The translations under genes and the position numbers were made by a program. Positions 1 through 64,000 of a stretch of 64,000 nucleotides of DNA are shown here, piece by piece. How positions within the stretch are numbered: position 1 is the first letter of the stretch; the number at the start of each line of letters is the position of its first letter. Below the pieces are notes generated by a model. It was not told the origin of the DNA. It worked only from the letters and a program-made list of their open reading frames with translations, and did not search any database. The stretch comes from Monocercomonoides exilis PA203 (lineage: Eukaryota; Protista; Preaxostyla). Location of the stretch: contig LSRY02000023.1 in the NCBI GenBank assembly GCA_001643675.2, positions 930,001 to 994,000 on the forward strand, written 5' to 3'.

Positions 1-755
1 CGAGTCGTGTCAGATTCTGATGTTCCTGGTGATATTCGATGATTTCTTTGATCTCCTTCAAATATAGTTCTTCTCCTAATTCCTAATCAAAAAAAGATAT
101 AAAAAAATAGCAATAACAAAATGGAATGGAAATGTCCACACGTTTAATTCATGGATGCAACTCAAAGCAAACAAAGCCATTTCCACTTCTTTTTGAGCTT
201 CCTTGCTTTCTTCTTTTCTCAATGCAACTTTCAGAAGACAAGGCACACAAATTAAAATAAATTCGTTTGGAACATAGCCGGAGCACAATGTCATATAGCA
301 TTCGCAAAGATCAAAAAGAAGCTTTTCATCTTTTCCTTCTTTTTTCTCATCTTCTTCAATAATCATTTTCTCAAATCTTTTGTTCAATTTTGAATATTTA
401 AAACCATAGATCCAAATGTTTTTCAATTCGTTATAGAATCCAATACACTTCAGCAATAAACATGCATTTTCCATCGAAAGTTTCTCTTCTTCAATCATTT
501 TGTTAATTTTATCAAACAGTTCTTTTGTGAAAACTGATCTAAATTCTTCTTTATCCATTTTTTTCATCAATCCATTCGTTTCAAGAATCTTCTGTTTCTG
601 TTCACTCTCAGAGTAACATGCTAGTTCATCTAGTTTTTCTTCAAAGAAAAAAAAAGTCAAAAAATGTAATCATTTCATTGAAACATTAAATCCATCAAAC
701 TTTTGAACTTATCAGCAAGTGTAATTTCTTGAGTTCCATTGTTATAAACATTCAT
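1..755 (-). CDS. Lineage-specific multicopy helical-repeat family protein (3 exons visible, runs off window start)
   Basis: ORF 76-660 plus an in-frame splice model: ATG 755, intron ~639-700 (GTTTGA...GAAG), intron ~82-141 (GTGTGG...TTAG), continuing ELGEELYLKEIKEIIEYHQEHQNLTRL. The motifs VPCLLKVALRKEES.E.QKEVEMAL.ALS and EIKEIIEYHQEH resemble, from recollection, an expanded oxymonad family. Confidence 0.7.
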
Positions 756-2318
756 TGTGTTAACTATCTATTCTGGATATGCAAAATCGAACAACAGATT
801 TATAATCAACCAATTTGACAAATACAAACATTTTTGATTATCTTGCAAAATGTAAAAGCAGCAAATACAATTCAAAATATTTTTCTATTTCTTCCAAAAA
901 GGCACAAAATAAAGATCGACGACTTCAATGATCTCAGCTGGAAAATTCAGAAATGCAAATCTTTTATTTCTTGTTGATCAAACCAACAGCATATTTAAAT
1001 GATACATTTTTTTTTTTAAAACCATTTTCCTTTCGAAAAAATGTCCTTCTGAATGAAAATGAGCCAACATCCATTTTAAGAATTGCATTTTATTGAAGAA
1101 GAAGAGAAATCGGACAGACAAAATGCATGAATGGTAGTTATCACTTGCCTATTGTGAAAGTGAATGAGAATAAAAGCAAGAATATGTGGTGTTTTATATT
1201 TTGATGCAAATTATGAATTATCACATTCTTCATTTGTTTTAAGCATGCTCACGGATTCCTTTGAAAAAAATAATTTAAAAATTCAATTAGACTTATCTTT
1301 CACTTTCATCGATTGCATCTGTGCAATATACCACGTGAGAATGGAAGGGTATAATGTCATTTAACCATCCTTTCTCCATTTCATTATGTTTCTCTTCATT
1401 TTCTTTGCTGGAGCTGTGGGAAAGAAGAAGATTTGATAAAATACATTACTCTTTAATTCATATGAATTTCTGAAAGTCAGCAAACATAAACTGAATGCTA
1501 AGTGGATGATAAATCTAAAGCTTTCTATTGTCAATGCTTCGTGTGATTTTTTAACATCAATTTTCTTATTCTGTTGAGAAGCATCTTTTGGTTTTTATTT
1601 GATTTATGAGAAATTCGATGGAACAAAAAAGTTTCAAAATCTATTAACCAACTGAATGAAAGAAAACTAACCCTTTTTCATTCACATTTAGTAAGATTTC
1701 CAAAACAAAAAAATGCTTTTTGATTTTTTAAGTTTGTTATTCAAATAAAAAACCAAAAAAAAAAAATAAAAAACTAAAACAACAACAATTAAAACTTCAA
1801 AATGAAAAAGTTATACAAATAGTTAATAATTTCTTTTGCTAAGATTCGTTACTTTTATGCTTATAAAAGGAAAAATGAAATTATCAATCATAAAGAACCA
1901 TGATCACTTTGTTACCATACTTATATATAAATGCTAATCCAGACATTTCCGTTTTTGTAGCTCATTATGTGCCGGATTTATTCTGCACTTTGGAAATAAT
2001 TGTATGTGGATGGCATTTCTATGTGAAGAAACTAGATGCGAATTTTTTGAGAGAGTTAAGAATTGGATTTTCGAAAATTAATTTGTTTATTTGTTTTTGA
2101 CTTCAAAATGAACTTTATTTTCTTATTATTTGCCGAAGTTGCTATTTTGCTATTTATGTTTTGCTCAGAAATAGAGATTGCATTTTCTTTTTTGTGAAGA
2201 ATTTGGATTCTTATTTTTTATCGAAATTTCAATTTCAAGCTTATTTTGTTTGAATAAAAATATTATATAAAAAAATTTCATGTTTTCCTATTGAAAATTG
2301 TTTTTTGATGGAAGATTT

Positions 2319-3762
2319 ATGAGTTCAAACGGAAACGTGTTGAACGGGAGTCAGAAAAGTGGCGAAAACGGGCTGCAAATGAATCGCACGGTGGAGGGCG
2401 TTGCAGCCGCAGTGTATGGTCTTCTGCGAAAAACTCATGTGGAAGTGGTGCGTACAGGGAAATTTGCGGGAATGGAGAAAGAGTATGGGATCTTCGAGAA
2501 CAAGAAGCTTGGAGGGAGCTCAAGTGGGAGCGGAGTAGAGGAACACGTACGAGCTTCTGTCCCCGATTTTATACGAGTGTACAAGTTTGTGTATTCGCTG
2601 TTTCGGCGGGCACAGATAGAGCCTGAGTGCCTGATTGCCGGGATGGTGTATCTTGAGTCGTTTCTGAGTGCGGGGAAGAACAAGGGATTGATTCTGACAG
2701 GGCTGAATTGGGAGAGGGTTGTGTTTACAAGCCTGATGGTGGCATCGAAGGCATGGGACGATGTGTCGTGTTCTACAAAGTCGTTTGCAATTTGCTCGAA
2801 CGGGAGCATTGGGCTGAGCGAGCTGTGCCGGTTGGAGCGGATCTTTTTGGAGCATCTGGACTATCGCCTGTATTTGACAGCAGACACATACCGTGTTGTG
2901 TACTATGACCTGAAGAAGTTTTGGGTGAACTTGGTTGTTGATGAAAAGGTGTGCTGTGAATGCTGGAGTTCAGATGCAATGCTTTTGATTTCATTTGTTT
3001 TTGTAGAAAAATAATTTTTATAATTTTGTTTTCCACAGTTTCTTTTTTGAGCTATCATTTTTCAATATCTTTTTTCTCTATTTTTTCCCCCTTCAATACT
3101 GCCGCGCTCTTGTGATCATATCATATTTGGAACGAAGGGAGTGATTGCGCCTGGCAAATGGGACTTTGTTGCCAGTTTGGAGATACCACCACAGTGGGGT
3201 GCAGAATATGTGTTTGGTTGTGCAGATGCGAATTCTTGTGCACAGCTGCAGACTGCTCCGTTCTCGTCTGCTTCTGCAGGCACAAACGCGTCAACCGCAA
3301 CAACCATTCGCACAACAGCACCTCCAACTCTATCGTTTGCACTTCTTCTTCTTGGTTTTCGATTTCTTCTTCTTTTTTGAACCATCCTTTTGAATTTTGT
3401 TTTTTTGATAACATTTTATCCCCATCTCTAATTCCTGCTTTTTGCGTGCTTTTTTTTTGCCTCATTCACAACATACTCTTCATCTGTGCTTGTGCTGCTG
3501 TGCTGCAACATTGCTGTGAATGCGGATGTGGACGAACAGAAAGGGGAGCCAGGAGGATGTCAGGAGCGACGAAGTGAAGGCTGTTGGGGGAGTGTGCCAT
3601 CAGACTGTGGCTGGGCACGGACATCCAGGGAGCTGTGTGGCATCAGCTGGAGTGATGGGGACGAGTGTGGGTGTGAGTGTGGCTGTCGGAGAGGGTGTGG
3701 GTGTGGGTGTGGGTGTGGGTGCAGCTGGCGCGAGTGGGTTGAAGGTGTCTGTGAAGCACTGA
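2319..3762 (+). CDS. Cyclin Y / PHO80-like cyclin, 3 exons (2319-2948, 3138-3334, 3540-3762)
   Basis: Cyclin-box motifs LFRRAQIEPECLIAGMVYLE, NWERVVFTSLMVASKAWDD and ELCRLERIFLEHLDYRLYL. Phase-compatible junctions AAG|GTGTGC...AAG|GGA and TC|GTTTGC...CAG|A join ORFs 3141 and 3520. The cyclin call is stronger than the 3' exon model. Confidence 0.85.
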
Positions 3763-5668
3763 GGAACAGTTCTTTCGATTTCATAATTCATTGAATAAAA
3801 TTTATTTTTTTGTTGTTGTTTCTTCAGCTGCTGGGAATGCTATTGCGTCTATTTTTCTTAGCTTTCTTTGATATTTTCTGTTGGTAATTTGCAATTTGTG
3901 TTTGTTTATTGATTTTTAGAGAGGTTTATGTTTGGACTGAAAGTTAATAATGTTCATCCAATCTTTTTTGCTTTTCTTTCAATCCAATTTTCCTCTTCTT
4001 TTTATATAATCATGTTCTTCGACTTGTGATATTGATAATGTTAGCTGTATTTGCTTTTAATGTGATTTTGAATATTCATTCTTGTTTTTATTATAAAAGA
4101 TTTTTATTTACCTTTTTTTATGTTTTTTGGTTATCGAAAAGAAATCTTCGCCTTTTGCGAATATTTGTTCGTTTCAGCAGGCCACAGAATCTTATTTTGA
4201 TTGATTTTGCATTTGTGAACTAATTTTTGTTTTTTTAAAGTCAAATTCTCTTCATTTATCTTTTATTGGTATTTCTTTTCATGTTTTAAGTCAGCCAATT
4301 TGTGAGCCTGTTTGCAATCTTGATTTTTCACTCTTTTTTCATGTTCGTATTTGTTTGTTTTTTTGTTGAAGTATTTGAGTTCTTTACAATGTTTGGTGTG
4401 TGGATGCGCCTTGAAGTGACATTAAGTGAGGAAGATGATAAGAGTGAAGTGAAGAAGGTTTATATTCATCAAGAAATGAAAGCATGAAGACATGAGAAGA
4501 GTCCAGAAGGAAATTGGAGTTTTTTTGAGTCATAGTGTGAATTTTAGCATCAATGGTTTGGAAGGAAGCTTGAGAAAGTTCAAGAGAAGGCGTTTACAAT
4601 GTATTTATGCGATTTGTATGCGCATGTGTGAAGGCGAAATGAACGAGCAGAAGATTGGACTGCCTATGATGGCTTGGTTTTTTAATCTTTTGTTGCATAT
4701 TTTGAAAAACACTTTTAAACACCATTTAGTGAATGCCGCTCTTTCATAATTCACATGTTCATTCTTTTCATCTAATTATCTATTTTCTTGTTCAATTTTT
4801 CAATCAAATGTCTCGATTCATCCGCCTCAACGCAGCACAACAAACTCAAAGTTTAATATATATTTTTTAATTTTTTTACTCTTGAATAAGAACAACAAAA
4901 AATTTTTAGCTTGCCCTTTCTTTTTTTTATGTTAATTGAATCGCAATTTTTTGCGTTTTGATGGGATAATTAATTTTCAATCATTCAGTTGTTGAGAGGA
5001 TATTTATTAATATATGTTCTATCATGTTTTCAGAATTAATGTAACCTCAGAAACAGAGAAAATTTTCATTTTTTTAAAATTCTTCATTTTTCGCCAAGTA
5101 ATTAATGGTATTAATCGGCCAAAAGAAATGTCGAGTGTATGCAATTTTGTTGTGCACCAAAGATACGAGGAATTGATGTGCGAGCAGGGTCAAAGATTTC
5201 TTTTTCAAAATTAAATAAACTCGCAAGATGTGAACTAATTTAAGCATACTTTCTTGTTCGATTCGTTTGGAATCAAAATATATTGGAGCTTGCAGAGGTT
5301 ATTCGGGGCAAATATTTAAAATGAAGTGAAATGCGCAAATCCATTGCAATACTTGTATCTTCAATTTCTATTTTTGTGAAGGAGAAACAAAGTTCAACAT
5401 TTTTCAAATGAATTCTCATCTTTGAAATATAAAAGAAAAGGAGATTTTGTTCAGGATGATTTATGCTTGCTTCTTCTGATTGAAAGAGAAGATTAAATGA
5501 AGAAAAAAAGTGGGAAGGAATTCTGCCGGCAAACAAAGCATTGACATTTTTTGAGTTTATAGGGAATACAAAGAGGTATTATTTTCTTTATTTTCTATGT
5601 TTTTATTTATCAGAACATTTCCAACATTGATAATTCTTTTTTCTGACTAACTTTTGAACAATTTTTAG

Positions 5669-6305
5669 AAAAAGCAATGGAATTGTGGAACGAGGAATTT
5701 GGTATGCATATTAATGATTGATTGGATTGTGTTTATTTTTATTTGTTTGTTTATTGAATTGAAAATATTTGTTGTGTTCGTTTTCTCTCATTGAAGAACT
5801 ATTTGGTGAAGACGCTCAAACCTGTTTGAAAGAAGGAATGAAAAATATTAATTCCATTGCCAATGAAGGAAAATTGACCCAAGAAAGGAGGAAAGAAGAT
5901 TTTGACGGTGAAAAGATGGAAAAAAGAAAAGAAAGCATCAGAAGTGAAGAAAGAAGAGAGGAAGATATTTGGGAAAGAGAAACAATTGATGCTGTCAAGT
6001 GTGTTCCATCAATTCATTTGATGAAAATATCAAAAGCTGCGAACAGATTGAAGGCAAAGGAAAAGAGAAGAGAAGTTGTTGGAAGCAAGAATTTTAATAA
6101 GGAAGAAAGGAGAATGGGAGAAGATGCAAGAAGAATAAGAAGAATAAGAAGAAGTGAGAAAGTGTTTGGAGATTTTAGTGCAGAGGAGAAGAAAATTCTT
6201 ATTGAGCATCTGGACCAGTTTGTGGGAGCTATGCAGAAAAGGCAGAGGAGAATTGAGCTTCTTGCAGCCGTGGAAGGAAAGCGTCTGTGGACAATGGAAG
6301 AATAA
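5669..6305 (+). CDS. Hypothetical charged (E/K/R-rich) protein, last exon(s); upstream exons uncertain
   Basis: Purine-rich 178-aa ORF with a probable small upstream exon at 5669-5701 (TAG|...TTG|GTATG). No recognisable domain. Confidence 0.45.
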
Positions 6306-6699
6306 ATTTGTTCATGTTTTTTTTCAATTTGTATTTATTTTCTTTTTTTATTCACTTCAAATTTTTTGTTTTTTTCTTTATACAATAATCATTTCACATT
6401 TCCAAACAAATTTTTAAAATTATCATAATCATGTATGTGAAGCAACGTATTTCTTTTTTTCTGCTCATTTATTTTTCAGCAATGTTTTAGAAAGAGTTCC
6501 GCAGAAATCAAATAAACACAACATAAGGTTAATACAAAGTCTGAAGATATCGAAATAAAAAATAGCATTTATAAGAATTCTTGAAAATAAAAACAACAAA
6601 TAATTAAACAAAACATGCAACCCTATACAACTCGAACAAAAGAAGTTAATTGGAGAGACAAAATACGTTGCAAAATCTAATGGAGAGATAGAATGAAGT

Positions 6700-6805
6700 G
6701 AGAAAGATAGAAAGAAAGAGAAAGAGAAAGAGAAAGAGAAAGAGAAAGAGAATGAGAATGAGAATGAGAATGAGAATGAGAAAGAGATACAGATAGATAG
6801 ATAGA
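6700..6805. repeat. Compound microsatellite (GAAAAG)n-(GAGAAT)n-(GATA)n
   Basis: Directly visible tandem units. Confidence 0.9.
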
Positions 6806-7073
6806 ATAAGAGTATCTAACAAATACTCACACAAACAATTAAATAAATTTATGATTATTTTTTCAGAAGAATTCAGTTGTAATCATAAACTCAACATTTA
6901 TCAAACTACAGATATTGTAACTCTGGTGCTCTAACATAAATAAATTTCCTTTAACCTTTGTTTTATTCTCCTTTTTCTTTCTTTAATTTTTTTCTCTCTA
7001 TCCTTTTTCTTTTCCTTTTCCTTTCAAAAAGGACAATTTACCCCAATTCCCATCATCTCTTTCTTCCTCCTCC

Positions 7074-10000
7074 CTACTCTTCTCTTTCTCCCCCTTCCTC
7101 CTCTTCCTCTTCTTCTTCCTTCTCCTCTTCCTCAATCAAAGCCTTATCCAGCGACGAAAGATACAGCAACGCTCCTGCAATAGAGCATCCTGCAGTGAGC
7201 GGAAAAGAGCAGCAGTTTATTCCAAACAGCAAAGAAATCACCACCCACGATGCACATGAGAACAGATACACACACGTCATCACAACAAGCACAGCAGGTG
7301 TCATCCCCACAGCTGTGTCACTGGCCATTGGCAGCTCACCAGATAATGACTCGTTGCTCAAGTATTCTGCTTGTTTCTGTGGTGTCTGTCGTCTCGCTGC
7401 CATTTGCCTGAGAAGATGAATCATGCGCTTTGGATGCCATCGAAACTTCTTTTCATTTCGCGTCTTCTTCTTCTTCTTCTTCTTTTTGAGTTTGTTGTTT
7501 TCATCATTCTTCATCCACAGACACCCGCAAACAAGCCATTTCCACTGCATTCGAATTTCAAAGGGCGCATTCTCAAAAGTAAGCACCATCGGCATCAGCC
7601 ACACAATCATCGTCAGAATCAGCATCAGCTGCGAAAACTCGTTGCCCATGATCAGCTTCCCTTTCACCACGGCAAACAGCGCAAAGCCGAAATCTACCCT
7701 TCCGTACACAAATTGCCCCACGACGAATGGCACACAGAAATGAAGGATGATACATGCTGCAATGTATATTCTGATTATGCAATTAGTCGAATCATTGAAT
7801 AAATAAGAAAATAAAAATAAATGAACCAAAAATACATAGAGACAAATTTAAATATAAATATTCATTTTCAAAAAAAGAACAAAAAATAAACAATCAATCA
7901 AGAGTGTTTTAAAAAATCATTTCCCCTTTCAAATTCATTGGCATCACATCTCACTCATTCAACAAGCGCAAAAACACACAAACAAACCTCGAAGCCATGC
8001 TCATCCGATACGCACTGTACATATCAACCACAAAGAACCTCAAAATTGCAATGAAAATCCTTCTGAGAAATCCCACTTTCTTTTTCCTCTGTTTTATGTT
8101 GTCCAGTGCTGGAAGAGTGGTTTTGTATGTTTTTCTTCCTAAATGGCAGTTAACTGAGTCTTTCATTCGCTGCCACAGACCACCTGCTCCTCCTGATATT
8201 CTTTGTTCATTTGATGAATTTGAAGTTAAATGAGCTGGTTTATTCAATGAGTCGATTGGTTCATGAATGCCAACATCAACCGCAGCAGAAGCAGAATTTG
8301 GATTCGATGAAAAGTCAGACGGCAAAGTCGACAAAGGAATAGCAGAAGTCTGCTCCACCACATTTTGTCCTCCGCTGCCGCTTTCCTCGTAGAATGCGTA
8401 TGACGAGCCTTCCCCTTGCACCACAAACCTTCCATCCACATTCCTCATTTCGGCTTGTTTGCCTTCTCTTCTCCCTTTCCCTTCGTTCTTCATCCGCTCA
8501 ATGGCTCCCGCAACCACCACGTCCCTTCGCAGCATCACCGTCTTCACAGCCATCTTCCACTGGTTTCCTGTTTTTCTTCCTCCTTTCCCTTCTTTTCCTC
8601 TTCTTTCTGATTGACTGTATCCACTTGATGATGCTGTAGAAGAGTAAAAAATCGAATTCCACAATCCATCTATTGCTCTCGTTTCTTCATCTGCAGCAGC
8701 TTTTCCGTTGGTTTCATCACCATTCAGTTCTCCAGGCATTTGCTGATAAGACAGAGAAGAGGTGGAGGAGGAAGAAGATGAAGAAGAAGAAGAGAATGAA
8801 GAGTAGCCAGCTTTCTGTCTGCTACCATCTTCGAGCAAACCGTTGTCTTCTTCAACGCACTCGCTCACTTTTCCTTTCTCCTCTGCCCCTTTCATTGCCC
8901 ACCAAAGCGCCATTCCACATCCTCTGAATCCAACCCACCCAAATAGCACAGCAAACAAGATGACACTCAGCCCCGTCGCAACAAAATAGAGCATAAAACG
9001 CTGCAAGGGAAGATTCGCTTTCAGAACGCCCATTGTCACTTGTGGCTGGGCGGTTTCTCCTCCCAAACTGAAACGGTGTAGCTTCTCTTCACAGCGCTCT
9101 TTTTGATTGGAAGAATATGAGAGAAGAGGAAGAAGAGAGAAGGTAAAAAATATGAAAGAAATATGAATATTAAAAAAAAAAAAAACGTATGAAATTTTAC
9201 ATGAGAGATGAAATTTTCAAATATGAATATTTTCATAAATAAATGATATCAAAATCGTATTAGCAACAAAATACGAAATCAGAAGGAAAAAAAAGAAAAA
9301 AAAAGGAATAAAAAAAAAAAACCTGTTAAAAAACACACCATTTCCGTCATCACTTGTCCAGCACACTTCCACTCGGAGAGGGCAAATTCCGTAAAACTGG
9401 CTCAATTCTTTCGTTCCGCTTCGAGAAAACGACTCAGTCTTCCACTCAGCTGTCCACAGAGGAGATGCTTTCTCGCCTTCCTCTTTCATTCTTCTCAGAT
9501 GCTCTTCTTCTTCTTCACTCAGAGCATCCATTTCATTCAAATAATGCTGCTCTTTTTCTTCTTCTTCAACGTTTCCCCTCTCAAATTCATTCACCTTGTT
9601 TATGCATTGCTCATTCTGTTCCTTCGCCACTTCTTTCGCCTTCCTCATTTTCCTCTGTCTTTCCATCCTTCTGTTCTCCAGCATTGTCAGCCTTTCATTC
9701 TCCCATCTTTTTGTCTGCCCACTCTGCGTCATCTCCACTGCCACAACCTTTCCACCTGCCTCTTCCTTGCCTTTCTCCCCAAACACATTCTTCAACCTCT
9801 TTCTCCGCTCCTCCTTCTCTCCACTGCTCCATTTCTTCATCCCCCTCCGCCTCTCCGCTTTCTCCATCGCATCCAGCGTCTCCTCCACATCCACCTTCGC
9901 CTTCACACGCACATTCTTCCCTTCTTCTGCCATTAACACCGCTGCCCTGATGTGCGTCGAGATTGCTGCCCTCCACCACTCAAATCTTGAGCTTGTTTGC

Positions 10001-12447
10001 GCTGCGCTTTGAGGATTGGTCACCACCACCCAGCTCTTCTTCGAGTGCTCCAGAAGAACTTTCCCCTTCGAGGGGTCCTTTCCTGAGGGCGTCACATACA
10101 CTCCTCCTTTCTCTCCGCTTTTGGTGTTCTCAATCAATGCGCAGCTGTTGTTTCTATCAGAAGCCATCTTCTTCTCTTTCTCCTTCTCCTTCTCCTTCTT
10201 CTCCTTCTTCTCCTTTGCACTCGTCCATATAGTCCTCTTTGAAGACGACATCGGCACGCATATCTCCTCCCACCCCACCGCCCCGTTGTCCACCACCATC
10301 ACATTGAAGCACCCTTGGTCTCGCCATGATGCTGCCCCTATCTGGAAATATGTTCTGCTCTTCGTTTTATTCTTCCTCCTCCCATCCTTATTTGAACTGG
10401 CAGCATCATCATTTCCTTCTCCTCCGTCTGCAAAGCTCCCTCTCTTTACCGCCACGTCGGCCTCGCTGACTTCCTTCCCGAACTGAGGCAGTGTCAGATT
10501 CTGCAGATGGAGATGCCCAAACACAAGCGAATGCAACACCATCTCATTCGGCTTCCCTGCTCTTCCACTGCCCAGCCCCAGTCCGGACTCTGGGCTGAGA
10601 TCAGCTGCAAGCCGCTGGAGATACAGCTGTGCGCGGATTGAATGCGAAGTGAGTGGGAAATGCGTGAGAAGAAAGAGCATGTGTGTGTTTGCTCTTCCTT
10701 TGCCCCCTTCGTTCTGCCTCAGATATTCCATCTCCTCTTTCAAAGTGCTGTCTATAGAAGACGTCCGGCTGGCGGTATCTTTCTCAAACTGGCCCAAGAG
10801 ATCACCGCCTGTTGCATATGGAGGGAAAGGGCCTGAGTTGTCAATTGTTAAAAAGAAAAAAAAAAGAAAAATTAATAATTTCATATGTATTTTAATTATA
10901 ATAGATCGAATAAACAAATAAATTGAATGATTATTTTAAATAAATAAATATAAAAGATGATAAATTTTCGAATAAAATAAAACAGATCAGAGATAAATGA
11001 TTATTAAAAAGAAGAAGGTGAAATAAAAATTGCAGATACAAAATTCAAATGAATCAAAAGCATTTTTAATGAAAATGCAATTGTTGAGCATTTGATATGT
11101 AAAAAAAGGAAAGAAATTAAAAAAGTGCTAATTAAAAGGTTTTAATTCTTTATTAAAAAAATAGGGCTCATAGAAAATTAATAATTCTCTATTTTTGCAG
11201 ATTGTTGACAAAGGCAATGAATGAGTTCATTTCGAACACAAATACACGTATTTCTTCTTTATCTTTCCTTTTTCTTCACTCTTTTTCTATTTCTTTCTTT
11301 CTTTCTTTCTTTCTTTCTTTCCACTCATTCATTCATTCACACGTTCCACTCTCTATACACACCAGGACGAGAAGTTGCATCAACAAGAAGAAAATAGTAG
11401 CTCTGCACGCCGCTAATCCCTTGCACCGCCTCCTTCCGCAGCCACACCCCGTTCTCGTACTTTTCGCGGCACACCGCACGCCTGCTGAAATGGTCTGCTT
11501 CTGCTCCAGCTTCGCCCACACCATATTCTGCATATATCAAAACATATGAACAATGGTAAACAGTAAGAAAAAAAGAAAAAGAAAAGCGAAGAAAAGTTGA
11601 CGAGAGTATAAATCGAAAAATTATAAAAGATAAATGGGAAAGGGAGGATATGAAATAATTGGAAAGAGGAAGAAGGAGAAAAAACAAAAAATTCACAACT
11701 GTCAATCCCAAACACAAAAGCCAAAATAAAAATTAATTTTTCAAAATTTATTGTATTCAATCAGAAATGTCATTCAAAATCGTTCCTTTTCAAACCGTCA
11801 TGATTTCCTCGCACTTCAACGTATGTGAGGCAACCATCAAATCCAGCATTGTGCATATATTTTGAATATAATTCCCATTCGTCTTCTCGTTGTGTCTTTT
11901 TGAAATAGTTTCTGCAAATTCAAATTTTTTAGCAATTAAGAATAGGAAATTAATAAAAAAAGGAAAGAAAGTTGCTTGAACCCTGGAGTCTCTGCATGTG
12001 TAAGATCTCCTGTGCTATAAATACGAAGCGGATTAACCACTTCCTTTATAAATGAAAACAGCACCCTACCGCACTCAGCCATCCACATTTCAAAATTTCA
12101 CGAAATATCCAAGAACAAATACATGAATTTGTCAAAAAAATGTTCGAAGAATGTTCAAAAAGAAATGTAATCAATAATTTATTTGTAAAGAAAAAAGAAT
12201 AATGCAATTGCTTGGCTCACCCTGCATCTTCTGTTATATATCCTGTGTTCCCAATGTGTAAATCTGAAACATGAGCTAATACTTCAACACCAGCATTCGT
12301 TGATCCCAGTTTCAGAGATGAATTAACAACTTCGGCCGATGGAATTGGGAGTTGCATCCCACCGTTTGTTGCTGAAACAACAATCGAATACAAAAAAAAG
12401 TAAATTACAAATGTGATTGCAGCTATGCTCCAGCATGCTACAATCAT
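7074..12447 (-). CDS. TMEM62-like calcineurin-like metallophosphoesterase with N-terminal anchor and C-terminal multi-TM domain, 7 exons
   Basis: Splicing of phase-compatible GT-AG introns reconstructs all five MPE motifs: HVSDLH (exon 1), STGDLTHA (exon ~11982-12067), EVRGNHD (exon ~11796-11912), THFP and FGHLH (exon ~9339-10832). Hydrophobic helices are encoded in exons ~7989-9098 and 7074-7770. Confidence 0.8.
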
Positions 12448-12679
12448 CTTTTAGCACAAAAATATTTCTGATTCAATTAAAAACAATAAATATTTTATAT
12501 AAGATCCATTTATGAATGGAATTTATTTGTTTTTCATGATAATATATCGTTTTTTGTGAAATAAAAAGGATTATCATTATTAAGTCACTTTCTTTATTTG
12601 ATAAGTTTTTATTTTTCTTATTTTCCAAACTTTTGAGTTTTTTAGCACTTGAAAAATTGATCTCCATCTTAATTTCAAA

Positions 12680-14653
12680 CTAATCCTCACTGGCGCATTC
12701 CATGTCGCTTTCTTGACTGCAATCAGTTTCTTCTCCCCAAAAATAAAAGAAATCATCTGACTCAAATAGCATCTTTGTGTATTCGTTTGAAGACATTCTG
12801 CTCGCATCCAAACATTCAGCAAGGGGCTTTAGATACACTTCAACATTTCGTTTCCATAACTGAAAATCATCAGGATCTTTATTAACATCCGAGGAGCGAT
12901 TCATGCCGAATGCTTCTTCTTCTTCTTCTTCTTCTCGATTTGTATTTGCTTCTGCATACATAGCGCAAACCGGGCAAATCTTTAAATCGCATTTAGCTTT
13001 CATTCTTGCTTTTATTTGTTCTTCCTTTTTTACTTCTCTCCTTTCATCATATTCATTCCGTGCAATATGCCCCAACAAAACATCCATTACACCTTCTTCC
13101 TCGCATGCATCTGCCAGCATTGCACTCAATCTTCCACGTGATTGCTGTGAAAGGCATGCATAACGTTTGAGGTCGTATTTGTAAATCCTTTTAAGATGTG
13201 GAACAATATGAGCATTCGAAGACAATATTGCCCATGCATTCAAAAGTGCCTTTGCTGCCTCGTCTCTCAGCGTGTCGCTTGTTGCTTCGCACAGCAGAAA
13301 TGCTATTTGGCTCAACAAATCTCTTTTGAAGAATTTCTGGATACTCTGCGAAATAGGAACTGATAGCCACCTTCCGAAACACTTCACAGCTGTCTCACGA
13401 AAACTCATCATCATTTCCTGCACGCTCTTCTCTTCGCAAAACAATCCATCGACCATCTGCTGAAAATTAGCCCCGCTAGTAGAGTATATATTAACCCTTT
13501 CATCATCATCATTAAATTTGCTTCCTCTAAAAATTGCCTTCCAGCTCTCTTCTGCCCAACTGCCAAACAAATAACTCTTTACTTTTTCCACAATTATTTC
13601 TTCGCTTGTTAACAATTGCACAAACGCTCTGTGCTGTTCTCTTGTAATGCTGCACAAGCACTGAAACGCGCTGAGGGCAATTGAGCAGACCGGCCCCTTC
13701 GAATACACTGGAGGCACCCAACCAGAAGAAGAACTGCTGTGTGGGGACTGAGATTGCTGTGGAATGCCTAGCAGATTTGGAGCAGGAGCAAACGAATCAA
13801 TGGCAAGCAGACTGTTTGTATTTGCATCCTCGCCACAGTCAAGAATAATATTGTAGCTAAAATAAATTCTTAGCAAATCCAATGCATCTAAAATAACAGA
13901 ATGGATCCCATTAGAAAGCAAGCCATGAAGCCACTTCCCTATTTTATCGGGTTTCTCGCATCCAATTAATGGAGTGCATCCTAGAGAAAAATAAATATCA
14001 TAAATAAAAATCAAAAATTATTGCAAATGTTTTGATAAAATAAATATACCACAATTTATTGTCATGCTTCGAAAAATTGCAATTGTGTACAAGCATATGT
14101 CTTCATCTTCACATTCACCCAAATGATCCAGTTCATCTTCGATCGTGAACGATTTGTTTACCTCGCAGAAGCATGGAATAGATTTTATAAGGCGCTTGGT
14201 TGATTCAGGAAGATTTTCAGCATCCACAGACACTTCGTCTGACAAGGAACCTATATAAAAACATACAATTCGGGTCACGTGCCCAAGAGTACGAGCAGCT
14301 AAGAGCTCAATAGGCTTTTGAAATCTACCACAAATGGTTTTTAATTCTTTCATAAAGTTTATATCATCGCAAAAGGATTGAATGTTATAATCCTTTGGAT
14401 CGACAACTTTTAGAAGATGATAAAGCCTTTTCAGCGGCTTATCCAAAAATTTCTTTTCTTTTAACAAAATTTCTGGTAAGCATTGAGAAACATAGTTAGA
14501 AATTCAATTTTCAATTTTTTTAAAAAGAGTTAAAAAAAACTTATCAAAACCTTTTTTCAAAAGCTGCAATTCTTCAATCACATTCAGCTTGCTATTACAT
14601 GTATTTTCATTTTTGTCTGTTTTGCATTTATAATTTGTTTCTGATTGTTGCAT
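12680..14653 (-). CDS. Hypothetical helical/ARM-like protein, 3 exons (14653-14552, 14472-14050, 13981-12680)
   Basis: ORFs 14018-14467 and 12680-14014 plus an ATG exon are joined by phase-1 introns (G|GTTTTG...CTAAC...CAG|AA and G|GTATAT...TAG|GA). Leu-rich amphipathic helices; a CPVC motif lies near the C-terminus. Confidence 0.65.
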
Positions 14654-15362
14654 TTATTTGTTCAAATCAGCTTTTCCAAAAAAATGAAGCAAAACTTTCA
14701 ATATTTAAATGTCTTTCTTATGGAAGTCGCCACTGAAAAATGAAAATTGACAGATCTTTTTTGAATTCAAACTTTCAATCTTTTTTTGATCAATATTTAT
14801 TTTTCTATGGGAATGAAAAATAAAATATGGCAAAATTTTTATATTCCATATTTTGTTCCACTTGTTATTTTTTCAAATATTTCAATATGAAATTAAATTA
14901 TTCACTTATTTATTATTATTATTATTAAACCTTTGCGACAAACCGACAAAATCTATTATCTTCGACATCTCGACAGACATCAGAATTAATAATTCCAGTT
15001 AAATTTTCACATTTGTTATTTACCATTAAAAAATGAAATAACAATTAATTTAAACAATTTGGTGTTTCAAAAGGAAATATATAAATTAATTTTCCTATCA
15101 AAATATTTTCGATAGAAAAATTTTTCATAAAAATATTAAACTGAAATGGTTTTCGACAGATCGGGTTCAAGGTGAATATTTTGTGTCGAAGATCATCATG
15201 TCTTTTGAAGTAAATAAGTTTATTATGGATGAAAAATACAATGCGGTATATAGGCAGTTACCAGCTGAACTGAAAAACAGTTTATCTTCTCCTTCAATTG
15301 TTTGTTACCTCAACTTCACTTAATAAATATCTTTATTTCAAAATCTTATATGCAATTTAAAG

Positions 15363-18202
15363 ATGGATGCATTCAAAGCGAAAATCGATGAATTGAATAA
15401 AAATGGATGTACTCTTGTATCGTTGGTTCCAGGGAGAACAACCATTTTTTGCCAGTGTTTGTTTTCACTGAAAGATTTTTCTCATCTTGATTTAGATAAC
15501 ATTTTTTATTTGATTTCAGATTATAAGCACCCAAACAATTCTGGACAAGAGATTGGAAAAGTTCATTTTGAAGAAGCCAAAGGAAAACTGTGGATAGCAT
15601 ACGTCCCTGTTCTTGCAGATGGTTCTTTAAAAAAAGACGGTCATTATTACTATTTATGTCCAAATTGCAAATGTGGAATAAACTGTACGTTTTCTGCAAG
15701 GAAAGGAACAAACAGAATTGATGATCATTATTGTTCACTTGTGCATTCCACAACGATAGTACCATATTTAGAAAAACAAGCCTTGCCAAAAGAAAGCAAT
15801 TCACGAAATATCCAATCTTCATCTTATTTTCAGTTCAACAAATTAATTGAGATGTTTTTGCATCTTGTTAGTCATTGCAACATTGCATTTTTATCGGCAT
15901 ATTCTAATGAGTTCAATGCGTTTATTACTGAAGTAATAAAAACATCTCAGGCTAATCCAACTCTCTCTCACACATCAATATTTCCCATTCTTTCTGCAAG
16001 AAAACTTACATCTATGATCGAAAAAGAAACAAGGAAAAAGATTGAAGAAAGAAATAAAATTCTGTCAAATACTTCAGTTTCTGTGATGTTTGATGGAGGA
16101 CTTGTAGCTGGAAAAAAATACATTGTTATTTCTGTTGTTCCATTACAATCAAATGCACATCCTGTTTTTTGGGGACTTCGAAAACATTGCGCAACTTCAG
16201 AACAATACTGCGAGCTTGCAATGAATATTATGAAAGAGATGAAAGAAATAAAATCAGTGGTTCGATGTTTCTGTACAGACGGCTTAAAATCTCAGAAAAT
16301 TGCGATTGAAAACATTCATGAATCTATGAAAACATTCAGTGCAGATTCCATTGATTACGACATAATACCGTTCTTCATTTACTGCAACAACCATTTGATA
16401 AACCTGATTGTTATACACTTGTTTAACTCTAACAAATATCTGAAAGATTTGAAAGAAACGATTGTCCAGTTTTCAAAGAATTACAGAAAGCGTGCAACAA
16501 AGGATATATCGAAACCCAAGTGTCCAGTTTTTATCTCAACACGTTGGCTTTGTTTATATAATATTTGTTTTTTATAAGAAAAAACTCTGATTTAATTCTC
16601 GATTTAAATTTATTAGATAGATCAACAATAACAGATGTGATAAAATGCGAAGTTCTACTCTTCCCACTTCAAACAATGCATCTCATTTTTGAGCATGATA
16701 AAACAAAGCTTGGGTCAGTATTTCAATGTATTTTACATGCGTTTGCTCAGTACACATGGCTATCTGAACTTGAAATTTTTCTGGATGAAAAGTGGAATCA
16801 GAACGTAATACAATGCATGGTTTTGTTACACAATTATTTTTTTGCAGGAGCTAGAGGAAATTTCCTTGCACTTGCATTTTCGTTAACGCCAGAAGGTTCG
16901 ACTTTTTACAGACAAGGCATGTTCATGAAATCTTTCTCACAAAAATTGGAAATTTTGAAAAATCTTCACTCATCAAAAAATACCATTTCCCACAACGAAA
17001 TAATCTCTCATGAAATTGAAAGCTCTACATCATCATCGTCACAATCTGAACAAAACCCAGCAAAAACAATGCACTTCAATTCATTGATGTATTTGCCACC
17101 CTCACAAAAATCTATATGTTCATCTGAAAATATTTATTTTGCAACGAATCATTCTTTGGTATCATTCTCGAATTTTTCTACCAAAACAACAAGTCATCAA
17201 TGTCAGTCAACTCATTTTCAAAGTGAAACAACGGTTTTAACATCTTCACAAATGTTAAAGCTGGATCAAATTCAAAATGTTTCACCATTTAGCGTTAACG
17301 AATTACGATTATCAATTAATAAATACAAAAAGGAAACACAACAAATAAATTCAAAGCCTCACACAGTTACATCTTTATTCACCAATCCTCTATTATCGAC
17401 ACAAATTATTTCACCACTTGGACCAAAAACATCAAACGATAATATACTTACAACCATCATAAAATGTCTTGAAGAGAATTGTTCTTTAAATACATCATGT
17501 GAAGAAAAAGATGGTGAAGAAATTTATAATGATGATCTTGAAGAAATTTTCGGACTTGTTGAAGCTGAACAAGAGTCAGAAAATGACGAGTTTGATGAAA
17601 CAAGGCAGTCCTCCAGTTTAGCATCCATTTCACCTTCGTTTTATCCCACTCGATTGGTAGATGCATCTTCAAAGCTCAGCGAAACAAACGATACAAACAG
17701 AATGGATGTTGAAAACACAGAAATTGGATCATGCTGTTCAGAAGAAATAGAGCAGGAGGAAGTGGAAGAAATAGGTTCAAGCGGAAAAATTGATGATTCA
17801 AACATTCAGATAACAGAAGAAAGAAAAAAATGCTTGTCGCAAATATTGCAGGCAATTCAAATGGATTGGTTTGCAAGAATAAAAAGCGGATTCGAAACAT
17901 ATGTGAAGAAAGTCTTGTTCAATCAAACAGATCAACTTCAGTCCGAGTGCATAGCTTTGCTCACATATTTTCTGATTGATTATCATCCTTCGATTGTGCA
18001 GGACAATCCCTTTGTTTATTACTTCGAAATTGGAAAATACGGAACAGTGCCAAATATTTATGCAAATATTTGTTACTCTCTAATCGTAGCTCCTGTAAGT
18101 GAATCCTCATGTGAACGTCTTTTTTCTCGCCTAAAAAGAATCATCGGAGAAAGAAGATACTCTTTAAATCTGGACACATTGAACGCGTTGTTAATTTTGT
18201 GA
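15363..18202 (+). CDS. hAT transposase (~946 aa) split across two overlapping frames at ~16568-16577
   Basis: N-terminal BED-like Zn finger (CPNC...HYCSLVH), catalytic D motifs MFDGG and FCTDG, CxxH motif YCNNHLINL, RW motif STRWL, and C-terminal hAT dimerisation/catalytic-E motif APVSESSCERLFSRLKRII.ERRYSL. Confidence 0.92.
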
Positions 18203-18902
18203 AACGTTGATGTTCATAATGTTGTTTATCAATTTCATATTTTTCTTAGTTATTATTTTATATTCTAATTTTTAACACATTCACCAATAGTTACAGATAA
18301 CAAATTTTTGTTGTTTCTCTTGGCTTTTGTTGTTCATGTGAGAGGAATAAAAACAAAATATGCAAAGTGAATAACTTCAGCGAGAGCAAGGTAAAAATAA
18401 CAAATGAAGAAAAATGTAACGAATATCTTTTTGAACATTTGATAATTTCAACTTCATAGTTGTCCGTGTTGCTAGTTGAATAGGTCTTCTAACGATAATG
18501 GATTGTAAGTTGAAATGTTATCAGAACAAGATAACGAAGCCTTGAACCTTTTGCGAGAAGCCTTAAATGCTCTGTTCATCTGGACTCTTTGCTATGCCAT
18601 ATTAGTCTCCACTGCAGTCTTTTCTCGTGTTGCATCTTCTTTCTGATCAGTAGAAATTCGTATTGAATAAAGTGAGCATTGCCGCGCCAAGCATTAACCG
18701 CTGGACGAGCACACGCTTCACCTGAACGAGCGAGGATCTGGTATTGGGGTTGTGTTCTAGTCACAACCTGACAGTATCGAGCAGTGTGCTTTGCCTGCCG
18801 CTCCCAGTCTTGGATTCTTTTTGCTTGATTTCTTCCATCTGGCATTTAATGCTTCTTATATTGAAACGGCTTTTGAACCGTTAGACTATATTGTTTCAAC
18901 AT

Positions 18903-19815
18903 TCATATCGATAATCTGATATATTCATTTGTCGCTCTCATCTTCTTGTTCGTCAACAGTTCTGGTGCCTTCCATCTTAGGCACTCTTTTCTATCATCAT
19001 CCTCATCCTCAAAGGCTGATGAGAGTAGAGAATCTTCATCATCATCGTCACTTGCCGAAGTCACAAAAGTTGAAGAAGAGATGGATGATGAGTCTGAATC
19101 ATCTGAAGATGAGCAGTCTGAGTGCATCGCTATTGTGATCACCATGTGCTCAGAGAACAGAACAATGTGCGGACTCAGATTCTCAAGAGAAGAAAGAGGG
19201 TTTTCCATTTCGTCAAATGAATGCAGCGCTCCATTCGCCACCCAGAACAGAATTTGTGCAGCTGTCACCTCTCTCTCCTGCAAAGTGCCAATAGCCATTT
19301 CCTTCTTCTCATTCCTCCCATGAAGCAGCATGAACAGCGAATCCCTCAGATCCACAATCAACTTTTCATGAGGAGATGAGCAGGCCGTTGCATCTACCAG
19401 ATTTGACATAGAAGAAGTTGTTGGACACATATCTTCCATTCGAACAAATGATGAATCAGAATCATTTGAAGAAGTTGAAGAAATTGATGGAGATGGTGAT
19501 CTTTTCCTTGTTATCTCGTCGTCATCTTTTTCGTCTGCTTTTTCAAGTCCCCAGTTTGTTATTTTGTCAGAATCATGCCCCAGAATATATTCAGTCGATC
19601 CACTTTCGGTTAACACATACTCCGACGATTTTGAATGAGCCATTTTCTTTCCTCCATATCTGTTTTTCATCTTTTCATTATTTATTCTTTTTGGATCCTT
19701 TTCAGTTTTTCTCCACTGATCTTCTGGAGACATGTCCATTGTTACCATCTCAAACGCTTTCGGATCTTTCTTTACTGTGTCATTTTCAATTTCTTCCAGC
19801 TCTTCGTTTCTTCTG
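18903..19815 (-). pseudogene. Captured host gene fragment: cytoplasmic degenerate tyrosine-kinase-like domain
   Basis: Open frame ...NEELEEIENDTVKKDPKAFEMVTMDMSPEDQWRK...LSPHIVLFSEH...ECLRWKAPELL, where RWKAPE resembles TK/TKL subdomain VIII. Truncated at both ends and located inside the hAT TIRs. Confidence 0.65.
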
Positions 19816-20480
19816 AGATATTTTTTCTAATCATTCTGTTGAAATAAATTAGAAAATTTGCTGTTAAAACATTAATAACTCAAACAACTTTCAAACACAT
19901 GAAATCCTTATTTTTCTTTGAAAATATGAATTATTGTACAATCGTCAACTTTAAATTGCCTTTATTTCATAAAATCAACATAATTCTATACCAAAACAAT
20001 GCAATGAAATTTCAAAAACACAAAGAAATTGAACAAACTTTCAAAAACCTTTTTTTTCAGATTTGCATTAAGTTAAGCTCATTCAGCCACCACTTGTAAT
20101 ATTTGCGAATGAGGAAAATTATCAAACAAGAAGAAATGATTATTCATTAAAAAAACACGAAACTTTAATAATTGTTGAAAAAAAGAATATCTTTTTCGAG
20201 ACCTAAATGAAACTTGCGAGAATTAAAAAACATGCAATCCGCCTCAAATACATGTTACAACTATATATGAAATTCGAAGTTTGCAGCATTTAATATATTA
20301 TGATTCAACCGTTAAACAATTAACAATTTTGATCATGCCCATAACAATGTAAATAATTTTGTATAATTATGGATAAAAAGATCTTAAAAAAATTATCACA
20401 ATTCATTATGAAAAAAATTTTTGTTATAATTTTATTCGTTTTTATTTAATCGAATTGAGCAACGCAAGCATTCATTCACG

Positions 20481-20491
20481 AAAAAAAAAAA

Positions 20492-20539
<48 letters not shown>
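20481..20539 (+). repeat. 59-nt poly(A) tract (one T) just inside the right hAT TIR
   Basis: Directly visible. Confidence 0.9.
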
Positions 20540-20541
<2 letters not shown>

Positions 20542-21334
20542 TCGACACAAGATATTATTTTCGACAGACACGAAAATGACAGATTTTATATGTCGCAAAG
20601 GTTTAATTATTATTATTATTATTATTATTATTATCATTTTGTAAATTTTGTTAACAAATATTTATTTTCCTGGGAAACTGATTCTGGACCCAAGTCCTGC
20701 AAGTTTCTCAATTATTAAGAAATAATTGAGCAACAAGATTGAATCAGTCTGGTCCTCATCCGAATATTATTCGGTTTCATTGGATAAGCATAAACAAAAA
20801 TTTATTATTTCTAAATTGATAATACTTTTGTTTCTTATTAATTAATTAATTAAATATTTAAAAATAATAATAATAAATTTAATGGCTATAAAATAATTAA
20901 TAAAATTGTAATTAAATTCAAAATAATTTTATTGTTAGCTTTAAACATCTGCGTCACATGCCATCTGACGTGAGCATTTTTTTAGTGACGTGACGTGACA
21001 GAAAAAAACATTATTATTCACTCATTTTTTCAAATTCCACTTTTGCCAAAAAAATAAAAATTATTAACAACAACAGATAAATATTTTTATTATATTAAAT
21101 AAGATTTAATGTGTTATTATAATTATTTTTGAATTTTTCAATCGGTTATTTTCAATTAATTAATGAAAAATGGGTTGTGTCGCATTCAAATTTTTATGGT
21201 ATAAATACCACTGCACTCACGTCACTGCCTGTCACTGAAATGATTTAAGTTAATAGTCCATTTTTACAAATGTTTGTATTTTTAATACGTCAAAATGTCT
21301 TTATAAAAATTTTCGTCTTGTTTTATTTGTTGTA

Positions 21335-23458
21335 TGGTCTGTCCAAAAAAATGTAGATCATCCCTCAAAATAAAAAAAAAAGATATTCCCCACATCGCTT
21401 GTGGATACTTTTTCTTTTCATTAATTTGTGAATTTTCAATGAATAAATGAACTCTGAAGCAAAAAAGTGACGAAGTTGTGTTGCTTTGGAAATATAAATA
21501 TTGTTTTTTTATTTGTTTTCATTTTGATAATGAATTGTTTAGCAAATAGTTATTTTTTCAACAGAAAAGTGTTTATTTGTGTATATCTCTTTTTTAAATA
21601 AACAAGTGACAGAGTTTGACAAAGTGTTTATATTTTTCTTCGCACGCTGTATAGTTTTTGTTTGTTGTAAAAATTTGTCATAATTGTTTTTTTGATTTAC
21701 GTTGCAACAACTTATTTCTTTTCAATCTTGCATGTTTGAAAAATAGTTGTTGACGTATTGTTTGTCGTTGCTTTTTTGAAAGCTATTGCACTCATTTCAA
21801 TGATCACCTCATTCAATAGAATTGCAAAACTATTGGATAATGTGATTTTATTTTTATTTTTTAATAGAAAACAAAAAGGCATTCTGTTTTAATTTGTTTT
21901 TGTTTTGTAAATTGAAGTGCTAAAAATATTATGAACTTGTAAATGAAGAAATATGTAACACAAATGTTTTTTTTCTTCGTTTTTGTTTCAAAAAAAAATA
22001 ATTGAAATTAGAAAGCGAATGTTACGTTCGAAACAAAAATAAACTTATGAAATGGTGAAAAAAAATTAAAAGATAAAACTTGCTTCACAGACCATTCAAG
22101 GATATGATTTGTGGCCAAATATTTATTTCGATATCCATGATGGTTTTCCTGACTTCTCTTACAGAAATTTCTTCAAAGGTTTTAGCCATTTCAGTGAAAA
22201 AGTGCGACTCCTCTTCCCACTTCAACGTATTTGATTCCACTCTTGCCTTCCAAATGCCAAATATGGTTTCGATTGGGTTGAAAATTGGAGAATATGCAGC
22301 ATTAAATAGCATAACATGCCCAGCTTCTTAAATAAGACTGTACGTGTTAATATGGTGGATTGTTGCATTATCCATTACGATCACAGACGATTTGTAATAT
22401 TTGATGGATAATAGAAAACGCTTAGTATAGGCTTCAAACACTTCATGGTTGACTGTTCCCCTTCATACTTCTGTGTGGCCCATTCCTAACATGGATATTG
22501 ATGTTATAGCTGAAATAGATTGAAATTGTGGAGGTGGAGGAACCAATGCTTTTTCTCCTCTTTCTGCCCAAAAGTATTTCCTGAGACAACTGACGTTCCA
22601 TGACGTCTCATCGATGTTGAAAACATATGCTCCATCTTTCTCGTATCAAAATAATATTTCAATGAAATGAATTCTTTGTTTCTTATTTTCATCGGTGTTT
22701 GCGAATGCTGGCCTGATAGTAATTCTCTTGAAAGAAAACATCTGGAATAAATCTGAATCATTGTTTTTTTCATGAAGCATATTGCGAACAGCAGATTTTG
22801 AAATATGCAATCCAGTTGAAGAAAGCTCGTGTGATATTGTTCGAAGGGTGGTTAATGGATTTTGCTTCATTTTTTGTCTTATGAGATTCTTGTATCGATC
22901 ATTGTTCACTATTTTTTTTCTTCCTTTTTGTTTTTCATTGTGAATAATGTCTATTCCAATCTGCAGTTTTTGAAAATACCTGCTGGTGGTGATGTTTGTT
23001 AGGGGGTCCATTCATTCGCATGCCAGCTTTCGAACCTACTTCTTTTATAAATTCTGAATTAATTTGTAAGTTTTTTTCTTTTTTCTATGGTTGCTGGAGT
23101 GTATGGCCTTTCACATTTTCCTTTAACCTCACTGTCCTTCTGCCTGCATTGTTCTATTTTTTCCTCTCTGTCTTCCTTTTCTTTCAAAGCTGCTCTCATT
23201 CTTTTATTTACATTTATCATTTCTTCCAATGGATGTGAAAAATGTGTTGTGATGTATTCAACACAATATTTCGATATATTTGGTACATTGCTGCTTAAAA
23301 ACGTACTTTCGTTTGGTGTTCTCGCATCCAGAAAGGAAATTGTTTGCATTGAATTTTTCTCATAATTTCAGCTAGAGATTGTGGGAATATCTATTTTTTT
23401 AATTTTGAGGGATGATCTACATTTATTTGGACAGGTCAACATTTTTTTGGACAGACTG
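21335..23458 (-). mobile_element. Tc1/mariner/IS630-superfamily transposon, 2,124 bp, inactive
   Basis: ~60-80-bp imperfect TIRs: left TGGTCTGTCCAAAAAAATGTAGATCATCCCTCAAAAT...GATATTCCCCAC; right read inward CAGTCTGTCCAAAAAAATGT...TGTAGATCATCCCTCAAAAT...GATATTCCCAC. Flanked by TA at 21333-34 and 23459-60. Confidence 0.9.
22085..23349 (-). pseudogene. Tc1/IS630-type DDE transposase pseudogene
   Basis: One frame from 23011 to 22085 contains an HTH (NPLTTLRTISHEL...ISKSAVRNML), FNIDETSW, VIVMDNATIH and NAAYSPIFNPIE. It is interrupted by TGA 22646-48, TGA 22463-65 and TAA 22328-30. The N-terminal part (23059-23349) is frameshifted relative to this frame. Confidence 0.88.
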
Positions 23459-23599
23459 TATTTATTGTTTGTGAATAATTTTCAATATTTCAAATTTTCT
23501 GATATTTTTTCTTTCTCATTTGTATCATTAAAGCATGTTCTTCATATAGACGTGGGTCAAATAAACGATGCACTCATATTAATTCAAACAATGGTTAAA

Positions 23600-24795
23600 G
23601 TTATGAGGTTTAGTGTAACATACGAATGGCTAGGAGAGATAGATAGCTTGTGTGGGAATGTGCGTGGTGTGGTGGGTATTTGACACCGGAAAGGGGATGT
23701 AAGAAAGTGCAGAACAGTGGCAGGGCAGGTGACAATGGCGATGGAATTTCAATTATTGGTGTTTGCTTCGATATTTGAAAAATGTAAATGTGAGATTGGG
23801 GAGGAATGGAGGATATGTGCTGGTGGTTGATGAGTGTGAGTTCAGGGTGAAGAAAACGAGAATAGCAAATTCGTCAAAGGGAGGGATCGGGCGGGGAATC
23901 CAGAACGCGGAGATTGTAAGAGAGAGTAGCTTGTGGTGGATCATAGACGAGGGGTGTAAGGTGAAGGAAATGAATGTTGTGGAGGGTGTGTGCATTTCCA
24001 GCCTGTGCTGAAGAACGTCAGCTGGGCAAGCAGAAAGGTGTATGCGTAGCTGCCGTTTGGGGTGCGGGAACAGGTGCAGTATGGGTTGTTGTTCCAGATA
24101 ATTGTGCGAGATGCAGACGAGAGCGAGCGGGTGAGTGCATACCAGTTTGATAGCACAGAGAGCAACGCGGAGCCGTGGAGGAACTGGAGGATCGGGTGGA
24201 ATGTGATTCAACAGAGCTGGGAAGATGAGGAGGAGCTGATGAGAGCGGTGAATTTGAGAGAGGAGCTATCTTTGGAGGAGCGTAGATGAGAGGAAGGAGG
24301 AGAGGGGAGGGCAGGGGAGGAGGAGGAGGAGGAAAAAGGAAAGTTCTCTGCTACAGCAGCGATTGCGCTGGAGGGGAAAGGGGAAGGTGCAGGCAGGAGG
24401 CTGAGCCTGCATGAGTGGCATGGGAGGACTATCATCCTGTTTATTGGGATAAGGATGGAGTGAATGGTTGTGGTGGTGATTGTGTGGTGCTGTGAATGGC
24501 AGCTGCGGCTGGTGGAGTTTGGTGAAAACGCACGATGGCAGAACCGAGAGATTCAGGAAGCGGCGTTTGAGCTGGTTAGGCGGTTCAAAACAGATAGCGC
24601 AGAAGCTGGTGAAGTGGATGTGGAGGTTGTGGAGAAGCTGAGTGCGCTAGCGCAGGTAAAGGAGGCGGTTGAGATAAAGCGGAAGATCAAAGCTGGAGGA
24701 AGTGGAAATGGAAGTGAAAGATGAAGAGAAAGGAGAAGATGAAGCAGAGTGGGGGCTGTGGAGAAATCTGCTGCGGCTGTGGTTTTTTTTCAAAC
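23600..24795. pseudogene. GC-rich, strand-biased degenerate coding-like island of unknown origin
   Basis: Sharp rise in GC and + strand purine content against AT-rich flanks. Minus-strand frames are broken by stops and frameshifts. No recognisable domain. Confidence 0.35.
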
Positions 24796-25799
24796 ATATT
24801 TATAATAAAGAATTTTAATTTTTATTTATTGATAATAATTCTCTCATGTTAATTATACACAGAACAACATATCATATGATTTTTTATGTTTTCATTTACA
24901 ATTGATAAATTAAAAGGATAAAATTGTTTTATGAGAATTGCAAAAAAACAATAAAAAAATTATGATAATAATGTCAATTTTTTGTTAAAACTGATTCAAC
25001 ATGAAAAATATTTAAAGAAATAATCTTCATAAAAATGAAAATTAATAAAAATGTGAAAATAAAAAAAAAACTTCAAAAACAATAACAAGCGAATTGGAGA
25101 ATATTGATGTAAATTTGCATTTAATGATATGACTTTTACCGAAGCTAAAAATAGTATAAAAAAAGAACAAGATTTGTAAAAGGTTTGTGGATATTCATTT
25201 TTTTCTGAACAATCAGATTTGTTTTGAATTATTGGTTATTTTTTATTATCAATTAAAATAAATATCAATTAATTTGTTTTTATCAAAAAAAATTATTCAT
25301 TCATTCATATTTTTTCAATTATACAGTGAAAATTTTGCAAATAAGTATTTCAAAGAAAAAAGAATTCTCAAAAGAATCGTTTAAAGATTAATAATCAGAA
25401 AGTGAATTTAAAAATGAATTTTCAGAATAAAAATTACACACCTTTGACGTCCCTGTTTCACTTATAAAGCAATTTGAAGAAAATGAAAGATTTGAGTAAA
25501 CAAAAAATATTTATTTAAATTTTCAACATCTATTTATTTTTGAAAAATATAAAGTTTTATTCCTTTTTCTGAAATAAAAATATAATTTCTATTTATATCA
25601 TTTCTTTCAAAAACTTTTCTTTTTTTGTTTCTGATTTTTTCAAAATTTTATATTCTATTTCAAACCTTCCTGAGCTATTTTCGCAGCTGATTGGCGAAAC
25701 GAGAAGTTTCCCTGTATCTTTCTTAAAAAACAAATATTTTTTCATACATTTTGTTTTCATTTCATTCCAGTTTGTTTCTTTTAATTCTTTGTGACAAAA

Positions 25800-25831
<32 letters not shown>

Positions 25832-26854
25832 AAAAAAATGGACAAATAAGGTTTTTTTTTATTCTCATATGGGACAAAATATATGAATTCAGGAATTTTA
25901 ATCGAAAAATTATGCACTTCTGATAAGTTTTTTGTTATCTGAAAATATGTTAAAAAATTGGTTCATTTTTTTGATATTCGTTAAAATTTACAAAACGTGA
26001 TGTTTTGATATCAACGTTTCCCGTTAATAGACAAGAAAATCTCATTTATTTTGAAATCTGAGCTAGTTTAAAAAAGTTATGAGTGAAACAAATTTTCAAC
26101 GCCTTGCCCAAAAAATGCTTGAAAGTCCGTATTTACACCCACATCTTCATGAAAATAAACTGTTTTATTAATTTTCAAAAAAATTAAAATTTGAAATATG
26201 TTATTTTTTCAATAAAAGTGAAGTCAAATAATAACATACATTTTCCTCAGCCTCCTTGAATTGTTTGAAACTCTTGTCACTTTCAATTTTTTTTTTTTAA
26301 TGGAAAATATCCAAATAGCTTCACAAAATTCACAGACAAACTTTCATGAAAACATCTCAGAAAACCTTCTTCACAATCATTCACATTATTCAACTTCCAA
26401 AAAGAAAGAATTGTCTTGTTCATGATTTTTAAGTGGGAATGAAGATGGAAAATTTTTCAAAATTCTCCGATTCATGACTATTGAGGAAAAAAATGCTGTG
26501 CAGAATTTATGATAGGTTTTATGAATTTTTGAAAGCATTTAATAAAGTTGCGAGCTTTAATTTACAAGAATTTCTTTACAATTTCAGATCTTAAAAATTC
26601 AAATGGAAGTTTTTAGATATCGAAATAATTTTTGAGCATTATTTAAAAAATTAAACTCAATGCTAAGATAATCACTTTTGTCTCATATACTCAAAAACAA
26701 CAGTTCAATAAAATCAAGATAATTGAATTATCAACAAAAATTCTTTATTCAAAAATAAATAAATAAAACAAAAGCCTCTTTGAAGCAAAAACTATCAAAC
26801 ACAAATTAGTGCACAATTCAACATCTTTGTTTCATTTTCTTTTAATTAAATTAT

Positions 26855-29800
26855 TCAACATTCAGAAAAATTTGCACTCACAGGTTTTTTCTCATCAGCT
26901 TTTGGACCTTTCCCCTTCACTTTCACTTTTTCCTTTTTATCTTCAAGTTTCTTTTCTTTTTTCTTTGGAATTTCTCCTATTTCCTTTGCTAGTGCTTTCT
27001 TTTCTAAGCTGGTCTCTGAATTCAATTCGATCAGTTGTACTTCCAAGTTTGATTCTCTGTTCAAGCAATTCATTTCTGGTGAGAAATTTATCTCTTTTTC
27101 AACACATTTTGCTTCCTTCTTGACAAAACGCATAAAATCCATTACTGATGAATATACACAAATATAATTTACTGGTCTCACCATTTTTTGAATCCCTCGT
27201 AAACTTTTTATCATGCTATCACATATTTTCCCCAAGCATTTAACTTCAAAGAAATACGAATTGATAAACATTTTCAAGCGCTTTTCAAAAATTCTGACAT
27301 TTTCCCACATCTTTCCCAATTTGATTGCGATAATCTTTTTCTCTTCTTCAAGTTCGATAACTTTCAGACCAACGGAACTTGTTGATTTTGAAGATCTCGT
27401 TCTAAACCTGCGCATTTTTCGTATCATTGATTTTTCCAACGATGAAGCATTTGCGTATCCTTCATCCTCCTCCTCCTCTTCGCTTTCCTCTTCTTCTATT
27501 GTTTCATCCTCATCTGAATCGTTGCTTGAGTGCTTTTTCTCAATAAATTCTTTCGTTTTGCCACTTTCAATTAAATTATTCTCGTCTTCCTTTGATCTTT
27601 CATCAATTTCATTGCATTTTTGTCCTCCATTTTCTTTCTCTAAAAGCTCTTTTAGATGTTCTGATAAAGCCATCCTGTATTTGGATACATCACAAATTTC
27701 TTCGATCTGATCCTTCAATTTCTTCACACACAAATAATAAAATACAGAAAATAAGCTCTTCCAACTCAGACAATCTTGTTTATTGATTGATTCCTGTTCA
27801 ATCACATGAACCGAAGAAGAATTTTCCATTTCAGAAGAAGGAAGCACAACTTCAGATGAATGCGCTATCAATCGAAGCAAGCAGCAAAAACTCTTCTGTA
27901 CAGGAGCAGAAAGAAAAGATGAGGAAGATACAAACGATGCAAAGAACAAATATGAAAAAAGTGCTCCAAAATCGGTCGGTAAATAAGAGTAACTGAACAG
28001 CTGAGATTGCTTCATAAACATAACGCCATCATGCCCTCTCTTTCTGTACAATGGCACAATCACAGAATTTTCATCAAGTGCAATTTGTTTCAAAACGCAA
28101 TCTGAAGCAAATGTGCTTTCTTTTTCATTCAGAGAATAATGCACATCATCAAGGACATTATATCGATTAAGAAACACCAATCTCTTTTTTTGTCTGCAAT
28201 AGAAATCACAAAGCAATACTGTTACAAATGGCATAATTCCTCTCAATTTACTATCAAAACGCAATGGTACAACAGTTGAGGATACGAACATTTTTAGGAA
28301 CGGAAATGCGCAATAAAGAGGATGGACATCTAGTTCAGATGCTTTTTCCTCGTTTTGTTTTAATGAGAGAGAAGAGCAAGAGCGCACAAAACTAGATGAA
28401 CTGGTTCTTGGTAGAGAATGCAACGAATTCAATTGTGAAGTTTCTGCCAAATCATCATTCGTTTTCGGATCTTTATCTGTGCTCACCTTTCTTTCCAGAA
28501 ATCTTTTCAAGAACAATTCATCAAGATGGCATCCTTCAGCAAAAGCACTGTCTTTCACTTCTGATTTCTCCCGATCCGAGTCCTGTTTTGGCTTCATCGA
28601 GATTGATAAATAGTGTGTTGCAACCGCAGCAAATAGAAGCATTCCTTTTGTCATTGAGTTCAAAGTTGATTCAACACACTCATTTGAATTCTTGGATTTC
28701 AGTAATGACTCGTCCTTCTCTCCAGCTGAACGTGCATTTCCCTCATTTCCCACTGAATCTTTCTTTTCAATAGTTTGCATCAAGTTTTGTTTGTTTGCTA
28801 AATCTGATGCATTTTGAGTAGGCTGACCAACAATACCACTTGAAGGTTTGGAAGAAGGCTCAGAAGACTGCAAAAGATGTGTTGAAGAAAGAGGATCATC
28901 AGAAGTGCTGGAAAATATCGTTGTTGAAGAATGATCAGTCAAGAACTGTTGCACAGCAGTCGCCTGCTTATTAGAAACTTTTATTGCCTTCTTTTCAGAT
29001 TCTTCTTCATTTTGAGGTTTTGTTTGAAGATCCATGCTTGTTTGAATAGGATCTTTGTGCTCATTAAACAATTCTAACTGTCTCAAAGCTTTTTCTTTCC
29101 TTTTCTCTTTTTTCTTTCTTTCTTTCTCTTCAATTTTAAACTTTTGATCTTGTATTATTTGCCCCAATTCTCCTTCTTTGCAGGAGTTGATTAAAGAACC
29201 TGTGTTGTAATTCCTTGCAACAAAAGATAAAACATCTATCTCTTTCTCAAAAACATCACTTGTAACAACACACGAACCGATATTTGAAATCTCCATGTTA
29301 TCTTTAAGATTTTCATGCTCTTCTTTTTTATTAATTTCCAAATAGCTTCTCACAACATTATCAAATAACGTTCTCAGTAGATTTGTGGAAGCGTCACAGA
29401 ACAAAGCTTGTCCAATCACCAATTCCGGTTCTTGTGGAGCGACTGATTGAGAGACAATTGCCTGGGAAGAGCTGTCTTCATCTGTCCATCTCTTGATCCT
29501 CTCGAAAAATTGAGAAGATGATGCTGACTCGGACGGGTCAATGCATGGAAGCTGAGAGATGCGCAGTGAGGGGCATCCATCGTAAAAGAAAGGTGGATTA
29601 AATTGAACATTTGATTGACTGGCTGAATTTGTTGTTTCAATCATCACAGGAATCACTGTCTTCTTCAAGGAAATGATTGGAGCTAGTTCTATCGACATCA
29701 ACTTCTTTTGTTCATTTGATTCGTTCTCAAACTTTCCTTTCGTTTCATTTCCTTCGAAATCGAAATATTTCTCTGAATTAAAATCTTCCTTTGTAAGCGC

Positions 29801-32800
29801 TAATGTTGATAGATCTCTTTCTTCATCCAAATAATGAGCGATATTTATATCCCAGTCTCTGACCATGCACTGCTTCATCACAAGAGATATTTTCGCCGTT
29901 TCTTCAAATAGATATTTTGGATGAAGATACACACAACGCGAGCAGCTTGTGTTCGGAATGAAGGTTCTTTTAAGATTGCACTTCATCAAGTCAGATATTA
30001 ATGATGTCACTTGACTTCTTGAGCTTGGCCGCAGATAGTCAAATAAATCTTTTCCAATCACTGCTTTTGTTCCAGCTTCGTTTGCATCAGGTATCTTTTG
30101 CTTATCACAGCTAGATGAGTTGAGCCTTTCTTTCTCCACAACCAACGCTTCATTCTCTAATCCAGCAAGAAGTGCATCCAACACAATTTCTGCTCCTCTG
30201 TTCCAAGCAGGAAGAATTGCAGAAATCAAAGAGAGAGCAGCTGTCCGGATAATTGTGGGATACATTGGCAGAGTTAAGTGCAGAAGTGCAGCAACGTCAA
30301 TTCCACCAGGAAATTGAAGAGAAACAGCTGAATCCGATTCACATTTCGAACTGTACAAATCTACCTGCTGTTTTGAACCTGCCAATCCTGAGCCAATTGT
30401 TGTGTTGGCTGCATTCTTTGAAGGATTTGCCAAATATGGAGGATATTTTGGAACAAGCTCTGATTCCATTAAGAGTGGAGAATCATCTTTATGTGGCCCT
30501 TGTTCAGTTTTTGACTCACTGCTCTCTTCCTCTTCTTCCTCATCCCAATCTTCTTCCTTTTCTTCTTCATTCCCTTCTTTCGGTTCTTTGGACTCTTCTT
30601 TTTGAATATTGTCCGATGACTCGTTATTTCTCTCTCTCTCTTTCATTCTCTTTTCTTTTTCTATTTCGTCTCCATTTAGCAGCCACTGCGCAACAAACTT
30701 GTCTCGATCTTTCCCCAAATGCTGTTCTCGTTCCACATTCGCAAGAACTGCAGCCATCAAAATAGGAATAAGAGAATAGATGTGCAACGGAGAAGATGGC
30801 ATCCAGCAAGAAGAAGCATATGTTGATATAAACTGATCCACAGAGTTTTTGCTGCTTTGTGTATTGATCTGCTTTCTCGTGTCTATCCCTTTCATCGCGA
30901 AAAAGCATTGCTTTTCTGAGCCATCAAGGAGCGATTGATTATTCTCAGATGAAGTTAGCAAACTGTGCGCAAGTGATTTCGTCAGTTGAGGAGGATCTGA
31001 AGATTGAATCGTGCTGAACAGGAGCCTCCGAACAGAATTGTGGAAAAGAAGGCAAAAACCATTTTCTGATCGATTCATTGCAGAGGAGCAAAGCGCACTT
31101 GCTGACGATTCACTTGAAGTTATATTAGTAGCATCATTACTTCTTTTGCTCGAACATTCATCTAACTGACTTGGAGAAAGATACAAATCCCTCACTCTTG
31201 TTGACAAGAGATGAGAAAGCCAGCGAAGAAGACGAGGCGGGAAGAGATTGAACAAGTCGTCTTCGCTCAGTGCAAGCCAATAGAAAGCTGTGTTTGGAAG
31301 AACTGTTTCCACATTAACATCCTTTTGCACTTTGATTTTTCCTTTCCCATCTCTGCCTGTTTCGGCTTCTTTCCTCTTCCGCATTTGATCTTCTGGTTCT
31401 TCTTTTGCGTTTTCTTCTTCTTTGTTCTCGATTTGATCTTTCTTATTCTGCTTCACAAGCGGAATTTCGAAATCAGCTGTCCATATTTTTCCCCTTTCCA
31501 AAGCACGCGGTTCAATCAATGCAGCAGAAAGCAAAGATATGATAATCGCAGGGTGGTACATGTTCAGCCTGCGAAGGCACAGCGAAAGAATTCCCCGCCG
31601 AACGAAATTCGACGTTTGTGCAGAAGCGTGGAAAAAGCGGAGCAAAGATGTTGTGGTGTGCGGATGGAAGAACAGAGAAGGCGCCGAATCATCTCCATTT
31701 TCAAACCATGCAGAGCTGTTGCAGAACACATCAGCTGCTCTTACTGAACCACCATTAATTTCATTTCCTTCCCTTCTGCTTCCGCACATTGCAGCAAACG
31801 ACGAAGGATAAGTCATTTTGGCAATTGAGATTATTTCTCTCGTATTCATTGTGTTAACCATCACAAAGCGGGTGAAGCAGCGATCAGCCATCCACAGCAC
31901 CCATCCGCTGTTGAATATGGTGCGAGAAGCAATTGAAGCAGAAGTCATGTTTGAGGAGTTGATATAAGATAAAATGACTGTCGTGCACAAATCAAGCACA
32001 TTCCGCAGAAGTGTGTCTGTGAAAAATGGTGAGAATAGCGAATTCATATTCATCGAAGCCAACTGACTCCTCGAAGCTGCAACTGGATTTAATCCAAAGC
32101 CAGGTGATTCTGCCGCAATAGAAGCTGTTGAGGAGGAGGAAGAAGCAGAAGGAGCCTGCAACGAAAACATCGACCGAGTTTTTCCCACAACAGTTATGTC
32201 ATGTGCTGCTGCATTCAATGCAATTATCAGGAACTGGTTTGGCAGCTGAATTGACTCTGCAAACTTGCCAAGTAGCGACTCATTCTCAAGCAGCGGATTT
32301 GCTATTTGTCCTGCTCCAAACCAAGGGAATGGCACAGGAGTGTTCAGAAACTGGAGAGAAAAGCTTCTTCCGCAAAGCGTTGTGAATAAGAAAGATGCCG
32401 GCCAAGGAGACACAACCAGGGGAGAAAACATGTGCTTGAAAGAAGGCTGGGCAAACAGCTGGGAAGCTAAGTCAGACACCATTTCAGAGGGTTTTTTGCT
32501 CAGGAATGCTATCATTGCATTTAGTTCGCTGTCGGAAAGACACGAAATAATTGGAGAGCCAACTTCTTCATCCAACAAGTCGTCTATTCGAATATCCTTT
32601 GATTTGATCTGCGATCGAGAAAGTGAACCCGATATTGCAGATTTCGTATCGTTCTTCTCATCTTCATCTCCATTTTTGCTTTCGGCCAATGGATCCTTAA
32701 CTTCTTCCTTCTGCTTTCTGTTTCTGTCTCTTCTGGCCTTCATTCGTTTCAGCCGCTCAATCACTCTATAAGAAGGGGCGCGCCTGCTCAGCACAAACAA

Positions 32801-35800
32801 GTGATTCAGGAGTGAATATGCTGCCAACACAGAAAAATCATAGTCCTTCTTTGCTGCGATGCTGATGCGGTAGAAGATGAACTCGCACAGCCAGGCGACG
32901 AGTGAGACAGGGTAAATGAGCACATGCAGCACGAGGAAGAGGTCAGAGGAGTCAACCAGAAGGAAAGAGAGAAGGCGGATGATCGACTCTGCTTTGTGGA
33001 TGTCCCTCAGCTCGCTGTTCAGCACAGGCGGCACAAAACACTGCAGAAGCTGCCGCTGCCCAGAAGTGATAGAGGAAGACGAAGAGTTCGGGGCAAATTG
33101 GGAAGAAGAAGAAGAAGAGGATGATGAGGAAGAGTAGGAGGAGGAGGATGAAAGAGAAGACGAAGCTCTGACTTTTGATCTTGGCGGAATATTCGCAGGC
33201 GAATTGTGCTGATTGATAAGATTTGTGTGTGGAATGCTTGCAGCAAGAGCAGGGCGAGGAAGAGAATTCATAATCTCCATCAGAATGGCTTGCTGTGCAT
33301 AGCTGTCAATTGGCACCACTTTAAGTTGAATTGGTTGGTCTGAAGAAGAGGATGAGGATAAGGAAGAGGAAGAGGAAGCAGAAGAGGAAGACAAAGAAGA
33401 TGAAGAGTGTGGAGATATCTTCCTTTGTGAATACGAATAAACAGACTGCCAAAACTTCTGCTCATCATTCAATTTCTGTGACATACTTCCCAACTGCGAC
33501 GATAAAACAGAGCACAAACGCTGCAGAAGAGAAGAGGAGCTTTCAGGCTGACCAGAAAACGAAGAGAATGAAGATGACATGTTTGAAGAAGATATTGAAA
33601 GCATCGAAGACGAAAAGCAAGAAGTTGAACATTGAGGCTGCTTCAACAGATTTTTCAGGGTATCTGAGTTGAAGTCAGAGAGGAGAATTCTGGATTCTGA
33701 ATCGACTTTCACTGGGAGCATTGAAGGAGCAGGCAGAGCAGATGGGGCATGAGCTGTCAAAGGAGGAGGAGAAGGCGTCATGTATGCTCCATATCCCATT
33801 CGCATCAGCAGATCGTTCTTTTTCTCGCCAAACACATCTTCAGCGATGGAGATCACGTTCCTGGCTTCGACCAGTTCGAGCTCAGGGAGAGCTGGCTGGT
33901 GTCTGTCAGGGAGGTGGGAATCAGGATAGGAATAGCCACTGGACAGAAGAGAATGCTGTGTGAATGCAACTTCTGAATCATGCTGGGTGGAAGTGAAGCA
34001 GTTGAGCGATTGAACCCAACGAGGATGAGTAATACGAGGAACGAGAAGAGAAAGAAGAGAAAGAGACAGAGTGAAAGAAGTTAAGGAAGGCAATAACTGT
34101 ACAAACGAAGAAGAAGAAGAAGAATTCAAAGAATTGTTGACTTGTTCCACATAATCTAATTCATCTCTTTTACCTTCACTTTCATAAACAACACATTCAT
34201 CATTCAGCTGGCTGTAGCAAAGACACCCACAAGCACACTCATTCTCACATCTACATTTAAAAGGCGCAAACGCATCATCTTCATCTGTCCGGCAGAAATA
34301 TCGTTTTCTCCGCTTTTCTTTCCGCTTTTCCCGATCTCCCTCTCTGTGAATTGTGCCCAAAACAGGGAAAATCGATATTTCATCGTCCATTTTCGTGGTT
34401 GAACCGTCTTCTACGCCAATTTTGAGCTGTTCTTTCTTCCTTCTGTGCTCCTTTTTATCGTCTTTCTTCTTTCCTTTCCCTTTTTTCACTAGTTTTATTC
34501 TGTATTTCTTCGACTTTTTGTCTACATTCGAATTAACTGATTCATTGTCATTCTTTCCAAATACCACTCCAACATTCATTTCGCTCACTCTTCCTTTCTT
34601 CTCTTCTTCTGTCACTGTTAGTGTCCTCTTCACACCTTCCATCAGAGCAGCCACAGAAATCTCTTCTTCTTCTGGCAGCTTCAGCTCATGCTGTCTTCTT
34701 CCACAGCAGCAACAGAATGAGAAGTTGTTGTCATCCAAATTGCCTTTTTTCTTGTTCATTTCATTCTCTTTGTGCAAATTGATGCGCTTTTCCTTCAAGC
34801 GATTCAAAGCAGAATGAGCGAAAATCAGTTCGATGGCAGAGCAAGCGCTGTTGATGGAGGAATGGACAGCATCGTGAATGGCCATGCGGTGTAGAAGAAG
34901 CAGAATATTCGAACCGGATAAGGTTTCTTTGGAGGAAGAAGAGGAAGAAGAAGAGGAGGAGGAAGTTTCAGAAAGAGAAAGAGAGAATGGGAGTGAAGAT
35001 GAAGAAGACGACGACGGCGATGACGATGATGAAATTGTCTGAGGTTGATGTTGAACGGCAGAAAACATGTTATTCTTTTCGCTATCCTGCAAAGAATATC
35101 TTCTTCTATTGCTTTTATCAAACAGTATTCTTTCAATTGAAAGCGGAGAAGGAGGAACAAGTTGAGCCAAACTCTGTTCAAACAGCGTTTCGATGTCAAA
35201 ACACTTCAGAAGAGGCAAAAAGGCTGTGGGTGGATGAGTTACGCAACTTCTACGTTTAATTTTCTCCTTTTTGTGTGTTGTTTGAGGTTGAATGGTTTCG
35301 TTCTCTTTTTCTGTCTCTTTTTCATTCTCTTTATCTGCCTCAGTTTCTTTCTGTTCTCCACTTTCATTTTGTTCTTTGATTTCCTCTTTCTTATCTTCTT
35401 CTTCTTGTTCAATAATAACCTCCTCTTTCATCTTCTCCTGCTCATCATCCATTCCTTTATCTTTCACATCTTTCTCCTTCTCTTTCTCCTTCTCTTCCCC
35501 TTTCCCTTCCTCCACATATCCCCATCTCCACCGCTCAAACTCTGCCTGTTTCTCTGCTTCGTGTCTCGCATTCTCCACAAGGCAAAACGCACCTGCAGCA
35601 AAATCGGGGTCACAATAAGTGTAAACCTGTTCTTCCAAAAATTTGTCCATTTTGGATGAAGAAAGAGCAGATGATGTTTTGATTCGCTTGTTATGTCTTC
35701 GTTTGTCTTCGCTTTGTTTGTCAGTTGTGAATGATTCTGTGCTAACAACTGATGGAAGAGGTGATTTTGGTTCTGCTTCAGTTTGTGTTCGTGGTTGAAT

Positions 35801-38800
35801 TTGTGGTTGTTGTTGTGGTTGCGTTATTGTTTGTGCTTGTGATTGGCTTTCATCAGCTTCTTTGCTTTGCTCTGTTGGTATTTGCATTCTGCTTCTTTCT
35901 TTCACTTCCTTTTGCAGCTTCATTCGCTCCATCTTCATAATTCTTGATTTTTCTCTTTCTCTTTCTTTCTCATTCGTCTTCTCTTTCTCCTTTTCTCTTT
36001 CCTTTTCTCTTTCTCTTCTCTTCCCTCTTTCTCTCACCTTCCCATTCTCCCTTTTCTCCTTCTTCTCCTCCCTTTCCCTTTCCTTCTCCTTCTCCCTCTC
36101 CTTCCTCCTCATCCAGCTCACTGAATCATCCACCACCAGCAGCCTCAGCAGCCTCGATGCTGCCTCTCTTGTTCTCCAGTGCTTCGAATCAATCACAACA
36201 TGCACAATTTCTGCTCTGCATTGAGTAGCCAGCCGCAGACGGAGCGGAGGAGAAGAAGAAACAGCAGCAGCTGCTGCATAGAGATGGCTGATGACAGCAA
36301 GAGGGCTCTGTTTGTAGTCGGTGAGCGAGGCGAAGGAGCGGAAAACGAGGGAGAGAAGGGTTTGAGGGATGTCACAGAAGTTGGGGGAAATGGATGTGAA
36401 GGGAGAGAGTGAATTGGTAGAAGAAGAAGATGATGATGAAAGAGAAGAGAAGGTTGAAGAGGAAGAGGAAGAAGAAGAATATGGATAAAACAATGAAGAA
36501 GTTGCAGATGTCATCTTTAATCTATCATTCAGTGGAGAAAGCAGAGAATTGCTGCATTTCGACAGCAAAAACTGTCTTTTTGAGAGTCTCATTGGAATTC
36601 CCAGCCGAATTGCGTCTCTTTCGTGATGGGACGATTTCCGTGAGCTCATCGAAATGAGTTGCCAGAAGACAGAAAGATGAGGGAGAACAGCGTCAGACGG
36701 CTGGGACTGCTCCACATGGCGCAAAAGAGCAGAGAGGAAGGACTCCAAAATGGATGGAGGGTCGAATGGAGAGGAAGGAAGGGTGATGGTTGTGGTGGTT
36801 GAGGTTGTGATTGTGGATGTGGTTGTGGATGATGAAGTGGGTGAAGAGGAGGAGATGAAGGTTGGGAAAGAATAAGATGATGATGATGATGATGGAGAAG
36901 ATAGGAAAGATGAATGATGTGAATGCAGAGAAGAGCTGATGGGAACAGAAATGCTCGAAAACCCTCCATTAACAGAGGGGCCAGAGAGCGAATAAACAGC
37001 AGCCGCGAGGAGAGGCGGGGAGACACCAGAAAGCATCGCAGAATGGAGAAATTGAGTGTTGTGGAACAAGTCGGTGATGGTGGACAAGAGGGTGACGGCA
37101 GGATAAGCAGCAGAGAGGGCTGTGTAGAAGGATGTGTGCTGCAGAGTGGAGGAGGCGCCAGGGATGAAGAGAGGGTAATATGAGGAAGAAGAAGAAGAGG
37201 AGGAGGAGGAGGAATGAGAAGGAGAAGATAGTTTTGTTGTGGAGGATGAGAAGGAAACTGGTGAAGAACGCAATCTGGATGAGAAAGGACGATGACGAGA
37301 GGAAGAAGAAGAGGAAGAGGAGGAAGAATAAGAAGTAACTCGAAAGAGAAGAGGAAATAGAGTTAAGCTTGCCAGAGCATACTGCGAATCCAACAAAAAC
37401 GGTGCAGTTGGCCTCGGCAAGAGCGGTTTTTTCATTTCTTTTTCTCTCTTTTCGATGTTTTGAGGCAGAAAAGAGAGCTCAAATTCTTCTTCCACACCCA
37501 GTTTTGAAGGGTTTATTTCATCCAGTTCATTCATCAGCTCCTTTGAAGAAGGCTGCGGTAGAGAAAGCCACTCAAACAAGAAGTCTGTTTCCAAAGAAGA
37601 GAGATGAAAGAGATTTCGCAGAGAAGATAAGAGACTGAGTAAATGAGCGTCTCTTTTTGTGAGATTGTAAGGTGAGGAATGAGAAAAGGGCATTTTGAAT
37701 GAACTGACAGAGGAAAAGGAAGCAGAGGAAAGAGATTCTTTGAGAGAAGATGAGGATGTGGCTGAGGGAATTGGAGAAGGTTGATGAATAATTGTACTTT
37801 CTTTATCGTTTTCATTGTCTTTTTCTTTTTCTTTTTCTTTTTCTTTTTCTTTTTCGTCTTCTTCTTCCTCTACACCATCCCATTCATCTTCTTCTCCATT
37901 GCTATTATTGCTATTATTGGTAATGTTATTTTCATTGTCTGCATCTTTGCTTTTGCTTTCTTCAATTTCTTCATCCGTTTTGTTTGTAATTGTTACTCCT
38001 TCCATCACATGAATGCTTTCAACTGCTTCTTCTGCTTCTTCATCATATTTTTCTATGTCTTTCATATCAGTTTCTTCTTGTTCTTCCTCTTCATCTTCAT
38101 CTTCCTCCTCCTTCTCTTCTTCTTCCGTTTCCTCTTCATCACTAAATTCTTCATCTTCTGTTTCGCTTTCTTCGCTTGTTGATCTTCCACTTTCATATTG
38201 CAACATTTCATCTGCGTCCAATTCAACATTCTTCCTTTTCTTCTTCCCTTCTTCTCTTCTCTTTCTTCCTCTCCTTCCTCTCCTTCCTTCTTTCTCCACC
38301 CAAATCTCTTCTTCTCCTCTTTCTCCTCTTTCTTCTTCATCTTCCTCCACTTCCTCTCTAAATGCATGTGCCAATGTTCTTTCTTTGTATGTCAGGGCAA
38401 TCAGCTGCTTTCCAGCAAGGCCAATAACACTACATACACACCCAATCATCGCTTCCCACGCATCTCTAACAGCAACAGAGTCAGAAGCAGCAAGAGAAGA
38501 GGAGGAAAGGAAAGAGGAAAGAGAAATGGGGTTGGTGGATTTTGGAGGGGGAGAAGACGAAGAAGAAGACGAAGAAGAGAAAGAAGAATTCAAAACAGCA
38601 TCATTGACCAATTCTTTTGGAACCGCTTTTTCGATTTCTTCATCCAAAGGAGGCAGTTGTATTTCTGTTGACTTGCTTGTTGAATTAAACACATCTCCTG
38701 CTTTATCATCAAATGTTTTGTCGCTGTTATTCCCTCCTCTTTCTCCTCTTTCTCCTCTTCTGTCTTCTTCTCTTTTCTCTCCAAGTGTCTCTTTGAAGAT

Positions 38801-41800
38801 TGTTTTCTCTCTCATTTTGTTCCATTCATTCAGGTTTGTCTTCACATACCCTGCCCACTCGTCGTTGAAACTGCGCTGCTGCATCGAATCTGAATGGAAT
38901 GTCTGTGATTGTGATAGAGATTGTGATAAAGATTGAGATTGTGTTGGAATGGGATGGAAGAAGGAAGAAAAAGAAGGAGAAGAAGGAGAAAGAGAAGAAG
39001 AAGTGGAAGAGTATGTTTGAAGAGGAGATGGAGAAATAGAAGGAACAGAAGAAGAAGAAGAAGAAGCAGAAGAAGGCTGCGCTGAATTAACAGTCACCAC
39101 AGCAGATGAGGCAGAAGGAGAGCCTGTCACAAACTCCTCTATTCTCTTTGGAAAAGAGAGAGAAAGCAGCAAAAGCGACGAAAACGAGCCGATTGAGGCG
39201 AAATCACGCAGAAGCAGGAAAAGAGCAGTGAGTCTAACAAAATGAACCTGGTTGGCTGGGACAATGAAAGAAAGCAAAGAAAGCAGGAATGAATGCAGCA
39301 AAGCAAGTGAGGCAGACAAGAAAGGGGTGGGAAGAAGCGAAAGGGAAGCGAAATAAGGCTGAAGGGGCATGGGAGGGAGAGGAGGGAAGAGAGAGGAAAA
39401 ACCAATATCGTCGTATCTTCTTTTCGCTTTTCTTCTCTCTATCTCTGAGTTCAGCCCTTCAAACTCGTCGTTCTCCTGAAGCAAAGAGCTTATTGCATTC
39501 ATCTTCCTGCTGAACCCTCTTGCTCCTCCTTTTGCTTCGTTTCTTCTTCTGTTTCTCTCTTTCCTCAGCTTCCATCGCAAGTCAAGCTCTTCAGACACAC
39601 CAACAACAAGAAGAGTTTTCATTGCAGACAGCAAAACGCGATTGAAATACAACACAGCCATTTTATCGTCACATTCCAGATAGAAATAAGTGAGCCAGGG
39701 GAGTGGGAGTTTGGTGCTGGAGTGAGAAAAGGAAAGAGAAGAAGAAGAAGAAGAGGAGGAGGAAGAGGAAGAGGAAGTGGAAGGAGAAGAAGGAGATGTG
39801 TTAAACAAACCAGGAGAATTCAAACTGTTCAATCCAAAAGTCGATCCATAATGTTTCCCAAACGAAACATGCTGCTGAATCAACTGGAACACACACTCAT
39901 TCAAAAAGAGCGAGGCAGAATTGACTGAAGACGTCAAAAATGACTCTAATTCTCTCATCCACACAACAAACAGAGGATGATTATTGTTCTTACTGCTAAT
40001 ATTGTTATTGATACTATTGCTGCTATTGCTGCTATTGCTATTGTTAACGGCATTGTTGTTGATGTTACTGCCATTTCCATTCTGGATGTAGCTGTCGAAG
40101 AGAAAGTGCATCCAGAGGCGGAGGAGGGAGCCAGCGTTGACAGTGGTGGAGGAAGGAAGGAGAATGGTGTGGGGAGAGAAAGAGGACAAAGCAGGAATAG
40201 CTGAAAGAGTTGGGGTGAGGGTGATGCCAGAAACGAAGCTGCGAGAGAAGGAAGAAGAAGAAGAAGAAGAGAAAGAAGCAGAGGATGAGATGCTGGGAGA
40301 GTAATAAATAGGAGCAGGAGAAGAGGAGGAAGAAAGGGAAGAGGTGGAAGGAGAAGAAGGGATGGGGCCGATGTGTGGGGAGGAGGCACGAAGAAGAGGA
40401 GAAGAATAACCAGAAGAAGAAGAAGAGGAAGAGGAAGAAGAAGAAGAGGAAGAAGAAGAAGAAGGAACAACAATATTAGTGTGGCTGTTGATGAAGAGGG
40501 AGAAAGTGTGTTTGTTGGAAGAGAGGGGAGAAGAGGTGAAAGCTAAAGGAAAGACAGGAATTGGCATTTGGTTGAGAGAAATGGATGATACAGAGGAGGA
40601 GGAGGAAGAAGAAGAAGAAATCAATGATGATGATGCTTCAGATGTTGATGAAGTTTGTATTTCTTCTTTGGATGCAATGTTAGACAAAGTAGAAGATTTT
40701 GCTGTTTCTTTGTTCTTTTTTGATGTATTTTCTGTTTTTGTTTCATTCTCTTTTGTTTCTTGATGTCCAATTGATGACTGTTCCTTTGCTTGATTGTCTG
40801 TATTCACTTCTGAATTCAAATTTCTCTCATTCTCATTCTCTTTCTTTGTAACATCTTTGCTTTCTCCCTTTCCTTCCTTTACTTTCTCCTCTCCTTTTCC
40901 TTCTTCTTCTTCTTCTTCTTCTTCTTCTTCTTCTTCTTCTTCCTCGCTTCCTCCTTCTCTCCAGCACATCAGCGCCATTTTCATTGCGATTCCGAACGAG
41001 ACAAAGAAAGATTGGCTGTTCAGAAAGAGAGAATGAAGAAAAGCTTCGTTGCTTTTGTGGATGTTTGATAGAGTCGAAGGAAGAAGAAGAGATCTTCTTT
41101 GAGAAGAAGAAAGAGGATGATGAAGGAGAGAGAAGAAAGAGGATGAAGAAGAGTGAGAAGAAGGAGAAGGCGAAAGAGAAGGAGAAGAAGAAGGAGAAAG
41201 AGGAAGAGAAAGAGTCGAAGAAGAAAAGGAAGAAGACAACGAAGAAGTAGTTAGTGACATCGAAGACAAAGCAGAAGACGAAAGTGGATTTGAAGAAGAT
41301 GAGGAAGAAGATAGAGAGGAAGGAAACATTGACTGAAAACGAAGATTGGGGGAATTATTCGAAGTGAGTGAAAGAGCGGGAGAGGAAAGATCAGAAAGAT
41401 CATTAGAAGAAGCAAGAGCAGAAGAGGAAGAAGAGGAAGAGGAAGAAGAAGAAGAAGAAAGAGAAGAAGAGGTGCGAGGAAACTGATGTGCCAGTTTGCT
41501 TGGTGAATTGGAAGGAGACAGATTCAAAGAAAGCTTTCGGGCAGGCACAGGGACGAGAGGAGGACGTCTTTCTGTGTAATTGTCTTCATTGTTACCCCTT
41601 TCGTATTCTTCTCTTTCTCTTTCCTTCTCTTTCTCTCTTTCTCCACCTTCTCCTTCTCCTTCATCTTCTGAAGATGAAGCTGACACTGCCTTATCATATG
41701 CAATCTCATTGTATTCCATCTGATTGCTTTTCTCTTCATTTCTCGCTTGTTCTGGCTGCAAAGTCGCAAAAATCACTGGAACATTTGAATTTTCTGTGTT

Positions 41801-44800
41801 ATTGTTCATTTTCTCAGTCATTTCGTTTTCTTTGGAGTCATCAACAGGATAAATACGATCATAGAACAAGAGATATGCACACGTTGTCTTTGCCACTTTA
41901 AACCTTTCCTTTTCTCTCTTCTCTCTTCTTCTTTCCTTTCTCTCCTTTTCTCTCTCCTTCTCTCTTTCTCTTTCTTCTTCTCTCCGATTCCTCTCCTTCT
42001 CCTTCCCTTTCACTTTCACAGAGCCAAAACATTCCTCTTCCAACACACTCACATCCTCCACAACACTCACTTTCTCATCGTCAAACCGGATCCAACGAAA
42101 CGGCGCTTGCTTTTCTTTCACAAGAGAATAATAACGCCCTCCTTCTGCTTCTCCTTCGTGGCATATGATTCCACTCAGACGGAAGAGGAAGCTTTTTCGG
42201 GAGGCAGAAGAAGAAGAAGAAGAAGAAGAAGAAGAAGAAGAAGAAGAAGAGACAGGAATAGCTGTGGCGGAGAGCTTGTGTGGAGTTGAGGAAGCAGAAG
42301 AAATGAGAGAGAATGAAGGAGAAATAGAAAGAGAGGGAGAAGGAGATGGGGAAGGGGAAGGAGATGGAAGGGGAGAGAAAGAAGAAGAAGGATAAGGTGA
42401 AAGAGAAGGAGATGGAGAAGGCGGAAACGAAGGTGAAGAAGGCAAGTCACATTGCATAAGATAATCGCCTCTTCGTTTTGTACTCAGAAATTCATTGTTT
42501 TCTTCTTCATCTTCTTCTGAAAGCATTCCATTTGTTTCAGCAATCTTCTTCTCTTCTGAATAATCCCACATATCCAGCACTTCATCCTCCAGAGGAAACG
42601 CAAATGTGTCAAACAGCTTGTCCCTCGCCATCTTCTTCGGATCTTCCTGGAATCTCTTCAGGTGGAATATAAGTGTGTTGGGCAGTTTTCTGAACAAAGA
42701 ACAGGCAGTTGTTATGTTTTCTGCTTTATCTCTTCTTCCACTTCCATTTCCATTTCCACTTTCTCCTTCTCTTTCTCTTCCACATTGCTGGCATTCAACA
42801 GCATTCTCACCTTTCATCTCTTCTTCTGCGCTCATCGCTCTCAACGACTGAACCAATGATGTGTGATATTTCACTTCAATCGGAAGAATTGTGAATCTCT
42901 TGCTTTGTGTGGTTACGTGCCTCTTCTGCTGGCAATGGGAATAAGTTACCATTTCTCCGCCAAATAGACGCTTGATAAGGTTGTCTGGAAGAGAAAGAGG
43001 AGACAAGAAAGAAGTGGCTAATGACGATGAAGAAGTAGAACGATTCATCGAATTCAGATGAAAACGCGAATTTTTCGACTTTAATGACAGCTTCTTCCCG
43101 CTTTCTCTTTCTTTTTCTGCCTCCAAATACAACTTCTGCTTCTCTTTCTCTTTCTCAACTGCTTTTTCCTGCTTTGCAATGCAATATGCTTCAATATCAT
43201 CAAACAAAACATTCAGAAATTCATCAGCATCTATCTGTTTTGCAGGAGAAAGAAGGCTGCCATCAGAAGAATGGAGAATGGTGAACAAAAAGGAAGGATC
43301 TAAAAACGGGAAATGAGTCTCCTGAAGATGAGCAAACAGAGTTTGGAGAGAATGGAACACAGAAGATGTTTGAGAGGTTGAGATATTCTTGTTGCTATCC
43401 GATGTTAAAGAAGAAGAAGAAGAAGAAGATGATGATGATGATGATAATGAAGATGAAGGCAAAGAAAGAGCAGTTGTGGAAGAAGAAGACAAAGGAGAAG
43501 GTTTCTCAGTCTGACTTGAAGCAAAGATATCAGAGGAGGAAGAAGAAGAAGGCGAAGACGATATTAGAAGAGGAGAAGAAGAGCGAGTGAAGAGGCTTCG
43601 ATGCTTCTCCAATGGTGTTGTAGCTGATATAATCATTTCTCTGTCTTGTTTGTCTCTTTCTCTTCTCTGCACATCCTGGAGAGTGAATGCGAAAAGTGAG
43701 AATCTGAATGGAAGATGCATAAACAGCTGCTGAATAACTGCATTGAAATAGCATGTTGCTCCCAAGTTGACAAGGCCAGCGTAGCCAATGGCCCATCGAT
43801 TGTTGCACATTGGCAAAGAAGGAGAGCGTAAAGAAGAAGGTGAAAGCAAAGAAGAATTTGAAGAAGAATACGATGAAGATGAAGAAGATATGTTATTTTC
43901 CGTTTGTTGCTGATTATTGGAGTTAATTTCATTACCAAATGGATCTGAAGGAGGGATTCCAGTGATGACAGCAAGAAGAGAAGTAGCACTGAAATCAATG
44001 GCCGATTGAGTTGAGGTTGCAAAAATCGAATTTGTGCTGTTATTTTCTTGTGTGAAAGTGGATTTTATCATCTTTTGAAGTTCTTTTTGTGCTCTTTTGA
44101 AAGAGAAGAAATTATTTCCTGGGTCTGAATATGAGCCAATTTCATCTGCATCATCTTCTTCTTTGTTGATGTTGTTATTATCATAGCAATCTTCAATTCC
44201 ACAATGAAACACTTGCTCAAACATCTTGTTGATTTTCTCTTTTGCAATGAAAGCACGTTGAGAATCCGATAAAGAATCAGAGGAAGAGGAAGAAGATGAA
44301 TAGCAAGAAGATATATTGTATTCATTCTGACTCTTCCTTCTGAATTCTAGAATTCTCCCAAACGACTCCACCGATGTGTATCTTTGTGTGTTCTCCTTTT
44401 TCCTAACTTGCGCTTCTTTTTCACTCCAAACAGAATAGTTTTCGCTCAAAAGAGAAGAAAACGAATGACTTCTTGAAAGCGAAGAGGTCGGGGTGGAAGG
44501 AGCAAAAGGCAGCGATGTGGAAGCAGAGCGAGAAAGAGAAGGATAAGTGAAGGAATAATTCTTGTTGTATCTGTCTTTTCTGCTTCTCTGCTCTTCCCTT
44601 TTCTTCCTCGCCACAACATCTTCCTGCACTTTGCGCATCCACTTCAACGCTGAAGAAGGCAGAGTGATGCAAACTGTCGCCTCTCTCCTCTTCTTCATCT
44701 GCAAATCAGCACACAGAGAAATAAACAGCGACAGATTCTGCGAGCTTCCGCGGCACAGACAAAGAAGCAGAATAAACGCAGCATTTCGCGAAGATTCCAT

Positions 44801-47800
44801 TCGACATTGAGGAGAAGAGAAAGAGCGTAGAGATGAATCGAGGGGTGCTGGCTCTGAAAGAGGAGAGGTTTGAAATAGAGAACGCAATGAAAAAGAAGAA
44901 GTTGCTGTTGATGACGAAAAGGATGTTGAAGGAGCATTTGAGAGATAGCGAACTTGGAATGAAGACGGGGCAGAGGAGAAAGAGTTTGGCAGATCAAAAT
45001 TAGAAGATGAATGCGGAGGAAGTCCAATGGACGATCCAAACAAAGGAGAACCTTCCTTTCGTGGAGTGCTGTGAGCACTATCAACTTCATCAGACAAAGC
45101 GGATGACGATGAAGAAGAGGATGAAATCGATGAAAATCTCTTTCTCTCTTTTTCATCTGCGTTTTCTTCAGCATTCCAGCAGTTCTCGTCAGTGGATTTA
45201 TCTTGCGCTTCTTCTTCTTCTTCTGTTCCTTTATCCTTTTGATTGCCTTCTCCAAATACCTCCTTTCTTTTTGTTCTTCTTTTATTTTCAGTATGAATTG
45301 AAGTGCTGTCTTCATCAGCATCAATCTCTGAATCAATTTCTGTGCCTTCTCCTTCATCAGTCGTTCCTCTTCCACTTTCCATCTCGTCTCTTCCATCAAT
45401 CCCATCATTCCCTTCGTTCCCTTCATTCCCTTCGTTCTCCTCTTCACTCATCCATTCTCTGGTGCACACCTCTTCTTCTGGTGGAGACACACTCATCAGC
45501 ATGTGGAAGAAGACATGGGAGATCAGAAAATGAGGAGATGAAACGCCAAGTTCTGTTTTGAACTTTGACGAAAGCTGAGCAAAAGGTGAATGCGATTTGG
45601 AAGAAGAAGCGGTTGTTTTATTTGCTTTCTGTGGAAGATTTGAATTGTCTTGTTGATTCAACAAAGAATTCATTGTAATATTGCTTTTGTCTTCATTCTC
45701 TGTTTTGCTATCCAATCGTTTTGAGTGCAATCCAATTAAATACACAATAAGATGAACAAGACGAATGAGGATGACATCTTTTCCTTCTTTTCTGTTTCGT
45801 ATTGTGTGTCTTTGGAATGACTCGATTGTTGGGCGCTGCTTAATAATGCAGATGAGAATGTCAATAACATCCTCCAAATGAAGAAGAGTTATCTTTTCTT
45901 CCATCTGTTCTTTTTGAATGTTCTGTTTTTCATCATCAGTTTTTCCTTCTTCCTTTGTGATAGCATTGTGTTTCTCACAAGAAATCGTTAAGTCTCTTCT
46001 TTTAACTTCCCATTTTTGAGATGAAAGACTCAGAATATTACGAAAGACAAGGAAGAAAGCATCTGTTTGAGTTGAGGGCTTAATCATATCAAGGTTCTCC
46101 AAGCCAAATAGGAAGATTTGGGTAAGAGGATACAAAAGAGGAGGAAGTGATGAAGAAATTTCAGCTATTGAAGAAGATATTTGTGATTTTCTGTTTATTT
46201 GTTGTTCATCTGTTAAATCAGAATGAAGATGAATTTCTTCATTCATTTTTCCATTCATTTTTTCTTTTTCTTCCATTCGAGTTGCGAATTCACAGATAAC
46301 AGCACCCCATTCAGCTCGAATTCTGCTTGAAACAGGCAAAAATATGAGTGTCAGAATGAAAGGATCAATAAAAGTTGATCCAAACAAAGCAGCAAAGAGA
46401 TTTTCAGATGGATGCTGATTCAATGAAGATGTATCAGCCAATTCTATTTTTGTTCCATTTTCTGTTGAATTGTCCATTTCATTCTCTTTTTCAATTGCAT
46501 TTGTTTCCTCTTCATGATCTTCAATTGAATTCAAGCAGAATGACAAGGAATGCACAAGTGACATGCAAATTAGCACTGCCTCTTCTGCTTCTGGTGTTTG
46601 CACATCAATAGACTCACACATCTGCTGCTGCTTATATGTCTGTTGTGGCAGTTGTTGTTGTATTGGTTTATTTCTTCTTCTTTCTTCTTTGTTTGTTTGA
46701 GAAGCAATGGAAAATGAGGGTGAAGCATCCATAAAAAACGCAGAGGAAATCAAAAGCCCGTTGTTCATTGGAACAACACGTTGAGTCTCTTCTTCGACTT
46801 CTCTCTGTGTTATGATTTGTGTTCCTTCGAATTCGCTCCTGTCTTTTTCTCCTTCCATTTCTCTTTCTCCTTCTCTTTCTCCTTCTCTTTCTTCTCCTTC
46901 TTCTTCAAAAGTATTCCTTGGAGTCAAAATATCTTCTGCAGTTACAGCAGAAGCTGAAGATGCCTGTGTTGAAGACAAATAAGTTTGATACGAATCAGAA
47001 TGCATAGAAGTCATCTGGTTGATCATTCTTGTTATTTCTCCTTCGCTTCGAGGTGGCTGTGAATGCAAAATGTCAATTGGATCAAAAACAACCTTCGAAT
47101 CAGTCAAAACTGGTTTGCTATTGTCATTTTTTCTTTCATTCAATATCTTCTTCTGCCAATCATTCATCATCTTCAAGCAAAGGGAAATGGAAGTGTTGCC
47201 TTTGAATAGCACACCCAGCTCGATCGCTGCTTGGATTGTCTGAGAAACAGAAAAGAGAACACAAAGAGACAAAAGACGGAAGATGAAGGAGACAAGAAAA
47301 GATGAATTGAAAGATGATGATGTTGATGATGTTGAGGAGGAGGAGAAGGAAGAAGAAGAAGAAGATCCATAAGAAGAATGAAGCTGTTTGAGAAGAATAT
47401 TCAATAAGTCCATTCTGATTGATGTCTTCTTCTCTCTTTCATTTCCTAAAAATCCTTCTTTTTCTGCATTTTTTGAGTGAATTGTGGTATTATTGTAGTT
47501 CATACAGTCAAACCCATTCATTATTGATGCTCTTTTCTGAGAAGAAAATGAATGAGGAACGATAAGAATTGAAGAAATGGCACGAATCAATGAAAGAAAG
47601 AGAGAGGAACGAAGAGTTGGCGAAAGAGGAATAAACGGAGGAGCAAATATGGAAGACTCATATAATTGAGAAGAGAAAGAGGAGGTTAAAGAAGAAGAAG
47701 AGGAGGAGGAGGAAGAAGAAGAAGAAAATGAAGAAGGTACATTTGAATTAGAAGACACAGAAGAAGCAGAAGAGGTGCGAGAAAGAAGAGAGGCAGCGCT

Positions 47801-50800
47801 TCCAGAAAAGTCGAAAAGACACAGCACTTTCACCAGAGAAAGAAGCCCTCCATTTTCCACAAACCATTTTGCCCATTCACTTTGAGAGCGGAATGGAAGA
47901 GGAGAAGGAGAAGGAGAAGAGGGAGAAGAGGAAGAAGAAGAAGAAATAATGCAATTTGATGAAGAAGCAGAAGCTGAAGAAGAAGAAGAAGAAGATGATG
48001 ATGATGAATACAAATAACAAGAAACTGAAGCATTTCTTTCTGAGTCAGGAAACAAATTCAATCTGTTCTCTATTGCTCTTAAAGCATAGAGCATTTGGTG
48101 TGGATGATGAATATCAAACAAAGAATTGAAAGTTTGATCGAAATAAATGGAAGGTTGGATTTTGGCTTTCTGAATAACATTCTTCTGCTCTTCTTCATCG
48201 GATATCTCTTCAATTTTCCCTTCTTTTTCATTATTTTCTTCTTTTTCTTCTTTTTCTTTTTCTTTTTCTTTTTCTTTAATTTCTTCTTTTCCTTCTTTTC
48301 CTTCTTTTTCATCTGAATTTTGGTCAAAACGAAGCATCGACTGAACAAAAGAGAGAGTCGGAAGGAAAGAAAGAATGCGCCAAGAAACAGCAGAAATTGC
48401 AGGGGACAAATCAAGTGACCCAAAGAGAAGGGTTTCTAAGGAAAGAGAAGAAGAAGAGGAAGAAGAGGAAGAAGAGGAAGAAGAGGAAGAAGAGGAAGAG
48501 GAAGAAGATGATGATGAAGGGATATTTGTTGATAAGTCAGCTAATTCTTTATCTGCAGTTATTTGTGATGGAGGCGGAAACAATACAGAAGCAGAAGAAT
48601 CTTCAATTTTCTCTGTTTCTTCTCCTTCTCTTCTCATTTCAATCTTCACATTCTCCTTCTTCTCTTCATATTTTCCTTTAAATCCATTTGAAAAGCTATC
48701 AACTTCAACTTCAACAGAAGAGACAAGAGAAGATGGCTGGAGCATCTTTGGCACGGCAGAAAAGGGATAAATAGCAGAAATATGCGAAGAAGAAGGGTTT
48801 TTGTCAGAAAAAGGTGAATAATTGGATTGATTAATTGAAGAAGAAGAGGAGGAAGAAGAAGAAGAAGTGGAAGGTATAAACACGTCGCAATCAAAATGGA
48901 TGATGATTGGCTTTGAAAGAGAAGAATGCGAAAGAGTTGGAGAAACAACAGAAGAAGAATGTTTGTCTTTTGATGATGAAAAAATAGTTGAAAGAGAGGA
49001 AGAAGACGAAGAAGAGTTTAATTTTCTCTTCTTGTCATTCAATTTGGATGAAGAAAAGATAAATCCTCTTTTCAATCCAAAGTTTCCTGCTTTTGTTGTC
49101 TCAATTTCTTCATTGTCTTCTTCGCCTTCTTCGCCTTCTTCTTTTCCATTTCGATAATTACCCTCATCTTTGTAGGCACCTTCTCCTTCTTCTCCTTCTC
49201 CTTCATCGTCTTCTTCTTCTCCATCATCTTCTCCATTTTCATCATCGTCTTCCTCTCCTTCACTTTGATGATTCCCTTCATTTTCATCTGTTTCCTCCAT
49301 TTCTTCTCCAAATTCCTTCCCATTCTCAATCTCCTTCTCCATCTTCTCTTTCTTCTTCTCTTTCTTCTTCTTCCTCTTCCTCTCTTTCTTTGTTTCCACT
49401 CCAACCACATTAAACAAAGAGTTGCTTCTGTTCCTTCGAATTCTGATAAGCTCAGCATTTTCAATAGGAAAAGCAACATCTGCCAAAGATTCCGTCCATC
49501 GGGTGACATCTTTGCCATTCAGAGACAAGCGAAGGAGGGAGAAGGGAATAAGAGGAAGAGTGAAGGAGAAAAGAGAAGAAGAGGAGGAAGAGGAAGAAGA
49601 GACGGAAGAAGAGAAAGAGGAAAGTGAGGATGATGATGATGATGAATATGATATAATTGGTTCAATTGCATCATTCATTGATTTGAGAAGAGGTGTATTT
49701 AAAATAAAGTCATCGACATCTGCTTCAAATGGAATGGAAGGTGGAAGCGATATTTGCGAGAAACCAACTCTGTTATTTTCACCCTCATTTAAATTCTTAT
49801 TGATTTCTTTGATTTCTTTTTCGACTTTGCTTGCTTTGTTATTAATAAGACTTTCTGAAATTTTATTGTTAACTTCACTTTCACAAATTGAATCTTTCAT
49901 TTTAAATTCTTTCAGTTCAATTTCATAATTAGGACATAAAGAAAGCCTTTTAGCAATGCTGTATCGAATGCTCTGAATGCAGTCATTTTCATCACACAGG
50001 AAAATTAAAGTGGATGGATAATTAGATTGGGAATGAGATAAAGAAGAAGAGGAAGAAGAATTTAATGTGGAAGAAGGAGCTGACAGTAAGTTTTGAGAGT
50101 AATTTGATGATGATGATGATGAATTCATTCTCTTTAGCATTTCAGCTTCTTCTTTGCTATGTACATTTATATGCACAACCACCACAATCGTTTTGAAAGG
50201 CCCATGAAGAGAAGAACTAGAATCTTTCCTTCTGAACAATGAAAGTTGATTCTGATGAATACAATTGGCAGAGAAAAGTGTGTTTTGTTGTTGGATGTTT
50301 GAAGATTTGTTGAATAGATCGGAATTTGCATTGTTATTTTGGAAGTTATTAAGAGGATGTGGATGTCTCAATGAAGGATGGATGAAGCTGTTGAAGATGA
50401 TGATGAAATCGAGCAGCATTTTCAGTGCATTCTCCGCTCGAACATACAAAAGAGGAGGGATTTTAGGCAAATATTGAGAAGATGGAGAAGAAGAAGAAGA
50501 AGAAGCAAAAACAGGATTTTCAACTGAATCGGTCTTAAATGAACTTTCATCAATTTTTGTTGAATTTCCATTTTTATTCGTTCTCTCTCTCATTTTCACT
50601 TCCTTCAGTAATGCTGATATTTCCTTCCCCACAAACTTGCACAATTTTGAGGCAGATTCATTGAACTGAATGCAAAACTGGTTGAAAAGAACAGACAAAA
50701 CTTCAACTGGAACAGAAATGCTGCTTGGAATATTCAAAGTTTGTGTTCGGTTGTTTGAAATTGACTGAAAAGAAGAAGATTTCTGTGGGTCTTCTTTTTC

Positions 50801-53800
50801 CTTTGGATTGTTGTTCTCCTGTATTTCACGTTTAGAAACTTCTTTTATCTTCTCTCTCTTCTTTCTTCTTCTTTTCTCGCTTCCTTCTGTTTCTTTCCCT
50901 TCACTGTTCTCCTTTTCTTTCTCTTTCTCCTTCTCCTTCTTTATCTTCTCTATTGCATTCAGTGAGTAATTCCATATCATTGAAATTGTTGGTGTCTTGT
51001 TTGAATCCAGAGCTTGTGATGGAACGATTGGAAGAGACAAATAAGAAGGAAAAGAAAAGAATGGAAGAACTATGCTTGTATTTGTTTCGCTTCCGAATTG
51101 AGCTGAAGGAGAAAGATGTGAAGTTGACAATGAAGAAGAAGATGATGATGATGAAGCAGAAGCAGAAGTTGAATTCGAAAATGAAGAGATTTTCTCTTCT
51201 TTTTCAGAAGAACTATTCGATTCAAGCTGCAATTTTCTCATTTGGCTGCCAATTCTCCTTTCTCCAAGGTGTGTGATGAGCTGATTGATCAGATGAAGAT
51301 TGTCAAATGCATTTGGAACAAGAAAAGACAGTATTGTTTCGCGAGAAAGAGAAGAAATGCATTTTAATTCGTCTTTTGTGGTTGGAAAAGTCGGAGGAAG
51401 AAGAGAAATAGAAGGGAAGATGGTGGTAACACGGGAAGAAGAAGAGGAAGAAGAGGAAGAAGAGGAAAATGAAAAAGATGATGTTGATGGAGTTTGCATT
51501 GTTATCTCCCACATAATTCTTTTTCCTTCGTGTTCAAGTCGTTCCAGCGCAAATATTTCAGAATCTATTTTTTCCAACATTTTCTTCTTTTCCAGTTCAT
51601 CAACTTCATCTTCTTCCTGCTGCTTCTTCTTTCTTTCTTCTTCTTTCTTCTTCTCTTCTCTTCTCTTCTCTTCGTCTTTCTCAAGTTTCTCTCTCATAAT
51701 CACAATCATGTTGTGTATATGAGCCAACTGTTCCTTCTTCTTTTTCGCTTTCTTCATTTTCTCTTCCATCTCTTCCTTTTCATCGCCACTTTCTGTGTTG
51801 CTCTGCTCTTCCTCTTCTTCTTCTTCACTTTCATCATCTTCATCTTCTCCATCTTCATCTTTCTCCTTCTCCTTCTCCTTCTCCTTCTCTTTACCTTTTT
51901 CCTTTTCCTTTTCTGCTTCTTTAACTTCATCCATCATCTTCTTCAGCTTCATTTCCTTTTTCTCCACTTTCACTTTCAATTTGTTCTCTTTCTTTTCCAT
52001 TGAACTTATTCTCGTTTTGATTTCTTTCGTTCTTTCGTCTTTTTCCTTCTTTTCCTTTTCAATCACTTTTTCTTCTGCTTTTCTTGCTTCTTCCTTCTTA
52101 TATCTCTTTTCTGCAAACATTTCCAAAATTTTCCTTCTCAATTTAAGCTTCTCATATTTCATTATTCTGACTTTGTACCAAAGTGTCTGGAACAAAAGAT
52201 AAAGAGGAAGCGAAAGAGACAAAGCTGGCAAAGTTGACTGATGAGCAATTGACAATGTTGTTGTTGTTGTTGTTGTTTGTTGAGTTGATAATGAAGAGGA
52301 AGGAGATGAAGAGGAAGAAGAAGATGATGATGAGGATGAGGATGACGATGAGGATGACGATGAGGATGACGATGAGGATGACGATGAGGATGACGATGAG
52401 GATGACGATGAGGATGAGGATGACGATGACGATGAAAGAGAAAGATCTTTTGGTGAAAAAGTTGGAATAGACAATTGTTTTGAAGATGAAGATAAAGATG
52501 AAAAAGAAGAAAAAGAAGAAGAAGCAAAGATACTTGTGCTATTAGATTCAATTTCGGCATCATCTGAAAACAATGATTCTTCCTTTCGTTTGGATTTTTG
52601 TTCATTTTGCTTGTTTCCTTTGCTTTCTTCTCTTTCTTCTCTTTCTTCTCTTTCTTCACTTTCTTCACTTTCCTCATCATTTTCGCCCAGCATTTTCATC
52701 ACTAATTCATCTGCTTTCAATCTTTTCACAGCAGAAGTGTCGATTCGAGAAACAAGAAAGGCATAAAACTGAGAAAGAACAAAAGGAGCATTGGGAGAGA
52801 AAAAGGAAGAAGAGGAAGAGGAAGAGGAAGAAGGTGATGATAATGTTGAAATGTTGTATGTTTTTGAAGAGTTCCAAAAGAAAGAGCTTAAATGTGACAG
52901 AAGAGGGGAACTGGAGTTTGATAGAAGCTCAGAAGTTGTTGAAGAAAGAGATAAACCAGACAATTTCTGGATCAAAGAAGAAAACTGAGAAGAAGAAGAA
53001 GTCAATGATGAAGTCGATGAAGAGGACGAAATTGAAGAAATTGCATTTTGCAGAGTTTCCTCGTTTGCTGTGTCCAAAAAAGAAGAAGGAGAAAGAGAAG
53101 GAAAGAAAAGCAGGTTGATTAGGAATAGCAAAGAAATCTGTCGCTCATTCGATGTGATTGCATTGTCAACAGTTGTGCGAAAGAAAGAAAGCAAACGAGA
53201 AAGTGTCAAAGAAAAGCATGAGCTTCGGATAAGATGAGACAAAAATGAGAGTCTTATTGCAATGTGTCTGGAATGCGAAAAGACAGAAAAGGACAATCTG
53301 TTAGCTGTCACTGTGATTGGAGAGGAAATTGGCTTAAGCTTGTTTTGAGGGGATGCTTGTCTCAGGGGAGAGGAGCGGGAAGATGGCATTGCAGAATTTG
53401 AGGGAGAATCATTAGCTGAGAGAGGATAAGGCAATGATTGCTTTTCAGACTCAATTGCAATATTTGTTCTTCTGCTTCTTCTTTCTCTTTCTTTCCCTCT
53501 TTCTTTTTCTTTTTCTTTTTCTCTCTCACTTTGCATTGTCAGTTTCTTTGCTGCTTTTTTGTGATACAACTCCATCTCCTTCAATAACAAATCTCCAATT
53601 CCATATTTCTTCTCCAAACAGCACATCATCTCATCAATCGTATTGAAATCATATTCACATTTTGCTTCTTCTTTCTTGTCTTTTGCTTCATCCGCTTTTC
53701 CTTTCTCCTTTTCCTTCTCTTTGTCTTTGTCTTTTCCCTTCCCTTTTCCTTTCCCTTTCTTCCCTTTCATCTTTTCTTTCTTCTCTTCATTCAGAATATA

Positions 53801-56800
53801 AAATAGCGCTTTTCCTGAAAAAGAGAAGGAAGAATAAGGTCTGAGATCAAGCATCGTCAGCAGCTTCTCCTTCTCTTCATTCACAAACCCTCTTCTCAGC
53901 ATCAAAAGAACCTGTGGAAAAGAAGAAAAATTAGAAATAAACGACAAAAGCAAAGGAAGAGGAATATATTTCTCTCTCTCTGCAGCAGATGGGAAAATTA
54001 ATATGAAGCAGATCAAATGGTGTACAAGTTGATCCAACAGGCCAGGGGCTAAATTGTGTGAGGAAAGGAACGAAAAGCAGTTTTGCTTGCGCCACTGCTG
54101 AAGTAACTGGCGATTTGATTGAGAAGAAGAAGAAGAAGAAGAAGAAGAAGAAGATTTTGTTTTCCTTTCTTTCTCTTTTCCTTTTTCTTCTTCTTCCTCT
54201 TCTTCCTCTTCCACTTTCTCAAACGGAGGGTCCACCACAAGCGACAAGACGAATTTAATTCCGTCTTCGATGATTGATTTTATCTTTGAATGAGCGTCCG
54301 AAGCAATCGCAGCCATCGCCAAGGGGTTTGTGAGTGCTTCAGAAAGGCTGCCGAGTTCGGGTTGCATTCGTGAATGGGCAGAGGAAGAGTTGGCAGTTGT
54401 CTGGGCAGAAAAGATGGGGGAAGAGAAAGAAGAAGAGAAAGAGGAAGAAGAGGAAGAGGAAGAAGAAGGTGTTTGTGTTTGTGTTTGTGTGATGTCTGGA
54501 TAATACATTCTTTTCATTGCTTCGCGAATGATGGCGCAGAGCAATGAAAAGCAGGAAAGATCTGAAAGGAGTGGAGTGAATGAGGAAGAAAACTGATGAA
54601 ATGGCTGTGAAAGAGAAAGAGAAGAAGAAGAAGAAGAAATATAAGGAGAAGAAGAAGGAGAGGAAGAAACAGAAGTTGAATGATGATCAGAAATTTCATC
54701 GTATTTGTGAATGAGACGAAAGGGAAAGGGGAATGGAGAAGAAGAAGAAGAGGAAGAAGAAGGGAAATTCAATGGAAACGAGAGATTTGAAGCATTTTTT
54801 GTTGATTTTTCTGAAATTTCAGCAATTTTCAGGAAATCCTGCAGTTGAATTGCAAGTTGTGTGGAACCAGAAAGACGAAAGCGTCGAACTCTCATCTTTT
54901 TTGAGGGAGAAGAAGAAGAAGAAGAAGAAGAGAAAGAGCGAAGAGGAGAGGAAGACAAAGATGTGAATGGAGAACGAGGAAGAGGTGATTGTGATTGTGA
55001 TTGTGATTGCGTGGTTGATAATGATGAAGTGACAGATGAAGGAGAGGAAGAAGAATATGATGATGATTGGAGTGAAAGAGAAGGAGGCGGAGGCGGAGGA
55101 GGAGGAGCAAGTGCTGGTGGGTGTGGTGATGGTGTGTGTGGTTGGGTGAATGAACGGTTGGGTGAATGAGATGGAGAAAGAGAAGAAGAAAAGGAAGAGG
55201 AAGAGGAAGAGGAGGAGGAAGAGGAAGATGATGATGATGAAGAGGGAGATGGAGGTAAATCTATAATTTGAGGAGGGCGAGTGGGCGAAGAAAGAGAGAA
55301 AGAGCGTTTGACCAATGGAGACGTACGAAGTGGTGAAGAGGAAGGTGATGATGAAGAGGAAGAGGAAGAAGAAGAAGAAGAAGAGGTTAATGAAAGAGAA
55401 TATCTTTGTTTAGAGTCTATTGCTCTGTTGTTTTTGATACTTCTGTCTTGTTGTGACGAAAGTTGCATCTGCATCTGCATTCTTCTTCCTTTTCCAACAC
55501 TTCTCTCGCTTCCACCTCTTTCTTCTCTTCCTCCTTCTCTTCCTCCTCTTCTCCTCCTCTGATTCATCCATTTCCCTTTCCCTTCTCTTTCTCTTTCTCT
55601 TTCTTTCTCTCTTTCTCTCTCTCCTTCTCCTTCTGGAAGCAAAACAAGAGAAGAATCAAAGAGCCATTCGAGACAGAAATCGAATATAATTCTCAAATCA
55701 TCCGCACTGCAGATGGGCAAAAGCTCAAAAAACAGCTTCATCATCACTTTCCCTTGCTCTTCTGTTTGTGAATTCTTGGCTCTGACTTTTCGTTTGGATG
55801 AAAGTTGTTTTAGTTCTTCTTCTGCTTCTTCTTTTGCTTCTCCTTCGTTTTCTTCGTTTTCTTCATCATTCCATGCTTCTTCTTTGAAACTTCCTTCACT
55901 AATACGTCTGATTGAATCAATATTTCCATTTTCACTCCCTTCTCTTTCTCTTCCTTCTCCTTCTCTCTCTCCTTCTTTCTCATCATTAATATTCTCATCC
56001 ACCAAAATACTATCAACTTCCACAAACTTTGCCTTCTTCTTCTCTTCAGGCGCTCCTCTTCGCCCTTTCGTCGCGTCCCACAGAAGTTTCAAGTATTGAC
56101 TGCCAATTCCTTTCACTTTCACCTTCACCTTCACCTTTTTCTTCTCCTTCTCCTTCTCCTTCTCCTTCACTTTTGATTTAGACTCAGAATTTAACTGAAC
56201 TTTTGATTGAGATTGAAATTGATTATTCGTTTTGTCTTTCTCTTCTGCCATTTTCTCGTTTTCTCTTCTTTTCTCACTCATTTTCTTCTCCTCCAGTTGC
56301 ATCGTCTGCATCTTGTTCACAGGCAATTTGTATGGCAATCGATAATTCCTCATTCTCGATGCTATTGTTGGTGCTAATTGTTCTTCTCCTCCACTTCCAT
56401 TGCTTTCTTTGGGAGAAGAAAATAAGGAGGAGGAGGAGGAGGAAGAAGAAGAAGAAGAAGAAGAAGAAGGAATATCATTCAATTTATCTTTCTTTTCTCT
56501 TTCGCTTGTTTCTTCTGTGCTTTCATTAACAGAATTTGTCCAGAAATTTCCTCTCACTCCTTTCATAAACTTCCCCACGCTTCCTCTTTTCAGAATCTTC
56601 ATCATCTTCTGCCTGTTTCTTCGTTGATATTCCCTATAGCTTTCTTCTTTTCCTTCTCCTTTTTTTTCTCCTTTTTTATCATCATTTTTATCTTCTTTAT
56701 TAAAATCACCTTCTTCTTCTTCTTCTTCTTCCTCCTCCTCCTCTTCTCCTTCTTCCTCCTCTCTCCATTCTTCTCTTTCCCCCAGCCAGCACATCCTCTT

Positions 56801-59378
56801 CACCAGCAGCGCCATCTTCTCCGCCACTTCTTTCGTCCATTTGTTCTCACCAAACGTGTTCTTCATAACAGAATGGCGAGACAAAAGCTGAAGAAACGCC
56901 TTTTGTGTAGTGGCAATAGACTTGTCTAATGCACTGACTGACTCAGAGGAATAAGAGGAGGAAAAGGAAGAAGAAGAAGAAGAAGAAGAAGAATTAAATG
57001 AATACACGTTATCCTTTGAGGAGATGGATGAGTGGACTGCAGAAGGCTTCAGAATTGAAGAAGAGGAAGTTTTGCTGCTTTCTGAAGATGGCTTAGTCAG
57101 CTGATGGGAATCGGGTGGAGTTGAAACAGAAGATAAACCTATTGAAGAAGAAGAGGAGGAAGAAGATGGAGAAGAAGGTGAATGAAAACTATCATCCACA
57201 TTACTAGCAGAAGAAGAAGAAGAAGAAGAAGACTTCTGGTGAAACCGGAGCGAAGGAAACGAGAATCTTGATTTTGGAGTGTTTTGTGGAGAGAACGAAG
57301 AAGAGGAATAAGAACGAGTCAATTTGTGTTTTTCGTACAGCTGGCTGTCAGGTGTGGAGGAGCGCTGGGGCTCGAGATAAGGAGAGGAAGTGCGGGTGGA
57401 GGAAGGGAGGGGTGTCATTGAGCGAAGAGGAGAAGAAGAAGAGGAGGAGGAGGAAGAAGAATTTAAAGAAGGAAATGCATGTGGCATAAAAGGAGGAAGA
57501 GAAGAAGTTGATTCAGAAGGGTGGAGCAGCATCGAGGGCGAGGCAGAATGAACCGGAACAGGGGAAAATGGCCTTCCACCTGAAATGTTTGGAGAAGACA
57601 AGCCAGATCCGCCCACAGCTCCTCCACCAACGCCAAATCCGCTGCCCCTCGCATACGGCGATGATACGCTTCCACTTCCACTTCCGATTCCTCCTCCAAT
57701 CCCTCCTATTCCAATTCCTCCTCCTACACCACTTCCTCCACCTCCTCCTCCACCACCTCCTCCTCCAGCCATCGCAGCCGCTGCCGAAGCTGCTGCTGCT
57801 GCTGCCAGTGCTTCTAGTTCAAGGTCGTTCTCCTCTTCCATCTTCGCGTCCACCCACATCCTCACGTCCCTCCCGCAGAATGTGCGTGCCAGCTGCTCTG
57901 CACCAGCAGCCTTCTTCTGTTTGGAGGCTGCTGTTAAGAGAGAAGAGCAGAGAATAAACAGAGTCGACTCGAGCGATTCACGAAGCACTTGAAGCTGGTC
58001 TGGTGGAGACAAGGCAAGGGAAAGATACTCGGCTGTCTGGAAGAGATGGAAGAGGTTTGGTATTTCGCTGGAGAACACGTCGTTCAAATTGAGAGGGAGA
58101 GGAACAGAGGCAGAGGAAGAAGAAGAAGAAGAAGAAGAAGAAGAAGAAGAAGAAGAAGAAGAAGAAGAAGAAGAAGAAGAAGAAGAAGAAGAAGAAGAGG
58201 AAGAGGAAGAAGAAGAAGAAGAAGAAAAGAGACCAGAAGAGGACGACAGATGAAGAGACATTGGTCTTCCAGCAGAGTTGCGAAAAGGCAACTTTGTGTT
58301 TATGCGATGTTTGTTCTTCATCTCAGCTTTTGCTGTTGCTGTTGCAGTTGTTGTGGCTGTGGCGCTGTTGAGGAAGCGGACGAGGCTGAACTGGAGCGGC
58401 GCAAGGGGAACAGACGGAACAGGCCCGTAGAAGCGCACGGCGAGTTCGAAGGGGGCAAGCAGGGCCTCCAGACGAGTGACAGATACACAGTGGGGCATTT
58501 GTGGTGTCAATGGCAATGTGAGGGAATCGTGTCGAATGGACGCATCGGTCGATGGTGGAAGGTCATTCGAAGTTTGGCGAAATGTCCCCATTTCTTTCTG
58601 AATAGCAGCCCATAGAACGTCATATCCATTCAATAAAAACAGGCTTCTTAATGCAGCTTCTTTGAATGATGATAACTCTCCAAATGCGTTACCAAAGGCC
58701 ATTTCATTCGGATTTTCTTGATTTCCGCGAGCGTTGCCATCCGTCTTTCCAAAAGTTTGAGTTCCAAAAGTAACTCTTGGATCAAAAATTGTTCCGATAG
58801 CAATGCATGCATCATCATTATTTCCATAAGAATTGATGTAATCAAGCAAAAAAATAATAATTGGATGAAGGCTTTCGCATATTGATTTCCACGTAAACTC
58901 TGAAATTGTTCTAAATTTGGTTATAAATTAAACACGTGATTAAAAAATTGTCAGCAGACTTTGCAAATGATCTATTTTGAATAATGCTGAAAAGCTTTGT
59001 AACCGACTGAAATAATTGTTTATTTGTTAAAAATGACAATTTATCGTGTTTTTCGCTTTTCATTATTGAACAAAAAGCTGATAAGGCCACTGAGCTTGTT
59101 ATTATCTCGGATTCTTTTTATATTTATCGAAAATAATTCCAGAAAAAACAAATAAATAATATTAAAACGAAAAATAATAAAACATGTGATAGTGTTCTAT
59201 AATAATATGTACCATTTTGTACCGAGCGATGAGGAGTAATTTCTCGAATTGATTCAAGAAATGCATTTTCATCATTAAGAAGCTGCTTATACTCTAGTTT
59301 TCTCGATAATAAAAATAATATAAAATAAATCTAATTCAAACTCTCAACGTGAAAATCGAAAATGGATTGTGTGGCCAT
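26855..59378 (-). CDS. Giant USP9X/USP24/USP34-like ubiquitin-specific protease (~10,800 aa), probably catalytically impaired
   Basis: 10,664-aa stop-free ORF. Cys box GLVNLGATCYFNAVIQQLF (Cys 43751-53), QIDADEFL, LFGGEMV, GENAVECQQC, KLPNTLIFHLKRF, His box LSGIICHEGEAEGGRYYSLV, WIRFDD, AYLLFY. Family-like flanking motifs WRILSFLPT, LYALRAIE, WFVENGGL and SSRNAAFILLLCL. Three short phase-compatible 5' exons extend it to ATG 59378 (MATQSIFDFHVEKYKQLL...). A GTGAGT donor at ~26880 may add a tiny terminal exon. Confidence 0.9.
52325..52432. repeat. 12-mer tandem repeat (GATGAGGATGAC)n encoding poly-Ser in the USP gene
   Basis: Directly visible. On the minus strand the codons cycle TCA-TCC-TCA-TCG. 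Confidence 0.85.
58116..58226. repeat. Long (GAA)n trinucleotide run encoding poly-Ser in the USP gene
   Basis: Roughly 27 perfect GAA units followed by imperfect units. Confidence 0.9.
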
Positions 59379-59858
59379 TCACTCAAAAAAAAATAAGTGA
59401 TCCAATCCTATAAATGAATATTTTTTCTTTTTGAGAAAAGATTAAAAAATACAAGTATTCTGAAGAGCATAATGTAAACAATATATTCTTTTTTTGAATA
59501 TATACAAAGTGAGAGGCAATATTCAACTTTCATTTTTTGATTTTTTTAAAAAAATGAAAAAATCGTACATTATTTTTTTCGTAAAAATATGCAAAAGAGA
59601 AATTCAAATTTTTTTTATTTTATTTTCATTTTTTTTTAAGGAATGAAATAATAACACTTTTAGTATTTTTGAATTGAATTATCAAAACTCAGAAATGATG
59701 ACAAACGTTTCTGACTTAAAACTCAAGTTGAAATTTTGAAAAAAATGGTTACATTAAATAGCAATGAAAGAATTATGATGTTGTGAAGATTATTTTTAAA
59801 TATTTTTTATCTTATTTTTTGTTCTTCCGCCCTTTATTAATATTAGTTGAAGATTTGA

Positions 59859-61633
59859 ATGAATGAGGCTGAAAATGAAAAAGAAAAGGAAATGGTTCAG
59901 TTTGAGTTGATGCATAGATGCCTTTGTGTGCATTTTTAATTATTCTGCAGATTTGTTAAATTTTGTTTTCCCTTAGCAATTCATGGAACTGACTCAGCTT
60001 TGCCAAGCATTCTTCTCCTTTTATCTTTCATTTGCGCCCTCTTAGCCTTTTTTTTAATTGTTACTGAATTTCAAAAATCGCAAAAGAAAAGGAGCTTTTT
60101 TAAAATTGGAACTCTTTTGTCCAATTTTTTATGCATGATGATATTACTTATAAACATGATTGTTCCGCTTCCTTTCAATTTAAACAGCGGATTATTTTTT
60201 TGTGCATATTCATTTGATATTCTGTTTTATACTGCTTGGGGTTTCAATTTGTTAACTGCATGGAACGCTACTGCAAAATCATTATGGAAAAAAAATCATA
60301 ATCTTGCAACAAAAATTCTGACAATTGGACTTTGGATTTCATTCATAGGCGGAAATGTTTTTTTGTTGTGCTGTAGCTTGTATGATTCAATTGACACAAG
60401 TCATAATCGTGCAGAACCTAAAAAGAGAATTTTTTTAGATATTCGTGTTCTATATGTTGATGCTGTTTACATTTTTTATTCTTTTCTAATTGACGGAGCT
60501 CTTCTATGGATTTGGAAATTTAAGGTTCAGAAGAATAGTCATTCAGAGCAAATGATTCGATTTAGACATAGCGTGATGGCTTATTCTGGAATGATGCTTT
60601 TTCTTACAATCCTTTTTGTCGCTGTAATGATTTTGAATTGTGAATTCTATTTTCAAAGTGGTTTTATATTAAAGGAAAATGAAGTTCGTGATTGTAAAAA
60701 TGTAAGTTTTGATGATCACGACCATTGGTATGCTATTCAAAACTGTTAACCATTAAATTTATATTCATTTTCAACAACTATTGTTTTTATTCTTTTTTTC
60801 TCAGCAAACCAACAATCAACAGAAAAAGTGCATATAGATTGACAACGACGATCTTTCCAGTGACTCTGTATCTTGGGATGTCGATGGTTATCTACCTGAT
60901 TGGCATATCTGCAAAAAAGGGAAGGAGAACGCCTTCTTCTGGAACAAGAGAGCGAAATCATCAGGCAAGCAAGCATAAGCAAACGCTTTCCATGCCTCTT
61001 CTTGAAGACGGGAAACCAAGCCAAAGAGAAAGGATTGGAGGGCATGGAGAAGATAACAGAAGCTTGAGAAGGAATCGTCGTCGTCAGTATCATGCTTCCA
61101 CTATCCAAGGAAATGGATCGGGCGAAGGGTATGAAAATAATGCATATTCGACAGCAAATCTTTCATTGAAATCAAATACAATACATTCCATTCCAATATC
61201 ATTTGGCTCGTCGCCCAGTTCGTCTCCTGTGCTGTATTCTTCTTCTTTGAATGAGGAAGAGTCGTTTGAAACTGACGAAAAAGAAAGTTTAGCTTCAATA
61301 ACTTCTCCAAGTTTTCCTTTATCATTCAGCCTGAGTGGAGAAAGTGATTATCGAGGAAATAAACTGGAAAGGCATTTTGAATCGGATCTGGAGACTGAAT
61401 CATTGGCGATGTCAATGATGACTATGAATTCGTTCTCAGAAGATGAAAATGAAGTTGAAAAAGAAGAAAAGCTCATATTATCACAAAAGAAGAAGAAGAA
61501 AAAGAAGAAAAAGAAAAAGAAAAAGAAGTTTCCTGGAGAAGTATCTATCACAACAGAAAATGAAGAAATAACATACGGATGTTTGACTGACGGAGCAGAA
61601 TGCAACGAATCAAGTTCTGTAACTGATATTTAG
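59859..61633 (+). CDS. Seven-transmembrane (GPCR-like) protein with long Ser/acidic C-tail, 3 exons (59859-59899, 59951-60727, 60805-61633)
   Basis: Phase-2 introns CA|GTTTGAG...CAG|A and TG|GTATGC...CAG|C join the ORFs in frame. Six hydrophobic segments lie in ORF 60000 and a seventh (TTIFPVTLYLGMSMVIYLIGIS) in the last exon. Confidence 0.7.
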
Positions 61634-64000
61634 GGAAATGGGTTGTTTGATATGTGTTTGCATTTTTTGATCATTTGAAAGCTAAAAGTTGAGTTAATAC
61701 GGAATGTCATTTCAATTTCGAAAATTATAAATTTATCATGAAATAAAAACTCTGTTGATTATTGTGTTTAAAATATTTTTTTTTAATTTTTGTCTGAATT
61801 TTTGCACCAATTTTCAATCATATTTTTGTTACAGAACGTTTTGAGGTAATTTATTTACATTTTTAAAAGAATATGATTGCAATTATGACTTTATAAGTTA
61901 TGAATTGTTGAGTTATTAAGAAATATATACTTTATAAATTTTTAAAAGCAAATATGTTAAATTTTAAATTGTAATTTGAGAACATTAATCAAAAATCTAA
62001 TTGGTGCATACTTTTAGTTTTGTTGGAAAAAAATAGTAATTCTGAATATTTCTCGATTATATGTGTCTGATACTTTTGAAAATCAATTTTTTTTTTGAGA
62101 TCAGATAAATATTTATTTCTCAAAGAGAAAACAGAGGTTTGTTTCCTTTTGAATGAACAATAAAAATAATAATTCTTTCAAGTGTTTTAAGCTTTTTTCT
62201 AATGATTCCCTTTCAAATAAATTAATATCAAAACTCCAACTAAAGAAAGATAAAAAAAGAATCAAATAAATGGGTTGAAATTTTTTGCTTTATGAATTGT
62301 GCTCAACTTGATTGAAATGAATTTTTTTAACTTTCTATTTTCTTTTTTTTTCTATTTTCCATTTTCTTTCTTTCTTTCTTTTCTTTTCTTTTCTTTTTTT
62401 GTATTGGAACGATGGACTTAAATTGATAATATGAAGAAAAAGTCAGTTGTAAAGCAGGGTTTTTTTCGAAATTTCAAAAATTAGGCCCAATATCTTTATT
62501 GAACAAACAATGTGGGTGACTATTTTTGAAATCATAACTCTTTTCGGGAATAAAGAATGTACCAAGTTTTTTGATTATTAGCCTCTAAATATTTAAACAA
62601 ATGTTGAATTCATTAAAATAACTACAAAAGCCAATGATGGATTAGAAAAAATAAACATAGGAATAATTATATAACAACAGTCCTTTTCAGTATTCTTGAG
62701 TTAATATTTCATAACAAATATTATAACCAGAATATTTAGATATAACAAATGTGATTTCAAAAATAATTACACACATTTTACCAAAAAAAGGATGAAAAAC
62801 AGGGAAAAAAAACAAAAAAAAAAAAAAAAAAGGGGGTGGGGGGGGGGGGGAGGGAATAAACAGACGATAGTGAAAACGGAAAGAGGCAACTGAAAGGATC
62901 GCAGTTTTTTTCGTTTTATCCATGAATTAATTACAAAAAAATGCAATGTTAAGATTTTTCAAATGTGTTAGGTGAACAATTACGAATAGAAAAAAATCAA
63001 AAATGACTAAATGATTTTTTATTCACATCTGAATTTTCATGGGTTTTTTTTCAAATCTCATTTCAAAATTTATAAAATTATCATCTTCCTCAACAATTGT
63101 GTATAGCACAAATATACATATTTGAAAACCTTTGAATTTCCTTTAATTGTTATTCAAGCAACTTTTTTAAATTTTTGTTGAAAAATTTCAATTAGGGTGT
63201 TTTTTTTTGAAATCATAAAAAAAGATCAAAAATCGAAAAAACAAAAACAATTGTGGTATTTATTGATCAAAGACAAAATTTGATTTTTTGCAAGTGAAAA
63301 GCAATTTTTCTGTGATAAATAATTGTTTTATTGCTATATTCAAAAAAGCAAACCTATTTGACATTTTTAATGAAAAAGAATTCACCAAAAATATTAAAAG
63401 AATATATTACGCACTCATCAAAAAGGAAATTGAAGTTTCCAGACTTTATAAACAGTTCTTATAAATGAAAAATAATATTGATAGATATTAATATATAAAA
63501 TTGGTTTGTTCAAAATGGTATGCAATGCGTTTTAAATTAATTGATGTGAAACTTCATCACAAAGTTCCTGTCATTGCTGCGCAGTTCAACGACTTATTAT
63601 AACAATGAACGAAACGGCAGCGAAACAACAATGGACGATGACAATGGAGTCAATTCCACTTTTCTTTCCTTATTATTCTTATGAAATGATATTCAAGCAT
63701 TCTTCTTCATCCGCTGCCCATCTTTCTTCTGTTTTTGCTCCACTTCATCTGAATCCCCCATTTGAAAATGCTGCTCATGTGGGTGATTTTTTTTGATATC
63801 ATAAAAAATTCCGAAGTTTGATCTAAAATATTTTTCATTAAGGGTGGGGTTGAAAAGGAAATATTTTTGTCAAATTATGCGAAAATAAAGTTTTAAATAT
63901 TATTATAATAGATTATTTGTTGATTTTAATTTGTTTCCAATAGTTTTTATTTCAAATATCGAAAAATAAAAATTATTTATTAAAAAAAAACCGAAAATTT

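Follow-up and report, generated by a model that had tools for sequence, protein, structure and literature searches.

The question raised by this locus is whether a reading frame of more than 10,000 codons can belong to one gene, and what such a gene would encode. It lies in the window, the whole stretch of 64,000 nucleotides analysed here, from Monocercomonoides exilis PA203, a gut protist without mitochondria. The assembly (82,301,135 bp, 101 contigs) matches the published figures. According to the published values for M. exilis, a gene has 1.9 introns on average, coding sequence contains 0.8 introns per kb and the mean intron is approximately 120 nt, which agrees with the intron-rich genome of the preliminary description; a coding stretch this long would be expected to carry approximately 26 introns. 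We consider it probable that the locus is a real M. exilis gene of at least two exons, encoding a divergent USP (C19) of approximately 10,700 residues. The protein is most likely a pseudo-deubiquitinase, with a putative short intron and start codon, a predicted loss of activity and a suggested scaffold role.

The giant exon and the signal behind it are as follows:
26855..58910, minus strand, giant coding exon (exon 2), a stop-free frame whose upper edge is the putative intron acceptor
26744..26749, minus strand, AATAAA, likely polyadenylation signal, 108 nt past the stop

Exon 2 (G000:C18:956855-988910) is 32,056 nt long, including the TGA stop at 26855-26857. The ORF listing gives 26855..58849 on the minus strand, 10,664 codons counted from the first TTG. 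The same frame stays open for 26 codons beyond the TTG, which brings the total to 10,690, and is bounded upstream by a stop at 58928-58930. The five other frames over the same span contain 282–588 stops each, and their longest open runs are 190–307 codons. The uninterrupted coding exon of approximately 32 kb and more than 10,600 codons that had been described is therefore confirmed. The probability of finding no stop under the local base composition is approximately 1e-264. Stops cannot occur in runs of purines or pyrimidines alone, but such runs cover only 16–20% of the span and so do not account for the open frame. The GC content of the exon (0.406) is compatible with the published gene GC of 41.3%, and AAUAAA is one of two published poly(A) motifs in M. 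exilis.

The 5′-end was predicted by comparison with two giant paralogues:
58911..58959, minus strand, putative phase-2 intron of 49 nt (GTCTGC...TTTAG, GC 0.27)
58960..59063, minus strand, putative exon 1, of which 104 nt are coding, with the first in-frame ATG at 59063-59061
G000:C69:1931494-1958106, plus strand, paralogue of 8,871 codons with collinear blocks
G000:C69:750288-779336, minus strand, paralogue of 9,683 codons with collinear blocks

Upstream of the giant exon, in another frame, the sequence still resembles the N-terminal part of the 8,871-codon paralogue, and tblastn matched the exon 1 region to residues 27-97 of this paralogue (E 1e-7, small search). Matching junctions were found in the two paralogues (GTTTGG...CATAG, 60 nt, and GTTTGC...ATTAG, 56 nt), and the predicted 5′ intron has the same position in all three giant genes. 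The donor GTCTGC is non-textbook, and 49 nt is short relative to the mean intron of the species. Excising the 49 nt gives a continuous frame of 10,719 codons and a predicted protein of 10,719 aa. The gene would thus have two or more exons, with a short one at the 5′-end spliced to the 32,056-nt coding exon, and its true start codon could lie upstream of the ATG. The upper coordinate 58910 in the preliminary description coincides with the acceptor of the putative intron.

Microsatellites are abundant in the giant exon (206 TRF rows and 83 perfect SSRs), as the preliminary description had stated in calling them slippage-prone, but the threat that they pose to the frame is small. The period was 3 or 6 in 80 of the 83 perfect SSRs, and no mononucleotide run of at least 9 was found in the giant exon, compared with 24 elsewhere in the window. 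Slippage in such repeats preserves the frame by itself. The frame reads each of the 37 perfect CTT-family repeats as Ser. In the 98 pyrimidine tracts, the real frame encodes 84% Ser + Pro, whereas the other two frames would yield 76–82% Leu + Phe, and the bias is highly significant (chi-square p ~2e-194). The earlier suggestion that selection holds the frame open is thus supported as a constraint at the protein level. Approximately half of the protein is of low complexity. This half would consist of disordered linkers, rich in Ser or in Glu/Lys and encoded by homopyrimidine and homopurine tracts, which may grow and shrink by slippage in three-base steps; slippage of this kind leaves the frame intact. 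The pyrimidine tracts may then be kept in their Ser frame, and stops purged, by selection acting on the encoded protein. Selection would thus act on the reading frame of the repeats, choosing Ser and never Leu or Phe, and the gene may be a natural example of how exons reach tens of kilobases through frame-neutral trinucleotide slippage.

The only Pfam domain detected in the protein is a USP/UCH catalytic domain. The domain, its catalytic positions and two of its inserts are located as follows:
41861..43780, minus strand, USP/UCH catalytic domain, Pfam PF00443, ORF residues 5024-5663
43751..43753, minus strand, TGC codon of the retained catalytic Cys, ORF residue 5033, in the Cys box NLGATCYFN as aligned to relatives
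42134..42136, minus strand, CGT codon of an Arg aligned at the catalytic-His position, ORF residue 5572
42080..42082, minus strand, GAC codon of the Asp at the third triad position, ORF residue 5590, in RFDDEK aligned to F-N-D
43391..43603, minus strand, insert 1, ORF 5083-5153, pLDDT <50 at model residues 93-163 and an alignment gap
42209..42472, minus strand, insert 3, ORF 5460-5547, pLDDT <50 at model residues 470-557 and an alignment gap

The PF00443 match scored 135.4 bits (cut-off 23.9; E 3.4e-39) and spans the whole profile (positions 1-254), and a genome-wide search recovered the domain at the same place. The PDB sequence search gave USP9X and USP34 as the best matches. In the AF2 model of the domain, 218 residues had pLDDT ≥90 and 371 had pLDDT ≥70. 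Foldseek with this model (E 4e-24) gave TM scores by target of 0.84–0.87 for USP9X and 0.80–0.82 for USP34, followed by other USPs. Membership in the USP family, proposed earlier, therefore holds by profile and by predicted fold, and the product would be a very divergent member of peptidase C19, with USP9X and USP34 as the closest matches of its catalytic domain in sequence and predicted fold. The domain spends 640 residues on a profile of 254 positions. The AF2 model showed three large disordered inserts within it, and insert 3 includes a run of 15 Ser at ORF 5534. The distance from the Cys box to the His box is 545 residues, compared with 276–349 in relatives from other organisms, in accordance with the Ser and Glu/Lys low-complexity insertions that had been noted inside the domain.

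The triad has its Cys and Asp but lacks the catalytic His. The His box reads GGRYYS here and G-H-Y/F in 18 of 18 compared sequences, so the change from His to Arg is unique to this domain among the 19 aligned. The 9,683-codon paralogue also has Arg at this position and has lost the Cys as well. Recurrence at a second locus makes a base-calling error unlikely and suggests that the loss of catalysis is tolerated in the subfamily. As in a pseudo-deubiquitinase, the predicted USP fold is kept, a catalytic residue is replaced, the frame is constrained, and the Arg recurs in a second giant paralogue. With Arg in place of His, the protein is probably not an active deubiquitinase. We suggest, from this one residue, that it is most likely a non-catalytic or crippled scaffold of the ubiquitin system. 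It could instead be active, if catalysis tolerates the Arg or bypasses it through another base, or if the true codon in the mRNA or genome is His. In favour of activity, the triad keeps Cys and Asp, the core of the fold is predicted with confidence, and CGT is one transition away from CAT; certain USPs first called inactive later proved active. We regard this as unlikely, given the His retained in all compared sequences, the doubly substituted paralogue and the branch length of the domain. In the tree of the 19 catalytic domains, its branch (1.89, median 0.64) is among the longest, as expected once catalytic constraint is lost; its branching place is not settled in this tree.

Outside the catalytic domain, no Pfam family matched anywhere in the rest of the protein. 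Two C-terminal blocks are conserved:
31142..32080, minus strand, best-conserved non-catalytic block, ORF 8924-9236, common to both giant paralogues
29582..30331, minus strand, second conserved C-terminal block, ORF 9507-9756, shared with the paralogues and a metagenome fragment

The first block matched each paralogue with a blastp E of 1e-18, in agreement with the genome search, and its three-way alignment (A1) has 59 invariant columns. The second had 43% identity over 86 residues with the metagenome fragment P0005. The 8,871-codon gene shares 10 collinear blocks across residues 2708-9737, and the 9,683-codon gene shares five across residues 276-9756. Compared between two of the paralogous genes, homologous blocks are spaced by, for example, 348/333, 1109/1044 and 401/464 residues. 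Both sister genes resemble the window gene: each has one giant open frame, its predicted 5′ intron at the same position and a Ser content of 15–19%. They differ in that the blocks are only 27–32% identical and that no alignment of the linkers is possible. Of the catalytic residues, Cys and His are both present in the 8,871-codon gene and both lost in the 9,683-codon gene; the window gene lacks only His. This giant USP-like family has probably seen two losses of catalytic residues, and at least one. Approximately half of the length looks folded and is probably helical, lying in the collinear blocks shared with the two sister genes. The structure prediction of the conserved C-terminal block had a pLDDT of 37, and the signal of an alpha-solenoid look-alike was weak (below 0.9).

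Among database sequences, its closest relatives in other eukaryotes have PF00240, PF25010 and PF12030, the Pfam set of the USP9X/24/34 type. PF25010 and PF12030 had no match in the protein. PF00240 (ubiquitin-like) gave no match in whole segments or in islands searched separately, with E as high as 1 allowed; divergence could hide a match. The profile of the conserved C-terminal block did not match full-length USP9X. The preliminary description had proposed a USP9X-type protein inflated 3–4-fold by insertions. Approximately 5,500 residues are compositionally complex, and nowhere outside the catalytic domain do they show detectable similarity to USP9X/24/34; the proposed inflation is thus unsupported.

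Three other readings concern the frame itself. It may hide several in-frame, stop-free introns, so that the mature protein would be much shorter than 10,700 residues. The 8,871-codon sister apparently reads through its 60-nt, 3n, stop-free intron, so an intron of this kind can hide within such a frame, and annotators should be cautious of 3n, stop-free mini-introns in giant open frames. One candidate is left:
46165..46305, minus strand, sole candidate for an intron concealed in the frame, with a length of 129 or 141 nt and GC 0.28–0.29

Its splice signals are weak, and it translates as K/E/N-rich coding sequence. RNA-labelled Illumina runs of one study contain 97–98% of 1,055 sampled 31-mers across 37500-47499, a region that covers the catalytic domain and its inserts; approximately 2% of the sampled words are absent. 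These runs are rRNA-depleted total RNA, if identical to those of PMC12308965, and may hold pre-mRNA or residual DNA, so a 98% share of words is compatible with a small spliced intron. However, nearly all of the ordinary introns expected at the published density would bring stops or frame breaks. Windows of 90 nt with GC ≤0.25, resembling introns in their AT-richness, make up 0.5% inside the exon and 24.8% outside (approximately 50 times rarer), and the relaxed GT...YAG scan gave one locus inside the exon versus 48 matches in the 26.8-kb flank. The choice of the Ser frame in the repeats and tracts also argues for translation, and we consider several hidden introns quite unlikely. Separate genes or transcripts that merely share one frame are very unlikely. 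A single recognisable domain in 10,690 codons would be in keeping with them, but the conserved block order is kept in three paralogues from close to one terminus to close to the other, in one frame each, and the span has neither internal stops nor AT-rich DNA of intergenic type. An assembly artefact or a decaying, non-functional frame is extremely improbable. The assembly is nanopore-based, and a few frameshifts are reported by its authors to have stayed uncorrected; assembly errors, however, break frames and do not create them. The independent Illumina runs contain nearly all the sampled words of the central 10 kb, chance would hardly leave such a frame free of stops, and the blocks are kept in two paralogues and the metagenome fragment. 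A single gene with a giant second exon is the reading that we retain.

Among known proteins, human USP9X and USP34 (PDB 5wch, 7yxx, 7w3r, 7w3u) are the best match of the catalytic domain in sequence and predicted fold. Like the window protein, they are large and have the catalytic domain mid-chain. The window protein is approximately four times longer than USP9X (chain of 2,579 residues) and differs from this type by Arg for His, the three disordered inserts, and no detectable UBL, PF12030 or PF25010. USP39/Sad1 and PAN2/USP52 are pseudo-deubiquitinases of the USP fold and of ordinary size, with the spliceosome and PAN3 as partners. They share with the window protein the fold, the loss of at least one catalytic residue and a presumed binding or scaffolding role, whereas the window protein is far larger, keeps its Cys and has lost only the His. 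The proteomes of Plasmodium and Dictyostelium are rich in low complexity, and their domains are split or spaced by in-frame inserts of trinucleotide-type repeats; compared with inflation of this type, the window protein also lacks a catalytic residue. TTN and MUC16 have very long human coding exons (about 17–22 kb). Like the window gene, they combine single exons of tens of kilobases with giant repetitive or modular proteins, but their products are built of folded repeats in arrays or of mucin tandem repeats, whereas the window exon encodes unique conserved islands joined by simple-sequence linkers. If our model holds, the exon is among the longest coding exons, and the protein among the largest of the USP family, described so far.

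A small giant USP-like family that lost catalytic residues yet retained an open frame of approximately 30 kb points to a non-enzymatic role as a deubiquitinase scaffold, in a protist that is studied because it lost its mitochondria. We speculate, as a long shot, that the three giant genes are an oxymonad-specific family of pseudo-deubiquitinases of megadalton size whose length is itself functional: disordered Ser and Glu/Lys linkers, maintained in length but not in sequence, would keep conserved helical islands at fixed distances. Such a protein might serve as a ruler, a tether or a condensate-forming reader of ubiquitin, and not as an enzyme. The window gene is the longest of the three sister genes, and at least ten more USP genes with open frames of 4,000–6,700 codons were found elsewhere in the genome.

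The open frame of the giant USP-like gene was listed from its first TTG as follows.

26855..58849, minus strand: open reading frame of 10,664 codons from the first TTG (ORF listing)

The frame stayed open for 26 codons beyond this TTG, giving 10,690 codons bounded by a stop at 58928–58930. The remaining five frames of the same span contained 282–588 stops each, and their longest open runs were 190–307 codons. The chance of no stop, computed from local base composition, was approximately 1e-264. The single giant stop-free coding stretch claimed in the preliminary description was thus borne out. The GC content of the exon was 0.406, and the protein was composed of 19.5% Ser, 9.6% Glu, 9.1% Leu, and 7.3% Lys. 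By an ad hoc criterion combining entropy and hydrophobicity, 31 "complex islands" were defined, covering 5510 residues (52% of the protein). The low-complexity parts consisted of tracts of two kinds: homopyrimidine DNA encoding S/L/P/F residues and homopurine DNA encoding E/K/R/G residues. On the one mRNA strand of 26855–58849, 98 homopyrimidine tracts (2659 nt) and 84 homopurine tracts (2385 nt) were counted, and these similar amounts produce linkers that alternate between Ser-rich and Glu/Lys-rich.

Stop codons are impossible in any frame of such tracts, and the open frame could have been due to homopurine/homopyrimidine DNA alone. This explanation was rejected, because the runs make up only 16–20% of the span and stops abound in the other frames. 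The reading of the tracts also points to selection on the frame, as had been proposed. All 37 perfect CTT-family repeats were in the Ser frame, and none were read as Leu or Phe. The 98 pyrimidine tracts (≥15 nt) gave 84% Ser + Pro in the real frame, whereas the other two frames gave 76% and 82% Leu + Phe (chi-square 892, p ~2e-194). The linkers are under protein-level constraint. The period was 3 or 6 in 80 of the 83 perfect microsatellites of the exon. No mononucleotide run of ≥9 was found in the exon; the window's other half contained 24. Slippage is therefore no threat to the frame, and the earlier argument from slippage-prone microsatellites is corrected in this respect.

According to published figures, M. 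exilis genes average 2.7 kb in length, with a GC of 41.3% and 1.9 introns each; intron density is 0.8 per kb of coding sequence, and introns have a mean length of ~120 nt and a GC of 25–28%. At 0.8/kb, approximately 26 introns are expected in 32 kb of coding sequence, and the Poisson probability of none is ~7e-12 on our own assumption of uniform intron density. Introns hidden in the open frame were weighed as the alternative to one exon. Windows of 90 nt with GC ≤0.25 made up 0.5% of the exon vs. 24.8% of the rest of the window. The strict donor/acceptor scan gave 17 pairs. The relaxed scan (any GT donor, YAG acceptor, 3n length, GC ≤0.30, and GC below the flanks) left one locus in the exon (46165–46305) vs. 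48 matches in the 26.8-kb flank. The AT-rich stretches of the exon read as K/E/N-rich coding sequence and lacked good splice signals. In addition, 31-mers sampled across 37500–47499 (n = 1055, including the catalytic domain and its inserts) were 97–98% present in four RNA-labelled runs of one study, whose labels fit the polyxenic M. exilis culture metatranscriptomes (rRNA-depleted, directional Illumina; PMC12308965, BioProject PRJEB70623). This independently confirms the sequence and makes its transcription probable; since total RNA may include pre-mRNA, it does not show that every small intron is absent.

The 5′-end of the gene was analysed as far as 59526; positions 59527–59565 belong to the AT-rich DNA that separates the giant gene from its divergent upstream neighbour. 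The first in-frame ATG of the giant exon is codon 50, but conservation extends upstream of this codon. This gene and two giant paralogues on contig C69 of the same genome, one of 8871 codons (1931494–1958106, plus strand) and one of 9683 codons (750288–779336, minus strand), have in common the motif E-x-W-x-S-I-C-(D/E)-S-L ... C-x-A-(I/F)-G, which in this gene starts only ~13 codons past the in-frame stop. The segment 59114–58902 matched residues 27–97 of the 8871-codon paralogue in a frame different from that of exon 2 (E 1e-7, small search). At the homologous junction, all three giant genes have a short AT-rich segment with similar bounding signals.

58959–58911, minus strand: putative intron of this gene, GTCTGC...TTTAG, 49 nt
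Homologous junction of the 9683-codon paralogue: putative intron, GTTTGC...ATTAG, 56 nt
C69:1931718–1931777, 8871-codon paralogue: putative intron hidden in the open frame, GTTTGG...CATAG, 60 nt, AT-rich

The 49- and 56-nt segments break the frame and must therefore be removed. The 60-nt segment is 3n in length and stop-free, so it is not visible in the ORF of the 8871-codon paralogue; judged from its sequence, it is a probable intron inside an open frame. The predicted gene model comprises exon 1 (at least 59063–58960) and exon 2 (58910–26855), and the 58910 previously proposed as the upper limit of the exon coincides with the acceptor of the inferred 49-nt intron. The two-exon model of 32,160 nt and 10,719 codons had no internal stop in the frame check. 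An alternative 5′ exon (ATG 59276, donor 59223) was dropped, because its phase suits only the main-exon acceptor and it bypasses the paralogue-supported exon 58960–59114. An AATAAA, in agreement with a published M. exilis poly(A) motif, lies 108 nt past the stop codon.

The catalytic domain and its key residues were located as follows.

41861–43780, minus strand: UCH/USP domain (PF00443), residues 5024–5663, Pfam 135.4 bits
Residue 5033: catalytic Cys, present
Residue 5590: catalytic Asp, present
42134–42136, minus strand: Arg (codon CGT) at the catalytic His position, residue 5572

No second Pfam domain was found in whole ORF segments, and scanning ten complex islands in isolation against Pfam, with E up to 1, returned only UCH. 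The best solved relatives by sequence were the catalytic domains of USP9X and USP34. Alignment to relatives gave only four alignable core blocks (residues 5014–5072, 5158–5222, 5288–5433, and 5551–5615) separated by inserts. The distance between the Cys box and the His box is 545 residues, compared with 276–349 in relatives from other organisms and 352–451 in paralogues. The AlphaFold2 model from a 17-sequence alignment had a confident core, with 218 residues at pLDDT ≥90, and low-confidence loops at residues 93–163, 273–294, and 470–557 of the model. Both the spacing and these loops agree with the inserts previously described within the domain. Foldseek ranked USP9X first (TM by target 0.84–0.87) and USP34 second (0.80–0.82), followed by USP35, USP7, and USP47, so the domain is USP9X/34-like by sequence and by predicted structure.

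The very long, constrained open frame encodes a recognisable USP fold that retains the Cys and lacks the His. The catalytic His is kept in all 18 other aligned sequences. With the His-to-Arg change, the enzyme is probably dead. Complex prediction of the catalytic region with M. exilis ubiquitin scored 0.77, and a control scored 0.87, so the score speaks neither for binding nor against it.

A six-frame search of the genome (82,301,135 bases, 101 contigs) with the PF00443 profile yielded 121 matches, many of them ~830 nt long and within frames of ~1000 codons. The cellular USP genes in very long frames had 10,690 (this gene), 8871, 6719, 6637, 5970, 5503, 5189, 5062, 4931, 4660, 4638, and 4383 codons; in no fewer than ten USP genes besides the giant ones, the catalytic domain lies in a stop-free frame of 4383–6719 codons.

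C2:942835, C36:2171498, C43:244164, C41:127764, C46:204129, C33:960132 (contig:position): example loci of further giant-frame USP genes

The catalytic His was kept in all of these further genes that were checked. The giant frame of the preliminary description stands, but the gene is one of a family with two giant paralogues and these other long-frame genes. Giant intron-poor USP genes are characteristic of the M. exilis genome. In the tree of catalytic domains, this gene was placed without a clear partner on a long branch (1.89 vs. a median of 0.64).

The C-terminal island of this gene matched two other giant frames. Ten collinear blocks (residues 2708–9737) were shared with the 8871-codon paralogue and five (residues 276–9756) with the 9683-codon paralogue, and the inter-block distances were broadly alike. 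The 8871-codon paralogue keeps both Cys and His. The 9683-codon paralogue has a degenerate USP domain, with the Cys lost and an Arg at the His position, and had no PF00443 match in the six-frame search. Overall similarity was greatest between this gene and the 8871-codon paralogue (31.8% identity, 572 bits; the other two pairs, 300 and 356 bits). The Arg common to this gene and the 9683-codon paralogue may have arisen twice, or a closer kinship of the two may be masked by faster evolution of the 9683-codon gene. The amino-acid identity among the paralogues is only 27–32%, so synonymous sites are saturated.

A profile of the C-terminal block found nothing significant among PDB sequences, and the AlphaFold2 model of this conserved block from a three-sequence alignment had a mean pLDDT of 37, too low for the model to be used. 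Secondary-structure prediction was all-helical, and the ESM Atlas look-alikes were generic alpha-solenoid proteins, every score being <0.9, and provide no more than a lead. A word-based search had no match among proteins of 5500–17,500 aa; among those of 1375–4377 aa, it gave four weak catalytic-domain matches, one of which was a fragment of an M. exilis paralogue. An exhaustive HMMER search of residues 8753–9910 against 1.84 billion representative proteins gave a single match, a 237-aa metagenome fragment (P0005; ENA sample ERZ27257344, 792-nt contig) with 43% identity over 86 residues. P0005 carries a conserved block of ~60 residues between E/K/R repeats, flanked like the block of this gene. 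It is the sole relative of the C-terminal body outside the M. exilis genome among the representative proteins searched, and presumably comes from another oxymonad. In the literature searched, giant USPs, pseudo-deubiquitinases, and giant exons in M. exilis were not described, and the 2019 M. exilis genome paper mentions ubiquitin only twice.

The conserved islands occur in fixed order, and the linkers are frame-neutral trinucleotide-type repeats kept in the hydrophilic frame. Most likely, the protein is translated full-length, cleaves ubiquitin poorly or not at all, and serves as a large scaffold in which disordered linkers keep the helical islands apart. The exon probably grew by in-frame repeat expansion inside a gene that was already long and intron-poor. 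Block spacing is alike in all three paralogues, which indicates that most of the size is older than their duplication.

Two neighbouring features were also observed in the window. At 12680–14467 on the minus strand, the ORFs 14018..14467 and 12680..14014 share a frame with one stop codon between them; the pair had no Pfam match and could represent a stop-bearing in-frame intron, readthrough, or a broken gene. On the plus strand at 2298–3794, a cyclin-like gene with Pfam Cyclin and Cyclin_N in ORF 2298–3014 seems divided among several short ORFs, as for an intron-bearing neighbour.
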